DNA of 64,000 nucleotides from an uncultured bacterium (GTDB lineage: Bacteria; Margulisbacteria; WOR-1; CAVSGV01). How positions within the stretch are numbered: the stretch's first letter is position 1; each line of letters opens with the position of its first letter. Made by a program: the position numbers and the translations under genes. Of the stretch, positions 1 through 64,000 are shown in pieces. The notes under the pieces were generated by a model. It saw only the letters and a program-made list of their open reading frames with translations, was not told the origin of the DNA and ran no database searches. The stretch is from positions 1 to 64,000 of the forward strand of contig CAVYHE010000009.1 of the NCBI GenBank assembly GCA_963768305.1, written 5' to 3'.

Positions 1-15
1 CTGTTTAGCTGTCAT
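1..15 (-). CDS. groEL: Chaperonin GroEL, first 5 codons (runs off window)
   Basis: GGAGG SD then ATG ACA GCT AAA CAG (MTAKQ) directly downstream of groES. Confidence 0.8.
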
Positions 16-36
16 TTTTATCAAACCTCCTGTCTC

Positions 37-64
37 TTAACTTTTAACTCTTAACCTTTAACTG
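37..64. repeat. Heptamer tandem repeat TTAACNN x4
   Basis: TTAACTT TTAACTC TTAACCT TTAACTG overlapping the groES stop. Confidence 0.6.
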
Positions 65-341
65 CCAGAATGTCTCTCTCGCTCAAAATAACGAATTCTT
101 CGTTCTCTATCTTGACTTCAGTCCCGCCGTACTTGGAATAAATTATCTTATCCCCTACTTTCACTTCCAGCGGAAATCTCTGCCCGTTGCTTATCTCTCC
201 CGTTCCCACCGCTATGACCGTGCCTTCCTGCGGTTTTTCCTTCGCTGAGTCCGGAAGAACTATCCCTGATTTCGTCTTCTCTTCCGCCGGTTCCGGTTTC
301 ACTATTACCTTGTCCCTTAATGGTGTAAGTTTCTTTGCCAA
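51..341 (-). CDS. groES: Co-chaperonin GroES
   Basis: [59 protein letters not shown] start at 341 after AAGGAGG. Confidence 0.97.
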
Positions 342-364
342 ATAAATCCCTCCTTTTTTATGAA

Positions 365-391
365 TTAGCACTCCATCAACACGAGTGCTAA
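365..391. promoter_or_regulatory. CIRCE element (HrcA operator)
   Basis: Perfect TTAGCACTC-N9-GAGTGCTAA upstream of groES. Confidence 0.97.
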
Positions 392-419
392 TTATACGGG
401 TTCCTCAAAAAACTGTCAA
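391..419 (-). promoter_or_regulatory. sigma70-type promoter of groES-groEL
   Basis: Minus strand TTGACA (419-414), 17 nt spacer, TATAAT (396-391). Confidence 0.9.
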
Positions 420-451
420 GAGGCAATTTAAGTTATGATATAATATCCGGC

Positions 452-1386
452 ATGATAATAGGCGTGGACCTTGGCGGAACGAAAATACTCACAGCGCTTG
501 CAGATTCAAAAGGCGGGATCCTCTCTATCGTGAAGATCGATACTGAATCGGCATCGGGCCCCGAAAAGGTCCTCTCAAATATCACCAGGTCCATCGTCCT
601 TGCCGCAAAACAGGCCAAGGTCCCGATGTCAAGAATATCAAGGATCGGCATAGGAGCGCCCGGCCCGATCCTGGCAAAGCCATAATAGTCTCCCCTCCCA
701 ATCTCCCCGGCTGGAAGAACGTGAACATCAAATCCATACTTCAAAAAAAGCTGAAAAAACACGTCCGGGTTGAAAATGACGCTAATGCCGCGGCATTGGG
801 CGAGCTTTATTTCGGCGCGGGAAAAGGATTCAAGAACCTTGTATACATTACTATAAGCACCGGGATCGGCGCCGGAATAATAATTGACGGGAAGATATAC
901 AGAGGCGTGCTCGGCACAGCTGGAGAAGTGGGACATATGGTGATCGATCCTAAAGGCCCGAAATGCGGATGCGGAAAGCGCGGCTGCCTGGAAGCTCTGG
1001 CCGCGGGGCCGGCGATAGCGAAGATGGCCGGAAAAAAGAACGCAGTGGAAGTTGATGCCGCGGCAAAGCGCGGCGACAAAAGGTCCATAAAAGTAATAGA
1101 AACTGCCGCTAAATACATCGGGATAGGCATAGGAAATATCAATAATATCCTCAATCCGGATATTTTTGTCATAGGCGGAGGGGTTTCGAACATCGGGAGC
1201 TTATTGTTGGATCCGATCAAATATTGGGCAAAAGAATATTCAATGGATGCTGCAAAGAAATCCCTGTTAATTGTTCCCGCAAAACTGAAGAATAACGCTG
1301 GCGTAATGGGGGCGATCGCAATGTGCTTGGGAAGCCTGCCCCGACGAAGCTCTGCGAGAGCAGAGCGAAGGCGGGGTGACGAATAA
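452..1386 (+). CDS. ROK-family sugar kinase (glucokinase-like), one frameshift near 673
   Basis: IGVDLGGTK, GIGAPGP, ENDANAAALGE, GTGIGAG, GEVGH, CGCGKRGCLE; ORFs 452-685 and 721-1386 join on adding one base. Confidence 0.9.
1335..1376. repeat. REP-like palindromic element read through by the ROK C-terminus
   Basis: CCCCG..CTCTGC-GAGA-GCAGAG..CGGGG nested hairpin; encodes an atypical RRSSARAERRRG tail. Confidence 0.55.
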
Positions 1387-2017
1387 GGTTATGATTGTAA
1401 TTATCGATTATGGGATGGGGAACCTGAGGAGCGTTGAGAAGGCGCTCATAAAACTTGGCCATCGAGCGATCATCACCAGGGACAAAAATGAAATAAAAAG
1501 CGCGTCGGGCATCGTTCTTCCAGGCGTTGGAGCCTTTGATGCCGCCATATCGGAATTAAGGGCTTCGAACATTGAAGGCACTATCATTGAAGAAATAGCC
1601 ATGGGCAAGCCGTTCCTGGGAATATGCCTCGGGTTGCAACTTTTATTCGATGAAAGCGAAGAAGGAATGTCAAAAGGGCTTGGCATATTGTCAGGTAAAG
1701 TGAAAAAATTCAACTTTAAAGCTCCGTTTTCAAAATTGAAGGTCCCGCAGATGGGCTGGAACTCCATCAACATCAAAAAGCCCGCCCCTTATTATGAAAG
1801 CGTGGAGAACGGCTCGATGATGTACTTTGTTCACTCATATTATGTCGTTCCGGCTGATGAAACCGTCATAGCCACAACGACGGAATACGGTACCGACTTC
1901 TGCTCATCTATCACAAAGGATAATATTTTCGGCGTGCAGTTCCACATAGAAAAAAGCGGGGATGTGGGCCTAAAGGTCCTGGATAACTTCGCGAGGACGT
2001 GCAAGAAACATGTTTGA
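1376..2017 (+). CDS. hisH: Imidazole glycerol phosphate synthase glutaminase subunit (start possibly ATG 1391)
   Basis: IIDYGMGNLRSV, LPGVGAF, GICLGLQLL, YFVHSY, QFHIEKS. Confidence 0.96.
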   Translation: MTNKVMIVIIDYGMGNLRSVEKALIKLGHRAIITRDKNEIKSASGIVLPGVGAFDAAISELRASNIEGTIIEEIAMGKPFLGICLGLQLLFDESEEGMSKGLGILSGKVKKFNFKAPFSKLKVPQMGWNSINIKKPAPYYESVENGSMMYFVHSYYVVPADETVIATTTEYGTDFCSSITKDNIFGVQFHIEKSGDVGLKVLDNFARTCKKHV

Positions 2018-2726
2018 TGTCATACCGGCGGTGGACATACTTGACGGAAAATGCGTGCGACTTTTCCAGGGAAAATTTGACGCGGAAACTATTTATAAAA
2101 TCACGCCGCTTGAAGCCGCACAAAAATGGATATCGCTGGGCGCCAAATGGATGCACCTTGTTGACCTGAACGGCGCAAAAACCGGCTATCAGGAAAACCT
2201 GGAGATCATCCGCGAGATAATCGAATCGTCAGACATCAACTTTGAAGTCAGCGGCGGAGTGAGGAATATCGAGACCATCAAATTCCTTCTCGGCTGCGGC
2301 GCGGCAAGAGTGATAGTCGGCACAAGATCGGTCGTCGATAAATATTTCGTTAAAACAATCGCCAAAAAGTTCGGTGAAAAGATCGCGGTGGGAGTGGACG
2401 CATCGGGAGGGCGCGTCGCGACGGACGGCTGGACAAATGTGACCGATATCGACGCAAAGACCTTTGCGAAAGACCTGGAAGATATCGGGGTGAAAAAAAT
2501 AATTTATACGGATACATCCCGCGACGGCGCGCTGAAAGGCCCGAACTTTGAAGCCATCGAAGACCTGGCTTCATCCATAAAGATCCCCGTCATCGCTTCC
2601 GGCGGAATAACCACACTGGACGATATCAGAAAATTGAAATTGATCGGCGGCGTGGAAGGTTGCATCATCGGCAAAGCTCTGTATGAAGGAAAGTTCTCCC
2701 TTGAAGAAGCCCTCAAAATAAAGTAA
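2010..2726 (+). CDS. hisA: ProFAR isomerase
   Basis: VIPAVDILDGKCVRLFQG, HLVDLNGA, GGVR, YTDTSRDG, ASGGI, GKALYEG. Confidence 0.96.
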   Translation: MFDVIPAVDILDGKCVRLFQGKFDAETIYKITPLEAAQKWISLGAKWMHLVDLNGAKTGYQENLEIIREIIESSDINFEVSGGVRNIETIKFLLGCGAARVIVGTRSVVDKYFVKTIAKKFGEKIAVGVDASGGRVATDGWTNVTDIDAKTFAKDLEDIGVKKIIYTDTSRDGALKGPNFEAIEDLASSIKIPVIASGGITTLDDIRKLKLIGGVEGCIIGKALYEGKFSLEEALKIK

Positions 2727-2740
2727 AATCTTATTTTCAT

Positions 2741-4529
2741 ATGGTTCAATCAAATCATAAAGAACTCAACAGATGGATCCAGCCAGATGGCGGCGCTGTG
2801 CCATCCGGACCGCATTATCTGGATAGACGGGTCCAAAGAACAGGAAAATGAGCTTACAAAAGAAGCTCTTGCCACAGGCGAAATGATAGAACTGAACAAG
2901 CAAAAACTTCCCGGCTGCCTGTATCACAGAACCGCCCTGAATGACGTTGCAAGGACCGAGCACCTGACATATATCTGCACAAAAAAACATGAAGACGCAG
3001 GGCCCACGAACAACTGGATGCCCCCCGCCGAAGCGTATGCGAAAGCAAAAGGATATTTCAGCGGATCCATGAAAGGCCGCACAATGTACGTCATCCCATT
3101 TTCAATGGGCCCCGTAGGCTCCCCTTTCAGCAAGATCGGCGTTGAACTTACCGACAGCATATATGTGGTTCTGAACATGCTCATAATGACACGGGTCGGC
3201 AACAAAGTCCTGGAAAAGCTCGGTACTGAAGGGGAATTCACAAAAGGCCTTCACAGCAAGGCCGACCTGGACGTCAATAAAAGGCTTATCCTTCATTTCC
3301 CGGAAGACAACACGATATGGAGCGTTGGAAGCGGGTACGGCGGGAACGTACTTCTGGGGAAGAAATGCCTCGCTTTAAGGATAGCGAGCTATCAGGCAAA
3401 AGAAGAGAACTGGATGGCCGAGCATATGCTGATAATGGGCATTGAAGATCCCAGCGGATACATCGGCTATATCGCGGCGGCATTTCCATCCGCCTGCGGA
3501 AAAACAAATCTTGCCATGCTTATTCCGCCGAAGGGTCTCCAAGTTAAAGGATACCGCATCTGGACGGTAGGTGATGACATCGCATGGATGAGAGTTGATA
3601 CCGACGGTTCTTTGTGGGCGATAAATCCGGAAACTGGGTTTTTCGGCGTTGCTCCGGGGACGAACAGCAAAACGAATCCGAACGCGGTGGCAACCATACA
3701 AAAGAATACCATCTTCACGAACGTTCTCCTGAAAAAGGACCGCACTGTCTGGTGGGAAGGCGCCGACGGAAATGTCCCGAAAGAAGGAACGGATTGGACG
3801 GGAAAACCGTGGAAGCCCGGGCAGGTGGATGAAGGCGGAAATCCCATAAGGGGAGCTCATCCTAATAGTAGATTTACCGCTCCCATAGCCCAATGTCCGT
3901 CGATAACCAACAGGATAGAGCATCATCACGGCGTGCCGATAAGCGCGATAATATTCGGCGGCAGGCGCGCGACCACGGCCCCTCTGGTCTACGAAGCCAC
4001 AACATGGCAGCACGGCGTTTTTATCGGCGCGACAATGGCATCCGAAAGGACAGCGGCGCAATACGGAAAACAGGGCGAAGTAAGGCGCGATCCCATGGCG
4101 ATGCTGCCGTTCTGCGGATACAACATGGCGGATTATTTCCGCCACTGGCTGAAAATGGGAAAGCTGATGACACGGCCTCCGAAGATATTCCATGTGAACT
4201 GGTTCAGGACCGACGAGAACGGGAATTTCCTCTGGCCGGGATACGGCGAGAACCTGAGGGTGCTTGAGTGGGTGATCGGCCGCTGCAGGTCAAAGGTGGA
4301 CGCCGTGCAGACGCCTATCGGATATATCCCGAACATGAAAGACCTGGACATGACCGGATTAAAACTCCCGAAGAACGCGCTTAAGAAGCTTTTTGAGATA
4401 AAGAAGCAGGAGTGGCTGGCGGAAGTGGAAGCCCAGAAAAAGTTCTTTGCGATATTCGGAAAGAACTTTCCAAAAGAGATATTGCAGGAACACCACGCTC
4501 TTGAAAAAAGGATAAAAAAAGAGCTCTGA
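2741..4529 (+). CDS. pckG: GTP-dependent phosphoenolpyruvate carboxykinase (N-terminal frameshift near 2778; intact ORF from 2787)
   Basis: GSGYGGNVLLGKKCLALR, AFPSACGKTNLAM, VGDDIAWM, AHPNSRFT, RRDPMAMLPFCGYN. Confidence 0.96.
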
Positions 4530-4532
4530 TTC

Positions 4533-5172
4533 ATGGCCAACACACGATTATTCCTTCTCCGCCACGGAGAGACCCAGGCCAACCTGGAACAGCGATATCA
4601 GGGTCAGGGCGATTCCCACTTAAGCGAGCTTGGCATTGACGAATCTGAAGCCCTTTCCAAATTCCTGGCAAAAGAGGATTTTGCCGCCGTATATTCATCA
4701 ACATTAGCAAGGTCATATGAAACTGCGAAGATAGTTGCTAATCCCCATAAGCTGGAAGTTGCAAAGATAGAAGACCTGATGGAGCGGAATTACGGCATCT
4801 GGGAAGGCCTGACATTTGAGGAGATAAAGAAAAGGTTCCGTGATCTTTACGGAAGCTGGCTGATCGACCCGGGAAAGACGCTCATTCCTAACGCCGAACC
4901 CCTTGCATCCATGCAAAAACGGGGGGTTGCTGCGATCGAAGCCCTCATAGACAAGCATAACGGAAAAACCATCTGCGTGGCGGGCCACGGCGGGCTGAAC
5001 AGGGCCATTCTATTCCACTACATGCATATTGACCTGAACAATTTCTGGAGGATACGGCAGGATAACTGCTGCGTGAACATCATTGAATTCGACCAAGTTC
5101 CCGATAATTACGCTTCTCAACAGCACTGCGTTCTTGGGCGAAAAAAAGGTCAAAAGCGGCGGGGTGTATTAG
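4533..5172 (+). CDS. Histidine phosphatase (phosphoglycerate mutase/CobC-like), frameshift near 5101
   Basis: LLRHGET..N..YQGQGD motif, GHGG; removing one C gives the family-typical end ..ITLLNSTAFL..VY* at 5172. Confidence 0.88.
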
Positions 5173-5193
5173 GAATTAAGTATCGGATTCGGC

Positions 5194-6213
5194 TTATTGA
5201 TCTGTTCCAGTATATTCGCGAGGATCTTCAGCTTTTCGTCTTCCGGGACCGTATCCAATTTCTCTGCATAATGCTTCAATAGAGCTTATTTTTTCCGTGG
5301 CTTTCCTGATGGCGACTTTCAATTCCTGAACATTCTGATCTTTATTTTCTTTTAAAAGTTTATCATACGCCAGTTTATCGGCCTGCCTGTTCATTTCGTT
5401 ATTTTGTTCGATCTTATCCAGGACCGCCTGTGTGATATCGGAACTTAAAGCGGCAAGCTTAAGCAGATTTAAATTATCCACGAACTTTAGAGCGTTTGCA
5501 TAATCAAGTACAGAGGCATTTCCGGGCGGCAATATTTTATCTGCGATTGTCCGAGAAAGAGCCGCATTGTGGGCGTCGATCTTTGCCAACATATCCGCTC
5601 TGCCGCCGGCAATTTGGTGCAACTCGCTGTCGATCCTCGAAATCTGCGGCATCGCTTGTCTTATTTCATCGGAAGACATCTGCCCTACTATGTTCTTTTC
5701 CGCTGACATGGATTCGAGCGTTAAATCATCCATCTCGGATGAAACACCTATAACTTCTCCGACAGTCTCGGCGCCATCCAATAGATCAGCTACTGCCTCT
5801 AATTTTTCTCCGCAATCCGCCATTTGCCCGGCCCATGCTAATATAGCGTCAGCCTTAACGATCTTTCCCGCCATCTTTTGATCTAAGATCGAAATAATCC
5901 TTTGAACGTTCTGATCTGAATACCCCTTTTCTTGTAACTTTGCGATAACTTTATCTCTGTTTTGAAAATAGCTGACGGCGTGTTCTTCCATAGCGGTTGC
6001 ATGTTCGGTCAAAATATTCGCCTGATTTTTCAGATTTTCCGATTTTTCTCTTAACTTTTGGCTTTCAGCAGATATTAATACTTTATCTTGATTCTGAACA
6101 ATGATCGGAGCCATTTCAGAGCCTGAATTGCCCGTGCCTTTCTTGTTCGCAACACCATTCATTATTGGAGTTGGACTTATTAATTTTTTATCTACTCTGA
6201 CTGACCCTTCCAT
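5194..6213 (-). CDS. Hypothetical alpha-helical/coiled-coil protein (339 aa)
   Basis: Long ORF, GAGGGG SD, 14 nt downstream of the 888-aa gene. Confidence 0.8.
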   Translation of the reverse strand: MEGSVRVDKKLISPTPIMNGVANKKGTGNSGSEMAPIIVQNQDKVLISAESQKLREKSENLKNQANILTEHATAMEEHAVSYFQNRDKVIAKLQEKGYSDQNVQRIISILDQKMAGKIVKADAILAWAGQMADCGEKLEAVADLLDGAETVGEVIGVSSEMDDLTLESMSAEKNIVGQMSSDEIRQAMPQISRIDSELHQIAGGRADMLAKIDAHNAALSRTIADKILPPGNASVLDYANALKFVDNLNLLKLAALSSDITQAVLDKIEQNNEMNRQADKLAYDKLLKENKDQNVQELKVAIRKATEKISSIEALCREIGYGPGRRKAEDPREYTGTDQ

Positions 6214-6227
6214 TTTATTCCCCTCTT

Positions 6228-8894
6228 TTACGCGCTCTCCTTAACCGCTTTTTGGTTGTTCTGGTGCCGGTAAACGACTTCTTCGATGTCCTCGCCCACC
6301 CCGTGGCTGAAACCGGATTCCTCTTTCAGCCGCTGGATCAATTTGACCATCATCGGGACCTTTTTCTCAAGGGACGGATGCTCATGGTTCTCAAGTATCG
6401 AGACCGCCGATTTCAGTTCAATAATAGCGTGATCATGCATCATCCTGTTCGCGTCATCCCTTAAATAATCAAGCTCTTCCTTGCTTATAGCCATGTCAAG
6501 GTTGCCAAGGTTGGAGACAAGGCCTTTTATCTTGTTCTTGAGCAGGCCGTAAGCGGGGCCGGAAAGCTCGTAATATGTGGACCTTTCGATGAACGATCCT
6601 TTCAGCATCTCCAGCGTCCTGTACCTCGCCAGAGCTTTCGCTTCTTTCTCTATCTTCATGAAATCTTCGGTCTCGAGCCCCAATTTAATGAGCCCGTTCT
6701 TCAGCTTCCTTATCTTCGGCGAGAAGCTGAACACCGCGAACGGATCTCCTGTTAACGCCCTCTTCATCATTTCAGCCCTTAGCTGGTTTATCAAAAGCTC
6801 CCTTTCCTCGTCCTTTGTCATTTCGTATCCGTGCTTATCGTTCACTCCGCCTGCGCTGACCTCCCCTATTGATATCTTGTTGGGATCCTGCGCCATTTCC
6901 GCATTCTGGGCCTCAAGTACGAACAACCCGAGATCGAATTTTTTCTGCTCCCATGTTTTCAGGAAAGCGTTAAAGTTAAAGCCGACCTTATGACCAAGAT
7001 CGACAAGTTTTTTGACTTCCATCCTGTTGTCTTTTCCGGAAAGATGGCGTTCCATAAGTCGGGATTCAACGGCTTCTTTCACGAAATCCTTTATCTCCTG
7101 ATGCGATACCCTGGCGATGTTCGCCATCTGTTCTTTTACGCTTTCCGGATCGGCGCTTATGCCTGTGAGCTGCTGCGCTTTCACAGCTTCTTCATAAGCG
7201 TTGTTCAGCTGCTTGGATGTTACGACGAACTGGAAACTCTTCTTTGACGAGAACATGTGATTTGTGAAGCTGTCCTGAATGTCCGATACGTACCCGGACT
7301 TTAAGGAACCCTTCACAGCTTTTTCTATGCTTCTGATATCTTGATCGGAAACACCCTTCTTTTTCAGATTATCCTTTGCGTCTTCCAGCTTTTCCCTTGC
7401 TTCCGGCGACGCCGCGGCGGCAAATTGCGCGAAAACGCTGGAAAACTGCTGGACCGCTTCACGCATCTCTTTAGCATCGTTCAAATTCCTTACGCTTGAT
7501 CGATCTTCCCCCTCATGATGCTTTTCCCCTTTTCTTTCAACGCGCCCTGTCTTATTATTGTCCTCATGGAGCTGTTCATCCCTGGCTTCATCCAGCTTCC
7601 TTCTTATCTCCGGCGAAGCGGCGATTATATATTGGGCGGAATGCTGGGTATTCTGCGGAGATGTTTCTTTGGCGGAAAAGGAACTGTAAGTGTTTTCAGA
7701 CTTTTCATTTCCCGCTTTTTTCTCGCGAAGATCGGACTGCAAAGCTTTTTCTTGCTGTTTTTCCTCTCCAACCTTGATCGTAAAAACTTCTTTCTGCGGA
7801 ATAACATCTTTTGTTTTAACGACATCCTCTTTAATGGTCTGTTCCAGCATGTTAAGTCTTTCGTCTTGATCATCGGATCTGGCGGCAACTTGGTCCTCCG
7901 ACTTTGAAACCAATTGAAAAGCATTTTTGGACGCGATCACCTGCTGGATAAGATCATCGTGCACTTTTGACGCATCCAGGTTCCCGTTTTGCTCATCAGA
8001 TCTGGCGGCGATCTGTTCATCCTGCTTCGCAAAAATTTGACCCTCTGACTTTGCGACCATTTGAGATGTGATCATCTGCTGGACAAGATCATCATGCACT
8101 TTTGACGCATTCTGGTTCCCGCTTTGTTCATTCTGCTTTGCAAAGACCTGATCCTCCGACTTTGCCACCATTTGGAAAGCGTCCTTGGGGGTAATGACCT
8201 GCCTGATGAAATTTTCCTGCATCTTTGAAAGGAAATCGGTCTTTAATGACCTCTCCACTGATTTATCCAAGGTCTCTATGTCCTTTTCGGAGAACCCTTT
8301 TTGCTTTAAAGTCTCTTGGGCATCCCTCAGCTTGTCTTTTGCTTCCGGATCCGAAAGAAGGGTCTCCTCCGCGTAGGCCGCGGAATATTTCTGGACCGCT
8401 TCTTTGACATCGGAAGCCTTCAAAAGCATCCTTATGTCCGACTGCCTTGACTGATCGCCCGATCTCTCTTCCTGCTGCTTCTCCTGCCTGTTCTGCATTT
8501 TTCTTACCGCATCCTTGGTGAGGTCGAGCTTGTCCCCTTTAAGCAGGGATTGACTGATCTGTTCGAGTTCGTCAGTGATCTTGCTGTTAAGCGATTTTTT
8601 ATCCATTTTCGGAGTGAGGTCTATGCCCAGGGCCGCGAGATCCTTCGCCAAATTGGAGAGAACTTTTATTCCCGGATCTTTTTGAAGTTTTGCCTGATAT
8701 GCTTTTTCTCCCCTGAGGGTTTCCACGCGTTTCGCGTCGGAGATGATGTTCTCATAAGTGTTCATGTCCATGTTCTGCTGCATTTTTTTGAGGTCCGCGA
8801 TCTTCTGCAGCTCGCGCATGACGGCGGCATTATCGGTTTCTTTCGCCTGATCCGCCCTTTTTGTTTGATTTATTTGATCCGTGCTTAATACCAT
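6228..8894 (-). CDS. Hypothetical 888-aa helical protein with internal repeats
   Basis: Long ORF, AGGTG SD, preceded by the conserved promoter motif; duplicated ~85-aa block. Confidence 0.85.
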   Translation of the reverse strand: MVLSTDQINQTKRADQAKETDNAAVMRELQKIADLKKMQQNMDMNTYENIISDAKRVETLRGEKAYQAKLQKDPGIKVLSNLAKDLAALGIDLTPKMDKKSLNSKITDELEQISQSLLKGDKLDLTKDAVRKMQNRQEKQQEERSGDQSRQSDIRMLLKASDVKEAVQKYSAAYAEETLLSDPEAKDKLRDAQETLKQKGFSEKDIETLDKSVERSLKTDFLSKMQENFIRQVITPKDAFQMVAKSEDQVFAKQNEQSGNQNASKVHDDLVQQMITSQMVAKSEGQIFAKQDEQIAARSDEQNGNLDASKVHDDLIQQVIASKNAFQLVSKSEDQVAARSDDQDERLNMLEQTIKEDVVKTKDVIPQKEVFTIKVGEEKQQEKALQSDLREKKAGNEKSENTYSSFSAKETSPQNTQHSAQYIIAASPEIRRKLDEARDEQLHEDNNKTGRVERKGEKHHEGEDRSSVRNLNDAKEMREAVQQFSSVFAQFAAAASPEAREKLEDAKDNLKKKGVSDQDIRSIEKAVKGSLKSGYVSDIQDSFTNHMFSSKKSFQFVVTSKQLNNAYEEAVKAQQLTGISADPESVKEQMANIARVSHQEIKDFVKEAVESRLMERHLSGKDNRMEVKKLVDLGHKVGFNFNAFLKTWEQKKFDLGLFVLEAQNAEMAQDPNKISIGEVSAGGVNDKHGYEMTKDEERELLINQLRAEMMKRALTGDPFAVFSFSPKIRKLKNGLIKLGLETEDFMKIEKEAKALARYRTLEMLKGSFIERSTYYELSGPAYGLLKNKIKGLVSNLGNLDMAISKEELDYLRDDANRMMHDHAIIELKSAVSILENHEHPSLEKKVPMMVKLIQRLKEESGFSHGVGEDIEEVVYRHQNNQKAVKESA

Positions 8895-8941
8895 TTTTCA
8901 CCTTTCAAAGCGCGTTAACTTACACTCTCTCCCACCTATAT

Positions 8942-8969
8942 TATCGTGTTTTGGAGCCAAAAACTTGCA
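8942..8969 (-). promoter_or_regulatory. sigma28-like promoter, copy 1
   Basis: Minus strand TGCAAGTTT-N14-CGATA upstream of ATG 8894. Confidence 0.75.
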
Positions 8970-8991
8970 TAAAACCCTGTGGAAATGAGGT

Positions 8992-9386
8992 CTATCTATG
9001 GACAGATATTCTGGGAGTGTGGACCAATTTTTTCGCGGCTTCCTTTGCCTTTTCTCTGTTCGGAGAGGCTTTTTCAGCCATTTTATTGACATTCCTGCCG
9101 TACTTGTCGATGGTCCTTTGTGCTCTATTGATATAGGTCTGGATCTTTTCCAGCTTTATCGTGCTTTCCTTGTCCAGCTTGCCTTTCATGAAGAGCTCAT
9201 ATTCAAGGTTCAGCCTTTCGGAATTAAGGTCATCAAGGATCTTTTTGCGGCGTCCATTTTCATGGACTCAAAATTGAGCTCGGAAAACCTGTCATCTATC
9301 CCGAGCTTTTTGGCCTTTATGTGAAGCTGGCCTTTGATCTCTGTCAGGATCCTCTGCTGGGCTTTTTTCTGCTTTTTCGTGGCCAT
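8992..9386 (-). CDS. Hypothetical basic protein (~131 aa), frameshift in an A-run near 9243
   Basis: MATKKQKKAQQRILTEIKGQL.. joins ORF 8992-9189 on adding one A; extended -10 TGATATAAT just upstream. Confidence 0.65.
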
Positions 9387-9425
9387 TTGGATTATATTAT
9401 ATCACAATGAAGCGGGGCATTGAGG

Positions 9426-9920
9426 TTATGAAGCGTATATTTCGTATTCAGCGTATGCTGTGGCAAGCCGTTCATAGCCCGCCTGGACCTTGCCCTTTGC
9501 CTGCTCGTAAGCTTTCTTCCTTATGGCTTCAAGTTCCGCGGGATCGGCGCCAAGAAGGCCCAGGAGGGAATTGCAGGTATTCACCTTGAACCCGTAGAAA
9601 GCTTCGGCAAGCATGTTATGGGCGTTATCGTAGCGGTCCTCCAGCGACTTTTCCAAGCGTTCCTTTAGAGACTCTACTGTCGGCTGGTATTTTTTCTTTG
9701 CTTTGGAAACCTCATCCTGCTCCGCCATGGCGGCGACATATTCGTCGATATTCGGGTTCGCCATGTCCGCGATCTTTTCGCCGAAAATATTGCCCTTTTC
9801 CTTTGATATGAAGTTCTCGTCATCGACTCTCTTGTTATTCGAAGCAACCTGCTTCACTACCGCGTACTGCTTTGAGGCAGTATTTGCGAGCCCGACATTT
9901 GTAGATAGATTTGCGGTCAT
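9426..9920 (-). CDS. Hypothetical protein (164 aa)
   Basis: ORF begins 1 nt after the stop of the 603-aa gene, with AAGGTG SD. Confidence 0.8.
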   Translation of the reverse strand: MTANLSTNVGLANTASKQYAVVKQVASNNKRVDDENFISKEKGNIFGEKIADMANPNIDEYVAAMAEQDEVSKAKKKYQPTVESLKERLEKSLEDRYDNAHNMLAEAFYGFKVNTCNSLLGLLGADPAELEAIRKKAYEQAKGKVQAGYERLATAYAEYEIYAS

Positions 9921-9921
9921 C

Positions 9922-11733
9922 TTATATCACCTTATTCTCGTTTTTTGCATGTTTCTTGGCCTGAGCTTCCACAGCTTGCGTGGCCGGCGAGCTGCTTGAA
10001 CCGCTAGCCTTGGCAACATTATTCTTTTTGGAAGCGCCGGCCGCTATAGCCGCTGCGCTAACATTCCTTGCGGCAAAACCGGCAGCCATGGCGGCGCTCT
10101 GAGCATGTCTCACTACCGGAGCTGATATAACAGGATGACTTGCCCCAGGCGCGACAGCAGGCGATCTTTTTGCGGAAGATACCCTGCTCTTTGACGCGGA
10201 GCCTTTCACGCTTTTTGCCGCCGCGACCCTTGAAGAACTGGATTTTCTTTTAAGCAACGCGTTCATTCTCGCCTTTGCCTCGGCGCGATGTTTAGCTTCT
10301 ATCTTCATAAGGGCGAACTCCTCATCGATACGATCGTTCTTTTTGTCCTCGTAATCGGCTTCATCGGTCTTATATTTATTGTCCAAATAGCGATTAAACA
10401 TATCGCTTGTGAGCGACTTAACAGCGTCTTTATTCCCGATAGAGATCATTTCATAGTGGAAATAATCATACCAGTCGGTCCCAACTGTAAAATCGGGATT
10501 AAAGGCCTTGTAGTTATTCTCAGCCGTAACTAAAGCTGCCTGTATGGCTGATATCTGATCGGCTGTCAACGGGGGCTGTATGGAAAGCAGCAGGCTGCCG
10601 AACAAAGTTGGATCTCCGTTTGAATCTTCGTACGCTTGAACCACTTGGTCTTGCTGGTCCAAGTTTAATCCCGTGACAGTATGAAGCTGCGTATTGAGTT
10701 CTTGAAGGAAGGTCTTCTCAGCCGAACTGAAAGCCGTGGTTATGGCTGATATCTGATCACTTGTCAACGCCGGAACTATGGCATTCAGCGCGTCGCTGAA
10801 CGAACTTAAATCCCCATTTGATGCGGTGTATGCCTCCATTACTGAATTGAACTGTCCTTGAATCAATCCAATGGGACCCGAAGCCTGATCATTGGCTGCT
10901 TTCAGCAGCAATTGGAAAGCTCCGGGATGGCAGTTGACCGAAGTCCCGTTCACCTGGTCCCATCTTCGCATATCATCCGTCCATTCATTCTTAAGCGCAT
11001 TAGCCGCGGTTTGTTGATCGCCTGAAAGTCCCCCGTTATCAATGTAGTTTTGAACCTTTTCCATGAAAGCGCTGTTTGTGCTGAATTTGGACAAAGCATC
11101 CATGAACTGGCCATCCAGGCTGAATAACAAGCTTATCAGTCCCATATTATGCGGATCTATCGTGTTATTATTGGCCAGGAATGTGTTGATATTGCCTATA
11201 ACGTCGGCATCATTGCTAAGATCCTCCGCTTTCCCGAATATGCTCTGATAAGCGCCGAACACCCTTTCCTTGGAATCGAGCATCGAGCACATGAGATCGA
11301 ACGCCTGTTCATCCGAGAGACTATACAACTCCCCCTTATTTATGATCGTGTCGTAGCTCTCGCTGCCGCCGATATTCTTAATGTCGTCCCAGTTAAAGTT
11401 ATTATTGATGTCATCCACGACAGAAGCGTCTTCCGCGTGAATGTTCTCTCCCTGAACTCCTGTTATCAGGTCCCATACCGAGGCCTCCGGAGAAAAATCA
11501 AGGTTCTTATATAGTTGCCCTTCGACCGTACTGAGTGACTTATTATAGCTATCAGAGAAGAATTTCATCTCCGTTGCGAGGGCGTTCGCCACCTGAAGGA
11601 ATGACTGGTATTGAGCCGAATTTTCTCCCGGATTCTGGCATATTTGATTTGGATAGCTTATGTGTATGGGCTGTTGAGGTTGTTTCAGCCCCATCATGTC
11701 TACCCCGGAAAAATCATACGAGAAATAACCCAT
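9922..11733 (-). CDS. Hypothetical 603-aa protein, acidic body with basic Ala/Ser/Lys tail
   Basis: Long ORF, AAGGAG SD; internal ~45-aa duplication. Confidence 0.85.
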   Translation of the reverse strand: MGYFSYDFSGVDMMGLKQPQQPIHISYPNQICQNPGENSAQYQSFLQVANALATEMKFFSDSYNKSLSTVEGQLYKNLDFSPEASVWDLITGVQGENIHAEDASVVDDINNNFNWDDIKNIGGSESYDTIINKGELYSLSDEQAFDLMCSMLDSKERVFGAYQSIFGKAEDLSNDADVIGNINTFLANNNTIDPHNMGLISLLFSLDGQFMDALSKFSTNSAFMEKVQNYIDNGGLSGDQQTAANALKNEWTDDMRRWDQVNGTSVNCHPGAFQLLLKAANDQASGPIGLIQGQFNSVMEAYTASNGDLSSFSDALNAIVPALTSDQISAITTAFSSAEKTFLQELNTQLHTVTGLNLDQQDQVVQAYEDSNGDPTLFGSLLLSIQPPLTADQISAIQAALVTAENNYKAFNPDFTVGTDWYDYFHYEMISIGNKDAVKSLTSDMFNRYLDNKYKTDEADYEDKKNDRIDEEFALMKIEAKHRAEAKARMNALLKRKSSSSRVAAAKSVKGSASKSRVSSAKRSPAVAPGASHPVISAPVVRHAQSAAMAAGFAARNVSAAAIAAGASKKNNVAKASGSSSSPATQAVEAQAKKHAKNENKVI

Positions 11734-11755
11734 TGTGAATATTCGCTCCTTATTA

Positions 11756-12061
11756 TCAGCTGGACGAACTGCCTATGGATTTTTCGAGCGCGAACATCTG
11801 CTGGAATACCGAAAGTATAGTTGTCGTCTGGTTCGAGAGCTGGTCCATCTTATTGCTTATCGCAAGTTGAAGCGTAACAGTGTCCGTTTTCGATATTTTT
11901 CTGCCGTCAACCGTGATCGAGGTCAGGTTCGGATCTGACATTTGGTCCAATATATCATTGATCTCGTTCTGATTCTCTTTCATTGCCGCCTTCACGTCAT
12001 AATGGACATTATTCAACTGTTCCGTTATCTGCGCCGGCGCTACTACTCCTCCGTATACCAT
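11756..12061 (-). CDS. Small helical protein (101 aa), needle/rod-subunit-like C-terminus
   Basis: AAGGAGG SD before ATG 12061 (MVYGGVVAP..); C-term LQLAISNKMDQLSNQTTTILSVFQQMFALEKSI. Confidence 0.75.
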   Translation of the reverse strand: MVYGGVVAPAQITEQLNNVHYDVKAAMKENQNEINDILDQMSDPNLTSITVDGRKISKTDTVTLQLAISNKMDQLSNQTTTILSVFQQMFALEKSIGSSSS

Positions 12062-12119
12062 GATAAATTCCTCCTTTTTTACCTTGTTCTTGACTATTTG
12101 CTTTCCCCTACACATATAT

Positions 12120-12147
12120 ATTCGTATGAAGTGGTGTGAAACTTGCA
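12120..12147 (-). promoter_or_regulatory. sigma28-like promoter, copy 2
   Basis: Minus strand TGCAAGTTT-N14-CGAAT. Confidence 0.7.
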
Positions 12148-12161
12148 TGTAGTTTAGCTCC

Positions 12162-12261
12162 CAGCTTACGGCTAACGGCACGCCCTTCGGGCTACGGCTC
12201 ACAGCTGACAGCTTACGGCAAACGGCTTTTAGCTGTTAGCTGTGAGCTGTTTGCCGTAAGC
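12162..12261. repeat. Heptamer-periodic inverted repeat
   Basis: Units CAGCTTA/CGGCTAA/CAGCTGA/CGGCAAA face TAGCTGT/GAGCTGT/TTGCCGT; 12211-12227 pairs 12245-12261 (16/17). Confidence 0.75.
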
Positions 12262-12299
12262 AAAAAGGCGGCAGCTAAGTTTCCTTAACTACCGCCTTA
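12262..12299 (-). terminator. Rho-independent terminator after the 132-aa gene
   Basis: Minus strand AAGGCGGTAGTTAAG-GAAA-CTTAGCTGCCGCC-TTTTT. Confidence 0.85.
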
Positions 12300-12321
12300 T
12301 TTAAGGCTATGCTAGGGAAGA

Positions 12322-12720
12322 TTATCCCTGGCTCAGGATCCTGGACGCTGTCTTGGCAATATTATTTGCCGTTGACAACAGCTGAGATGCAACCTGGACC
12401 TTGGTCGAGATCTTTTGCATAAGATCGTCTATTACCATGGCTCCGGATGCTTGTGAAATATCTACGGTCGTTCCTTGCGCAAACCCATACTCTTCGGGAA
12501 CTTGCGATAACAACATTGTGTGGTTGGGGTTGTTCGCGTCTGGTCGTCCCCCCACATCATAGTAGTTGCCCCCCGTTTTATCTAATTGATCCCCGTCTCC
12601 TAACGTGCCATCCAAGCAGTCAATAGTTATGTCATCAATGTCATCGCACGCATTTGTTGCACTTTGAATAGCATTGCTCAACATATTATCGCTCACATTA
12701 GCTCCTATGTTAATACTCAT
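12322..12720 (-). CDS. Small monocistronic protein (132 aa) with flagellar-axial/T3SS-needle-like C-terminal helix
   Basis: GGGGGTG SD before ATG 12720 (MSINIGANVS..); own promoter and terminator; C-term DLMQKISTKVQVASQLLSTANNIAKTASRILSQG. Confidence 0.8.
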   Translation of the reverse strand: MSINIGANVSDNMLSNAIQSATNACDDIDDITIDCLDGTLGDGDQLDKTGGNYYDVGGRPDANNPNHTMLLSQVPEEYGFAQGTTVDISQASGAMVIDDLMQKISTKVQVASQLLSTANNIAKTASRILSQG

Positions 12721-12764
12721 ATTTTTCACCCCCTTTTGTTTAAAATTTTGTCTTCCACTGTATT

Positions 12765-12792
12765 TATCGTAACTACTTGCCCAAAACTTGCA
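12765..12792 (-). promoter_or_regulatory. sigma28-like promoter, copy 3
   Basis: Minus strand TGCAAGTTT-N14-CGATA. Confidence 0.75.
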
Positions 12793-12798
12793 TGCATT

Positions 12799-13098
12799 TT
12801 AACCGTTTGCTTTGCCCTGCTTCTCCATTATCTTCGTAATCTGGGCCAGTATGGCCTGCGCTTCTTCCAGGTCCGTATTGAATTCGCGCTTTTTCTCAAT
12901 CTCAAGCTTGTCCCTGTCAAAATTCGACCCCGCGGACCTGTTATTCCCGGCCACGACCATTACCCCGTCCATGCTTCGCCTAACCAGCTCGAATACGCTG
13001 TTGAAATTGATGGTTGGCGAATTATTGGCTTTTCCTTCGCTTTTTTGAGGCTGAGTCGCGGGATTTATTTGGCGGTTCACTGATGCTACTGCTGTCAT
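12799..13098 (-). CDS. Hypothetical protein (99 aa)
   Basis: AGGAG SD before ATG 13098 (MTAVASVNRQINPATQPQKS..); C-terminal coiled helix. Confidence 0.7.
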   Translation of the reverse strand: MTAVASVNRQINPATQPQKSEGKANNSPTINFNSVFELVRRSMDGVMVVAGNNRSAGSNFDRDKLEIEKKREFNTDLEEAQAILAQITKIMEKQGKANG

Positions 13099-13111
13099 TA
13101 GAATGCTCCTG

Positions 13112-13297
13112 TTAACACATTTGTGCAACGCGTCTAGAGATGCCAAGTAGCGCCTCGTCCGCGGCGATCTTGTCAACGACTTGCGGCTGGGACGGTTTAT
13201 CGCCCGGCTTCGTACTGCCTTTCGTATTGAGGTTGGAAACCCCGGATTTCGAATTATTTATTGTTGAATTTGCTGTTGCTGTTTGATCTCCTGCCAT
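13112..13297 (-). CDS. Small hypothetical protein (61 aa)
   Basis: AAGGAG SD and promoter copy 4 directly upstream; S/T/N-rich N-terminus. Confidence 0.65.
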   Translation of the reverse strand: MAGDQTATANSTINNSKSGVSNLNTKGSTKPGDKPSQPQVVDKIAADEALLGISRRVAQMC

Positions 13298-13322
13298 TTA
13301 AGCACGCTCCTTACACTATTAT

Positions 13323-13350
13323 TATCGGGGGGAAACGGGGAAAACTTGCA
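13323..13350 (-). promoter_or_regulatory. sigma28-like promoter, copy 4
   Basis: Minus strand TGCAAGTTT-N14-CGATA. Confidence 0.75.
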
Positions 13351-13491
13351 TGGAAAAAAAGGGGGATGTCGTTCGTTATTCGGTCCCGATACCCGTTTCG
13401 TCGTTGGGGCCCGTAATTCGGGGGGTATTAGCTTAGAGGTTTTTCACTCTGAAAATCGATATGGGCTTCGAGAACCGGACTCAATTTATCA

Positions 13492-13887
13492 TCATTTTAT
13501 GCTCTGATGATTAACTTTATATTTTGTCCAGGATCTTGAAAGCTTATATAATTGGCGACCACATTTATCATATATATCTATCAGCTCATCGCACTTTATC
13601 CTATAAAGGTCTCTGCATTGTGACAATGAAACCACAGTCTCATTGCATTCAGCCATTGCATCATCCAGATATTTTTGAAAACCCATCTTCTGGTGCCTTT
13701 TGGCATATCCTTCGGCAATTAACCTGGGAATAGCCTTACTGCTTCTGCTGATCTGATCCTTCAGGTCATATTTTTCTGACGCAGGCAGCCCAGGAAGAAC
13801 TTCATTGAAAATTTTGATTACAGCTGAATATGAATTCTGGAAAACATTCAGATCTCGATAGCTGATCACCAGTTTCTTTTCTTCCAT
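13492..13887 (-). CDS. Four-helix-bundle protein (23S rRNA intervening-sequence protein family)
   Basis: SYRDLNVFQ..LPASEKYDLKDQISRSSKAIPRLIAEGYAKR family signature; AAGGAG SD. Confidence 0.9.
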   Translation of the reverse strand: MEEKKLVISYRDLNVFQNSYSAVIKIFNEVLPGLPASEKYDLKDQISRSSKAIPRLIAEGYAKRHQKMGFQKYLDDAMAECNETVVSLSQCRDLYRIKCDELIDIYDKCGRQLYKLSRSWTKYKVNHQSIK

Positions 13888-14198
13888 GTTTCGCTCCTTT
13901 TTCTAACATCGAATTACGAATGTCGATACGGGCTTCGGGTCCGGGTCCTAATTTACTAATTTGATAGCAATAATCTTGCCAAATAAACTATTATGATTTT
14001 TGTTGCTCTGACAGCTAAATTAAATGGCTAAAAACTGGAAGGATGTCGAGATTTTCTACACTTGTAGTATATTACGTCATTTCAATTCCCTAATAGCCTG
14101 TTTAATAACTGTGTCCCTACCATATAATATATGTTGTCTATCTAGCGGCTTACCGATGATGATCTTCGGCCTGGGCAGCTTTTGAAGGAAGCTAAAGC

Positions 14199-17100
14199 TT
14201 ATACCTTCACTGCATTTTTTGAGAGCGCAAAAGCCATAGGATCAAGTGATACATTTATGTTTTTCCCGGCTTCTTCTTTATTGCTCTCTTTGTTCTCAAG
14301 TTGACCAAGGGCCACCTGAATCCCTTTGATATCCTGCTGTGTCGCCTGTTTTTCTTCCTGCAATTCCTGGATCCTGCTCTTGCCTGCCACTATCTTTTCA
14401 TTGTTCTGTTTCCTGGCATATTGTATAGCCGACTCAGCGATCTTCAGTTCATCGAGCGATTGATATTCCTTATTTCGTTTACCATTCAACTGTCGTAAAT
14501 GCTTGTCAATAAGACCTTTTTTATCAGGCTGATTTGCAGCAAGCATTTTCAGGTCTTTTATTGTTTTATTGTCCTTTTCGATCTCTTTATTGCGCTTTTG
14601 GATCAATGTTTCGATCTCTTCCTTCGCGGCAGCAGAAAGTTTTATCAAAGCCGGAATTTCGGTTTGTGTTATCTTGACAAGATTCGCTTTTTCCACGGCA
14701 AGCTTCCTGCCGATATCCGCAAGGTTATCCTGCAGCTGCTTTAATAGATCCTTTAAGGTCGGTAAGTCAAGTTTTTGCTTTTCTGCGCTTGACTTAGCAA
14801 CCGTATTAAGATTAAGCTGAGCATCGAGATCCGTCACCGCTGAAAGAGCGGCATTCGTCTGCTCTATCATTTCGCTTACGCTCTTCAATAACGCATCCAG
14901 CCTCTGTAGCACGGGGGATGAATTCGCCGACTGCTGTTGCTCAGTTTTACCCGCGCTTGGAGGCGTCACGCTTGATGATGCCTGTATTGCAAGGCCTGCG
15001 GCCGCTTTAGAAGCCTTAAGAGCTTCTTTGACATTATTGACCTCTTTGCTGATATTCGCGACATCATGCTTTATTTCCTTAGCTTGGACAAGAGCATCTC
15101 TGAGGGCTTTTTTGGCCGCTTTTACCGTTTCCGGCTTCATGTGAGCCGTTGTTTTCGCCGCAGGAATAAGTTCCTTAATTAAGGCCAATTTTTCTGCCGC
15201 TTTCGTTTTGAGATTTTCGAGCTTAACAATCGCATTCATTAACTTCGTTTCTGCCTTATTCGCTTGAGCTGGTGAAACAGGCGATTGAGCAGCTTGAACC
15301 TGATGAGCCGGCGTTGCAGCCTGTGGCGCAGCTTGAGTTGCAGGCTGTGGCGCAGCTTGAGTTGCAGGCTGTGGAGCAGCTTGAGTTGCAGGCTGTTGCC
15401 CCGGGATCGCCGAAGGTTTCGAAGTTGTTTTAGCCGGGGCTTCTTTTGCGGGTTTTGCCTCTGCAATGGCATCTTTATACGCCTTCATGATCTGATCTGT
15501 AGCTTTTTGGGTCAAGTTCTTTCCGTCAACTTTCAGTTCACCAATCTTTTTGCTGAAAAGGTCCTGATCGGTCTTGCTATCCTTATATATTTTCATGACC
15601 GCGGATTTTTGCTTTTCGCTGAGCGGCTTGCCGTCGACCTTGACCCCGTCCAGGCGGTCCTTGAAAGTGTTCAATGCCTTTATATACGGCTGCGCCGCAT
15701 TGTTCTTCACGTTCTGCATATGTTCTTTAAATTCGGAAATGCCTATTGCCTCCGTTTCTTTCTCCAACCCTTTCCAGAACTGTAAAAGGTTTTCATTGAA
15801 AATCTTCGTGATCTCGCTGTTGCTCTGGGAAACCTTTACCGCCGCATCATTGTCCAGTGATATCTGGCCGGACATGGCTTCTTCCGTTGCGCCAAAGCTG
15901 GCAAAATCGCCTGCCATGCCATTTTCAGCGACCACTTTTGAAGTCTTCACATCCTTTGTAATGCCTTTACCTGCGACCTCCGCCTCTCTGTTCTTCTGGA
16001 CATCCTGCATGGCCGCCTTTTCAATATAAGCGAAAAGCATCGGGGTAAGGACTTGCAGCGCATCCAGTGTATAGGTTAACGGCTTTAGATTGTTGCTTCT
16101 AGCGTTCGCCATGGTGTAGTAAGCACTTTTAGCCGTGTTAAAGTCCGCTTTCGCCTTATTAAGAGCCGCCTGCAGGTCCGATTTAACTTCATCCAGAGAT
16201 TTAGTGTCGGTCGCTTTTGCGCCTTTTAATGCCTTTTCAGCTTTGCTTACTTCAGCCTGTTTAGCTTTATAATTACTCGCTTCCTGCGAATTTTCGTTCT
16301 GTATCGCCTCCGTAAGAGAAATGACAAATTCAACGACCTGTATCGCCGCGGAGATGGTGTCCATCCACGCCTGCATTTCATCTGCCAGCGCCGTCCTTTC
16401 GGCTTCGGTTATCTGGTTCCATCTTGCGCATGCCACTTCCAGCTTGTTGAACATGTCGTCTATCTTCGCCTTTATGTCCTGCTCCATGAAATTAAGTACG
16501 GTCTGCGTCGTGTTGATGGAAATGCCGGATATTCCGGTCATTGCTTCATTGACTATGTTCCTTAGTTCGCGAAGGGTCTGGCTGATATCTGCCCTTGTTT
16601 TTTCTCCCCTGTAAAGCTTTTCGATCAATTCCTTGTATTGATAGGAAAGCCCCTTGTTCACTCCGATAAATCCGGCTCCCATATCCTGGATAAGATCCGC
16701 GTTTATTTCATCCAGGCACTGCTGCTGCAGGGTTTCCAGCTTGCTTTTCACGGAATCAACGCTGTTATCCATGGTCTCTTTCAGCTTAAGATAATTCGAA
16801 ATGCCTCCCATGTCATCCTTTGCCCGGTCCTGCGCGAACGTATGTTCTATCCATGATGTAACAGTTTTAAACACGGTCATTATCGTGTTAAAAGCGGAGG
16901 ATGCAAGCTCCACAACCGAATACCACGACACTGATCCGTGAGTGACATAGGCGACTATGGCCGCAACAACGACCGAGACGACAATGCCCACCCATGACGT
17001 GTTGATCTGACTGTTAAGTTTGTTGATCTGGAGATTTGCGTCATTTACCCTGTTGGCTATCTCCGCCTTCTGGGAAAGATACTGGGTCAGCATGGAGATA

Positions 17101-19307
17101 CTTTCCATTGCCGTCTGGAAACTTTCCAGGAGCACCTCGTCCGTAAGGTCCGAACCGACGCTGCCCTGGATGCCTGTCATTTCCATGTGAGTTATGCTCC
17201 TCATTTCCCTTAAAACTTTTCTTATGGACGCCTCCACGCTTTCGCTGATGAACCTCTGAACTTCCTTTGCGCGCGCGTCGGCTATATTCTGGTAATTCAC
17301 GGCTAAATTGCCGTCCCCAGTATTAACGATCCCGTAATTATCTGAAGACGAATTCAATAATCCGTTCAGAACGTCATCGGACAATGTTTCATCCACATCA
17401 AGATCGGCGTTATTGGTCTCTTCATACTGGTCCTTCTGGGCATACATATCCATCATGTTCGAATAATAGTTGCCTACTGTGCCCCCTACCAGGGGTATTA
17501 AATTGAACCAAAATGACGTATTGGCCGCATCTGACATCTGCTTGTACAAGCGCAGTTTTTGGTCCCTCTGGAACCGCAGGTTGTTCGCAACGTTCATGTC
17601 GCTCAGATACATGAACAGCTGGTTCATCACAAAAGCCTCGGAAGCCCTTGTCGCTTCAATGGCATAAGTGACCATGCTGGACGGCTCCCTGCCCCCTATT
17701 CCCGTCATTTCCATGTGGACCAGGTTCCTCATTTCCGCTATTGTATCCATGACAGAATTTGCGATCATGATCTGAACATCCTCTTCATTCACTGCCGCAA
17801 CAGAATTAGCGAATTTTATCGTGTCGAACGCGGATGAGCCCGCGTATGCCCCGTCTCCGGAATGCCCATCAGTCAGTGTTAACAGATAATTACCGACAGT
17901 CCAGTTATTCTGGATCTCCTGTATGGTCTGTTGGGCGTTTCGGGCCACGTTCAGCGCGATATTATCGACGTTATTAACGGCCCCTGTCGCCTGGAAAGGA
18001 TTGTTGTTAAGCGTCACCTGAACGCTTGTCCCGTTCGAAACGAATTCTACGCTCCCGTTAGACGAAACTTTGACATTTGCGCCGGAAGTTATAACTATTT
18101 TTCCGTTAGTCACCGACACGATCTTTCCGTCAACAACAAGCTGAACAGCGCCGCTGGCTGTCTTTATGTAAACGGTCTTGCCGTCCGCTGAGAGGGTAAC
18201 ATTGCCGCCCTGCGCCATTTGAATGCTTCCGTCAGAAAGGACAACTGTCTCATTCGGCGTCACCTGCACGCTTGTGCCGTTCGAGGCGACCGTTAGTGTC
18301 CCGTCAGACGCAACTTTGACATTCCCGCCGGAAGCGATAATTATATTTCCGTTGTTCACTTGCACGTTCACTCCGTCTACGGCAAGCTGAACTGTGCCGC
18401 TGGCTGTAGTTATGTACACGGTCTTGCCGTCCCCTGAGAGAGCAACATTGCCGCCCACCGTGAGCTGCATGCTTCCGTCGGCAAGCATATGCGTAACATT
18501 AGCCGATGTAATATCCGTTTCCCTGCCGGCCGGGTTGCCCGAAATGTCGGTCGGCTTGATATCCTGGAATTTATATTTCTCCGCCAAGCTTTTTCTTTCT
18601 TCCGCGATCTGAGAATTCACGTTCGCGCTTATCAGCCCGCCTATAAAACCTATCACCAGCGCAACGACTTCACAGATCGCTTCGCCCTCGCCCCCTAAAC
18701 AAACCCCGACGATGCCGACCAGATCAGCCACATAACCAATGACCGTGACCAATACCTGTTCCCATTCCAACGATTGCAGTTTATCGATCATTTCCCCGTT
18801 CTCTTGTATCTGAATCTGGTTGTACCTGATCTGATTCTTTATTTTAACTAATTCTTCCGTTTCATTTACCGCTTCATCGAACCATAACAGCGCCTCTTTG
18901 GCTTCGCTTTCGTTCATCTGCATCGCCGCGTCGGTGTTGGATTTTCTTCCGCCTACTCCCGTCATTTCCTCATGGACCAGGTTCCTCATGTCGCTCATCG
19001 TCTGTTTCGCGGCAAGAGCAGCTCTTATTGCGCCGTAGGCGCCGGACAGTTTTGCTCTCAGGGAATCAGCCAGGCTATAGTCCGGCTCAAGGTACGCGGG
19101 ATCGTCCGCCGTGCTTAAAGTATGGCGAGAAAGGGAAACGAGGCCGTTCACCGCGTTGTTTATTTCCTTGTTCGCCGAACCCATTACCCCGTCAAATGAA
19201 CTTCCTGAAACATTGGTCTCACAGGCGGCAAGCATGCTTTTTACGAAAGCCAGGTTCTGCGCCCCCTGAGCCTTATATGTGGTTTCAACGTTATCGATCT
19301 CGTCCAA
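14199..19307 (-). CDS. C-terminal part (1702 aa) of a giant protein: repeated helical modules with hydrophobic segments, beta-rich duplication, PQPATQAA linker, C-terminal coiled coil
   Basis: Very long ORF with no SD at its TTG; frame continues upstream into ORF 19322-22900 after a 1-nt shift. Confidence 0.85.
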   Translation of the reverse strand: MDEIDNVETTYKAQGAQNLAFVKSMLAACETNVSGSSFDGVMGSANKEINNAVNGLVSLSRHTLSTADDPAYLEPDYSLADSLRAKLSGAYGAIRAALAAKQTMSDMRNLVHEEMTGVGGRKSNTDAAMQMNESEAKEALLWFDEAVNETEELVKIKNQIRYNQIQIQENGEMIDKLQSLEWEQVLVTVIGYVADLVGIVGVCLGGEGEAICEVVALVIGFIGGLISANVNSQIAEERKSLAEKYKFQDIKPTDISGNPAGRETDITSANVTHMLADGSMQLTVGGNVALSGDGKTVYITTASGTVQLAVDGVNVQVNNGNIIIASGGNVKVASDGTLTVASNGTSVQVTPNETVVLSDGSIQMAQGGNVTLSADGKTVYIKTASGAVQLVVDGKIVSVTNGKIVITSGANVKVSSNGSVEFVSNGTSVQVTLNNNPFQATGAVNNVDNIALNVARNAQQTIQEIQNNWTVGNYLLTLTDGHSGDGAYAGSSAFDTIKFANSVAAVNEEDVQIMIANSVMDTIAEMRNLVHMEMTGIGGREPSSMVTYAIEATRASEAFVMNQLFMYLSDMNVANNLRFQRDQKLRLYKQMSDAANTSFWFNLIPLVGGTVGNYYSNMMDMYAQKDQYEETNNADLDVDETLSDDVLNGLLNSSSDNYGIVNTGDGNLAVNYQNIADARAKEVQRFISESVEASIRKVLREMRSITHMEMTGIQGSVGSDLTDEVLLESFQTAMESISMLTQYLSQKAEIANRVNDANLQINKLNSQINTSWVGIVVSVVVAAIVAYVTHGSVSWYSVVELASSAFNTIMTVFKTVTSWIEHTFAQDRAKDDMGGISNYLKLKETMDNSVDSVKSKLETLQQQCLDEINADLIQDMGAGFIGVNKGLSYQYKELIEKLYRGEKTRADISQTLRELRNIVNEAMTGISGISINTTQTVLNFMEQDIKAKIDDMFNKLEVACARWNQITEAERTALADEMQAWMDTISAAIQVVEFVISLTEAIQNENSQEASNYKAKQAEVSKAEKALKGAKATDTKSLDEVKSDLQAALNKAKADFNTAKSAYYTMANARSNNLKPLTYTLDALQVLTPMLFAYIEKAAMQDVQKNREAEVAGKGITKDVKTSKVVAENGMAGDFASFGATEEAMSGQISLDNDAAVKVSQSNSEITKIFNENLLQFWKGLEKETEAIGISEFKEHMQNVKNNAAQPYIKALNTFKDRLDGVKVDGKPLSEKQKSAVMKIYKDSKTDQDLFSKKIGELKVDGKNLTQKATDQIMKAYKDAIAEAKPAKEAPAKTTSKPSAIPGQQPATQAAPQPATQAAPQPATQAAPQAATPAHQVQAAQSPVSPAQANKAETKLMNAIVKLENLKTKAAEKLALIKELIPAAKTTAHMKPETVKAAKKALRDALVQAKEIKHDVANISKEVNNVKEALKASKAAAGLAIQASSSVTPPSAGKTEQQQSANSSPVLQRLDALLKSVSEMIEQTNAALSAVTDLDAQLNLNTVAKSSAEKQKLDLPTLKDLLKQLQDNLADIGRKLAVEKANLVKITQTEIPALIKLSAAAKEEIETLIQKRNKEIEKDNKTIKDLKMLAANQPDKKGLIDKHLRQLNGKRNKEYQSLDELKIAESAIQYARKQNNEKIVAGKSRIQELQEEKQATQQDIKGIQVALGQLENKESNKEEAGKNINVSLDPMAFALSKNAVKV
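15313..15396. repeat. 24-bp tandem repeat x3.5 encoding (PQPATQAA)n
   Basis: Unit GTTGCAGGCTGTGGCGCAGCTTGA. Confidence 0.9.
18010..18495. repeat. 246-bp (82-aa) imperfect tandem duplication of a beta-rich unit
   Basis: L.DGS.Q...GGNV.LS.DGKTVYI.TASG.VQL.VDG....SNGTSVQVT occurs twice; GCTTCCGTC at 18225 and 18471. Confidence 0.9.
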
Positions 19308-19321
19308 TCTTTTATTCTCAT

Positions 19322-22300
19322 CTATAAGGACCTCTTCTCCCTGGTATCAACCCAGAACCTGGACCACCAGGATTCTCCTTCAATGGCGGCTTCATCAACC
19401 TGATACTTTTTGTTTATCGCACTCTCTTCTTTTGCCTTTTCCGCGTCATTAAGCGACTGGACGGCCTGCATCATGTCCGACAATAATCCCTGAATAAATT
19501 CGTTCCCCACGATATACCCCATCATTTTTTCCACTCTTTTCGCGAATAATTTATAAATATTCATTCCCTTGTATCCGTCGCTTTCGCCGCCGTCAAGCTC
19601 CTGCTCGACCAGTCCCCTCAGGTCCCTCCACGCTTCATAAAGGATCGCATACGCTATCAGCGTCCCTTCCAGATGCTTCGCTTTGTTCATTATGCTGAAC
19701 GGATTGGCCGGATTAAATGCGGGGTTGTTCTTATTCACCGAATAAGTGTAATAAGTGTTCCCGTCCTTAGCTACATACGGCGTCTTTATCAAATAGCTGG
19801 CGCCGTATTGCGAAGAAATATAATCAATTTGATCTGTCGCCAAATAATCCGCGGCAGTTACGCCGGGATTCTCTGCAATAACAGTTTGCGCGTCCGCTAT
19901 CGCCTGCTTAATGCCCTTGACCAAGTTCGCGTTTCCCTCGGTCCCATCTGCCCAAGGATGGATAGGGTAATTTACTTCATAATAATAATAATCGCCAAAA
20001 AATTCACCGTAGAGAGTGGGGGTGCCAGACATGATCGCAGTCCCCGTCTTTGAATTCCATCCATTGGAGATCCTGCAAAAGGAAACTATATAAGGAACAT
20101 TTGCACTATGATTATCTCCATCAGGTAATATCACTACATTATTTATAAATTGGCCTGTGGGGCTGACAAGAGTTCCGATCCATCCGTTATTATTGACAAT
20201 ATCATTATATAATCCGACGCCATAGTCTCCGTTGCTCAGTTTAAAAACAGCATACGGATATAAAGTTTCATTGTAAGGTTGACCATTCCATGTATTACTT
20301 TTAATTATTATGGCCCCATTACCAGTAAACATGCCCGTGTTACAGGTCGGATCATAAGCATACGTTAGCTGCGGGCATTCATTACTAAGCTGGTAATCAT
20401 CGGCATTCCTGCAATAAGATGACAGTAAAAGTTGTTGATTGGAAACTATGGTATTTTCACATAACATCAATTTCCCCTTTAGTTCATTCAGCAAAGTTGC
20501 ACTGTTAGAGCTCGGAAAGCCGAACTCATGTTGATACTGGATAAGCAGCGTATATTCATTTGCTAAAGCGGTTTGCAGGGCAATCAGGTAAGGTTCCGCT
20601 AGTTGTAAACCTGTATTGATATTCCAATATTTGACCTCTTGACCGGGATCAGCGAACTTCACTACATCCTTCGCAGCATAATAAGCATTTATCTGTTGTG
20701 CGGTTAACACTGTGTGATTGCTTACCAAAGCCCCTGTGGCATAATCATAAACTCCGGAAACTCCTATGCCCGCATCAGTATAGTTGGTTAATGCGCCTGC
20801 ATGATCAGCCATATAATTGTCATAAGCGAGCTGCGCCTGCTCCACAAGCGCTTCGGCGTTCAATATCTCCATCGCAGAGTCTATCTCTACCACCGTCAGG
20901 TCAAGTGTCTTCATTTCCGATTCCGCCCCGCTCATCATGCTGTACAAGGCTACGACAAAGTTAGTTGTAGTTCCCATGCTGCTCGTATACTCTGAATAAT
21001 ATTTGCCCGCTTGCGCCAGCTGGTCATTAGCGCTCTTCAGGTCGTTCAGAAGCGAATATTGCGTAGCGAGCGTGCCCGCGTCACTCACGCAGGTCTGCAG
21101 ATATGCTTTATGTTCGATCGCGTCGAAGTAATTTGTATGCCTTTCTATATAGTCATTATAGCCATCATTGACGGTATAGCCGTACGATATACGATATCCC
21201 ATGGCGGACAAGGTTTGGATCTCCTGTAGGGTAAAACCATCGTGGGGCGTAAAAGTCTTTGACATGCCATACGCATCAGATGCTTGATATATCGGATTTG
21301 TCATCTTACTTTTTATTATTGGGTCATTGCCGAAATAGGTCATTTGCACAGTAAACGCGACCGAATATCCTTTAGCGATAAGAAAATCTATATCCGCCGC
21401 GGAATATTGTGTGTTGAGAGCCCCGTCACCGTTGCTTTTTTTGCTAGTTCCATCTATAACAGTAACCCAGTTCACAGGCACAAGCTGGCCTGTTTTAGGG
21501 TCTGTTTGATAAATTGTTACGCCGCTAATGGGCCAACCGCCGGTATAATTATTTTGTTCAGTGCCGCCCCCGCAAAAATATGCTGATAAAACACCAGTAT
21601 TAGTATTATTACTAACGTATGGGACTGTGGTATATTCGCCGTCATTCTGTACGCCTCCAAACGAGGTCACACCATTGACATAATTGCTATAGTCTGTTTG
21701 AGCCTTGGTAAAAGCACTTGTTGCAAGAGCGAGTGTGGTGTTGCCGCTGAGATTTAATGAGCCGAAAACCACAGAGCTGCCGTTTTCGCCCGTCACATTG
21801 CGGGTGAAATTCGTTGCGAAAATAGTGTTGTTCGTCTTGTCACTCTTTTGGGCATTTGCTATCCAGGCGGTAACCGCTGTCTGGATATCCTTTTTCACAA
21901 TGGGGATCTCAGTGGCGGCCAACGCGGCAGCACCCGAGATATTGCCGCTATTAAGCAAACCGACGACCCCGTTGGTGCCGTATATCTGGTAATAATCAGA
22001 GGTGCCGGTGCTCGCCAGCCCGAGCGCGGTGAAGATCGCAAGCTGAAGGAAGGATTTCGCGGAAGTAAGGAAATTGTCCGCGGCATCCGCGTAATCCTGA
22101 TAAGTGTAAGTAACTCCGGGAGCAACGCAATAATTATGCGCTTGCAGATATGTTATCGCTTCCTGGTAGCAGGTTACGCGGGTGTTATAAACGCCGCCGG
22201 ACGCACTTTTAACATTTTGACCAAGATAAGAATAATTGGGGTCCGCATATAAGACCGTGTGGCCCGCGGCTATCTGGGTCTGTATCGTTTGCGCGCTTTC

Positions 22301-22900
22301 AGTATAAGCAACGCCGTCAACCGTTACCTTTATGTCGGCCGTTCCATACTGGTCCACGTAAGTATCCATGGAATTAGCAACATCCAGGGTCGTTATGCAG
22401 TCGCTCACATTCGGACCGAGCTGAGACCAGTCAAAACTGGGATTGAAACTAAAAATATCCAGATTTGAGACCTGAGTTAATATGTTCTGCTTGGCGATCG
22501 CCCCGTTGACGGCCGTTTGCAGCGCTGTAAGCACATTGCTTATATTTGCTTCCGTCGTGGGATCCAAAACCGTGGCGGCTTGCAGCACGCTCATAAGCCC
22601 GCCGGCGCCGAACACATCGTTATAATAATTATGGTGCGGATCATTCCAGGAAACATAATAATCGGTCAGCCCAAGCTGGGTCCATATAGCAAGCTGAAGG
22701 TTCGTTGCCGCTGCAGTCGCGTTATTATCCGCAGCTGTCAGGTAATCCTCATAAGCGGGAGTGCCGCTTAACGCGAGTTTTTTGGTCGCGACAGTGTAGT
22801 TCCACAAGCGAGAGCTATAAGTATGATCACTATCTGAAGTTGAAAGAGGTTTACCATCCTTATATGTGTATGTGACCGTGGGTCCGCTTGTTGCCATCAT
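19322..22900 (-). CDS. Middle part (1192 aa) of the giant protein, Tyr/Thr/Asn/Gly-rich
   Basis: Long ORF whose repeat unit (YKDG..STSDSDH..S.R) matches the upstream 445-aa ORF; no SD. Confidence 0.85.
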   Translation of the reverse strand: MMATSGPTVTYTYKDGKPLSTSDSDHTYSSRLWNYTVATKKLALSGTPAYEDYLTAADNNATAAATNLQLAIWTQLGLTDYYVSWNDPHHNYYNDVFGAGGLMSVLQAATVLDPTTEANISNVLTALQTAVNGAIAKQNILTQVSNLDIFSFNPSFDWSQLGPNVSDCITTLDVANSMDTYVDQYGTADIKVTVDGVAYTESAQTIQTQIAAGHTVLYADPNYSYLGQNVKSASGGVYNTRVTCYQEAITYLQAHNYCVAPGVTYTYQDYADAADNFLTSAKSFLQLAIFTALGLASTGTSDYYQIYGTNGVVGLLNSGNISGAAALAATEIPIVKKDIQTAVTAWIANAQKSDKTNNTIFATNFTRNVTGENGSSVVFGSLNLSGNTTLALATSAFTKAQTDYSNYVNGVTSFGGVQNDGEYTTVPYVSNNTNTGVLSAYFCGGGTEQNNYTGGWPISGVTIYQTDPKTGQLVPVNWVTVIDGTSKKSNGDGALNTQYSAADIDFLIAKGYSVAFTVQMTYFGNDPIIKSKMTNPIYQASDAYGMSKTFTPHDGFTLQEIQTLSAMGYRISYGYTVNDGYNDYIERHTNYFDAIEHKAYLQTCVSDAGTLATQYSLLNDLKSANDQLAQAGKYYSEYTSSMGTTTNFVVALYSMMSGAESEMKTLDLTVVEIDSAMEILNAEALVEQAQLAYDNYMADHAGALTNYTDAGIGVSGVYDYATGALVSNHTVLTAQQINAYYAAKDVVKFADPGQEVKYWNINTGLQLAEPYLIALQTALANEYTLLIQYQHEFGFPSSNSATLLNELKGKLMLCENTIVSNQQLLLSSYCRNADDYQLSNECPQLTYAYDPTCNTGMFTGNGAIIIKSNTWNGQPYNETLYPYAVFKLSNGDYGVGLYNDIVNNNGWIGTLVSPTGQFINNVVILPDGDNHSANVPYIVSFCRISNGWNSKTGTAIMSGTPTLYGEFFGDYYYYEVNYPIHPWADGTEGNANLVKGIKQAIADAQTVIAENPGVTAADYLATDQIDYISSQYGASYLIKTPYVAKDGNTYYTYSVNKNNPAFNPANPFSIMNKAKHLEGTLIAYAILYEAWRDLRGLVEQELDGGESDGYKGMNIYKLFAKRVEKMMGYIVGNEFIQGLLSDMMQAVQSLNDAEKAKEESAINKKYQVDEAAIEGESWWSRFWVDTREKRSL

Positions 22901-22926
22901 TTTTTGAAGATCTTTCGCGCTTATGG

Positions 22927-24264
22927 TCAGATCCTTGTAATTGTAGTACGTTCCCCCCCGGCGACAGGTGTCCCCGTTGTGACCGTTATCTCTATGTCCG
23001 CCTCGTCAAATTCCGTTATGCTCGTGATGAAGCCGTTCGCGGCATTCAACGCGGTAATATCAGCCGGAACATCTCCTCCCAGTGAAACCGCCAGTTCATA
23101 TTCCGACTCGCGGGTACTGAAAATATGATCACTATCTGAGGTTGTGATAGGGTCCCCATCCTCATATTTGACCGTGCAGCCTCCGTCTATCCTGGCCTGT
23201 ATCCATTGCGCGCTTTCGGTAACATCCGATGTACCTGTGTAGTTGGTACCGGTATTCTTATCCGTGCCGGAAACCGTCACATCTATGTCAGCCAGGTCAT
23301 AGTCCCCTAAAATAGTGATCAGGTCATTAAGTTCCAGATCAGTAGTAATATTTTGGATGCATTGATACGTCCCCTCAAGCGCATCCGCGTAAGTGGAATA
23401 ATTAAGGATCTCGGGCAATCCTATATTGGTCGTGGGGACCGTGATCAGCGCAGTGGAGAATTTAGAATAATCGTAATTTTTATCAAAAAGATCCACGCCC
23501 TCGGAGTTATAGCTGAAAAGCTCGATCTTCGAGCTGCCTATGGAGTTTGATCTTGTGCCTGCGGTCGGATCAAAATATTCAACAGAACCGTCATTCCCCG
23601 TGAACTGGACTATAACATGGCCAACCAGGGCATTTGGATCCACAACGACAACGCAGGAGATCTTTTTATTTGCTTCGTCCAGCGTCAACCCTTTATCCAT
23701 CAGCGCCGCTATGGAAAGGCTGGCCGCCAGGTTCGCCAGGTCTTCGCAGTCGCCGCCGCCGTCCTGTATCGTTTGTGAAACCAGATTCCAGTGGTCAGTG
23801 CCGGATGGATCGGCTATATACGAAAAATGCGTGTGAACATAGTTGTTAATGGCGGAAACGATCTGTTCATCGGTCATGCCGCTCGTGATGATCCCTTCCG
23901 CTTTCAGCTGGGCAAGGAGCTGCTTTATGCAGGATGCTGAAGGATCGATATACTGCTCCGCGCCTTCAACTTTATTTATAGAGTCCATATCGTCAGGGTC
24001 TGAAACTATGTTATTGGACTGAACATCGCTCTGGATATAATTCGAGGATTGATCCTGCTCGACCGCGGATCCGGTGGCCACCTGCGAAGTGGAAACGCCG
24101 TTCGATACCGCGACATTGTCGATCCCGATTGAAGCGGATGGATCAAATACAGACGGGACATCAGAAGCTATATAGGAGGGGGAGACAGAAGCGCCGCCGG
24201 CGATATCGTTAGTATCATCGACTTTTTGAGTATTGGTTAATTGCTGTATGTTTATGTCTGTCAT
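22927..24264 (-). CDS. N-terminal part (445 aa) of the giant protein, with a transglutaminase-like cysteine peptidase domain
   Basis: INNYVH..FSYIADPSGTDHW..QTIQDGGGDCEDLA..GHVIV..YFDPT (Cys-His-Asp); SD and promoter copy 5. Confidence 0.85.
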   Translation of the reverse strand: MTDINIQQLTNTQKVDDTNDIAGGASVSPSYIASDVPSVFDPSASIGIDNVAVSNGVSTSQVATGSAVEQDQSSNYIQSDVQSNNIVSDPDDMDSINKVEGAEQYIDPSASCIKQLLAQLKAEGIITSGMTDEQIVSAINNYVHTHFSYIADPSGTDHWNLVSQTIQDGGGDCEDLANLAASLSIAALMDKGLTLDEANKKISCVVVVDPNALVGHVIVQFTGNDGSVEYFDPTAGTRSNSIGSSKIELFSYNSEGVDLFDKNYDYSKFSTALITVPTTNIGLPEILNYSTYADALEGTYQCIQNITTDLELNDLITILGDYDLADIDVTVSGTDKNTGTNYTGTSDVTESAQWIQARIDGGCTVKYEDGDPITTSDSDHIFSTRESEYELAVSLGGDVPADITALNAANGFITSITEFDEADIEITVTTGTPVAGGERTTITRI

Positions 24265-24288
24265 TTTTGCTTCCCTTTACACTATATA

Positions 24289-24316
24289 TATCGGGAGAAT
24301 AGGGGTAAAACTTGCA
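24289..24316 (-). promoter_or_regulatory. sigma28-like promoter, copy 5
   Basis: Minus strand TGCAAGTTT-N14-CGATA upstream of ATG 24264. Confidence 0.75.
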
Positions 24317-24381
24317 TGGAAAATAAGAGAAATTGGGCTTAAAAAAGGCCTGAAAAACGGGGAAAAGGGCGTGAGGCGGGA

Positions 24382-25797
24382 CTATTTGGTATCAACAGGC
24401 TTAGGTTGCAGGCGCGAGCTTGCCGCAACTTCTTTCGCGGCGTCTTTCTCGGCTTTAACCTTATCCACTTTTTCAACTTCTGTGGCGACTATCTTGGGAT
24501 CGCCTCTGAGCCATTTGATATGTGCCTTTAAGGAGCCTTCCGGGCCGTAAACAGGAACGTTGTTCCACCTGCCAGGTTGCATGCCATAGTCATCCACGAT
24601 GGTCGAGAGGAACGCCTTCATGACATCCTTGTCCTTGATATTCACTTTATAGAGATCCGATTCCCGCCCGCCCTGCTCCTCCAGCAGAGAAGCCAGCCCG
24701 ACCTCCCCGCTCAAAGTGGCAAGACCTGCCATGCACATGATATTTTTCGCATTGTCATTGTTTTTTCCCTTAATAGTCGCCGAATTATCTGGGTTCTCTA
24801 ATATCCTTAGTTGAGGATTATTTAATTCGAAATATTGCAAATATTGGACCAACATGGTTTTTTCATAGCCGTGAAGATAATTGTACGGGTCTTTCGTGCC
24901 GCCAGCCGTCTGGGCTTTTCCATCATGATTTCTTTCTAAAATTATTTCACTGACAAATTTCGCTAGGTCCTTATAATCTTCCTCTATATTCTTCAAAAGA
25001 GCCTTTTTATCCTCATCGCTCAAGGTCGCATCTGCCTTTACGTTCTTGATCGCCAGATCGCGCATGGATATTGCTACCTTCGCCGCCATGATGCTTTTCG
25101 GCACAAGGAAGAATTTTTTGGCGGCAAAAAGCTGGAGCATTTTTCCGGCCTTATTTGAGGATACTGTGCCTGCAAAAACAAGAACCTCGTTCTTTGTTTT
25201 GTCCACGAATGTTGCAAGCGAAATGTCGTCCGTTTCAGGATCGTATCCCCCGCTCTGGTCCCCGTATAACACGTCAAAGGCATTGTCAGTGACATCCCTT
25301 ACGGAAGTTCCGCTGAACATTTTCTCGAAGAAACCCATATCTTTATGGATAGCGTTTATCAGGGACTTAACACCTGCGGGGTTCATCCTGATCTGCGACA
25401 GGATATCAAAGTCAGGGGAGTTTTTAAAAGAAAATCTAAGATCCTTATGTTTCCCTTGCGCATTCTCTTCAGCGTCTATCTGAATATCTATCCGATTTGC
25501 AAGCCATTGTCTGATGTGGCCTGTATCGAATTCCGGCAGATCCAACATATCGAAAATAACCTGCTCTTCCGTTTTAAGGGTCATAATGGACGATGCGACA
25601 ACATCTTTATTGAAACCATTGTCCAGCATTTTCCGGATCGGTTTATCGTATGCTTTCATGAGGGAATCGGCCATACTGTCGCCGTATTTTATCGCAAGGT
25701 CGGTCCTTATCAATGCTATCTTGTCATTGGAAGTAAGCTTTGACGGCAAGACATATGAAGCATCTGTTTTTTTATCAACTGTTTGTAGAGGAACCAT
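24382..25797 (-). CDS. Hypothetical protein (471 aa)
   Basis: Long ORF with AAGGA SD; third gene of an operon. Confidence 0.8.
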   Translation of the reverse strand: MVPLQTVDKKTDASYVLPSKLTSNDKIALIRTDLAIKYGDSMADSLMKAYDKPIRKMLDNGFNKDVVASSIMTLKTEEQVIFDMLDLPEFDTGHIRQWLANRIDIQIDAEENAQGKHKDLRFSFKNSPDFDILSQIRMNPAGVKSLINAIHKDMGFFEKMFSGTSVRDVTDNAFDVLYGDQSGGYDPETDDISLATFVDKTKNEVLVFAGTVSSNKAGKMLQLFAAKKFFLVPKSIMAAKVAISMRDLAIKNVKADATLSDEDKKALLKNIEEDYKDLAKFVSEIILERNHDGKAQTAGGTKDPYNYLHGYEKTMLVQYLQYFELNNPQLRILENPDNSATIKGKNNDNAKNIMCMAGLATLSGEVGLASLLEEQGGRESDLYKVNIKDKDVMKAFLSTIVDDYGMQPGRWNNVPVYGPEGSLKAHIKWLRGDPKIVATEVEKVDKVKAEKDAAKEVAASSRLQPKPVDTK

Positions 25798-25803
25798 GTC
25801 GAT

Positions 25804-26046
25804 CTATCCTTTTTTTAAGAACTTATTCTTCTCGCTCAGCTTCTTTTCCAGTTGTTCCGCTTTTTCCGCGAATTTTGCTTTTAATCCGGTTAATTCCTGT
25901 TCAAGCTCTTTTTTCCTGTTCTGGTATTTTTTTAATTCGGCGTAATATCTGGCCAGAGAATAAAAATAGTATCCGGCAATGACTATAAAAAGAAGAATAG
26001 CCCACCAGGCATGCTCTATGAATTCAATTATTATTTGTGTTGTCAT
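25804..26046 (-). CDS. Small membrane protein (one TM plus coiled coil, 80 aa)
   Basis: AWWAILLFIVIAGYYFYSL followed by a charged helix; ATGA overlap with upstream gene. Confidence 0.7.
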   Translation of the reverse strand: MTTQIIIEFIEHAWWAILLFIVIAGYYFYSLARYYAELKKYQNRKKELEQELTGLKAKFAEKAEQLEKKLSEKNKFLKKG

Positions 26047-26387
26047 ATTTTTTGGTCAACTTTACCGGGCACCGGACTTTTGTGGCCTTCTGTCAGACCA
26101 TACGCCTGCTCTCTGGACCCTTTCGATGGATCCTTTAAATACTCAAAAAGATCAATTGCCCCTTTTAGCGGATCGGCTTTTTCTGGATCATTGGCAGGGG
26201 CAGGATTAAGTCCGGCATTATAATCAACTGGCCCTTGCTTTGTTGCCATTGAACCGATCCATTCCGCGTCTGCAACAGCTTGTTTTACATTTTCCGCTTG
26301 CTTTTGCTTGGCTTCGTTTTTACCTTGCATATATTTTTGAACCGATGTTGGGTCTACGAAAGCTGATTGCGTCGGCACTATGCTCAC
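26043..26387 (-). CDS. Hypothetical protein (114 aa)
   Basis: AAGGAGG SD before GTG start; promoter copy 6 upstream. Confidence 0.75.
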   Translation of the reverse strand: MSIVPTQSAFVDPTSVQKYMQGKNEAKQKQAENVKQAVADAEWIGSMATKQGPVDYNAGLNPAPANDPEKADPLKGAIDLFEYLKDPSKGSREQAYGLTEGHKSPVPGKVDQKI

Positions 26388-26445
26388 GATAAATTCCTCC
26401 TTATATCAGAATTAAGGGCGAACACACCTTTTCTCACATCTATAA

Positions 26446-26473
26446 TATCGGGACAACTGGGCTAAAACTTGCA
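26446..26473 (-). promoter_or_regulatory. sigma28-like promoter, copy 6
   Basis: Minus strand TGCAAGTTT-N14-CGATA. Confidence 0.75.
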
Positions 26474-26489
26474 TGGAATCAGCTTGCAG

Positions 26490-27585
26490 CTAGATGGTTC
26501 TGTCAGGCTCGATTTTCGTAGCAGGGGCAAGTTTCATCCCTTGTTTCACTCTGCAGCGGTTGCTGATAACGGAACCCTCTTCGAGGGTGACATGATCTTC
26601 CAGTTTGCACCAGCTGCCGACAAGGCACTTTTTGAGGACCGCGCCTTTTCCCACGTGCGTATCCGACCATACGGCGGAATCTGAGATCGACTGTTCCATC
26701 CTCTATCACGCATTTATCTCCGATGGATACATTCCCGTAAATTTCGACATTTTCACCAATAGATGCCCTGTCGCCGATTATGATAGTCCCTTCGAATTTC
26801 GCGCTCCTCGCCACATGCGTGTCCCGCCCGAGCCACGTGGAAGAGCTTACGCGCCTGGCCGAGACCTCCGCCCTTACTCTTCCCTGAAGGACGTCGGAAT
26901 TCGCGGCTTTCAATTTTTCGATCCCTCCCACGTCGTTCCAGTATTCGATCATCTTGTATCCGAAGAATTTCGAGCCCCCGGAAACAAGCTGCGGAAATAT
27001 CTCTTTGCCGAAATCCCGGAACCCGTCCCCTATCATGCCCAGGACCTGCGGTTCAAAGATATATACCCCGGTGTTGACAAGATCGCTCCTGGCCTCGCGC
27101 TGGGACGGCTTTTCTTGAAAAGCGGTGATCTTATCGTCATTGTCCAGCACGACAACGCCGAACTGTGTCACATCCTCCACAGGCGTAAGCGCAATGGTCA
27201 CGAGCGCCTTTTTCTTTTTGTGGAACGCCAGCATTTTGCTCAAATTGACATCGGTCAAAACATCGGATGATATGACAATAAAAGTGCCGTTTATCTTCGT
27301 AAGACGCGACATGCGCTTGACGCCGCCCGCGGTGCCCAGAAGCTCTTCCTCGAAAGAATAACCAAGGTTCACTCCGAAAGGCCTTCCATCGCTGAAATAA
27401 TTCTCGATCTGCTCCGGGAAATAATGGATGTTCGCAATGAGCTCCTTGATCCCGTACTTCCTTAAAAGCTCGATGTTATACTGCATTATCGGCTTGTTCG
27501 CCACGGGCACCATCGGCTTTGGGACCGCTTTCGTGAGCGGCTCCAATCTTTTGCCGTAGCCGGCGGCTAATATGAACGCTTTCAT
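26490..27585 (-). CDS. NDP-sugar pyrophosphorylase (mannose-1-phosphate guanylyltransferase/CugP-like), frameshift near 26695
   Basis: ILAAGYGKRLEPLT..PKPMVPV, LGTAGG, FQEKP, NTGVY, YWNDVG; hexapeptide tail continues in ORF 26490-26699. Confidence 0.88.
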
Positions 27586-28007
27586 TTTATCTTATTCACC
27601 CTTCGCAAGTGCCGCCCGCCCTCAAAAGGCGTTTTAAGGAACACGTCCACCAGCTTCAGCGCCGTTCCTGTTCTCAATACTCGTCCGCCTAAAGCAAGGA
27701 TATTGGCATCGTTGTGGGCGCGGCTCATTCTTGCGGTATAAACATTGTGGGCTACGGCCGCGCGTATGCCGGCAATTTTATTGGCCGCCATGGCCATGCC
27801 GATGCCTGTCCCGCATAATAATATGCCGTATTTGTATTTCTTAGAAGCTACAGCTTTTGCAACAGCTTTTGCGAAATCCGGATAATCCACCGGCTCCGCG
27901 CTGAAAGTCCCGAGATCCTTAAAAGCGATCCTGCGCCTTTTAAGGAATAACTTGATCTTTTCCTTCAGTTTAAAACCGCCGTGATCGGAGCCGATCGCTA
28001 TCTTCAT
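27582..28007 (-). CDS. rpiB: Ribose-5-phosphate isomerase B
   Basis: IAIGSDHGG, DYPD, LCGTGIGM..ANK, HNDANIL, FEGGRH..RV. Confidence 0.96.
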   Translation of the reverse strand: MKIAIGSDHGGFKLKEKIKLFLKRRRIAFKDLGTFSAEPVDYPDFAKAVAKAVASKKYKYGILLCGTGIGMAMAANKIAGIRAAVAHNVYTARMSRAHNDANILALGGRVLRTGTALKLVDVFLKTPFEGGRHLRRVNKIK

Positions 28008-28036
28008 AGATCCCTCCTCTGATAATTATACACTAA

Positions 28037-29098
28037 TCAATCCGACCGCCAGACCCTTTTTTTATGCTCTTTTTTGAACTTGTCAAGAGCAGCTCTTTCT
28101 TTGGCGATCTCCGACTTGAACTCTTCCATCAGCTTTTCGTCCTCGGCGGCTTTCAACTTGTGAAAATAGGCCGATTTTGCGATCAACATCGCCGCTTCAT
28201 ATCTTGACATGCTTTTATTTCCGGCAAAAGTGCCGTCGGGATAGCCCTGCGTGATCCCCATTTTCACGAGCATATCGACGGAGCCCGCCGCCCAGTGGTC
28301 TGAAGGCATATCCTTGAAAACTGAGGCTTCGGGAGAGACCGAGAATGAACCTGAGCATAAGATCAGGATAACGGCAACAGCGAGCAGCAGCTTTTTCATT
28401 TCGGCCGTCGCCTTTTTTATGCCGACAAATACGCTCCGCGCGATTATGCTGAACCCGATATTGAATTCTTCCAGGTCAGGGATCTTCGCGACAGCCGGAG
28501 TATTGTCATAATCCAGGCCGTGCCCCGCGTTCACTCTCAAGCCCAGCCTTCTCGCCAGCTTCGCGGCATCGGCGATTTTCTTCAGATCATTTTTTGAGCC
28601 TGTCCGCGCATAACCGCCGGTATGTATCTCTATGAATGATGCGCCGGCCTTCGCCGAAGCGTGTATCTGATCCTTTTCCGGATCGATAAAAAGGCTTACT
28701 CTTATTCTCGCATCCTCAAGATTTCTCACGAACTTCTTCAATCGCGGAATATTTCCTTTAACGTCCAGGCCGCCTTCGGTCGTAAGCTCCTGCCTTTTTT
28801 CCGGGACAAGAGTTGCCATGTCCGGCTTGACCCTGAGAGCGATCTTAAGCATCTCGTCCGTCGCGGCCATCTCAAAATCAAAGCGCTTTTTTGAGGCAGA
28901 AGTCAGCTTTCGTATGAGATAGATATCTTTATCCTGGATGTGGCGCCTGTCCTCGCGCAAATGGGCAACTATGGAATCGGCGCCGCCCTCAAGAGCAAGC
29001 GTTGCCGCGGCTATGACATCGGGAAAGCCCTCTTTCCTTGCCTGGCGGAGCGTGGCCACATGATCAATGTTGACGCCGAGCTTTATCCTGCGCTTCAT
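28037..29098 (-). CDS. pdxJ: Pyridoxine 5'-phosphate synthase fused in frame to a signal peptide plus SLH domain
   Basis: LGVNIDHVATLRQAR, HLREDRRHIQ, LVPEKRQELTTEGG, NAGHGL; then MKKLLLAVAVILIL.. and FKDMPSDHWAA..GYPDGTF..SRYEAA; ATG 29098 overlaps the ispF stop. Confidence 0.92.
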   Translation of the reverse strand: MKRRIKLGVNIDHVATLRQARKEGFPDVIAAATLALEGGADSIVAHLREDRRHIQDKDIYLIRKLTSASKKRFDFEMAATDEMLKIALRVKPDMATLVPEKRQELTTEGGLDVKGNIPRLKKFVRNLEDARIRVSLFIDPEKDQIHASAKAGASFIEIHTGGYARTGSKNDLKKIADAAKLARRLGLRVNAGHGLDYDNTPAVAKIPDLEEFNIGFSIIARSVFVGIKKATAEMKKLLLAVAVILILCSGSFSVSPEASVFKDMPSDHWAAGSVDMLVKMGITQGYPDGTFAGNKSMSRYEAAMLIAKSAYFHKLKAAEDEKLMEEFKSEIAKERAALDKFKKEHKKRVWRSD

Positions 29099-29604
29099 TT
29101 CTTGAAGAAACTTGTGGCATATTGAAGAATGTTGCCCTCTATGAGTGAGACGGCATACGCGGCTATCCCCTGCCCTTTGCCCGTGAAGCCAAGCCCTTCC
29201 TCCGTCTTGCTTTTCACGTTGACGCAATTTTCGGAGACTCCTAGCACGGAAGATATGTTCATCCTCATTTCTTTCACATAAGGGCTGAATTTCGGGGCCT
29301 GCGCAACGATCGTCGAATCGATATTTACCACCGAAAAGCCTTTGGACTTTAGCAAACTGGATATCTTTTCAAGCATCAAAAGGCTGGATATTCCCTTGTA
29401 TCTGGGATCGTTAGTTGGAAAATGGAACCCGATGTCATGCTCCCCCATCGCGCCTATAAGAGAATCGATGATGGCATGGACCAGGACATCCGCATCAGAA
29501 TGTCCGGCAAGCCCTTTTTTATATTTGATATCAACGCCGCCCATTATCAGCTTTCTTTTACTGACAAGCTTGTGGACGTCGTATCCTATCCCCACTCTCA
29601 TCAT
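29095..29604 (-). CDS. ispF: MECDP synthase
   Basis: RVGIGYDVH, GHSDADV..HAIID, DIG.HFP, TEEGLGFTG..GIAA. Confidence 0.96.
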   Translation of the reverse strand: MMRVGIGYDVHKLVSKRKLIMGGVDIKYKKGLAGHSDADVLVHAIIDSLIGAMGEHDIGFHFPTNDPRYKGISSLLMLEKISSLLKSKGFSVVNIDSTIVAQAPKFSPYVKEMRMNISSVLGVSENCVNVKSKTEEGLGFTGKGQGIAAYAVSLIEGNILQYATSFFKK

Positions 29605-30813
29605 CTTGTTATCCTCGCGAATTTTCTCTTTCCGGCCTTGATAAGCACCTCTCCGCCAAGAGTTAACTTGTATTTTTTATCCCTGATCACGATGCCGTTG
29701 ATATCCACGGCACCCTGCTCTATGAGCCGCGATGCGGCCGATGTTCCTTCGGCCAGACCGGCAATGACCATCGCTTTCGGAAGCCATATCTTTCCGTCGG
29801 GCTCGATATCTTTTGAGCTCGATCTTAACTTCCGTAATATTCTCGGGCAGGCCGCCTTCCTTGAAAATATTCTTGAATTCCTGCTCGGCTTTTTCAGCGC
29901 TTGTTTTTCCGTAAAAATCGGAAACAAGCATCCTTGCCAGCCGCTTTTTCGCGTCCATCGGATGAAGGAATCCGTCCCTCAATTGTCTGCTTATGCCGTC
30001 AAGCTCCGCCTTCGGCAGGCCGGTCAAAAGCGTGTAATACTTCATCATGAGGCTGTCAGGTATCGACATCGTCTTGCCGTATATTTCCGACGGCGAATCC
30101 GTAACTCCTATATAATTGTTAAGCGACTTGCTCATTTTCGCCGTTCCGTCCAGTCCCTCCAGGAGCGGCATCGTCATTATCACCTGCGGCTCTTCCTTGA
30201 ATTCCCTCTGGAGTTCCCTTCCGACAAGAAGGTTGAATTTCTGGTCGGTCCCGCCTATCTCAATATCGGACTTCACCATCACCGAATCATATCCCTGTAT
30301 CAGGGGATACAGGAATTCATGTATAGATATCGGTCTCTGTTCCGTATAGCGCTTTATGAAATCATCCCTCTCCAGCATCCTCGCCACCGTGTATTTTCCG
30401 GCAAGTTTGATTACGTCTTCAAGGGTCAGCTTTGAAAGCCATTTGCTGTTATAGACCACTTCCGTTCTTTTGGGATCCAATATCTTGAATACCTGCTCCC
30501 TGTATGTCCTGGCGTTATTTTCAACTTCTTTTTTCGTGAGCGCCGGCCTTGTTTCCGACTTTCCGGAAGGGTCGCCTATCATTCCCGTGAAATCCCCGAT
30601 TATGAATATGACCTTGTGCCCCAGGTCCTGGAAAGCCCTTAGTTTCCTGATGACTACGGTATGCCCCAGATGTATGTCCGGCGCGGAAGGATCTGCCCCC
30701 CATTTTACCCTGAGCTGCTTTTTCTTCTTAAGCTTTGAAAGAAGCTCTGCTTCCGGCAAAAGCTCCGAGCAACCGTTCTTTATTATCTCAAGCTGTTGTT
30801 CCGGCGTCATCAT
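29601..30813 (-). CDS. tyrS: Tyrosyl-tRNA synthetase, frameshift near 29810 before the S4 domain
   Basis: GADPSAPDIHLGH (HIGH), YPLIQGYD, GGTDQ.FN, KMSKS; S4 end (SAASRLIEQGAV..AGKRKF) lies in the adjacent frame. Confidence 0.95.
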
Positions 30814-31928
30814 TTGCATCCCAGCTCTTTCAGCACCCGCCTGACAATGGGGATAGGCACATCATCCCTTATCTCTATCTTTCCGATCTTTTTGGGCAGG
30901 ACGAATTTGATCTTCCCTTCGCGTATCTTTTTGTCCACCTTTAATCCCCTGATGATCCTGCCGGCGGAAAGGCCGTCCACTTTTATGGGCAGTTGAAGCT
31001 TTTCAAGCAGCGTTTTTATCCTGTTGACCACGGCTTCATCCATGAGCCCCATCTTTTGGGATATCATCGCGGCCGCGACCATCCCGATCGAAACAGCCTC
31101 TCCGTGATTGAACATGCTGTATTTCGTGATCGTCTCTATGGCGTGGCCTATGGTATGCCCGTAATTAAGCACCATCCTGATGCCTTTTTCTTTCTCATCC
31201 AGTGCCACGAACTTTGCCTTTATCTTGCATGATTCCGTGACTATGGTCTGCCACACTTTCAGAGCGGCTTTAAGGGTTTCCGAATCTTCGAACGCTTTTG
31301 TGTTGAGATGGTGAGAATTGGCCTCAAGGAACTTGAAGAAATCTTCGTCCTCTATCACCCCGTATTTAATGACCTCCGCCAGACCGGTGCTTATCTCCTT
31401 TTGAGGTAGCGTGGTGAGCGTCTCCACGTCGCAGTGGACGAACATGGGCTGATAAAATACCCCGATAAGGTTCTTACCCTTCGGATGATTGACGGAAGTC
31501 TTCCCGCCGATGCTGGAATCCACCTGCGCGAGCAGGGTTGTGGGAACATGGACAAGATAAGTACCGCGCATGTAAGTGGCCGCGACGAATCCGGCCAGGT
31601 CACCGATGACGCCGCCCCCGAACGCGATTATGCAGCAGTCCCTGTGTATCTCCTGCTTAACTAATTTATCATATATTTTAAAAGCCACTTGAAGATTTTT
31701 GTAGCGCTCGCCTCTTGGGATCTCGATGACATCAAAGCTAAAGCCCTCCGATTTCAAACTGCTTCGCAGTATCCCTCCCCAGAGCTCATTGACGAGCGTA
31801 TCGGTGATAATGACTATTTTTTCGCAGGGAGTGGCTTTTTTCAGGGCGGCGCCGAATTCCTTCAGCGTGCCGTTGCCGACATTTATGTTGTAGCTGTTCT
31901 CGCCCAGATTCACCATTATCCTGTCCAT
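30810..31928 (-). CDS. aroB: 3-dehydroquinate synthase
   Basis: GGGVIGDLAGF.AATYMRG, PTTLLAQVDSSIGGKT, LNYGHTIGHA, HGEAV, DKK. Confidence 0.97.
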   Translation of the reverse strand: MDRIMVNLGENSYNINVGNGTLKEFGAALKKATPCEKIVIITDTLVNELWGGILRSSLKSEGFSFDVIEIPRGERYKNLQVAFKIYDKLVKQEIHRDCCIIAFGGGVIGDLAGFVAATYMRGTYLVHVPTTLLAQVDSSIGGKTSVNHPKGKNLIGVFYQPMFVHCDVETLTTLPQKEISTGLAEVIKYGVIEDEDFFKFLEANSHHLNTKAFEDSETLKAALKVWQTIVTESCKIKAKFVALDEKEKGIRMVLNYGHTIGHAIETITKYSMFNHGEAVSIGMVAAAMISQKMGLMDEAVVNRIKTLLEKLQLPIKVDGLSAGRIIRGLKVDKKIREGKIKFVLPKKIGKIEIRDDVPIPIVRRVLKELGCK

Positions 31929-31930
31929 GA

Positions 31931-32440
31931 TCAACCTTCTTTCGCGAACTCCGCTATTTTATTACTTGCTTCTTCGGGAGACAACAGGGAAGTGTCCACT
32001 TCAAGGTCGGCTATCCCCCGGTAGATCGGCATCCTGAATTCGAGTATTTCCTTTATCTTCGCATTAGGATCTTCAACATTGAGAAGCGGCCTTGTCCCGG
32101 ATCCCTTAACCCTTTTGTGGATGGTTTCAGGATCGGAAGTCAGCAGGACCAATGGCCCCATGCTTTTAAGCTTCTTGATATTCCCGGGCCTCAGCACAAT
32201 TCCGCCGCCGGTAGCTATAACGTGATCCTTAAGCTTTGCGATATTGTCCAAAAGCTTTGTTTCCATGTCGCGAAAACTTTCTTCGCCTTTTTCATTGAAA
32301 ATGTCGTTTATCTCCATTCCCTGTTCATTTTCAATGATCGAGTCCGTATCAATATATGTCATGTTAAGCTTTTTGGCCAGAAGCTTCCCGACTTCTGTTT
32401 TCCCTACCCCCATAAATCCTATTAAGATAATATTTTTCAT
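31931..32440 (-). CDS. aroK: Shikimate kinase
   Basis: LIGFMGVGKT, DTD, GEESFR..E, ATGGG, RPLL. Confidence 0.95.
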   Translation of the reverse strand: MKNIILIGFMGVGKTEVGKLLAKKLNMTYIDTDSIIENEQGMEINDIFNEKGEESFRDMETKLLDNIAKLKDHVIATGGGIVLRPGNIKKLKSMGPLVLLTSDPETIHKRVKGSGTRPLLNVEDPNAKIKEILEFRMPIYRGIADLEVDTSLLSPEEASNKIAEFAKEG

Positions 32441-32451
32441 ATCGATTAACT

Positions 32452-32525
<74 letters not shown>

Positions 32526-32531
32526 ATGAAA

Positions 32532-33323
32532 CTAAAAAGAATGCTCGGCGCCGGGAAACCTTCCGCCCTTCACGTCCGCAATATACGCGGACACGGCTTT
32601 TTTCATCTCGCCGTGAAGATCGGCGTATTTTTTCGCGAACTTCGGCATTCCGCTCACGGAAAGCCCCAAAAGATCGTTTATGACAAGGACCTGCCCGTCG
32701 CAATACTTTCCCGCACCTATGCCTATGACCGGGATCGAGACAGCTTTTGACATTTTCTTCGCGAGCGCCGCCGGGACCATTTCAAGGACGATAGAGAAAA
32801 CCCCCGCTTTTTCAAGTGCTTTCGCATCCCTTATCATAGCAGCGGCTTCCTTTTCCGATCTGCCCTGGACGCGGTATCCGCCAAGCTGATTGACAAGCTG
32901 CGGAGTAAAACCCAGATGCCCCATCACCGGGATCCCGGAATCGATCAATTTTTTGATGGTATCAATATACGCGACACCCTCGATCTTGACAGCATTTGCC
33001 CCGGCTTCTTTAACGAACCTGGAAGCGTTGTAAAACGCTTCTTCCGGACCAAGCTGGAAGGACATGAACGGCATGTCAGCGACGACCATCGCGTTCTTCA
33101 CACCACGGACGGCCGCTTTCACGTGATGCAGCATTTCATCCATCGTTACGGGAATGGTGTTCTCGTATCCGAGCACGGCATTCCCCAGCGAATCCCCCAC
33201 AAGCACGATATCAATACCGGAATCATCGATAAGCTTTGCCGTGGGGCAGTCATACGCCGTCAGCATGGCTATCTTTTTGCCCGCGGATTTCATTTCCTTG
33301 AGGGAATGAACGGTGGTCTTCAA
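32532..33323 (-). CDS. panB: Ketopantoate hydroxymethyltransferase
   Basis: MLTAYD, LVGDSLG, ADMPF, VKIEG, GHLGFTPQ, IGIGAG..CDGQVLV. Confidence 0.97.
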   Translation of the reverse strand: MKTTVHSLKEMKSAGKKIAMLTAYDCPTAKLIDDSGIDIVLVGDSLGNAVLGYENTIPVTMDEMLHHVKAAVRGVKNAMVVADMPFMSFQLGPEEAFYNASRFVKEAGANAVKIEGVAYIDTIKKLIDSGIPVMGHLGFTPQLVNQLGGYRVQGRSEKEAAAMIRDAKALEKAGVFSIVLEMVPAALAKKMSKAVSIPVIGIGAGKYCDGQVLVINDLLGLSVSGMPKFAKKYADLHGEMKKAVSAYIADVKGGRFPGAEHSF

Positions 33324-34118
33324 GCTTTTTTCTCTGTCCTTTTAAGGCCGAACCATTCCTTGCCGGCCGGCGCGGATTTATACAGCCCGAACAATTTTTC
33401 CTCCAGCATTTCCTTTGAGACATTCCTGGAAATATGTCCGTTCTCGGCTATCGACACGATGCCGGTCTTTTCCGAAACAATGAAAACGAGTGCGTCCGTC
33501 TGCTCGCTCATCCCCACCGCCGCCCTGTGCCTTGTGCCAAGCCGCCTGTCCAGAAGCTTGGTATCTGATAACGGAAGAAGGCTGCCTGCGGAAGCGATAC
33601 GCTCGCCCTGGATAATGACCGCTCCGTCATGAAGCGGATTATTCGCCATGAATATTGATACAAGAAGTTCCGATGATATTTCCGCGTCAAGCTTTACTCC
33701 GCTTTCAAGGAATTCGGAAAGCCCCGTGTTTCTTTCAATGACTATCAATGCGCCGGTCTTCTGGTCGGAGAGCTGCTCTATCGCTTTTATGATGTGGCCA
33801 ACTATCAGGGAGCCCCTTCCGCCCGCTGCCATCCCCAGTCTCAGGAATATCCTTTCCCTTCCGATATGTTCAAGCGTCCGCCTTAATTCCGGCTGAAAAA
33901 CTATGATGATGATGACGATAATGAGCGGTGCCCAATCTTTCAAGCATCCAGCTCGTGGTGTAGAGGCCGAGCAGCTTCGCCGCCAGGTATATCAAGAGGA
34001 CTATCGCCAGCCCGCGGATTAGAGCCACGGCGCGCGTGCCCTGAAGCCACACAAGGACGTAATAGATCGCTACGGCAACTACGATAATATCCAGAACATC
34101 CAGCATCCTGAAATTCAT
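33320..34118 (-). CDS. cdaA: Diadenylate cyclase CdaA, frameshift near 33940
   Basis: N-terminal TM helices, IVFQPELRR, GALIVIER, PLHDGA, GTRHRAA. Confidence 0.92.
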
Positions 34119-35407
34119 TTTATGTCGTTCCTCGCCATGTCCTCATAAGTCTCCCGTTTTACGATGAGCTTGGCTTTGCCGTCATTGACCAAAACCATTG
34201 CCGGGCGCGGAACCCTGTTGTAATTGCTCGCCATGGAATAATTGTAAGCGCCGGTGCAGAGCACGGCTATGAGCCCGCCTTTTTCAAGTTTCGGCAGCAT
34301 CGACATTTTTTGCGAGAACGTCGCCGGACTCGCAGAACCTGCCGGCGATAGTGTATTTTTCCGTTCTTCTGCCTTGCATGTTGTCGGCCGCGGCGAACTC
34401 GATATTTCGCGCCGTAAAGCATCGGCCTTATATTGTCGGACATCCCGCCGTCAACGACCGCGTATTTCCTGATGCCGGGAATATCCTTGATGTGCCCGAC
34501 GCGTGTAAAGAGTGACGCCTGCCCTTCCGACGATCGATCGTCCCGGCTCAAGGACAAGTTTCGGCATCGGTAATTTTGCCGCCGCTATCCTGTGCTTTAT
34601 CTTTCTTTGTGATAGCTTCGGCGAAGTCTTCGAGCTTTACCGGATTGTCGTCGTCAATATACTGATGCCTATGCCTCCGCCGATATTGAGCTCTTCCGTT
34701 TCGATGTTAAGCTTTTCGTTTATCTTTCGTACGATATCCGTTAGCACGTCGATCTCCGAAAGGTATCCATTCGAGTCGAATATCTGCGAGCCGATATGGG
34801 CGTGAAGCCCGGCGAATTTCCCGAGCCGCATTGATGATATCAACTTGACCGCCTCAATGACCTTGCTCTTGGCTATGCCGAACTTGGAATCCGTCTGGCC
34901 GGTCTTTACGGATTCGTGGGTATGCGCCTCAACTCCCGGATTTACCCTTATCAGAACTGCGCTCTTTTCTCGATCTTTATCGTCATCTCGTCGAGCCTTC
35001 CTATCTCCTCGAAATTATCGACGACGAACATGCCGACATTCGCGGTAAGCCCTTCCTCGATCTCCTTTCAGATTTATTGTTCCCGTGGAAATATATCTTT
35101 TTCGGGGCGCATCCCCGCCTTAAGCGCGGTGTAAAGCTCTCCGCCGGAAGCAACGTCCACTCCGAGGCCTTCGTCCATATGATTTTCAAAAGACCTTCGA
35201 TGGAGAGCGCTTTGCTGGCGTAAATGATCTCGGAGTTCGGGATATTTTACTTGAAGAAGGTCTTATAAGGCCTGCACCTCTCCCTGACATCCTCTTCGTC
35301 GATGACATAAAGCGGCGTGCCGAATTTTTTCGCGAGCGCTATCGCGTCGCAGCCGCCTATCTCAAGGTGCCCGGCTTTATTATCTTTCCCGTCAATGGAA
35401 GATTCAT
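34115..35407 (-). pseudogene. lysA: Diaminopimelate decarboxylase, several frameshifts as assembled (probably sequencing error)
   Basis: Fragments GTPLYVIDE, YASKA, FHGNNKS, HAHIGSQIF, VDGGMSDNIRP.LY, TGAYNYSMASNYN. Confidence 0.88.
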
Positions 35408-36968
35408 TTTGTTCCTCCTCATCAAGTTTATATTCAATGCTGTCTTTCAAGGGCGAGCCAGCTGGCCTCGATGACGTTGGTGGAGACGCCGACCGTCCCC
35501 CATGTCCTGTCGCCGTCTGTTGACTCGACAATGACGCGCACTTTTGCCGCGGTGCCCTCTTTTGAATCAAGGACGCGGACCTTGTAATCCGTGAGCTTGA
35601 CCTCTTTTATACCGGGAAATGGTCCTCTATGGCTTTCCTTAAGGCCCCGTCAAGCGCGTTGATCGGGCCGTCGCCGTAAGCTTCGGTTTCATGCGATTCT
35701 CCGCTGACCTTCAATTTCAGTTTTGCTTTAACCTTTGTGCTTCGTCCCCGTGTTTGACCGTAACGATATCAAAATTTTCGAACGTGAACGGCGGCTTGAA
35801 CGCCCCCAGCGCTTTCTTCACCAGAAGCTCGAATGACGCCTCGCCTTCCTCGAACTGGTATCCCTGCATGCTCAAGTTCTTTCAGCTCGCTCAATAAAGC
35901 TTTGACCTGCGGCGAATCTTTCTTGATGTCCACGCCGTAAGCCTTTGCCTTGTAGACCAGGTTGCTGATGCCGGAGAGCTCGGAAACCGTCACCCTCTGC
36001 TCGTTGCCGACAAGCTTCGGGTTTGATGTGCTCGTAAGTTGACGCATTCTTCAGTACCGCGCTGACGTGGATGCCGCCTTTGTGCGTGAAAGCTGACCTG
36101 CCGACGAAAGGCTGGTGCGCCGATTGCGGCAGGTTGGCGATCTCGGCGATATGCCTTGAAACATCCGTGAGCATCTTCAGCTGGGCGTCAGAGATGCAGT
36201 CGATTTCAGCTTGAGCTTGAGTATCGGGATAATGGAACACAGGTTGGCGTTCCCGCATCTCTCGCCGTAGCCGTTCATCGTTCCCTGGACATGCGTGCAT
36301 CCGCAATAAACCGCCATCCCGAAACCGAGACGGCGCATTCGGAATCGTTATGCGCGTGGATGCCGAGCGGTTTTTTTATTTTCTTTTTGACTTCGTTGAT
36401 GATCTTCTCGACTTCGAATGCGAGTGTTCCGCCGTTGGTGTCGCAGAGGCACAGGACATCCGCTCCGCCCTTTTCCGCGGCTTTCAAGGCTTTCAGCGCG
36501 TAGGCTTGGTTCGCCTTATATCCGTCGAAGAAATGTTCGGCGTCGAATATGACCTCTTTTCCTGTTTTTTCAGGAATGCGATGGAATCCTCGATCAGCTC
36601 GAGGTTCTCGTCCAGGCTGATATTCAGGGCGTCTTTCACGTGGAGGTCCCAGATCTTGCCGAATATGGCGACGGCGGGGTTTCTGATGCGATCATGGCCT
36701 TGAGGTTCGGGTCGTCCTCGGGTTTTACTTTCGCGCGCCTGGTGCTGCCGAAGGCGACAAGTTTGGCGTTCTTGAGCTTGACATCTCGTATTTTCTCGAA
36801 GAACTCGATGTCTTTGGGGTTGCTTCCCGGCCAGCCGCCTTCGATGTAGTGGAGGCCGAGCTGGTCGAGGAGTTTGGCGATCTTTATCTTGTCCTCAACG
36901 GTGAACGAGATGCCCTCGGTCTGGGCACCGTCGCGTAACGTAGTGTCGAATAGTTTTACCTGTTTCAT
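35404..36968 (-). pseudogene. cimA: Citramalate synthase, several frameshifts as assembled
   Basis: [61 protein letters not shown]. Confidence 0.85.
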
Positions 36969-37103
36969 TTTTTGCTCTCCAATGGGAAAATGATAATAAT
37001 AATCAACGAATTATAACACGGAAAAAGAGGGTTTTGAAACATAAAAAAACAAATTGATTCATTGAAACCGATGTCATTTCTTGTTATCATTCTTAATAAT
37101 TAA

Positions 37104-37733
37104 ATGAAATTATTCGAAAAACCCGAAGACTAAGCGCCCTCCCCTACGAAAAACTTAAAGCATATCGCTCTGAAATGCACAAAATGCAAACTGTCCAAGA
37201 CACGGACGAAAGTCGTCTTCGGCCACGGGCCCGTCCCCTGCGACCTGATGCTCATCGGCGAAGGGCCCGGCGAAAAGGAAGACCTAGCGGAGATCCGTTC
37301 GTCGGAAGAGCCGGACAGCTGCTTACTCAGATACTCGCCTCCATCAACATCGACCGCGAAAAAGACATTTACATCACTAATATCGTCAAATGCCGGCCGC
37401 CGGAGAACAGGCCCCCGAGACAGACGAGACCGAAGCCTGCTATCCGTACCTGGAAGCGCAGATAAAAATGATCAAGCCGAAGATCATCCTCCTTGCCGGC
37501 GCGCCCGCGACAAAAGTCGTCATGAAGAACGAAGAACCCATGTCAAAGATCCGCGGCAAATGGCTCAAGCTGCCCGGGACTGAAATCCACGTGATGCCGA
37601 TCTTCCATCCGTCATATCTCTTGAGGAACCGGTAAAGGACGACGGAAGCCCGAAATGGCTGACATGGCAGGACATGAAGGAAGTCCGCGGCGCGCTGGAC
37701 TTCATAAAAGAGGCAAAGGAGCTTGGAACATGA
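37104..37733 (+). pseudogene. Uracil-DNA glycosylase family 4, frameshifted as assembled
   Basis: [50 protein letters not shown]. Confidence 0.85.
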
Positions 37734-38515
37734 AAAGATTACGGCTACAGGGATACAGATGGACGTGAAAACGGGCAATTCGACGCGAACCTCGAGCGCG
37801 CGGCGAATTGCCGAAAAAGCGATGAAATAGAAGCCGGACTGATCATATTCCCGGAAATGTTCGTGACGGGATTCGATTATAAGTAATTGAACGAATCGCG
37901 AGAGAATGCTTTAACGACATCACCACTTTCCTGATGGACCTCTCTCAAAAGACCGGCTCCTTCATCGTGGGCGGCTCGATTCCGGAGCTCTCCGGGGAAA
38001 ACTTTACAACACTTCTTTCGTTTTTTCTCCCGAAAGAAAAGTGCTGGGATACAGCAGGAAGATCCATCCTTTCGCGGTGACCGAAGAAGCAAAATATTTC
38101 ACCGGCGGCGACAAGATAGCCGTGATCCCCACGCCTGTAGCAAAGCTCGGCATAAGATTTGCTATGACATCCGCTTTCCGGAGATCGCGAGAAAGTGGCA
38201 CTGGAAGGCGCGGAAATACTGATATCTCCTGCGCAGTTCCCGGCCCCGGCACCATCACTGGCACGCGCTTTTCGTGTCGCGGGCGATCGAAAACAGATAT
38301 TTATGATAGCGTGAATCGCCCTGCGTCAAACAGGGTAGGATCGACGGAAAAAATCCTGGTATTTCGGCCATTCCATGGGAGTGGACCCGTACGGCAATAT
38401 CCTCAGCGAACTGGACGATAAAGAAGACATTCTCGTCTGCGAGATAGATCTGGAAAGATGAAAGGTAAGGAAAGCCATGCCAATACTGCTGAACAGAAGG
38501 CCGGAAGTATACTGA
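37730..38515 (+). pseudogene. Carbon-nitrogen hydrolase (nitrilase) family protein, frameshifted as assembled
   Basis: IQMDV..G, IIFPEMF.TG, YSRKIHPF, ICYDIRFPE-like and GHSM..DPYG fragments, NRRPEVY end. Confidence 0.75.
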
Positions 38516-39552
38516 TGAACAATCCGAATGTTCTTTTTTCCCAAAAACTGGACATAGTCGGACTCTACGACGCGCTGAAAGTGGATTTCATCAAGAGAAT
38601 TCTCTTGTCGCGATAAAGATACATTTCGGCGAAATGGGCAACACCGCATATCTCAAGCCATTCAGGGTCAAGCCGCTCATCGATAAGATCCTGTCGCTTA
38701 AAGCCCTCGCATTCCTGACCGACGCAAATACATTATATAAAGGGACCCGCGGCGACGCGGTTAACCATCTGCAGACCGCGGCCAAACACGGCTATGACCT
38801 GAATACCATAGGCGTGCCGGTCATAATCGCCGACGGCTTGACGGGAAAAGATTATTTCAAAGTGAAGGTCGATCTGAAACATTTCAAGGAAGTGAAAATA
38901 GGGAGCGCCGCCTATAATGCCGAAAGCATCGTGGTCCTCACCCATTTCAAGGGTCACGAGCTCGCTGGTTTTGGCGGTTCCCTCAAGAACATCGGCATGG
39001 GGCTTGGTGCAAGGTCCGGCAAGCAGGAAATGCACGCTGACGTCAATCCGAAGGTCAACAAGGAAAAATGCACTGGCTGCGGGAGCTGCGCGAAATGGTG
39101 CCCGACCAATGCCATCCAGATCATTGACAGAAAAGCAATCATCGACCTAAAGAAGTGCATCGGCTGCGGCGAGTGCGTCGTCAGCTGCAACTTCAGCGCA
39201 ATAGCCATTGACTGGGGAGGCGATCCCCCCTTTCCAGGAAAAAATGGTCGAATATTTTTACGGCGTATGGAAGGACAAGAAGGATAAGATGGTATTTGTC
39301 AATTTCCTCACTGACATTTCCCCCAACTGCGATTGCTATGGCTTCACCGAACCCCCTGTCACACCCGATATCGGGGTACTCGCGTCTTATGATCCGGTCT
39401 CGCTCGACCAGGCAAGCGTCGACATGGTGAATCTAAGAGCGGTTGAAAGGATAAAATTCCAGGGAGCTCTATACCCTATGCGGACTGGAACACCCAGCTG
39501 CGTGGCCGCGGAAAAGATCGGCGTAGGAAGCAGGGAGTATCAGATAACTTAA
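38515..39552 (+). CDS. DUF362-domain Fe-S protein with 2x[4Fe-4S], frameshifted
   Basis: HFGE.GN, LTDANTLY.G.R, THFKGHE..GFGG.LKNIGMG, CxxCxxCxxxCP and CxxCxxCxxxC, ISPNCDC, DPVSLDQAS. Confidence 0.85.
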
Positions 39553-39556
39553 ATCT

Positions 39557-40268
39557 ATGATAGACCTGCTCAATGACAACGAATTCATGAGAGCTGGAAA
39601 AGGAATACAAGTTCCTGAGCCGCGCGAGGGGCGCGATCGAGGCGAAGCACGGCGAGCTGATCAAGCTGACGTATGTCGTCTTTGACCTGGAAACCACCGG
39701 CCTCGACCCCGCAGAACGACGAGATAATAGAGATAGGCGCGGTCCGGCTCGCCGGCGGCGAAGTGAAAGGCGTCTTCAACAAGCTCGTCCGGCCTGACAA
39801 AGCCCGTGCCCCCGCAGATAACGGACACACGGGCTGATCAGCCAGGACATGCTCGAGAACGAACCCGCGCTCAAGCCGGTGCTTTCGCAGTTCATGGAAT
39901 TCGTGGAGAACGCGCAAACAACTGGTCGCGCACAACGCCGACTTCGACGTCTCATTCCTTCAGGACAAACCTCAAAAAGACGCTCAACCAGGACCTCAGC
40001 AACCTCGTCGTCTGCACGCTCCTGATATCGAGGGATATTCTGCCGAACCTGGGCAACCACAAGCTGCACACCGTCGCGGGCTTTATTTCCACATCGACAT
40101 CGCCAACCGCCACCGCGCCATCGGCGACGTCGAGGCTCCCACGTACCAGATATGGCTCAATATGATCGAGAAGCTGAAGGAGAGAAATATTTTGACGAGG
40201 AAGGACCTCGAAAGCTACCTTGCTGATCTTGAACAGGCAAAGATAAGAACAGTAAAGCACCGTTTTAA
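39557..40268 (+). pseudogene. DEDDh 3'-5' exonuclease (DNA Pol III epsilon/PolC-like), frameshifted as assembled
   Basis: YVVFDLETTGLDP, IIEIGAV, VAHNADFD, HRAIGDV fragments. Confidence 0.8.
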
Positions 40269-40272
40269 ATTC

Positions 40273-40424
40273 AGAGGAGCTAGACGAGCTAGGGGTGAAA
40301 GAGGTTAAGAGGAGAAGAGGTGTTAGAGGCAAAGAGGAAATTATTATAATGTTTCACCTTCGCTTCTTCCGCTTCTCATCCTCTTTACCTCTTCTCCCCT
40401 CTCGCTTCTAGCTCCTCTAGCTCT
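40273..40424. repeat. Long imperfect inverted repeat with purine-rich and pyrimidine-rich arms
   Basis: AGAGGAGCTAGA (40273-40284) is the exact reverse complement of 40407-40418; arms are built of AGAGG-type units. Confidence 0.7.
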
Positions 40425-40471
40425 TTTCCCCATTTGTGGTAATATTATTCTAAAGAAACGAGGCTGACAAC

Positions 40472-41467
40472 ATGGATTTCATTCAAGACACCTGGAGTAA
40501 AGCTAGAAGATTAAACAAGACGATAATCCTTCCCGAAACGGAAGACGTCAGGATAATAAAGGCCGCGGAGATAATCACACGAAGCCACCTTGCCAACATG
40601 ATCCTTATCGGAGAGGAAGAAAAAGTCAATGAATTTCCGCCAAAGTAGCGGCGTGAACCTTTCGAGGATGTCGACAAAACGATCGATCGCCTCAATTGCT
40701 TGATGGCTACATTTCCGAATACCACAAACTGCGCGAAGCGAAAGGAATGACGGCGGAAGAAGCGAAGAAAGTAATATCGCGAGGACTACACTTTCTTTGG
40801 CGCGATGATGGTGCGGTCCGGCGAGGCGGACGGAATGGTGACGGGCGCGGATGCCCCCACGGCGCACACGATCAAGGCGACAGTCCACTGCGTCGGGATG
40901 GCGCCGGGCGTCAGCCTGATATCAAGCTTCTTCGCGATGATCACGCCGAAAAAAGAATTCGGCGTCGACGGCCTGCTCTTCTACGCGGACTGCGGAGTTA
41001 ACCCGAACCCTACATCTGACCAGCTCTCCGACATCGCGATATCAACGGCCGATTCTTTCAGGAAACTTGTCGGGCGCGACCCGAAGGTGGCGATGCTCTC
41101 TTTCTCCACAAAAGGCAGCGCGGCGCATCCGGACGTGGATAAGGTGGTCAAAGCGACTGAAATTGTAAAAGCGAAGAGGCCGGAACTGATGGTGGACGGA
41201 GAATTCCAGGCGGACGCGGCGCTCATACCGGCGATAGGCAGAAAAAAGGCCCCGGAGCAGCAAGTTGCGGGCAAAGCGAACATCCTGATATTCCCTGACC
41301 TCGACGCCGGCAACATCTGCTACAAGATAACCGAGAGGATCGGCGGAGCGACCGCGCTCGGCCCGATACTCCAGGGCGCGGCAAAACCCATCAACGATCT
41401 CTCCCGCGGATGCAGCGCCGACGACATAGTCAACATCACCGCTATCACCGCCATCCAATGCCTTTAA
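40472..41467 (+). CDS. pta: Phosphate acetyltransferase, N-terminal frameshifts
   Basis: IILPETED.RII.AA, GEADGMVTGA, YADCGVNPNP, VAMLSFSTKGS, DGEFQADAA, FPDLDAGNI.YK, PINDLSRG. Confidence 0.92.
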
Positions 41468-42801
41468 CAAAAGACCTCGCCAAACAGCTGGTCCGGGACG
41501 CAAAAAAAAGGACCGACGAAGCTGAAGTTTATGCGACCACGGCAAAACATCTGAATATAGACGTTATCGACCAAAAGATAGAATCGGTCGATAACGTGAC
41601 CGAAGGCGGTTTAGCGCTGAGGATCATCGAGGACAAAAAACTCGGATTTGCGTACACCGCCGATATTCACGAGGAAGCCGTAGATGCGCTCATTAACCAG
41701 GCGATAGAGAATTCCAAAAGCTCGCTTCCCGACGGATCCATCGGATTCCCCTTTCCGAAACAGCAGAACGCTCAGATGGTGCTGGTCGAAAAAGACATTG
41801 AAGGAACAAAATTATCGGACAAAATAGCTCTCGCGATGAGATGAAAAGGTGGCTCATTCGTTCGATAACAGGGTCAAAAAGACCGAAAAAGTTATCTATA
41901 CGGACTCCGTTACTACCACGATGATCATAAATTCCAAAGGTATAGATGTCCAATACGAAAAAGCCGTCTGCGGAGCGGCGGCAGATGTCATAGCCGAAGA
42001 AGGCTCCATGATGGAAAGCGGCTCGTGGATGAAATTCGCGGCATCTTTAAAAGAGATAGATCCGGATAATATCGGGGAGGAAGCCGCAAGACGCGCCGTA
42101 ATGATGCTCGGCGCGAAGCAGGAAAAAAGCGGAAGAGCGCCTGTCCTGCTTGCGCCATATGCGGGTTCTATAATCATTTCCGCCCTCTTCCCTGCCCTTT
42201 CGGCCGAGTTTGCCCAGAAAGGAAAATCGCTTTTCATCAGCGCGATGGACAAGCGTGTCGCATTTCATAAATTCAACCTCATCGATTCCGGTGTCATGAA
42301 AGGCGGCGTATCTTCGGTGCCTTACGATGACGAAGGCGTCCCAACAGGCGAGACAATCATCATTAAAGACGGCAATTTAAAATCGTTCCTTCATAATTCA
42401 TATACAGCGGAAAAGGCCGAAAGATGTCAACTGCAAAGGTTTTAGGGGCTCATATATGTCTTTGCCGGAGATACAGCCGACCAATTTGTATGTTCGGCCG
42501 GGTTCCGTGTCCCAGGCTGAAATAATAAGCGGAATGTCAAAAGGGTTCCTTGTGACCGGGATCATGGGCGCTCACACTATCAATCCGATAACCGGGAGAT
42601 TTTTCAGTCGGGTTTTCGGGATCATTCATCGACAACGGTAAAATATCCCATCCTGTCCGGGGAATGACGATTGCGGGGAACATGCTTGATGTACTAAGTC
42701 ATATTGAGGATATGGGAAGCGACCTTATGTTCTTTCTGCATGGAGGCAATATCGGCTCTCCATCCATCCTTATCCGGAGCCTGTCTGTCAGCGGGATCTG
42801 A
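41458..42801 (+). CDS. pmbA: TldD/PmbA family protein, frameshifts near 41840, 42420 and 42600
   Basis: AEVY, GLALR..KKLGFAY, PYDDEGVPT, IKDG.L..FLH, NPITGDFS, MTIAGN, SPSILI. Confidence 0.85.
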
Positions 42802-42861
42802 ATTAGGGTACTTAAGGATCCTGATAAAACCTCTATAAATGTCCCCAGATCATTTATTATA

Positions 42862-43553
42862 TTAAGTGTAATGGAGGGAGGAACTTTCTGACGGCTCACC
42901 TGTTTCCATTTTCGATCCATTTTGGTTGAATATTTCCCATCTGATCCGTTCAAGGCGGTCCATCCCCAACAATTCAATGTTTTTCATGTCGATCGCTTTC
43001 TTGAAATAAAAGATATATTTGGAGAAATTAGATTCGGGTTTAATGATGAACGAATCATAAGTGTCCCAGTTCGCTTCTTCGGTATTAACTGCATCATAGA
43101 TACAGAACGTGGGGAGGGTGATAGATGCCGACACATTTGCCCTTATTCCGAGCAATATCTGCTGCAACAGGTGTGAAAACGCGTCAAAATGGCACCAGTT
43201 ATACATCCCCCCAATAAGCACATAATCGGTCGCCTTCTACCTTCGGAATAAAATATTTCACATTTCTTTCAAAATAACTGCGGACCAGTGTCCCGGCATG
43301 AAAACATTTTAAATATGACGGGAATTGAGCATGCGTGTGCTCATAAATATGGTCGAAACTGACGGCTCCCATGATAGCTCTCGCGGGCTGAAGGCAAACG
43401 GCTTTGTTGTCGTATATGTGGATATTTTGATATCCCGTATGAACGGCGATAAGCGTCCGCCCTTTCTTCAATGACCGCCGGCAAAACAAAATTAGCCGCG
43501 GTCATGCGCCTTACTTGTTGAACAACAGGAAACACCTTTTTTATCCCGAACAT
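42862..43553 (-). CDS. Hypothetical protein, fragmented by frameshifts
   Basis: AGGAGG SD before ATG 43553; overlapping ORFs 43341-43553, 43199-43489 and 42862-43221. Confidence 0.5.
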
Positions 43554-44094
43554 CTAACTGTCCTCCTGCTATTTATCGGCAAAAAAAGGAACTAGATGAA
43601 CTCGCCTGATTTAACATGAAAATTTGCAGGCTTTCCAAGGAAAAAGAGCAGTCTGAAATAACTGCCTTCTGTAACCCGGCGGTGAAATTTCTGATTTTAT
43701 TATCTGGTATTTTACCCACTTGAGATTTCTTCCCCTTCTATTTGGTCGGAATTCCGGAAAATATTTGCGAACCCAAGATTTGTCCGTATCGCAGGACTGC
43801 AATCTTCCTCCCCCAGTTTTTTATGAACTTTCATGCTTCTGGCAAGCAAAGAATTAATATCATTTATAATGCCGATCCCGTTATCCAGAGCACATGTTTC
43901 GACTATCTTCTCATCGAAAGCCCAAGACCCTTTTATGCTTATTCGATTTATTATAAATTCGCCTCCCCGTCCGTGCATAGCCATATTTAGCATCAGCTCA
44001 TGAACAGCTATATGTTGGGTTTCGTTTAATATTAAACTGGAATTTGAAAGGCTGTCTCGACAGCGGCTTTACAGATGATAAAATCTATGCCCTT

Positions 44095-45630
44095 ATGAGA
44101 ACTATAAAGATATTTGATTCGACGCTCCGCGACGGGGAACAAGCCCCCGGCGCAAGCCTGAACCGCGAACAAAAGCTTGAGATAGCAAGACAGCTTGCAA
44201 GGCTCGGTGTCGACGTTATCGAGGCGGGTTTTGCCGCATCATCCGTCGGCGATTTTGAATCAGTGAAAGAGATAGCCCAGAAAGTGAAAGGCCCCGTCAT
44301 TTGCAGCCTTTCGCGCGCGAAAAAAGAGGATATTGACGCGTCCTGGAACGCCGTAAAATATTCCGATAAGCCAAGGATCCACATATTCATTTCGACATCT
44401 CCCATTCATATGGAAAAGAAACTTGAAAAGACCCCCGATGAGGTGTTGAAGATGTCCGTTGAGAGCGTTAAATACGCCAAAAGCCTCTGCAACGACGTGG
44501 AATTCTCCTGCGAGGACGCCGGGAGAAGCGAACTCCCGTTCCTTTACAGGATAATCGAAGCCGTAATAGACGCAGGCGCCAATGTTATAAACATCCCGGA
44601 CACGGTCGGATATAAAATGCCGGGGGAACACAGCAGCATCATCAGGAACATCGTGAAGAACGTGCCGAACATAAATAAAGTTGAACTCTCTGTCCATTGC
44701 CATAACGACCTTGGCCTTGCGACGGCAAATTCGCTCACCTGCATACCCGAAGGCGTAACTCAGATCGAATGCTGCATGAACGGCATCGGAGAGCGGGCAG
44801 GCAATGCTTCTCTCGAAGAAGTCGTAATGGCGATCGAGACCAGAAAAGATTATTTCAACGCTAAGACGAACATAAACACAAAAGAAATATATAAAACTTC
44901 GCGACTTGTCAGCAATCTTACCGGCATGATAGTCCAGCCGAACAAAGCTGTTGTCGGATCTAACGCTTTTGCGCACGAATCCGGCATACACCAGCACGGT
45001 ATGCTTAAAGATAAAAGAACATACGAGATCATGGATGCCGAGGCTGTCGGCATAACCGAATCAAAACTTATTCTCGGCAAGCATTCAGGGAGGGCCGCTT
45101 TTGTTAACCAATTGAAAAAGCTGGGATTTATCCTCTCAAAAGATGAGATCGAGAAGGCTTTTGTTGAATTTAAGGCCCTGGCAGACAAGAAAAAAGATAT
45201 TTCCGACAGGGATATAGAGGCGATCGTGAGCGATGAGGTGCTCGTGATCCCCGAAACTTTCACTCTTAAGTCGCTTGATATAAGGGCCGGTACGGTGAAA
45301 AAGCCGTCGGCGACCGTAGTTATCAAGCATAAAGGGAAAACCATCAAGGCCACGGAAACTGGCGCAGGGCCGGTTGATGCTGTATACAAGTCGATACTTA
45401 AATTGACGGGAGCAAAGATAAAGCTTGTTGATTACGTCATTCAGGCGATAACCGGGGGAACGGACGCGCTCGGTGAAGTGATGGTGAGGATAAGCGACGG
45501 GACCGATATTTTTTCAGGCCATGGATCGGACACGGATATACTTGTTTCTTCCGCCAAGGCTTACCTTAACGCGATAAACAAGCTTTCGCACAGGAAAGAA
45601 CTGAAAAAAACCGCTATTGCTCGACTGTGA
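44095..45630 (+). CDS. leuA: 2-isopropylmalate synthase
   Basis: FDSTLRDGEQAPG, IEAGF, INIPDTVG, SVHCHNDLGLA, GIGERAGN, NAFAHESGIHQHG, GPVDA. Confidence 0.96.
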   Translation: MRTIKIFDSTLRDGEQAPGASLNREQKLEIARQLARLGVDVIEAGFAASSVGDFESVKEIAQKVKGPVICSLSRAKKEDIDASWNAVKYSDKPRIHIFISTSPIHMEKKLEKTPDEVLKMSVESVKYAKSLCNDVEFSCEDAGRSELPFLYRIIEAVIDAGANVINIPDTVGYKMPGEHSSIIRNIVKNVPNINKVELSVHCHNDLGLATANSLTCIPEGVTQIECCMNGIGERAGNASLEEVVMAIETRKDYFNAKTNINTKEIYKTSRLVSNLTGMIVQPNKAVVGSNAFAHESGIHQHGMLKDKRTYEIMDAEAVGITESKLILGKHSGRAAFVNQLKKLGFILSKDEIEKAFVEFKALADKKKDISDRDIEAIVSDEVLVIPETFTLKSLDIRAGTVKKPSATVVIKHKGKTIKATETGAGPVDAVYKSILKLTGAKIKLVDYVIQAITGGTDALGEVMVRISDGTDIFSGHGSDTDILVSSAKAYLNAINKLSHRKELKKTAIARL

Positions 45631-45853
45631 TGCAGGTAAGTGTCCTGGCCACAAAACCTGTCGCCTGTATCTTTTTCACTATCATCTCTCCCAGCGATTT
45701 CAGGTCTGGCGCTTCAACAAAAGCTATCACGTCATATGGGCCGGTCACAAGATGGATCGTCTGGACGCCTTTCATGCCCTTCGCCATATTTACGAGGTCT
45801 ATTCCTTTACCAGGCAGCGCTTCCATCAATATGTAAGCTTGCGTTTGCTTCAC
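45614..45853 (-). CDS. Stand-alone Lrp/AsnC ligand-binding (RAM) domain protein
   Basis: AYILM...PGK..HLVTGPYDVIAFVEA..IQ...V.RTLTCI; GGAGG SD. Confidence 0.85.
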   Translation of the reverse strand: MKQTQAYILMEALPGKGIDLVNMAKGMKGVQTIHLVTGPYDVIAFVEAPDLKSLGEMIVKKIQATGFVARTLTCITVEQ

Positions 45854-47312
45854 TTTTCATCCTCCTTTTCGGCTTTGCCGGTAACTTAGATCCGGCTTTT
45901 TCATAAAGCTCGATGTATTTTTTCGCTGAAGCATTCCAGGAATAATCCAGCCCCATGTCATGCACCGCCAGGGCTTTCCATTTTTTCTTGTCTTTATAAG
46001 CTTCAACCGCCCGCCTGATCGCATCCAGGAGCGCTGAAGCAGTGTACTCTTCAAAAACGAATCCGGTCTTGCCGTCTATGACCGTATCAGCGAGCCCTCC
46101 CGTTTTGCGGACGATCGGCACCGTCCCGTATTTATAACTGATAAGCTGTCCAAGTCCGCACGGCTCATATAGCGATGGCATAAGGAACATGTCGGAACCC
46201 GCGTATATCAGCTGAGCCAGGGCCGCATCAAAACCGAGGTTCAATCCGAGGTGCTCGGGATATTTTTTCTTCATTTCCTTGAAAAGCTCATGATACTTCG
46301 GTTCACCTGTCCCCAGAAGGATGATCTGAAGTTTCATCTGCATTATGCTTTCTATGTCCTGCGCCAGAATGTCAAAACCCTTCTGATCGGCAAGCCTGGA
46401 TATGATGCCGATAACCGGAACATCGATCTGAGGAAGCCCGTTCCTTGACTGCAGAACTCTCTTGTTCTCCGCTTTTAACGGGAACTTTTTCGGGCTGAAT
46501 TTAGCGGGTATGTGAGGATCTATTGCGGGATCCCAGAGCTCGTAATCGATCCCGTTCACAATGCCGTATACATCTTTTTTCCTGGCCAGCAGAAGGCCTT
46601 CAAGCCCGTGACCGAATTCGGCGGTCTGGATCTCGCGGGCATATTGCGGAGAGACTGTATTGATCACATCCGCGTAAACGAATCCGGCCTTCGTAAGTGC
46701 TATCTTGCCGTAAAATTCAAGCGATTCGGAATTGAAATATTCCGGGCCAAGCCCGGTAACGGGTAGCTGGTCGGCAGGAAATGTTCCCTGATATCCCATA
46801 TTGTGGATCGAATACACCGTCGCAGAATGCGAAAAGAAAGGATCATCTTTATACAGCGTTTTCGCGTACATTACGATAAGCGCGCTCTGCCAGTCGTTCG
46901 CGTGTATTACGTCCGGCTGCCAGCCGATCTTTTTAATGACTTCCATGGAGGCCCTGCAGTAAAAAGAGAATCTCTCGCAGTTATCGGGATAGTCAACTCC
47001 CTTGTCCTGGTATAACCCTTCACGTCCGAAATATTTTTCATTGGCAATGAAATAAACAGTGACATCCGTCCCCGGGATCACTCCTTCATAAACGTCGGCG
47101 AGCTCTTTCCTTCCGGCCACTTCCACCTCTATCCCGTCGTAGATCTTATCAAGGTCGAATTTCCCGCTGTCCACCATCTTGTATTTTGGCATTATCACTT
47201 TTACATCATGGCCCAGGGAACGTAAAGCTTTCGGCAAAGCGCCCGCAACATCCGCCAGTCCTCCCGTTTTTGCGAAAGGAACGACCTCCGCTGAAGCGAT
47301 AAGTATCTTCAT
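45807..47312 (-). CDS. glgA: Glycogen synthase (GT5)
   Basis: EVVPFAKTGGLADV, HANDWQ, IHNMGYQG, ISRLADQKG, MPSLYEPCGL, TGGLADTV. Confidence 0.96.
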   Translation of the reverse strand: MKILIASAEVVPFAKTGGLADVAGALPKALRSLGHDVKVIMPKYKMVDSGKFDLDKIYDGIEVEVAGRKELADVYEGVIPGTDVTVYFIANEKYFGREGLYQDKGVDYPDNCERFSFYCRASMEVIKKIGWQPDVIHANDWQSALIVMYAKTLYKDDPFFSHSATVYSIHNMGYQGTFPADQLPVTGLGPEYFNSESLEFYGKIALTKAGFVYADVINTVSPQYAREIQTAEFGHGLEGLLLARKKDVYGIVNGIDYELWDPAIDPHIPAKFSPKKFPLKAENKRVLQSRNGLPQIDVPVIGIISRLADQKGFDILAQDIESIMQMKLQIILLGTGEPKYHELFKEMKKKYPEHLGLNLGFDAALAQLIYAGSDMFLMPSLYEPCGLGQLISYKYGTVPIVRKTGGLADTVIDGKTGFVFEEYTASALLDAIRRAVEAYKDKKKWKALAVHDMGLDYSWNASAKKYIELYEKAGSKLPAKPKRRMKSEANASLHIDGSAAW

Positions 47313-49795
47313 TATTTTCCTCCTTCCATGGAACATAGATCGCGGATCCTTGCAGAGTAAACATCCAGCAGCCTTCTGGCTTCCCTGTCGTCGGATGCTT
47401 CGGCCTGGACCATTATGGAGGGCGCATCGGTGTGAGGCAGGACCAGGACCCAGTCCTTTTTATGGTATATCTTCACGCCGTCGATCAGTTCCACGGGATT
47501 ATTCCCTGTTTCTTCAATGACCGATCTCATTATGCGCCCTTTTAAATTAGGCGCGCATTTGATATCGACCTTTGCCATGGAAGACCTGGGTATATCTTTT
47601 AAAACGGAGCTGACGGAACGACCTTCCTTTGAAAGATATTCCAGAAACTTTGCCCCTGAAAGCATCGCGTCAAATGAAACCTGGAATTTCGGGAATATGC
47701 ATCCTCCCGTCCGCTCACCGACGAATGAGATATCGTCCAGCGCGGCCGCTTCCATTAACGCTCTCGTGTTCGTCCTTGTCCTGATGACCCTTCCGTAGTG
47801 ATGCTTCGCTATTTCCTCTATCACCCTTGAGCTGGTGACAGGGACAGCTATCGTTCTTTTCGGGCCGTATTTCAGGGCGAGGAACGACATAAGCGCAAGA
47901 GTTTCATCTCCGGAAAGAATATGACCGGTTTCATCTACCAGGAATATTTTTTCGCCTCCGGCATCGAACATTATCCCAAAATCACTTTTTAATGTAGTAA
48001 CTATCTGCGAGACCTGGCGAAGCGAATTTTCAAATTCTTCCTTTGTTTTCGTTATCTTTGCTTCATCCACATGCGCGTTCAAGGCAATGACTTCGCTGCC
48101 AAATTCCCCGAGAATGGACGGGAATATCTGGGAAGTGCCGCCGTACGCGTAATCTATCACGAATTTACTTCTTTTTGAGCAAAGAGCATCCTTGTCCAGA
48201 AAATGCAAAAAACCTTCTTTATATTGCTCCGCTATCCGATAAAAAGGAAAGCTAAGCTCTCCAGTATCATCTATGCCCGGCCTCTGGAAATCTCCGCCGA
48301 AGAAAAGTCTTTCAACCATTTTTTCTTTAGATGCCGGCAGGTCCATCCCGTTCGAATCAAAGAATTTAATGTCCAGGACGGATGGATCGTACGGAGACTT
48401 CCTTACGTGGAATCCGCCGCCGCTTTTTAATGCCTTCAATTCATAGCGGTTGATTGGTATCGGCACCATTTCCAGGTCGGAAACATTCACCCCGGATGAA
48501 AGGACCCCGGAGATCAGCGCCCTGTAGATCATTCTGGATGTTTTATGGCTGTCCCTGCTTGTGGTCACATAGCTTCCTTTTCCAAGCATGTAGCCGAAAG
48601 CCGCTCCAAGAGTAGCGGCAAACTCAGGCGTTATTTCAACGTTCCCTATCCCCGTGACGCCGTATGCGCCGAATATTTTCTTGGCCCATCTTTCTCTCCA
48701 GACAATATTAGCCGATACTGTGGACCCTTCTTCTATGTTCTTGCCCGGCCAGATCTTTACGAACGGTTTCACGCGCGAGTCGGGACCGAACGTGCAGTCG
48801 CTGGCGATCACCGAGCCTTCTTCAAGAACGGAGTTCTCGCCGATGGAAGAGTTGGATGCGATCACGGACCTTTCGACGCTTGCGCTCTTCCCTATCCTGA
48901 CATTGTCCCATAATATGCTTCTTTTAATTACAGCTCCGCGGGAGATCTCGCAGTTATTTCCGGCAAAAGAATTTTCAAGCACAACATCGTCGCCTATGAC
49001 ACATCCATCACCAAGAATGACACAACCTGTCAGTTTGGCGGACGGGGAGATCGTCACATTGCGCCCCATCTTTGCGATATCAAGATTGATTTTCCCTTCG
49101 GCCATGTCCATATGACTGCTTTCGTACTCCGAAAGCCCGCCAATGTCCTTCCAGTATCCTTCAGCCACATGACCGTACATCAGCTCCCTGTCGTTAAGCA
49201 GTTTCGGGAAAAGGTCCTTGCTGAAATCATATTCCTTGCTGTCCGGAATGCTCCTTAAAGCGGCCGGATTGATTATGTATATCCCCGTATTGATGGTGTC
49301 GGTTAAAACTTCGCCCCATGTCGGTTTTTCAATAAAATGCTTTATTCTTCCGTCGCCGTTCGTGATGACGATCCCGTAAGGAAGAGGATTTTCGACATGT
49401 GAAAGCGCCAGGGTGACCAGAGCCTTTTTGTTCTTATGAAAATCAATGATACTCTTGAGATCAAAGTCGCAGATCACGTCAGCAGACATGACAATGAAAG
49501 TTTCATCAAAAACCTGCTCGGCATACTTTATCGCTCCGGCAGTCCCCATGTCTTTCGGGGCAACAACATAGCTCATTTTTACTCCGAACGCGCTTCCATC
49601 GCCAAAATGGTCCCTTATCACTTCCGGTTGATGATAAAGTATGGCCACAATTTCCGTTATCCCGTTACGCGAAAGAAGATTTATCAGATGCTCCATGATC
49701 GGCTTGTTCGCAAAAGGGAGCATGGGCTTGGGAATATTGCAAGTAAGCGGATGCATCCTTGTTCCCATCCCGCCCGCAAGTATCGCAGCTTTCAT
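47312..49795 (-). CDS. Nucleotidyltransferase + hexapeptide + phosphohexomutase-like fusion (mannose-1-P guanylyltransferase/PMM family)
   Basis: ILAGGMGTRMHPLT..PKPM, FIEKP, YWKDIG; C-half FGAYGVTG..NVEITPEFA, IDGVKI..WVLVLP. Confidence 0.9.
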   Translation of the reverse strand: MKAAILAGGMGTRMHPLTCNIPKPMLPFANKPIMEHLINLLSRNGITEIVAILYHQPEVIRDHFGDGSAFGVKMSYVVAPKDMGTAGAIKYAEQVFDETFIVMSADVICDFDLKSIIDFHKNKKALVTLALSHVENPLPYGIVITNGDGRIKHFIEKPTWGEVLTDTINTGIYIINPAALRSIPDSKEYDFSKDLFPKLLNDRELMYGHVAEGYWKDIGGLSEYESSHMDMAEGKINLDIAKMGRNVTISPSAKLTGCVILGDGCVIGDDVVLENSFAGNNCEISRGAVIKRSILWDNVRIGKSASVERSVIASNSSIGENSVLEEGSVIASDCTFGPDSRVKPFVKIWPGKNIEEGSTVSANIVWRERWAKKIFGAYGVTGIGNVEITPEFAATLGAAFGYMLGKGSYVTTSRDSHKTSRMIYRALISGVLSSGVNVSDLEMVPIPINRYELKALKSGGGFHVRKSPYDPSVLDIKFFDSNGMDLPASKEKMVERLFFGGDFQRPGIDDTGELSFPFYRIAEQYKEGFLHFLDKDALCSKRSKFVIDYAYGGTSQIFPSILGEFGSEVIALNAHVDEAKITKTKEEFENSLRQVSQIVTTLKSDFGIMFDAGGEKIFLVDETGHILSGDETLALMSFLALKYGPKRTIAVPVTSSRVIEEIAKHHYGRVIRTRTNTRALMEAAALDDISFVGERTGGCIFPKFQVSFDAMLSGAKFLEYLSKEGRSVSSVLKDIPRSSMAKVDIKCAPNLKGRIMRSVIEETGNNPVELIDGVKIYHKKDWVLVLPHTDAPSIMVQAEASDDREARRLLDVYSARIRDLCSMEGGK

Positions 49796-51384
49796 ACTTT
49801 CTCCTCCGCGTACATCCTGTGATCGATCCCGGGAAAAATGTTATCCCGGTATTCTATATCAGAAAGCCATTTCCCATCAATGGAATTCTCGTTTATCCGG
49901 TCGTATAATCCCGTGAATCTTTCAAGGTGGTCTTTTATCCTTTTGACCGCATACGGGACCACGGTCCCCGTTTTCATTATAAAAGGCCAGTCGCTTGCTT
50001 CCAGGAGCAAAAGCTCCCTCGCGGCCTGGTCCAGCGCTCTCTTCATTATCCCCGAAGCGCCTGGATGATTTTTTGCTAGTTCGACCATTCTTTCCTGAGC
50101 CTTATGAATATGCCGGTAGATCCAGTCGTTGGATCCCTCAAGCCACACCTCACTGTATCCTTTCCATCCCCATGACGACATTGACGGAGTGATGACCTGA
50201 TTCCTCGGATTTTCCTGAAGATACTGCGACGGCGTTATCAATCTGATCGTATCTTGATCATAAGCTATTTTTCTGAAAAGGTAATTAAGCCACAAAGGAC
50301 CCTCATACCACCAGTGGCCGTAAAGCTCCGCGTCATATGGAGAAACCACTATCGGCTTCTTCTGCATGCAGTCATACAGGTATTCGATCTGTTTCTGGCG
50401 GTTGAACATGAAATTGCCCGCGTGATCGGCCGCCGTTCGGGCAGCCCCGTCCGGATCGTAAGGTTGCTTATCCGCAGTATCGCCTGTGATCTTGAAATAT
50501 TTTATCCCTGTGCTGGCGCGCGAACCATCAGGATTTATGTACGGTTTAATATAATCAAAGTCGAGGTCGAACCCGATATCCCTGTAGAATTCCCTGTAAA
50601 CGTAATCACCGGGGTATCCTTCTTCAGCGCTCCATACCGCGCGTGAAGATTCTACGTCCCTTCCGAAAGCCGCAACACCGCTCTTTGTGAACACCGGAGC
50701 GAAGACGCCGTATTTCGGCCTGGGCGACCCGTGAAGTATCCCGTGAGTATCGACAAAAAAATATTTGACGCCGAATTCAGCCAGATATTTGTCATCCGGC
50801 GGATTATATCCGCATTCCGGGAACCACATCCCGGCGGGTCCCCTTCCGAAAAACGTCCTGAAAAGGTCCACGGCGGTCTTTATCTGCGCGCGGACGGCCG
50901 CTTTATTGATCTCGAAAAGCGGCAGATAGCCGTGGGTCGCCGCGCAGGTAATGACCTCAACACAACCGGAATCGTTCAATTTCCTGAAAGCATTTATAAG
51001 GTTCCTGTGGTTTTTATCTACAAAAACATATCTTGCTCTCCTGAACCGGTCAAGATACATTTTTGCAAGCCTGTTAAATTCGGGCTGATGCTTCGTTCTT
51101 TCGCACTCGCGCTCGCCAAGCTCGATCAATCTTTCAAGATGTTTGAGGTACCTTTTCTGCAGAAGTTCATCATTGAACATTGAAAGGAGCGTCGGAGAAA
51201 GCGAGATAGTGATCTTGAATTTCACCCCGTCATTGATAAGGTTCTCAAAAGTGTCGATGAGAGGGATATATGTTTCCGTTATCGCCTCGTAGAGCCAGTC
51301 CTCTTCCAGGAATTCCTCGTGTTCGGGATGGCGCACAAAAGGAAGATGCGCATGCAAAACGATAGATAGATATCCTTTTTCCAT
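49792..51384 (-). CDS. GH57 1,4-alpha-glucan branching enzyme (DUF1957)
   Basis: LHAHLPFVRHPE, EAITETYIPL, ATHGYLP, WFPECGY, YDAELYGHWWYEG, LEASDWPFI. Confidence 0.93.
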   Translation of the reverse strand: MEKGYLSIVLHAHLPFVRHPEHEEFLEEDWLYEAITETYIPLIDTFENLINDGVKFKITISLSPTLLSMFNDELLQKRYLKHLERLIELGERECERTKHQPEFNRLAKMYLDRFRRARYVFVDKNHRNLINAFRKLNDSGCVEVITCAATHGYLPLFEINKAAVRAQIKTAVDLFRTFFGRGPAGMWFPECGYNPPDDKYLAEFGVKYFFVDTHGILHGSPRPKYGVFAPVFTKSGVAAFGRDVESSRAVWSAEEGYPGDYVYREFYRDIGFDLDFDYIKPYINPDGSRASTGIKYFKITGDTADKQPYDPDGAARTAADHAGNFMFNRQKQIEYLYDCMQKKPIVVSPYDAELYGHWWYEGPLWLNYLFRKIAYDQDTIRLITPSQYLQENPRNQVITPSMSSWGWKGYSEVWLEGSNDWIYRHIHKAQERMVELAKNHPGASGIMKRALDQAARELLLLEASDWPFIMKTGTVVPYAVKRIKDHLERFTGLYDRINENSIDGKWLSDIEYRDNIFPGIDHRMYAEEKV

Positions 51385-51397
51385 GAGAGGGAGTTCC

Positions 51398-51946
51398 TTA
51401 TTTTGGGCGCTTGCCGGGGCTGCTAGGGGACGAAGCCCAGCCAGAAGATCTCATTTCCATTAGATGCTTTTTCATCAGCTGCTTTATCTCGCCGGAACTT
51501 TTGCCTATGCCGAATCCGCCGGAAAGCGCGTACATACGATCAAAATCAACGGTCATCCATTCTTCGTCTATTACATCGGACATGCCGTCCCTGGGCGTGG
51601 TCACGGCATTCGACCTTGCCATGACAATGAATCTTCCGTCGGAGGAAAGGAATCCTATATCGACCAAGTATGAGCGGTTCGCTTCCGGAACATTGATGTA
51701 CCAGTTCCTTGATCCATAAGAAGTTTGAATGTCAAAATATTTCCATGGCTGGCTGGATGCATCGAAAACCCTGAGCATCTCTTTCGAATTGTTCACGGCA
51801 TTTCCGAGTATGTTCCTTACCTCGTTATACTTGCTCTCAGTAATTTCCCAGTAAGCATGGACCCAGTGCGGATCTCGCACCATAAGAACGATCTTATCCT
51901 TGCCATAAGAGGCGGGGAAATTGAATTCTTTTTTACCAATTGCCAT
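51398..51946 (-). CDS. DUF4912-domain protein
   Basis: YGKDKIVLMVRDPHWVHAYWE, RNWYI, ARSN.VTTP. Confidence 0.85.
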   Translation of the reverse strand: MAIGKKEFNFPASYGKDKIVLMVRDPHWVHAYWEITESKYNEVRNILGNAVNNSKEMLRVFDASSQPWKYFDIQTSYGSRNWYINVPEANRSYLVDIGFLSSDGRFIVMARSNAVTTPRDGMSDVIDEEWMTVDFDRMYALSGGFGIGKSSGEIKQLMKKHLMEMRSSGWASSPSSPGKRPK

Positions 51947-52221
51947 TAATTCACCCTAAGGATAGAATTCTCACTCCCGAAAGAATTGGCGATATGCTCC
52001 GTTGACGGATCGGTATACCAATTACCGTCCAGCAAGAACCTGTATTGATGCTCTCCGGGTTCCGCTTTTATGGAAGCTGTCCATTCTCCGCTCTTTCCGG
52101 ACCTGGCCATGTAGATCGCTCCTTTATCCCAATTTGTAAAATCGCCCGCGATCTTAACCTCATTAACATTCTTCGGCGCACGGAATTTGATCATTACGGA
52201 CCTCTTTTTGCTTGCAGCCAT
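51946..52221 (-). CDS. Stand-alone glycogen-binding CBM48 / isoamylase early-set domain
   Basis: EVKIAGDFTNW, PGEHQYRFLLDG.W..DP, NSFGSENS; GGAGG SD. Confidence 0.88.
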   Translation of the reverse strand: MAASKKRSVMIKFRAPKNVNEVKIAGDFTNWDKGAIYMARSGKSGEWTASIKAEPGEHQYRFLLDGNWYTDPSTEHIANSFGSENSILRVN

Positions 52222-52301
52222 TTTTAACACCTCCTTTTTTAATCTTATCTTCGTCATTATTCTTGTTCCTTTTCCCTGATTAAGTGCATCATAGCTTTCA
52301 A

Positions 52302-53336
52302 TCAGATCTTTGTCTCTCTCAGATACTTCGCGGCTTCTTCCGGAGGAGTCGGGCAGATGTACAGGCCCGTTCCCCACTCAAAACCGGCGACCTTCGTCAG
52401 CCTGGGTATTATTTCTATGTGCCAGTGAAAATCAAACTGAACTGTCCCCCAGTAATCCGGCTTGCCCGGCCTCGGCACTGGGTTCGGCGAAGTATGTATC
52501 ATATAATTGAACGGCGGATCGTTCAGGCACTTTTTAAGCCGGATCATTGTTTCCTTCATGAGCTTGGCCAGCTGTAAGCGCTCTTCATCGGAAATAATGG
52601 AAAAGTTATGCTGATGCCGCCTGGGAAGGATCCATATCTCAAAAGGGAACCTTGACGCAAAAGGAGTGAAGCTGACAAAATATTCGTTCTCTGAAACAAT
52701 ACGGGTGCCGTCGCCCATTTCCTGCCTTATCATATCGCAGAAAATGCAGCGCTCTTTTTCATGGAAATATTGCCTGCAGCCGGTCAGCTCCAGCTTAATG
52801 TATCTGGGTGTTATCGGGGTGGCGATCAGCTGTGAATGCGAGTGCTCCAGGGAGGCTCCCGCCGCTTCTCCGTAGTTCTTGAAAACCAGAACATATCTGA
52901 ACCTCTTATCCTTTTCAAGATCGGCGATCCTGTTCTTGTACGCCCACAATATCTTATCTATTTGGATCTCGTCCATGTCGGCAAGGTTCTCGCCGTGTTT
53001 CGGGGTCTCTATTATTACTTCATGTGCGCCTATCCCGCTCATCATGTCGAATATGCCTATCCCTGTCCTGTTGACCTCTCCCTCCACGACCAGCGCGGGG
53101 AATTTATTCGAGGTCACCCTTACGGACCATCCCGGCTTGTTCGGCTCTGACCCGGGTGTTCTCCAGGCGACGATCTCCCTGGGGGTTTTTGCTTCTTCTC
53201 CTTCGCAGAAAGGGCAATATTTCCCTTCCGTAACCTTTCCCGCCCCGCCTTCCTTGAAATCCGAAGGACGCCTTCCCCTCTCGGTCGCAATAATGACCCA
53301 CCTGTCCGATACGGGGTCTTTTCTAAGTTCCGGCAT
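52302..53336 (-). CDS. galT: GalT-family nucleotidyltransferase
   Basis: ELRKDP..RWVIIATER..RP, CPFC, NKFPAL, G.HEVIIE, GASLEHSHSQ, FHWHIEI.P. Confidence 0.92.
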   Translation of the reverse strand: MPELRKDPVSDRWVIIATERGRRPSDFKEGGAGKVTEGKYCPFCEGEEAKTPREIVAWRTPGSEPNKPGWSVRVTSNKFPALVVEGEVNRTGIGIFDMMSGIGAHEVIIETPKHGENLADMDEIQIDKILWAYKNRIADLEKDKRFRYVLVFKNYGEAAGASLEHSHSQLIATPITPRYIKLELTGCRQYFHEKERCIFCDMIRQEMGDGTRIVSENEYFVSFTPFASRFPFEIWILPRRHQHNFSIISDEERLQLAKLMKETMIRLKKCLNDPPFNYMIHTSPNPVPRPGKPDYWGTVQFDFHWHIEIIPRLTKVAGFEWGTGLYICPTPPEEAAKYLRETKI

Positions 53337-53347
53337 TAAATCCCTCC

Positions 53348-55506
53348 TTATTCTATTGTAAGCTTAATATCGTTGACCCATTTCCCGCCCGGCTTGATAA
53401 TGATCTCCTTATTTGGAAGTATGAGGGAGCTCTGGTATGTCCTCTCATACCCCTCCTCCGACTGGGAAACGGTTTCGATAGGAAATCTCCAAAGCCTGTC
53501 GAGCCCGGCGGATTCCAATGATACACTAAATCCCTTCCATCCGTCAATTATATTAAGAGCGGAGCAGTTTTCAATTTCTCCGATGCTCGCCATTTTGACA
53601 TCGCTGACGTTCTTTCCCGGAAAGACAAAATATCTGTCAGGAGCGCTGCCCGCCAGCATCGAGAAGTTAAATTCGACCCCGAACACAACATCCAGGACTT
53701 CCTGTGATTGATTAACGATCTCATATTTAACATTGATCAGCGACTGGCCCTTCATAATGGATATGATCTTCAAGATCTCTATCGGCAGGACCCGCTTGCC
53801 GATAAACACGTTCCCTTTTCTTTTCAGTTTCAGTTCGACTTCGCTCCCTGATTTTTTCACCATAGCGGAATAGGGCTCCGTCACAAAATCGCCGATCTCC
53901 CTGTATCTCACTTTCATGAATTCATCCAATCTTGTATCGGACGGCATGAAATGGTCCTGGAAGCTGAGCCGCCTGTGCCAGTCATAATTAAGATGCTCTT
54001 CCAGCCCCGGTTCCTTGGCTCTTTCCAGATCATGGATGCTGGGAACGCCGACATTCACTGTCTTTTCGGCTCCGGCCCGGATCTTCTTATGATATATTTC
54101 TTCTCTTCTCGCCAGGCCGTTCAATAGATTGAAAGATTTCGGCCTGTAATCCAGCTCAAAAAGGCATCCGCCGTACGAGGGGCAAAAGTAGCAGTTCATA
54201 AGGTCGCTGCTGACAAGTATCTCGTCGCTGCCGTCCCTGTCAAGATCGAAAGATCTGACCTCGATGAACTTCTGGCCGCCGTAAGAGATCTTGTCCGCTT
54301 CCACTTCTGCGGATATAAGGTTTTCATAAAGGGCGAAGCGAAGATTATTAAGATACAGCCCCCCGAAAACCCCGTGCCAGAAAGCATCGTTGCACTGCCC
54401 TTTCATCAGCGATTGTTTTGCGCTGTTTTATGCTGTTATCCCTTGATTGTGAAGACAATCCAAGCTTTTTTCCTTTGCCCAATGTTGCTATTTTTTCGCT
54501 TACATAAAGCATCTTCTTGTGGATGTTGTTGCTCTCGGGATATTTGGCGAAGAAATTCCTGAAGAACCCGCCGCGGACGAACTGCTTGTATTCATCGTAT
54601 TTTCCGAAAGACTTAAGCTCCTCCACCATCTTCTCATATTTAAATCCCGCTTTCACCGGCAGGGCCCATTCCATCATCTCCGCGTAGGACGCCGAGGGCA
54701 GATATATCCTTCCCGCAGGCCTTGTGCTCATCGATGTATTGCGAGAATGTCATTGTTCTTATGATATCCCTGTTGTCTTCAAGCGCTTTCAAAAAATTCT
54801 CAAGCCATCTGTCGTCATAGACCCACTTATGAGTTCCCGGCCAGACGCCGAATTTTTCCCCGTCATCCGCAAGTACCGCGGCGCGCGACCCGTCCTCAGT
54901 GGCGATGCCTTTAAGGTAATCGATGGTCTCCTGGGGCATCTTGAACGGGACAAAATAGCGAAGTTGCTTGCTTATGGGAAAGACATTGAGCTTGTATCCT
55001 TCTTCCTCCGTCACGTAATATCCGAAAAGATCTTTTTCATCCGCGCCCGCGGAGATGAAATGATAATCATCCACAGCGATGTATTCTATCTTCGCCAGGT
55101 TCAATTGTTTGGCAAGCTGCGGCTCCCATACGCGCTCAGCCAGCCACAGCCCCCTCGGGTCCGCGTGGAAATTCTTCTTGATGAAATCCGACTCCATTTC
55201 GATCTGAGCCTGCTTATCCTCATCGGGAATGACCGAAAGCAGAGGTTCATAAAATCCTCCGGACATTATCTCCAGCTGGCCTTTTTTCACCAGTGCTTTC
55301 AATTTCTCAATGAACTCGGGATGTTTTTCGGAGAACCATTCATATAATATGCCGCTGTAGTGCGCGGTGAAGCGTATCGTCGGGTGTTTCTCCATTGTTT
55401 CAATGAAAGGCAAATATGCATCCTGATATGCTTTTTCTATGACCTCCGGAAAATTCCCCACAGGCTGATGGCAGTGTATCCCGAATAAAAAGTTGACTGT
55501 TTTCAA
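53348..55506 (-). CDS. GH57 alpha-amylase/4-alpha-glucanotransferase (DUF1925/1926), frameshifts near 54725 and 54410
   Basis: HCHQPVGN, GGFYEP, WLAERVWEP, DDGEKFG.WPGT, SY.EMMEW, QCNDAFWHGVFGGLY, ETVSQSE.GYE. Confidence 0.9.
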
Positions 55507-55507
55507 G

Positions 55508-57688
55508 CTACACGCTCCATTGCATTTCCTCGTAATCAGGCCCGGGGACGCGGATGCTGATGCTCCCTCCCCTTGGCCACCTTTCAAGCTCCTGGCCGTC
55601 TTTCTCAATAACGACCACGAACTGGACATTATCATTGACCGCGGCACCAATCTCCGAAAATGGGACCCCCATCTCGACTATTTGACCCACCCCGACTGAA
55701 TCGACGGTTTTGACGATATTCCAGCGGTCGCCGTCCAGTTTGCATATCTCCAGCACATATTTCCCTTCCTCTTTTCTGAAGGAAGCTTTGGACTTAAAAT
55801 GACCGGGATGCGTAACAAGCAGCGAATAAGAAAAATCCTTTATTCCCGGATCGCGCATGTTGACGTTCATGTCCAGCCGGACGAAAAGGTTTTCGGTGTC
55901 AAATCCGTAATATATCTCCTTTATCATGTTCTCCGACTGATGCATGGCGCCTTTCATCTTCTCAATGTCATACAATCCTGCGGCAAGCCATTCATAAAAA
56001 TTCGTTATCTCGCCGTCAAGCACGGGCTTTAAGATGTAAGCGGGTTCTCTGATCGGTTTTATGGCGGTTACATGTTTTATCGGCACGTCCAGATATTGCG
56101 GATACGGTTTTCCTATAATATTGTAAATATTCTTAAGATGCTTCCTGAAAAGAAGGTCAAAGGTTTCATCGTTGTCGGAAGAATGGTCGTCGCCGAACCA
56201 CCAGCACCAGTCACTCCCTTCCGCGATATAAAATTCCTTCCACGCTGTTTTATCCTGTGATCCCGAGCCTGTCAGCGCCATCCTCGCGCTGTTCAAATAA
56301 TCCCATGCTTTATTATCTTCTTCGTGCCCTATCCACACCCTGAAATTATGATTGATCCATGAACCGGAGAACAAATGAGGAAGCTGTTTCTCCGGCGGAT
56401 TTTCAGCGAGAAAATCGCGGACGCGGACCGTCCTGATGTCCGGATCGTTCGAGAGGCGTGTATACAGCTCGGTCAAGAAATCCCATCCGTTGTTCCTGTA
56501 ATATTCCCACGCATTCTCGCCGTCCAATATGATGCTGACAAGATAATTTTTCCCGTCATCGGGAAGCGAATCCTTTATGTTCTTCAGGTGCGTAATGAGA
56601 TCGGAGGCCGCGTCCTTGGGCCCCCATTTAGAATACATGAATCCGACAAGGTCCGAAAGATTGTGGTCCCGGAATATGATGTCCAGCTCGCAGTCATCCC
56701 TCTTAAGATGGTACGGGATGAAAAGTTCGCTTGAGGACATCGTTCTTGTCCTCACATCGCTCCTCCCCAGCGACCTGACAAGTACCTCCTCGTCGGTGGC
56801 GATCCATTTGATCCCCGCCCTGTTCACTATCGGCAGTATTTCTTCGGAAACAGACCCTTCCGACGGCCACATTCCGACCGGCGAAGAGCCGAACTGGTCC
56901 TGCATATACTTGACAGCCTCATTCACCTGATAAGCCGCATCCTCAGGATGCCTGAACCTGTTTTGCGGAAGTTTGATCGAAGGGAGCGCAACTTTCGCGG
57001 AATTCGTGTCGATCAATAACGGAAGAATGGGATGATAGTATGGCGTTACGGTTATCTCTATCTGTTTTTTCTGCTGCAGTTCTTTATATTTCGGAATGAC
57101 CATTGATATCAATTCTTTTTGTTTGTTAAGCAGAGAGGTCTTGTCCTCTTCCGTGAAGTTCTTCCCTTTTTCAAGAAGAGATCTTATGACCGGATCTTTT
57201 GTTTTGTAGATATGACCGAACCAGGTGAGATTGAACCAGACCTGAAGGTCCAGGAACTCCTGGTCCGTAAAACGCTTCGCTACGCTTTTTATATCATCCA
57301 GGGTAACGAACCTTCCGCGCTTCAGAAGCAGATCGTTGTACCTTTTATACGGGTGGACCATCGTATCCCAGTTCGCCATGAAGAAATTCTGGAGGATAAA
57401 AACTTTTTCTTCCTGCGACAGGTCGTTCGGATGCTTTGTCGTAACGGACAAATGCCTATCGATAGCCGTCCCGTTCGAATACTCGTTCATTTGCTCCAGA
57501 AGCGATGGGACCAGATTGAATGTCTGCTTGATATCCCCGAAACCGTCGAGGATGGCGACCATATCATAATAATCTTTTATGGCATGCAACCGCACCCACG
57601 GCAGGACATACTGGCCCGTGACCAGATCCTTGTAGAACGGCTGATGCATGTGCCAGACAAAAGCTATGTTAAGGGGCGGTTTAGGCAA
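55508..57688 (-). CDS. GH57 amylopullulanase-like glycoside hydrolase
   Basis: WHMHQPFY, PWVRLHA.KDY, PYYHPILPLL, WPSEGSVS, LDGENAWE, GSWI, AEGSDWCWW. Confidence 0.92.
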   Translation of the reverse strand: MPKPPLNIAFVWHMHQPFYKDLVTGQYVLPWVRLHAIKDYYDMVAILDGFGDIKQTFNLVPSLLEQMNEYSNGTAIDRHLSVTTKHPNDLSQEEKVFILQNFFMANWDTMVHPYKRYNDLLLKRGRFVTLDDIKSVAKRFTDQEFLDLQVWFNLTWFGHIYKTKDPVIRSLLEKGKNFTEEDKTSLLNKQKELISMVIPKYKELQQKKQIEITVTPYYHPILPLLIDTNSAKVALPSIKLPQNRFRHPEDAAYQVNEAVKYMQDQFGSSPVGMWPSEGSVSEEILPIVNRAGIKWIATDEEVLVRSLGRSDVRTRTMSSSELFIPYHLKRDDCELDIIFRDHNLSDLVGFMYSKWGPKDAASDLITHLKNIKDSLPDDGKNYLVSIILDGENAWEYYRNNGWDFLTELYTRLSNDPDIRTVRVRDFLAENPPEKQLPHLFSGSWINHNFRVWIGHEEDNKAWDYLNSARMALTGSGSQDKTAWKEFYIAEGSDWCWWFGDDHSSDNDETFDLLFRKHLKNIYNIIGKPYPQYLDVPIKHVTAIKPIREPAYILKPVLDGEITNFYEWLAAGLYDIEKMKGAMHQSENMIKEIYYGFDTENLFVRLDMNVNMRDPGIKDFSYSLLVTHPGHFKSKASFRKEEGKYVLEICKLDGDRWNIVKTVDSVGVGQIVEMGVPFSEIGAAVNDNVQFVVVIEKDGQELERWPRGGSISIRVPGPDYEEMQWSV

Positions 57689-57692
57689 TTAT

Positions 57693-58869
57693 TCAGCTTT
57701 CCTTCCATGTCCCTTTTTTCGGGGTCAAAGTACCTGTTGAAGTGAATCCCGTTGGTACTGAGCCAGGAAATGCTGTTGGGTCCCAGGTGACGCTTGCGTT
57801 GCCCGAAAAGGAGGAGAAGTCATGGGCAACAATAGCTCCGGTAATGACAGGGTTGCCGCTGACAATTGACGCGCCTCCTCCGGCAAATATCAGTCCCGAT
57901 ACGTTCATATTCCCGGTCAAACTTACGGGGCCTGTTGTCAGCATGCTCCCGACCTGAACCCTTGTGTTGCCTGAAACATTGATATTGGAAGCGCTGTAAA
58001 AATTCGCGCCGGGGGCATTAGTATTTCCGCTTATCAAAACCTGCCCGTTGGAAATAAAAGTTACAGAACCGTTCGATGTTGTTGTGTTCCCTGATTGGTT
58101 TATTGTCCCCGTCGCGACGATCGTGCCGCCTCCTACAATAGTGGTATTTCCGGAAATAGTGACATTCCCTTTCACATAAATCGTTTGCCCGTTCAAGGGA
58201 TAATTGCTGTTGCCGGAAATAGTAAGGCCCGAGATCCCGTTAGTTTGAGCATAAGCGATCTGGCTGGTATAAGAAGAAGAATCAAATGTCGGCATGGACT
58301 CAGCGGCCACTACTTCAGAAGTTACGTGGGCGCCTGTAACGGTGGTGCCGGCAGGATGCTGGACATCTCCGTTTATTACTTGACAGTTACTACCAAATGT
58401 CGTGTTCCCTGACACGTAAACATCCCCGTTGATCCAGACATTTCCGGTGAAATTCTCTGCGCTGCCGGAAAACACCCCGTAGTTAAAAGCAAAAGGATAA
58501 CTCCCTCCCTTTGTTACAACTTGAGAAACCGTCCTTGTTATCCCGTTCACTTCGCCGGTCGAAATGATGAATGCCTCGTTCGCAGTTGACGGATTTACTA
58601 CCGTCAGGTAATAACCTCCGCCGCCAAAGGCCTCATAAAAGTTCGTAACCGCCCAGTCCGGGCCCTTTCCGTTGGGCAACCGCCGTTCCCAGATACCAGA
58701 TCGCCTTATGCAAGCCGGCGTCAGCAATATAGAACGCCTGCGCCTCGTTCACTCTTGAATTCGAATCGGTCAACCTTACTGCCACAAGCTGAATAAAAAT
58801 CAATATCAGCGCGCTCAATGAGACCACCACAATGAAAGTAATGAGCAGATTGCCTTTGCTTTTTTTCAT
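57693..58869 (-). CDS. PilX-like minor pilin N-terminus plus beta-helical (ISGN repeat) body, frameshift near 58680
   Basis: MKKSKG|NLL..hydrophobic helix..QAFYIADAGL..A; repeated V/I-S-G-N; ends TWKES. Confidence 0.7.
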
Positions 58870-58890
58870 GACCCCTCTCCTTAAATCAGA

Positions 58891-61436
58891 TCAAAACAGA
58901 TTGATCTGGTCCTGAACTTGGTCGATCGGCTTAGTTCTCTTCGCTTGAACGGATATTCTATTCTTTCTCTCTGACTTTGCAACATCGTTCTCCACCATTT
59001 CCAGTGTCCCGTAAATTTCTTTCGCACGGGACACTACCTCATCCGGAAGCCCGGCGAGCTTTGCAACCTCTATCCCGTACGACTGGTCTGCGGGCCCATC
59101 GATCATCCTGTGAAAAAATATCACCCTGTCGCCCTCTTTTTTCACGAGCGTGCTAAGGTTCTTCATCCCCTTATGCTTGTCGGCAAGCTGGGTTATCTCG
59201 TGATAATGCGTGGCAAAAAGAGTGAACGCTTTTATTTTTGTGTGGATATATTCGGCAACTGAAGCCGCGATGGACATGCCGTCAAAAGTGGATGTCCCGC
59301 GCCCTATTTCGTCCAGTATTATCAAGCTTCTCGAGGTCGCGTTGTTGATGATGTTCGCGGTCTCGGTCATCTCCACCATAAAAGTGGATTGGCCGGAAAA
59401 AATATCATCCATAGCGCCTATCCTCGTGAATACCCTGTCAATCAAGGGTAATCCGGCGGAAGCCGCCGGCACGAACGACCCTATCTGCGCCATCAGGCAG
59501 ATCATCGCTACCTGGCGCATGTAAGTGGACTTGCCCGCCATGTTCGGCCCTGTTATGAGCAAAAATCTGCTGCTTTCAAGGTCCATGTCCGTGTCATTCG
59601 GAACGAACATGTTCTCGCCCAGGGTCGCCTCCACTACGGGATGTCGCCCTTTTGATAATACTTATCCCGCACTTATCTTTAATGGCCGGCCTGACATATT
59701 TTCTTTCGGCGGCAACTGTCGCGAAAGAAAGCAGGACATCCAGTTCCGCCAGGCCTCGGCGATCAGCTGAAGTTCTTTGAACATGGACCGATATACCTGC
59801 TTGCGCACATCGATGAATATCTGATATTCCAGGTCCTGCATCTTTTCTTCGGCGTTCAATATGAGGGCTTCTCTTTCCTTGAGCGAAGGAGTAATGAACC
59901 TTTCGCAATTGACCAGCGTCTGCTTCCTGATGTAATCCTCCGGAACGGAAGCAAGATTCGCCTTTGATACTTCTATGTAATATCCAAACACAGAAGTGAA
60001 ACCTACTTTCAATGATTTGATTCCCGGTGCGCTGTCGCTCTTTTATCTCCAGCTCGGATATCCATTCCTTGTTCCCTTTTGTCATGTCTTTTAATTTATC
60101 CAGCTCTTCATTGAATCCTTTTTTTATCAGCCCGCCTTCGGTCAATGTATGCGGCGGATCAGATTCGATCGCTTTTTCGATCAGATCGATGACCTCGGCA
60201 GGTTCATCAAGATTTTTGACTTTTTCGATCTCCCCGGAACTGCATTTCTTTAAAGCTGATTTTATCCCGGCCAGATACTTAAGCGAACTTTTCAGCGCGA
60301 CAACGTCCCTGGCATTTGCCGCCTGTGAGGCGACTTTTCCTGTCAGCCTTTCGATGTCAGAAATTTCCGCAAGTGACCTTGAAAGCTCCTCTCTTAACAT
60401 CAATCTTTTGATAATTCATCCACCGCATCAAGCCGCAAATTTATTCCATCCGGATCGAGCAGCGGCCGGGATATCCATTTTTTTAAAAGCCTGCTCCCCA
60501 TGACGGTGGAAGCGCGGTCCAAGCACCCAGACAAGGCTTCCTTTTTCCGGACCTGTCCCTGACGGTAGAAAATAATTCGAGGTTCCTTCTTGTGGATGAA
60601 TCAATGTACATGAAATCCCCGGAAGAATATGTTTGAATTTTATTGATATGATCAAGTGCGCCTTTTTGCGTAGTTTTTAAATAATCGATCACCGCGACAG
60701 CGGCTCCTAAAGCGGATTTAAAGCCGGATAAGCCGAAACTATCAAGCGAGGCGATCTTGAAATGCTCTTTCAATCTTTTTGCGGCGATATCAGCATCGTA
60801 AGTATCTTTATATATCGATACTGAATATCCCGCTGACCTTAATTCATCGGCAATGTTCTTTGATCCGTCAGTGACCATATCCGGAAAAAGAATTTCGGAA
60901 GGCGAAATTCTTTTTATTTCCTCCAGAAGTTCTCCCGCGCCATCCGCGATCGAAATGGATGTCGCCTTGAACTCCCCCGTGGTCGCGTCAATGTATGCGA
61001 CGCCGGCATCATTTTTCTGGAAAGATAATGCGAGAAGAAAATTGCTGGACCTTTCGTCCAGCATCCTGCTCTCCTGCACTGTCCCGGGTGTTATCACTTT
61101 CACTACCTCGCGTTTAACTATCCCCTTTGCGTCCTTCGGGTCCTCCACTTGATCGCAGATCGCGACCTTGTAACCTTTGCTGAGAAGTTTTGCTATATAA
61201 TTATCGGCCGCGTGGTAGGGCACTCCGCACATCGGCATCCTTTTATCTCCTTCGCCCCTCCCCGTCAGCGTCAGCTCCAGTTCCTTTGAAGCGACCTTAG
61301 CGTCGTCATAGAACATCTCATAGAAATCTCCCAATCTGAAGAAAAGAATGGCATCCCGGCAACGGGATTTGATGTCTTGATACTGCCTTATCATGGGGGT
61401 ATTTGCCTCGGGAGCATTCATAACCGTAATCGTCAC
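58891..61436 (-). CDS. mutS: DNA mismatch repair protein MutS, several frameshifts as assembled
   Basis: [75 protein letters not shown]. Confidence 0.95.
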
Positions 61437-61439
61437 CCC

Positions 61440-63823
61440 TTAGTTTTTTGGCGGGGATCCGCTATTTTCTTACCTTAACGCCCAGTTTCCCTGCAAGACG
61501 GTCTGATATCTCGGCGTGTTTCAAATTGACCTCATTATCAGTCAAAGTTTTAGCCGGATCTCGATAAGTTATCGAATACGCAAGGCTATAGAACCCTTTT
61601 TCTATCTGCCCGCCTTCATATTTATCGAACAATGTTATATCCTCTATCAGGCTGCCGCCTGCTGTTTTGATCTCATTGATTATCGAACTGTTCGTTAATC
61701 CCGTTCGGTACCATCATAGCAATGTCCCTTTTCACCGCAGGGAACGAAGGAATATCTTGATATTTTGGCGGAAGCTTTTTGATATTCAATATCTCATCAA
61801 GATCAAGCGATATGACATTGATAGGTTTGTCCGCTCCCAGGGCCGACGCGATGTTCGGGTGAACTTCGCCGAACATCCCGATCAATTTTTCGTTCTTATA
61901 TATCGCCGCCGATTTTCCCGGATGATACCCCGCGGCCGAATTTTCCCTGATATCGAATTTCACGCCGAGATAATCCAGGACATCTTCAAGGATCTTTTTG
62001 ATCTGGAAGAATTTTGAGCTGTCCTTCGCGCCGTCATATTGATAGATCCTTTTCCCAAAAAAGACCGCGCCGAGTTCGTTCTTTTCAACAATCTTCCCTG
62101 AATTTTTAAAAAAGATCTTATTGATCTCAAAAATATTCACATCGTCCATCTGGCGGTTAATATTGAACATCAGGACCTTAAGCAGACTGGAAACTATCGA
62201 TCGCCTCATCACCGAAAGTTCTTCTGAGATCGGATTCAATATCTTTATCAGATCGCCGCGCGGCGCCCCGATCTCGACTGCGTTCACCGGCAGCATTGAA
62301 TACGTGACGGCCTCGCTTAAACCAGCATCGATCAGTATCGTTTTAATCCTTTTTATCTGATCATTTGAAATACTGTTTGAACTTTTAATTTTCAAATTCG
62401 GGAGAGTAACGGGTATTTTTTCATAACCGTATATTCTGGCGATCTCTTCAATAAGATCGATCTCTCTTTCTATGTCGCCGGCCCTGAAAAGAGGCACTTC
62501 AACTATCGATCCTTTCATTTTAAATCCTAAACGGTTCAGGATCGTTTTTATCTCGCCGATCTTTATTTTCGTTCCCAGAATATCATTCACTCTTTTAACG
62601 CGCAGTTTTATTGTTTTTGGTCTTCTGTCTTTAGCTTTAATATCGATCTTGCCGGTAAGTATTTTCCCGCCCGATAGTTCGGAGATCAATCCGGCAGCCC
62701 TGTCCAGCGCCGTCCCGACCATCTTCCAATCAACGCCTCTATCAAAACGCGCCGACGCTTCCGTCCTTAATTTCAATTTTTCCTCGGCTTTGTGGATCGT
62801 CTTCGGCTCAAAGTAAGCCGACTCAAGAAGGATATCTTTTGTCGAATCTACCACTTCCGTGTTCGCCCCTCCCATCACGCCGGCTATGGCAACGGCTTTT
62901 TCCGCGTCGGCGATAACGAGGCATCCGTCGATCTCTCTTTTTTCACCGTCGATCGTGGTCATTTTTTCGCCTTTAACAGCTTTCCTGACGATTAGAGTTT
63001 TATTTTTCAGCATATTCAGGTCAAAAGCATGGAGAGGCTGCCCCATCTCTAGAAGTACATAATTCGTGATATCCACGACATTATTGACCGGGCGCATCCC
63101 GCATGCGGTCAGTCTTTCCTGCATCCATTCCGGCGACGGCTTGATCGAAACCCCTTTTATTATCCTGGCCATATAACGCGGGCACAGATCTTTATCTTTT
63201 ACAGATATTTTGACTGCCGATCCGGCGGGACCGGCGGTTTCTTTGACCTTTACGGCGGGTATGCTGATCTTTTTGTCCAGTATCGCCGAGATTTCCCTCG
63301 CGACGCCTATTATGGACAGAACATCTATCCTGTTGGGAAGTACGTCAATATCAAGGACTGCACCGCCTATGCCAAGGACTTTCCTGACGTCCTCGCCGAC
63401 AGCGGTATCCTTATCAAGTATTATTATGCCTTCCGCGCTGTCGGCAAGTCCCAGCTCGACTTTCGAACAAAGCATTCCGAATGATTCAACCCCGTGAAGC
63501 TCCCTGTTCTGGATCTTGATGCCGGACGGCAAAGTCGCGCCATGAAGAGCGACCGGGACTTTGTCACCGATTTTCAAATTTTGCGCTTTAGTGACGATCT
63601 GAAGTATCTTCATGCCGGTATCCACCTGGCAGATCAGGATATCCGGTTTAGTGGCGTGGCGCTCCATCGCTTTTATTTTTCCGACGACCACGTCGGAAAT
63701 GTTCTTCCCGTGATATTCTATTGCGCCGACCTCCAACCCGGACATTGTTATCCTATCCGCGAGTGCTTCCGGCTTCAGATCAAATTTCACAAATTCTTTC
63801 AGCCATTGCAAAGGTGCTTTCAT
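61440..63823 (-). CDS. pheT: Phenylalanyl-tRNA synthetase beta subunit, frameshifts in the anticodon-binding domain near 61685
   Basis: WLKEFV, GMLCS, PNR.D, NNVVDITNYV, GQPLHAFD, RFDRG, DLIEEIARIYGY, RDIA. Confidence 0.95.

Positions 63824-64000
<177 letters not shown>

Follow-up and report, generated by a model that had tools for sequence, protein, structure and literature searches.

We describe a 21-kb island of minus-strand genes in a genome of the Margulisbacteria. With moderate confidence, we interpret it as this lineage's version of a block that is part, Margulisbacteria-wide, of a type III secretion apparatus which derives from the flagellum and does not rotate; the products of the block are probably exported. 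The island lies in a window of 64,000 nucleotides, the whole stretch of DNA that was analysed. The source genome (G000; 1.53 Mb, 86% complete) contains many frameshifts.

Gene content and chromosomal setting of the island

The first-pass annotation had described unassigned minus-strand ORFs between housekeeping blocks. This observation is confirmed: the ORFs are present as listed, with the count corrected to 11-12 genes in six transcription units (5194-26387), between PEPCK/His-phosphatase (2787-5282) and NTP-transferase/RpiB (26503-28007). Three small genes have their true starts downstream of the ORF-finder starts. Two of 14 ORFs scanned scored above the cut-off in Pfam, as 23S_rRNA_IVP (13492-13887) and Transglut_core (22927-24264), and NCBIfam gave no match for any of 13 island ORFs. 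The features are as follows.

26445-26475, minus: sigma-28-like promoter 1; drives the 114-aa, 80-aa and 471-aa genes; matrix score 39.8; also present ahead of the ortholog in G004, G002 and G006
26043-26387, minus: 114-aa protein without family match; the N-terminus is polar; a similar-size gene, not BLAST-alignable, lies there in relatives
25804-26046, minus: 80-aa protein; a single membrane segment at the N-terminus, charged tail; 36-49% identity in G002-G006
24382-25797, minus: 471-aa protein; orthologs of 24-29% identity in G002, G004, G005 and G006; no Pfam, NCBIfam or Atlas match
24288-24318, minus: sigma-28-like promoter 2; drives the giant gene; score 38.6; kept in G002-G005
14199-24264, minus: giant gene of ~3,345 codons; three ORFs (22927-24264, 19322-22900, 14199-19307), two frameshifts
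13492-13887, minus: 131-aa 23S rRNA-intervening-sequence protein; four-helix bundle family (Pfam PF05635, E 8e-19)
13322-13352, minus: sigma-28-like promoter 3; matrix score 35.6
13112-13297, minus: 61-codon upstream ORF, directly after promoter 3 and overlapping the next gene; a 66-codon ORF is likewise placed in G004 (three-frame reading of both genomes)
12799-13098, minus: 99-aa basic protein; disordered polar N-terminal half; 57% identity in G004
12764-12794, minus: sigma-28-like promoter 4; matrix score 36.2
12322-12720, minus: 132-aa acidic protein of small family S1 (family alignment, 14 sequences)
12119-12149, minus: sigma-28-like promoter 5; variant downstream box; matrix score 22.6
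11756-12061, minus: 101-aa protein of small family S2 (family alignment and AlphaFold model)
9922-11733, minus: 603-aa protein; internal duplication, basic low-complexity tail
9426-9920, minus: 164-aa protein; 77% identity in G004
~8990-9386 (approximate end), minus: small basic gene, frameshifted in the assembly; intact in G004 (131 aa) and G012 (127 aa)
8941-8971, minus: sigma-28-like promoter 6; score 31.2; kept in G004 and G003
6228-8894, minus: 888-aa all-helical protein; the C-terminal 450 residues are a phylum-wide family, the N-terminal half a duplication
5194-6213, minus: 339-aa protein, helical and charged; lies 14 nt from the 888-aa gene and is co-transcribed with it; no relative detected, G004 included

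The 23S-rRNA-IVP gene is an unrelated passenger; it lacks a promoter of the shared type and is differently placed in G004. A run of orphan genes flanked by housekeeping genes, where G+C dips slightly in places (0.44-0.49, compared with ~0.50), could also be expected of a mobile element, a prophage remnant or a defence island. We give this origin hardly any credence, because the island occupies the same chromosomal place, with the same housekeeping neighbours, in five relatives of different genera, its core members are phylum-wide, no integrase or transposase ORF was seen, and none of 13 island ORFs had a PHROG match below E 1e-4.

A shared sigma-28-like promoter

Each of the six units is preceded by a bipartite motif, strict in five cases and variant in one. 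The weight matrix derived from the five strict sites matches 21 times in the 1.53-Mb genome, and 6 of these matches fall within the 21-kb island, against a chance expectation per 64 kb of 0.18 on average and 1 at most (50 Markov resamples of the window), in agreement with the earlier claim that six transcription units share one promoter motif. Orthologous positions in the relatives G002-G006 carry the motif as well. Promoter 5 sits within the ORF-finder's false N-terminal extension of the 101-aa gene, and the translation of this extension matches the G004 promoter region.

Matches of the matrix are also found upstream of a FliK-hook-FliM...FlhA operon (C4:100495) and a FliK-FlhB-like-FlgF-FlgG operon (C9:103482). 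The assignment of the island to a sigma-28-driven "late" class is thus not borne out: with the same promoter before hook and rod operons, there is no evident class hierarchy here, and since the promoter is not specific to the block, co-regulation alone is weak evidence for export. The genome encodes two FliA/WhiG-like sigma factors, for which FliA/WhiG is the best match at 145.7 and 75.1 bits, below the NCBIfam family cut-off of 189.6.

These findings leave room for a different explanation, in which a general alternative sigma factor drives many lineage-specific genes, the island proteins stay in the cytoplasm or membrane unexported, and the hook neighbourhood described below reflects shared regulation only. 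The proteins might then be coiled-coil scaffolds, envelope or cytoskeletal parts, or a membrane-anchored giant protease. In keeping with it, the 15 further genome matches lie mostly before orphan genes, the island proteins are helical, charged and scaffold-like, and the membrane segments of the 80-aa and giant proteins would also fit inner-membrane insertion. No island protein matched a known type III substrate, chaperone or flagellar late protein, which likewise speaks for this explanation. We consider it unlikely, though worth keeping in mind, in view of the apparatus, gene order and N-termini presented next.

A flagellar-type apparatus without propeller or motor

In this genome the flagellar-type export gate is complete, and with it are encoded an ATPase complex, C-ring, MS ring, rod, L and P rings, and a short hook-like protein. 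Contig C4 carries FliK, a hook-like FlgE, FliM, FliN, FliO, FliP, FliR, FlhB, FlhA (FHIPEP, E 6e-164) and one sigma factor. On C9 we found FliK, an FlhB-C-like protein, FlgF, FlgG, FlgA, FlgH, FlgI, a sigma factor, FlgC, FliE, FliF, FliG (N and M domains only, 177 aa), FliH, FliI and FliJ. The search for type III or flagellar export genes suggested by the first-pass annotation was therefore positive (FlhA, FlhB, FliP, FliR, FliI/H/J, FliF, FliM/N and FliA-like sigma factors), and the suggested search for flagellin revealed none recognisable in the genome, Flagellin_N and Flagellin_C giving no match in G000. What these genes specify is a flagellar basal body, L and P rings included, and not the divergent injectisome-like machine that had been proposed; the two secretins of the genome lie within type IV pilus and type II clusters.

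FliG_C, MotA_ExbB, FliD_C, FliS and FlgM had no match in G000, nor in G004 and G012 (one contig each, 95% and 98% complete, respectively), two relatives in which flagellin was not found either; all five were detected in the controls G042 and G053. In G000, G004 and G012, every ORF with the axial C-terminal motif was of 76-296 aa and no FlgK-size axial protein was found, while in G042 and G053 the motif occurred in ORFs of FlgK and FlgE size. All canonical late substrates being missing, some substrates must be unrecognised. Moreover, two FliK-like (hook-length-control) proteins and an additional FlhB-C-like protein are still part of the apparatus, and their presence argues against a general sigma regulon. 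The known role of FliK and FlhB-C-type parts is switching between substrate classes.

Phylum-wide conservation and linkage to the hook gene

Among 121 Margulisbacteria genomes, 113 carry FHIPEP (FlhA) and 15 carry Flagellin_N. Two FHIPEP copies are present in 13 of these 15; the flagellin-bearing members have a second FlhA with ordinary FlgK, FlgL, FliD, FliS and FlgM, besides the flagellin-less system. The 888-aa family (55 homologs) occurs in 112 of the 121 genomes and in 71/71 high-quality ones, and its co-occurrence with FlhA discriminates nothing, both being near-universal in the phylum. S2 was found in 65/121 genomes, and the 164-aa family in 16/121 (9 representative clusters); in other classes, its position is taken by weak relatives of 238-281 aa.

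The conservation of gene order in related genomes that the first-pass annotation had proposed to check is borne out, and the order of the distal block is kept across the phylum: S1, S2, a variable large protein (177-903 aa, in the slot of the 603-aa gene), the 164-aa family, the small basic protein and the 888-aa family. S1 proteins, of 84-132 aa, head the block in other genomes in one to three tandem copies. S2 and 888-aa-family matches lie on one contig within ~8 kb in 50 of the 65 genomes with S2. In all seven loci fetched from other classes, the 888-aa-family gene is directly followed by a ~290-aa gene whose product aligns end to end with the hook-like protein of this genome (E 2e-13 to 2e-32) and has FlgE/F/G domains in 2/2 tested; in these seven genomes the block thus immediately precedes the hook gene. 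FlhB and FlhA lie ~6 kb upstream of the block in G048. In its own class, this genome included, the block is away from the hook gene, and here the two are on different contigs. Both the S2-to-888-aa order and the adjoining hook gene speak against shared regulation as the only bond between block and apparatus.

The position beside the hook gene, where flgK and flgL are often located, raises the question of whether the block encodes, in extremely diverged form, the hook-associated proteins, the cap and the filament of a functional flagellum, in an organism that swims. A profile of S1, whose alignment (14 sequences) is good only in the C-terminal helix region, weakly touches flagellin C-terminal helices (E 0.25 to 7), and the block contains glycosyltransferase genes (GT2 plus TPR) in G012 and G022; such enzymes modify flagellins. 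We nevertheless find a swimming organism hard to credit. MotA/ExbB and the FliG C-terminal domain were not found in G000 or the two complete relatives but were in G042 and G053, the flagellin-bearing members have their second FlhA and ordinary late proteins in addition, and profile-profile comparison with ordinary late proteins, an insensitive test, gave probabilities of at most 1.2%.

Properties of the island proteins

The absence of Sec signal peptides from the island had been claimed, and a hydropathy scan detected no N-terminal hydrophobic stretch in the island proteins, save the membrane anchor of the 80-aa protein. The polar N-termini also stood up to measurement: the S/T/N/Q share of residues 2-21 was 0.34 for 11 island proteins, their start codons partly picked by the analyst, against 0.185 for 777 other ORFs, and 0/20,000 random draws of 11 reached the island value. 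Thirteen other regulon members had a mean of 0.30 against the same background, none with a hydrophobic leader. Polar N-termini are therefore regulon-wide, FliK homologs included, which again counts against an unexported general regulon.

The ORFs of 445, 1192 and 1702 aa are pieces of one ~3,345-aa gene in three frames. One frameshift falls at a run of seven G, the reading frame of relatives is uninterrupted across both breaks, and the gene appears there as fused ORFs of 2071-2690 aa. The giant protein opens with a polar N-terminus and a transglutaminase-like cysteine-protease domain. A middle part, variable and rich in repeats, leads to four to five helix-motif-helix modules with hydrophobic segments and then to a long tail rich in Ala/Lys/Glu and Pro/Gln. 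A hydrophobic hairpin spans residues 184-232 of the 1702-aa piece, with a further membrane-like segment at 766-795. What remains of the repeated hydrophobic hairpins reported earlier is one clear hairpin, one further segment and a conserved motif present in four copies, not a long series. The protease domain resembles the PF01841 superfamily, of which the periplasmic adhesin-releasing protease LapG is an example, in its Pfam match (26.7 bits, cut-off 23) and in a Cys-His-Asp triad (Cys173/His216/Asp232) invariant in 7/7 sequences. It differs in forming residues 100-260 of a protein of ~3,345 residues without signal peptide, followed by repeat modules and membrane segments.

A transglutaminase-like domain begins ORFs of 2,000-7,700 aa in 67 of the 121 genomes; in most families of the island's own class, however, no transglutaminase-domain giant gene was found (0/42 genomes in families f4-f7, f9-f13 and f8), which counts against our main reading. 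How common such starts are, together with the adhesin-like variable middle, could suggest a surface adhesin or toxin that travels by a type I, type V or unknown route, with the small genes as its accessories and no relation to the flagellar-type machine. This appears improbable to us, as the protein has neither a signal peptide (hydropathy scan), nor a C-terminal beta-barrel, nor a known type I signal family (Pfam), and its gene has its own promoter of the shared type. In addition, the giant gene lies within 20 kb of an 888-aa-family gene in 17 further genomes, and five family f15 genomes have small transglutaminase-like ORFs at a distance of 1.5-2 kb from FlhA.

In the AlphaFold model of the 101-aa S2 protein (pLDDT 69.8), the N-terminus is disordered and is accompanied by a helix, a beta-hairpin and a C-terminal helix of some length; the 888-aa protein was modelled with a pLDDT of 73.3. 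A fold search with two structure models gave noise-level matches only. The 99-aa protein was considered as FlgM and rejected (hhalign probability 1.5%). The filament, tip and translocon identities assigned earlier were not upheld: the island proteins matched no needle, tip, translocon or flagellin in Pfam, NCBIfam, profile searches against PDB sequences, profile-profile comparison or fold search.

Comparison with known systems and proposed role

The sigma-28 (FliA/SigD) regulon of E. coli, Salmonella and Bacillus, with its late export substrates, resembles the present case in the bipartite promoter, the polar disordered N-termini without signal peptide, the FliA/WhiG-like sigma genes adjoining flagellar genes and the co-regulation with the flagellar export apparatus. 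Unlike in that regulon, canonical flagellin, FlgK, FlgL, FliD, FliS, FlgM and MotAB were not found here, and the promoter also precedes the hook and rod operons. Injectisomes share the type III export gate without propeller. In their operons the needle gene is followed by the inner rod gene, small then slightly larger, and small helical proteins (84-135 aa) stand here in a similar tandem near axial genes; the hydrophobic hairpins of the large protein recall translocators. By contrast, the envelope part here is made of an FlgH L ring, an FlgI P ring, an FlgB/C/F/G rod and an FlgE-like hook, instead of a secretin with SctD/SctJ rings, and no needle, tip or translocator family was matched. Chlamydial inclusion-membrane (Inc) proteins are type III substrates with paired hydrophobic helices. 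The giant protein, with two such helices, a short loop and no signal peptide, is like them in this respect, but has no sequence relation to them, is ten-fold larger and goes with an apparatus of flagellar type.

The aphid symbiont Buchnera retains genes for the basal body and hook but lacks those for flagellin and the motor, and a use of the structure as a protein exporter has been proposed. The gene complement is alike. However, Buchnera represents genome decay in one symbiont lineage, whereas the Margulisbacteria state extends to a whole phylum (FlhA 113/121, flagellin 15/121) and is accompanied by new genes in a conserved block and by a promoter type of its own.

The type III-exported system first proposed for this island is thus retained in part, given the flagellar-type export genes, the conserved order and the hook linkage; the injectisome, the "late" class and the tip/translocon identity are not, and none of the findings bears on the suggested contact with, or predation on, other cells. 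In our preferred reading, a FliA-like sigma factor would transcribe the block together with the apparatus, and the export gate would take up products that have no signal peptide and polar, uncharged, disordered N-termini, which may then pass through the channel of rod and hook. A distal axial structure, or else substrate/escort pairs, would most plausibly be formed by the small helical proteins S1 and S2, and the near-universal 888-aa and the 164-aa families may be conserved accessory or distal parts. The giant protein, predicted to combine an intact Cys-His-Asp transglutaminase-like protease domain with membrane-inserting segments, could be cargo or a surface-anchored effector, although 3,345 residues with strongly hydrophobic segments would make it an unusual type III substrate. 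Since the island genes of unknown family appear to be switched on together with the machine genes and adjoin them in related genomes, they are the best candidates for what this propeller-less, motor-less machine builds or exports.

An orphan gene block and its gene models

The source genome, GCA_963768305.1, is represented by a 1.53-Mb assembly in 16 contigs that is 86% complete. In the window, which opens contig C9, only minus-strand ORFs are found between the genes for PEPCK and a histidine phosphatase (2787-5282) and those for an NTP-transferase and RpiB (26503-28007). Pfam recognises 2 of 14 ORFs scanned: a 23S-rRNA-intervening-sequence protein (PF05635, 68.3 bits against a gathering score of 33.8) and a 445-aa ORF with a transglutaminase-like core (PF01841, 26.7 bits against a gathering score of 23). 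No further family match was obtained for the block proteins with Pfam at E values up to 0.1, NCBIfam or PHROGs. The features used below are:

6228-8894, minus strand, 888-aa protein
about 8990-9386, minus strand, small basic gene, frameshifted here
9426-9920, minus strand, 164-aa protein
11756-12061, minus strand, 101-aa protein of small family S2
12322-12720, minus strand, 132-aa protein of small family S1
12799-13098, minus strand, 99-aa protein
13492-13887, minus strand, 23S-rRNA-intervening-sequence protein
14199-19307, minus strand, third piece of the giant gene (1702 aa)
19322-22900, minus strand, second piece of the giant gene (1192 aa)
22927-24264, minus strand, first piece of the giant gene (445 aa)
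24382-25797, minus strand, 471-aa protein

The three pieces of the giant gene lie in three different frames, with gaps of 26 and 14 nt. The downstream frame stays open across the first gap, where the frame changes at a run of seven Gs, and it is open at the second junction too. Counterparts in three relatives (G003, G004 and G006) are single ORFs of 2071-2620 aa reading through both junctions, the database contains more fused proteins, of 2112-2690 aa, that carry the transglutaminase domain, and a repeat at the end of the 445-aa piece recurs where the 1192-aa piece begins. Given the open frames, the fused relatives and the shared repeat, the three ORFs are one gene of about 3,345 codons. Its transglutaminase-like domain has a Cys173, His216, Asp232 triad that is invariant in 7/7 sequences. 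The 1702-aa piece carries a two-helix hydrophobic hairpin, one more membrane-like segment and a conserved motif in four copies, with a fifth, related copy at the end of the 1192-aa piece. This 1702-aa piece has 11 relatives among 5.8 billion proteins, none with an informative name.

Some smaller gene models were also corrected. Three small block genes have their true start downstream of the first start codon chosen by the ORF finder, the upstream ORF that follows promoter 3 has 61 codons here and 66 in G004 (a member of the same family), and the small basic gene is intact in G004 and in G012, a member of the same class. Split genes are frequent throughout the assembly: MutS is read as three ORFs, FlhA as two owing to a frameshift, and TldD/PmbA, DUF362 and HMGL genes are in pieces. 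The MutS ORFs (58891-61436) are consecutive and hold domains I-II, III and V, which is either another sign of assembly frameshift errors or decay of mismatch repair. At 34000-43500 there are many short or broken ORFs, and this stretch is either rich in pseudogenes or the most poorly assembled in the window:

35872-36968, HMGL/homocitrate-synthase-like gene fragments
38634-39552, split DUF362 ferredoxin gene
40805-41467, truncated phosphate acetyltransferase gene
41410-42445, split TldD/PmbA gene

Elsewhere in the window, a 396-aa ORF (28037-29227) fuses PdxJ with an S-layer-homology (SLH) domain, relatives having PdxJ-containing ORFs of 707-797 aa at the same place. A glycogen metabolism cluster (44044-57688) includes starch synthase, a fused nucleotidyltransferase-phosphoglucomutase, a GH57 branching enzyme, DUF4912, a CBM48 protein, a GalT-like protein, amylase/glucanotransferase pieces and GH57.

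The block shares a promoter class with flagellar operons

One bipartite motif with identical spacing is present in five intergenic regions of the block; just 5' of the true start of the 101-aa gene is a sixth copy whose downstream box is a variant. The motif resembles the sigma-28 consensus, and all six sites have the same spacing, stand 4-77 nt 5' of ORFs and are correctly oriented, as expected of a sigma-28 promoter class. A weight matrix was built from the five strict sites, its threshold was set by leave-one-out, and both strands of the whole genome were scanned. The matrix returned 21 sites genome-wide, 6 of them within the block, against 0.18 per resampled window. In five relatives (G002-G006) promoter sites are conserved 5' of the orthologous genes.

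Where else does this promoter occur? One matrix site precedes the FliK-like/hook/FliM...FlhA operon on contig C4, and another precedes the FliK-like/FlhB-C-like/FlgF/FlgG operon on C9. Two sigma-factor genes are located within these same flagellar clusters; the best model for both is TIGR02479 (FliA_WhiG), at 145.7 and 75.1 bits, below the cut-off of 189.6. Three further sigma-28-like matrix sites accompany a second group of large orphan genes (811, 276, 129, 862, 89 and 2382 aa; C8:183673-197687), possibly an additional cargo island of this regulon. Near-identical promoter copies with paralogous small genes downstream and similar flanking genes were seen at C10:79167-80369 and C12:16537-17742, and represent either a duplication or assembly redundancy.

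The N-termini of the block proteins have an excess of Ser, Thr, Asn and Gln and are free of hydrophobic leaders. The same polar N-termini, again free of hydrophobic leaders, are found in 13 other regulon members, including two FliK-like proteins. In the main rival to an export function, the sigma factor would be a general one and the block proteins would remain inside the cell.

A flagellar-type apparatus lacking flagellin and stator

The first-pass annotation had cast the block proteins as late substrates of a sigma-28-controlled type III machine, and had suggested a search for flagellar export genes and flagellin. The genome encodes FliE, FlgB/C, FlgF, FlgG, FlgA, FlgH and FlgI; FliF and a 177-aa FliG with N and M domains only; FliH, FliI, FliJ, FliM, FliN, FliO, FliP, FliR, FlhB and FlhA; and two FliK-like proteins, an extra FlhB-C-like protein and a 287-aa FlgE-like protein. 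The inventory thus comprises an export gate, an ATPase complex, MS and C rings, a rod, L/P rings and a hook. Of the genes sought, FlhA, FliP, FliR, FliI and FliA-like sigma factors are present and no recognisable flagellin was found. The presence of two FliK-like proteins and an additional FlhB C-terminal-domain protein in one apparatus (C9:101823-103411, C4:99717-100574) may point to either two structures of measured length or two switches of substrate.

Flagellin_N and Flagellin_C had no match in the 86%-complete source genome, and Flagellin_N had none in G004 or G012, both of which are single contigs. FliD, FliS and FlgM were likewise found in none of these three genomes, and all are present in two flagellin-bearing controls, G042 and G053. 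The same pattern holds for a MotA/ExbB-family stator and the FliG C-terminal domain, with 0 matches in the three genomes and matches in both controls. Axial-protein C-terminal motifs occur in these three genomes only in ORFs of 76-296 aa. The lack of motor parts in complete genomes makes an ordinary flagellum with strongly diverged late genes an unlikely explanation.

An injectisome-like machine, as originally proposed, is not supported as such either. An injectisome has the secretin SctC with SctD/SctJ rings, whereas the apparatus cluster here has FlgH, FlgI and FliF instead; no secretin was found in it, and the two secretins of the genome belong to pilus and type II clusters.

Among 121 Margulisbacteria genomes, FlhA is present in 113 and flagellin in 15, and 13 of these 15 have two FlhA copies. 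One of the flagellin-bearing controls, G042, additionally possesses an ordinary late flagellar cluster with FlgM, FlgN, FlgK, FlgL, FliW, CsrA, flagellins, FlaG, FliD and FliS. From the inventory and the survey together, it follows that the phylum-wide system is a flagellar-type apparatus devoid of propeller and motor parts.

The block is conserved and, in other classes, lies beside a hook gene

As the first-pass annotation had asked of related genomes, gene order is conserved: five relatives of other genera carry the whole block in synteny and at the same position on the chromosome. In G004 it is followed by two further unassigned genes of 402-403 aa. Core families extend far beyond this group. 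The 888-aa family, defined by its C-terminal 450 residues, has 55 database relatives and is present in 112 of the 121 genomes, including 71/71 high-quality ones. The S2 profile detects single small ORFs in 65/121 genomes, and in 50 of these 65 the S2 ORF shares a contig with an 888-aa-family gene, at a distance of up to about 8 kb. The transglutaminase domain is found in 67/121, mostly as the N-terminal part of ORFs of 2,000-7,700 aa; it lies at most 20 kb from an 888-aa-family gene in 17 further genomes, and small versions of about 385 aa adjoin FlhA in five genomes of one family (f15). The fixed position and the phylum-wide core genes exclude a mobile element as the origin of the block.

We then compared ten loci from other families, picked for their 888-aa-family gene and mostly also for a transglutaminase match, so that selection accounts for the giant gene being there. 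Seven loci from other classes share one gene order. S1 genes (84-109 aa) come first, in one to three copies, and are followed by a single S2 gene (94-135 aa) and a variable gene (177-903 aa); next are a gene for a 262-281-aa relative of the 164-aa protein, a gene of 69-88 aa and the 888-aa-family gene, which encodes 588-617 aa in these loci. Of the window's own proteins, the 132-aa one belongs to S1 and the 101-aa one to S2. Directly 3' of the 888-aa-family gene, all seven have a gene of about 290 aa whose product aligns end to end with the hook-like protein of the source genome (E 2e-13 to 2e-32); FlgE/F/G domains were found in 2/2 tested. In G048, the block is preceded, at a distance of 6 kb, by FlhB and FlhA. 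Two same-class relatives have GT2-TPR glycosyltransferase genes within the conserved block (L105 in G012, 5443-6495; L106 in G022, 7768-8859).

The block is a real, co-regulated and conserved unit, and it is linked to the flagellar-type apparatus both physically and by regulation.

Structure models and profile comparisons give no specific relatives

Could the small proteins be needle or filament subunits? The sizes and gene order of S1 and S2 fit a needle (SctF) and an inner rod (SctI), with needle entries at noise level (Foldseek E 2-5; VIA Z below 8). The AlphaFold model of the 101-aa S2 protein consists of a helix, a beta-hairpin and a long helix (pLDDT 69.8); its best Foldseek match was prefoldin at E 0.7, its best VIA Z was 7.3, and flagellar hook termini, FliD, ESAT-6-like and needle entries all fell within the VIA noise band. 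Against PDB sequences, the S2 profile reached globins at E 0.04 and the S1 profile reached flagellin C-termini at E 0.25-7. The S1 profile also matched coronavirus spike heptad repeats (E 1e-4), which we attribute to coiled-coil chance. Residues 440-888 of the 888-aa protein are predicted to be all helical (pLDDT 73.3), and the searches with this model gave generic helices (best Foldseek E 0.014 with TM 0.13; best VIA wide Z 8.1 over 60 residues). ESM Atlas gave no usable match for the 888-aa and 471-aa proteins, and a homolog search with the 164-aa protein gave 9 representative clusters.

No homology to flagellin, FlgK, FlgL, FliD or FlgM was detected with Pfam at E values up to 0.1 or with NCBIfam. 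Profile-profile comparison with the phylum's own FlgM, FlgN, FlgK, FlgL, flagellin, FlaG, FliD, FliS and hook proteins gave probabilities of at most 1.5%, a weak negative of low sensitivity because the control pair, hook and FlgK, reached only 5.6%. The 99-aa protein was considered as FlgM and rejected (hhalign probability 1.5%). The flagellin-like first residues of the 132-aa protein are not conserved in the G004 ortholog and were taken as chance.

Discussion

Our findings establish that a flagellar-type apparatus with neither flagellin nor stator exists in this genome and across the phylum. The polar N-termini, the co-regulation and the synteny with the hook gene suggest that the block products would be exported through it, forming a distal structure and its cargo; this proposal stands about the same chance of being right as of being wrong. 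The core idea of the first-pass annotation, that of sigma-28-controlled candidate substrates for a type III machine, survives as the best reading, and its suggestion of predation found no support as such.

The textbook example of a flagellum that became a protein-delivery machine is the injectisome. We put forward, tentatively and as rather less probable than export itself, that the flagellum was converted a second time in the Margulisbacteria, independently of the injectisome and in parallel to its origin, into a non-rotating organelle for secretion or attachment. The basal body, rod, rings and short hook would be flagellar, and the parts beyond the hook (S1/S2, the universal 888-aa and 164-aa families, and giant transglutaminase-like cargo) would come from families with no known relatives, which the window holds for one lineage.

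The phylum is described as including symbionts that are attached to, or live inside, other cells. No description of a flagellar-type apparatus in Margulisbacteria was found in the titles, abstracts and main texts searched (including PMC8382752). The main text of the principal comparative genomics paper of the phylum (PMC6349859) contains no flagella, pili, secretion or motility terms, a preprint on a Trichoplax symbiont (10.1101/568287) has no flagellar term, and a 2026 preprint on flagellar gene evolution (PMC13277936) makes no mention of the phylum. The present analysis adds an inventory of the apparatus, a survey across the phylum and the link to the hook gene.

Candidate distal parts and cargo are now located by coordinates, which opens the question to tomography, proteomics and export assays. 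If the proposed conversion is true, it would be the second such case, in a whole phylum that is sister to the cyanobacteria, with the basal body kept without motor or filament and a conserved set of co-regulated genes kept beside the hook gene. It would be directly relevant to the way in which type III systems switch function, and would explain what much of the orphan sigma-28 regulon in Margulisbacteria does.

Follow-up and report, generated by a model that had tools for sequence, protein, structure and literature searches.

Probable sigma-28-type promoters of a putative flagellar regulon in Saganbacteria

Six exactly spaced copies of a bipartite motif, found on one strand of a 64-kb stretch of DNA (hereafter, the window), have the features of promoters read by RNA polymerase carrying a sigma factor of the sigma-28 family (FliA/WhiG-like). 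We put the probability of this reading, in which the sites define a flagellar regulon of a Saganbacteria-like organism of the Margulisbacteria (WOR-1), at about 0.8. The class is uncultured and sister to the Cyanobacteria lineage. In the motif, designated class B, (c)aTGCAAGTTTT is separated by 13 nt from CGATAW, which is followed by an A/T-rich discriminator and, where transcription is predicted to start, a G. It was studied in the window and in the 1.53-Mb genome to which the window belongs (G000; 16 contigs, 86% complete).

Results

Six promoter-like sites in the window

A search of both strands of the window with the pattern TGCAAGTTT-N14-CGAW returned six exact matches, all on the minus strand, at 26473-26447, 24316-24290, 13350-13324, 12792-12766, 12147-12121 and 8969-8943. 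The same pattern had no match in 100 dinucleotide-preserving shuffles of the window, and the 9-mer TGCAAGTTT alone, expected 0.59 times, occurs six times, with no window copy outside these sites. The six minus-strand copies with a constant internal spacer described in an earlier note on this DNA are thus all exact, although its 3′ coordinates were each one base off. An A/T-only stretch lies 3′ of every site, and a G is found exactly 13 nt past the C of CGA at all six. The earlier note had the A/T stretch followed by GTG; the stretch is present throughout and the G does lie within a GTG, except at site 26473, where the triplet is ATG. Start codons preceded by a Shine-Dalgarno (SD) sequence are found 63, 29, 30, 49, 63 and 52 nt from the C of CGA, in line with the claim that each copy lies shortly upstream of a translation start (29-63 nt, 6/6). 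The housekeeping genes of the window have no further motif match upstream of them, again as the note had it. A sigma-70 reading (TGCAAG or ATGCAA as -35, GATAAT as -10) was considered and rejected, as it requires an 18-19-nt spacer, matches poorly and finds no enrichment of sigma-70-like sites in the cluster (35 versus 27.6 +/- 5.1). The sequence patterns support the conclusion that the six window sites act as genuine sigma-28-type promoters, serving a dedicated regulon rather than the housekeeping genes.

Transcription is predicted to start at the G 13 nt past the C of CGAT, a position that follows from placing this C at -13 as in the numbering of the Pseudomonas aeruginosa sigma-28 promoter given in PMC12784957. 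All six promoters and the units that they precede are on the minus strand. Promoter 1 (26437..26473) combines the -35 box TGCAAGTTTT, a 13-nt spacer and CGATAT, with a predicted +1 G at 26437. It precedes unit 1 (24382..26387), made up of ORFs of 114 (26387-26043), 80 (26046-25804) and 471 amino acids (25797-24382), none of which has a Pfam match above cut-off or an NCBIfam match. Promoter 2 (24280..24316, predicted +1 G 24280) is followed by unit 2 (14199..24264). Its first product, of 445 aa (24264-22927), has a transglutaminase-like core (Transglut_core, E 7.3e-6, 26.7 bits versus a cut-off of 23); the other two are orphans of 1192 aa (22900-19322) and 1702 aa (19307-14199), the latter with hydrophobic segments and a motif repeated four-fold. 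Promoter 3 (13314..13350, predicted +1 G 13314) heads unit 3 (12799..13297), in which a 61-aa ORF (13297-13112) overlaps a 125-aa ORF (13176-12799) in a different frame; the overlap may be an assembly frameshift. Unit 4 (12322..12720), preceded by promoter 4 (12756..12792, predicted +1 G 12756), is a single gene for a 132-aa helical-hairpin protein and is closed by an intrinsic-terminator-like hairpin (12265..12298, minus strand; 15-bp stem, then a T run). Promoter 5 (12111..12147, predicted +1 G 12111) has CGAATA as its -10 and precedes unit 5 (9426..12061), with orphans of 101 (12061-11756), 603 (11733-9922) and 164 aa (9920-9426). Promoter 6 (8933..8969, predicted +1 G 8933) precedes unit 6 (5194..8894), with orphans of 888 (8894-6228) and 339 aa (6213-5194). 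Pfam and NCBIfam assign no family to the ORFs of units 5 and 6, and an Atlas search gave no usable match for the 101-aa protein.

Class B sites across the genome

Scanned genome-wide, the exact pattern is found at 14 sites and the same pattern read backward at none. All but one of these sites lie between genes and are directed towards an ORF. The exception, C3:247042, has no A/T stretch after it and is probably a chance occurrence. It was dropped, and the other 13, with three variants starting with C(G/T), form the set of 16 sites described here. All 16 are upstream of an ORF and co-oriented with it, the first candidate start codon being 29-83 nt away, and an SD is present at 15 of the 16 starts. 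At C8:195117 the scripted SD pick lay at a distance of 231 nt, and a separate scan placed the ORF start about 18-21 nt downstream. CGA is found in every site, followed by T or A and then by A in 13/16, and the G at +13 from its C in 12/16. A position-weight matrix derived from 15 seeds turned out to be overfitted, adding few sites; a relaxed two-box scan was more useful. Some twelve units of orphan genes specific to the lineage are preceded by exact copies, the six of the window forming a 21-kb cluster.

Conservation in related genomes

The exact pattern is present in all 65 genomes of the class (WOR-1 / Saganbacteria) and in 116 of the 146 of the phylum. Among relatives it was found in 41/41, spanning 12 families, at 4-21 copies per genome versus 0-1 for the backward control; in 28 other genomes, 26 of 29 sites were followed by an ORF that has an SD. 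Family f45 gave no exact match (0 sites in 5 genomes). In a genome of another genus (G004), all six window promoters are kept, exact and in synteny, with different spacers and with proteins that are 24-77% identical. Orthologues of the unit 1 ORFs are 24-46% identical, those of unit 5 62%, 41% and 77% (101-, 603- and 164-aa ORFs, respectively). The 125-aa part of unit 3 is 65% identical to a 106-aa ORF and the 888-aa protein of unit 6 is 52% identical to a 997-aa ORF, while unit 2 has a single 2620-aa ORF as its counterpart. In a further genome (G018), a distant homologue of the 132-aa gene bears the variant TACAAGTTTT-N13-CGATTA.

These data bear on whether the motif, rather than being a promoter, might have arisen as a repeat by chance, belong to a mobile or duplicated element dispersed in the genome, or act in the RNA leader. 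Such a reading could draw on the copies at C10:79169 and C12:16539, which sit in near-identical paralogous stretches, and on conservation that reaches a few bases past the predicted start. Against it, spacers and flanks vary between copies, every copy precedes an ORF and has the same orientation as that ORF, the occurrence of the motif in 65/65 genomes contrasts with the 0-1 hits of the backward controls, and no plausible transcript would start early enough to include the boxes. We consider it very unlikely. Among the literature matches listed for Margulisbacteria, Saganbacteria or WOR-1 flagella, or for TGCAAGTTT promoters, none describes these promoters; the matches listed for TGCAAGTTT as a promoter were all eukaryotic or viral.

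Two promoter classes with a common -10

The P. aeruginosa fliC promoter, as numbered in PMC12784957, reads (-36)TCTAAAG(-30) ... (-15)GCCGATAA(-8). By that numbering, the class B -10 core, CGATA, is the core of GCCGATAA, with the A at -11, and the class B AA at -33/-32 and T-tract at -30 to -27 are in register with their P. aeruginosa equivalents. The bases that depart from the canonical TCTAAAG/TAAAGTTT are TGC at -36 to -34 and G at -31, the latter in 16/16 sites. The earlier note had proposed a spacer one nt longer than in the FliA consensus. This is not supported: when the motifs are aligned at CGAT, AA and T-tract occupy the same positions as in the P. aeruginosa promoter of PMC12784957 and in a second motif of this genome (class A, below), so the difference lies in bases -36 to -34 and -31, not in spacing. 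The longer spacer is probably an alignment artefact.

This sister motif, GTGAAATTTT-N13-CGATA, is far commoner than class B, with 61 sites in the genome. The two classes have the same -10 and different -35 boxes, that of class A being the more canonical (AAA at -33 to -31). They differ only at four positions of the upstream box and in its flank (TCCA versus AAAA), the T-tract being common to both. An extended -10 G at -15 is found in 42/61 class A sites versus 0/16 class B sites. A scan for AA-N-TTT-N14-CGAWW gave 108 sites, nearly all of which fall into one class or the other, with single stray variants between. Class A sites head mostly non-flagellar orphan genes, along with rpoD and regulators.

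Candidate sigma factors

The genome has four sigma-70-family genes. Two of them are FliA/WhiG-like, and both of these group 3 candidates lie inside flagellar operons. The earlier note had invoked one dedicated alternative sigma factor. A dedicated regulon of the sigma-28 type is borne out by the two FliA/WhiG sigmas, the flagellar operon and the occurrence of the motif in 65/65 genomes; a single sigma is not, given two related regulons that share a -10. For the 247-aa sigma (C9:96423-97166), FliA_WhiG is the best specific NCBIfam model, at 145.7 bits, under the cut-off of 189.6. It is also the best specific model for the 193-aa sigma (C4:90204-90782), at 75.1 bits, below the FliA cut-off; here a generic sigma-70 superfamily model is passed and scores just ahead. 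The best solved relatives of both proteins are FliA or WhiG only (247-aa sigma versus Escherichia coli FliA 6pmi, E 4.9e-20). Across the phylum, the two sigma-28-like genes are found in 136/146 and 131/146 genomes. The gene for the 193-aa sigma follows flhA, the usual fliA/sigD position, in 136/146.

The recognition helices of the two sigmas differ at the residues that, in the P. aeruginosa structure, contact -36 to -34. In 20 genomes per sigma, both helices are nearly invariant across the phylum; three wrong-frame ORF picks, one of the short sigma (G021) and two of the long sigma (G012 and G068), were ignored in this comparison. The helix of the flhA-linked sigma is near-invariant also in f45, where the exact motif was not found, and covariation between sigma and motif therefore gave no assignment.

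One could argue that the two classes reflect an activator rather than two sigmas, with a flagellar activator binding at the TGCAAGTTTT box and only one sigma-28-type factor reading the CGATA of both. The shared -10 and T-tract, with differences confined to four box positions and the flank, would fit this arrangement. It accounts less well for the distance from box to -10, fixed in every copy, for the discreteness of the classes among the 108 sites and for the presence of exactly two sigma-28-like paralogues whose helices differ where -36 to -34 are read. This makes the activator improbable in our view.

Class B would be read by one of the two sigma-28 paralogues, and we lean slightly towards the short, flhA-linked one. 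Region 3 is not recognisable in this protein, which has a gap where the 247-aa sigma has PYRV, with an Arg near the R97 position. The preference stems from this point: an extended -10 is read by a region missing from the short sigma, and class B correspondingly has no TG of the kind present in class A. The converse assignment, in which the full-length FliA/WhiG-like sigma reads class B under positive autoregulation and the short sigma reads class A, is a serious contender that we rate somewhat below even odds. The 247-aa sigma is the better FliA_WhiG match and its gene lies inside an operon headed by an exact class B site, and a class-A-like site, GTGAAATATT-N13-CGATAA, is found just upstream of the short sigma gene. 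Set against these points are the more canonical -35 of class A and its TG, or G at -15, which suit region 3 and the Arg of the 247-aa sigma, as well as the gap that the short sigma presents where class B never has the G, and the fliA/sigD-like location of the short sigma gene.

Class B precedes the flagellar operons

At C9:103510-103484, a site matching class B exactly lies in front of a gene for a FliK-like protein (Flg_hook, 32.8 bits versus a cut-off of 29.8). This fliK is the first gene of a 12.6-kb operon, in which genes for rod, rings and a sigma factor are followed by fliE-F-G-H-I and, at the end, fliJ. On contig C4, a one-mismatch variant, TGCAAGGTTT-N13-CGATAC, precedes fliK in an operon comprising fliK, flgD-E, fliM-N-O-P-Q-R, flhB-A and a sigma gene. 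The matching variant before fliK in G004, TGCAAGGTTT-N13-CGATAG, is kept. The flagellar core genes form one set, split over the two operons. Class B would switch on the C9 operon, its variant would do so for the fliK-to-flhA operon of C4, and the exact copies would co-drive the fast-evolving lineage-specific orphan units with the flagellar core machine.

In the enteric model, sigma-28 does not drive early hook-basal-body genes. Class B heads hook-basal-body operons instead of a class 3 (late) flagellar regulon, which would comprise genes for flagellin, hook-associated proteins, cap, FlgM, stator and chemotaxis, and Pfam and NCBIfam detected no late-flagellar families among 25 class B or cluster proteins. 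Flagellin_N, FliD_C, FliS, MotA_ExbB and FlgM had no match in the 86%-complete genome. In most genomes of the class, searches detected neither flagellin nor MotA nor the C-domain (torque domain) of FliG, for which reason the regulon may serve a non-rotating flagellar secretion machine. FlhA is present in 135/146 genomes of the phylum, leaving no flagella-less contrast for a phyletic test.

Products of class B genes

The orphan products have polar, hydrophobic-poor N-termini without a signal peptide. The share of S/T/N/Q/G/P in class B N-termini is 0.44, versus 0.34 in class A products and 0.29 in the background; that of L/F/W/M/C is 0.08, versus 0.17 and 0.20. From this composition and the putative co-regulation, we infer that these proteins could be exported by the flagellar type III machinery or form part of it.

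The 132-aa protein of unit 4 has 58 homologues, none with a Pfam domain, and an alignment shows its C-terminal helix to be invariant. Its AlphaFold2 model (pLDDT 71.9) has helices at 6-37 and 91-131. Language-model look-alikes include type III needle subunits (score 0.91), a resemblance that HMM and fold searches did not corroborate. Pfam found the needle major subunit family (PF09392) in 0/46 homologues of the 132-aa protein, and no needle family match among 23 distant relatives (of 56 representatives). A profile search of PDB sequences had no match, and fold searches (Foldseek, VIA-align wide) returned generic helical hairpins only (Z about 8).

A more far-reaching proposal, which we hold tentatively and think rather doubtful, is that the Saganbacteria hook-basal body is a non-rotating, filament-less machine for type III secretion or a surface appendage, and that the short sigma-28 reads TGCAAGTTTT-N13-CGATA and co-expresses the machine with fast-evolving exported proteins. 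The exported set would include the monocistronic, terminator-bounded 132-aa helical-hairpin protein, as a subunit possibly capable of needle-like polymerisation, together with very large proteins that contain hydrophobic segments. If true, this would be a flagellum turned secretion device independently of the injectisome.

Discussion

The motif amounts to a precise promoter code for an uncultured class, conserved class-wide and existing in two versions that share a -10 and differ in the -35. Such a code would let the flagellar regulon be read straight from any Saganbacteria genome. It also raises the question of what role a flagellar export machine plays in cells apparently unable to swim, the list of promoters providing candidate genes. 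Finally, a pair of sigma-28 paralogues with distinct -35 boxes would lend itself naturally to studies of the evolution of -35 specificity among group 3 sigmas.

Among known systems, the P. aeruginosa fliC promoter, as given in PMC12784957, resembles class B in its CGATA(A/T) -10, AA at -33/-32 and T-rich -30 to -27 segment; class B differs from it in having TGC instead of TCT at -36 to -34, a G at -31 and no GC extended -10. As in sigma-28 systems generally, a sigma of the FliA/WhiG clade is present and flagellar genes belong to the regulon. Unlike sigma-28 promoters, class B is one of two classes with a common -10 and heads early hook-basal-body operons and orphans, not flagellin, stator or chemotaxis genes.

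The fla/che operon of Bacillus subtilis ends with sigD and is preceded by a promoter that depends on SigD. Likewise, a sigma-28-type gene here ends a long flagellar operon, after flhA, with a sigma-28-type promoter in front; however, this sigma has only 193 aa and no recognisable region 3, and the other flagellar operon contains a second paralogue. Some bacteria have two flagellar systems and a separate FliA paralogue for each. The resemblance lies in the two FliA-like sigmas of one genome, whereas here a single set of core genes spans two operons and class A (61 sites) is mostly non-flagellar.

Buchnera-type flagellar basal bodies are without a filament, and non-flagellar type III secretion systems descend from the flagellum. 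As in the Buchnera type, genes for the export apparatus, rod, rings and hook are kept here, and flagellin and stator were not found. The differences are that the Saganbacteria relatives come from free-living or environmental samples, and that their machine keeps a sigma-28-type regulon of its own, with many fast-evolving, cargo-like genes.

Class B sites in the orphan gene cluster

An exact pattern search of the window for the class B motif, TGCAAGTTT-N14-CGAW, returned six minus-strand matches (8969-8943, 12147-12121, 12792-12766, 13350-13324, 24316-24290 and 26473-26447). No match was obtained in 100 shuffles, and the 9-mer TGCAAGTTT has no copies in the window beyond these six sites. Downstream of every site lie an A/T-only stretch and a G exactly 13 nt past the C of CGA, with an SD-preceded start codon 29-63 nt from that C. 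The earlier note had described six exactly spaced copies followed by an AT-rich stretch and an SD/start; all of this was recovered, except that its 3′ coordinates were each one base off. The cluster shows no enrichment of sigma-70-like hexamer pairs (35 observed vs 27.6 +/- 5.1 in shuffles). One of the six units, consisting of the single gene for a 132-aa protein, is closed by a strong terminator-like hairpin (12298-12265).

The cluster also encodes a 23S rRNA intervening-sequence (four-helix-bundle) protein (13492-13887, minus); its gene lies between unit 2 and promoter 3 and has no class B site of its own. A 1702-aa orphan (14199-19307, minus) has two long hydrophobic segments and four copies of the motif R.(L/I)(V/T)H.EMTG(V/I); in G004, a genome of the same family and another genus, the counterpart region is one fused 2620-aa ORF.

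Class B and a sister motif in the genome

The source genome (G000; 1.53 Mb in 16 contigs, 86% complete) holds 14 copies of the exact pattern. A credible set of 16 sites was made up of 13 of these and three variants starting with CG or CGT from a relaxed two-box scan. All 16 lie upstream of an ORF and in the same orientation. The relaxed scan also identified a sister motif, class A (GTGAAATTTT-N13-CGATAW), with 61 strict sites in the genome and none in the window. Examples are found on contig C9, of which the window forms positions 1-64000 (C9:118765, 136506, 136637, 151104, 156320, 159849 and 161667) and before rpoD (C8:220009).

With CGAT as the anchor, AA occupies the same two positions in both classes, and TTTT the same four. 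The classes are told apart by four positions of the upstream box (GTG..A in class A vs TGC..G in class B) and by the flank (AAAA vs TCCA). Just before the -10, class A has T at 55/61 sites and G at 42/61, whereas class B has G at 0/16; boxes intermediate between the classes are almost nonexistent. In a region duplicated between contigs C10 and C12 (C10:79169 / C12:16539 and C10:86836 / C12:24175), paralogous genes are driven by near-identical promoters of both classes.

Conservation of class B sites

Conservation is the strongest argument that class B sites are promoters. All of 41 relatives, spanning 12 families, carry the exact pattern, with 4-21 copies in each genome against 0-1 for the backward-read control. 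It is present in all 65 genomes of the same class and, in the phylum outside the class, in 51 of 81 (0-8 copies). Class A is likewise found in 41/41 relatives, at 8-143 sites per genome; its form is aaaAAgTGAAATTTt-N13-CGATAW, in which TG directly precedes the -10. The cluster is syntenic in G004 and retains all six promoters there, even though the proteins it encodes share only 24-77% identity with those of the window and the spacers differ. Among 28 other genomes, 26 of 29 class B sites are followed by an SD-preceded ORF, and the conserved flanks read 'cA' before the box and 'CGATA.a.a....g.a.g' after it. In the related genome G018, a gene distantly homologous to that for the 132-aa protein carries TACAAGTTTT-N13-CGATTA ahead of its SD.

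An exact class B site and a one-mismatch variant head two flagellar operons

An exact class B site (C9:103510-103484) heads an operon in the order FliK-like, flhB-C-like, flgF, flgG, flgA, panD-like ORF, flgH, flgI, FlgJ-N-like ORF, 247-aa sigma, flgB, flgC, fliE, fliF, short fliG, fliH, fliI, fliJ. A second operon, on contig C4, is headed by a one-mismatch variant, TGCAAGGTTT-N13-CGATAC, and comprises fliK, FlgD-like ORF, flgE, fliM, N, O, P, Q, R, flhB, flhA, a 76-aa ORF and the gene for a 193-aa sigma. The corresponding variant, TGCAAGGTTT-N13-CGATAG, is retained ahead of fliK in G004. The position of these sites at the head of both operons marks class B as the probable promoter of the flagellar regulon. 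Class B very probably represents a genuine promoter class within the sigma-28 family, conserved class-wide and specific to this regulon. No paper on class A or class B promoters or on Saganbacteria flagella was found in the portion of the literature consulted.

The PanD (aspartate decarboxylase) domain ORF occupies the flgA-flgH interval (C9:99093-99662, minus). Single-base frame breaks affect rpoD (C8:220022-221052), flhA (C4:91491-93454), flgG (C9:100178-100986) and possibly the unit 3 gene (window 12799-13297); these are probably assembly errors.

A flagellar machine possibly without motor and filament

Hook-basal-body and export genes are present in the class genomes (G000 and 40 relatives). 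Profile searches of G000, 86% complete, found no Flagellin_N, FliD_C, FliS, MotA_ExbB or FlgM. Its FliG, encoded next to fliH (C9:93372-93905, minus), has 177 aa and consists of FliG_N and FliG_M only, with no C-terminal torque domain. Among the 41 class genomes, Flagellin_N scores above cut-off in one, MotA_ExbB is found in five and FliG_C in four (G014, G017, G026 and G038), each of the four with a MotA match side by side; in contrast, FlhA is present in 62/65 class genomes. These absences come from profile searches in metagenome-assembled genomes (30/41 of high quality) and do not amount to proof. Since both sides of the torque interface are jointly absent, they point to what may be a non-rotating hook-basal body. 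The class B promoter raises the wider question of the function of this flagellar machine.

Products of the class B regulon

Class B products are orphans, bar four: the FliK-like protein, a TPR protein of 811 aa, a 445-aa protein whose core is transglutaminase-like, and one DUF4347 protein. In their first 30 residues the share of S/T/N/Q/G/P is 0.44 (class A products, 0.34; background, 0.29) and that of L/F/W/M/C is 0.08 (0.17 and 0.20, respectively). Such a composition would be compatible with type III export signals, which it fits but does not prove. For the 132-aa product a helical hairpin is predicted, its C-terminal helix being invariant. Type III needle subunits are among its Atlas look-alikes (score 0.91), an identity that neither HMM nor fold searches bore out. 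Its family is small (56 representatives at E <= 0.001) and patchy (3/41 class genomes). The promoters are thus found throughout the class, while their cargo turns over. Most class A targets are other orphans, whose N-termini are basic; class A further drives rpoD, a sigma-54-type activator, an Rrf2 regulator and some enzymes.

Candidate sigma factors and comparison with sigma-28

G000 has four sigma-70-family genes: rpoD-like (with a frameshift), RpoS/RpoD-like, and those for the 247-aa and 193-aa proteins, each inside a flagellar operon. A dedicated alternative sigma factor had been proposed; the last two genes have FliA_WhiG as best specific NCBIfam model, at 145.7 bits for the 247-aa protein (cut-off 189.6) and 75.1 bits for the 193-aa one (also below cut-off). 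All of their best solved relatives are FliA or WhiG proteins. Proteins related to the 247-aa sigma at 58-78% identity carry titles of candidate division WOR-1, Candidatus Saganbacteria or Candidatus Margulisiibacteriota. The recognition helices of the 247-aa and 193-aa sigmas hardly vary across the phylum, and covariation therefore gave no help in assigning class B to one of them.

We lean, at slightly better than even odds, towards the 193-aa sigma as the one reading class B. Its gene is adjacent to flhA, the usual fliA position, and single-copy in 136/146 genomes, and the protein has a gap at the position of P. aeruginosa R97, in keeping with class B lacking an extended -10. That the 247-aa sigma reads class B instead is only a little less probable: its gene follows an exact class B site, and a class-A-like site, GTGAAATATT-N13-CGATAA, lies just upstream of the short sigma gene, between flhA and the 76-aa ORF (C4:~91431, minus). 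The latter site suggests cross-regulation between the two sigma-28 paralogues.

In the P. aeruginosa sigma-28 structure (PMC12784957), the fliC promoter is (-36)TCTAAAG(-30) plus (-15)GCCGATAA(-8); positions -36 to -34 are recognised by residues Q228 and S224 of region 4.2, and the G bases of the extended -10 by R97. Setting the C of CGAT at -13 in this numbering gives class B an apparently canonical spacing. The extra spacer nucleotide claimed earlier probably arises from aligning AAGTTT with AAGTTT; the sigma28-like character itself is borne out by the -10/spacing register, the two FliA_WhiG-like sigmas and the link to flagellar operons. The same register places the predicted class B start at the conserved G (12/16 sites). 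From -36 to -30 class B then reads T-G-C-A-A-G-T and class A G-T-G-A-A-A-T; the positions at which either class departs from the other and from the canonical box are exactly those that region 4.2 reads. Both sigmas have Arg at the Q228 position of the P. aeruginosa protein, and neighbouring helix positions differ between them.
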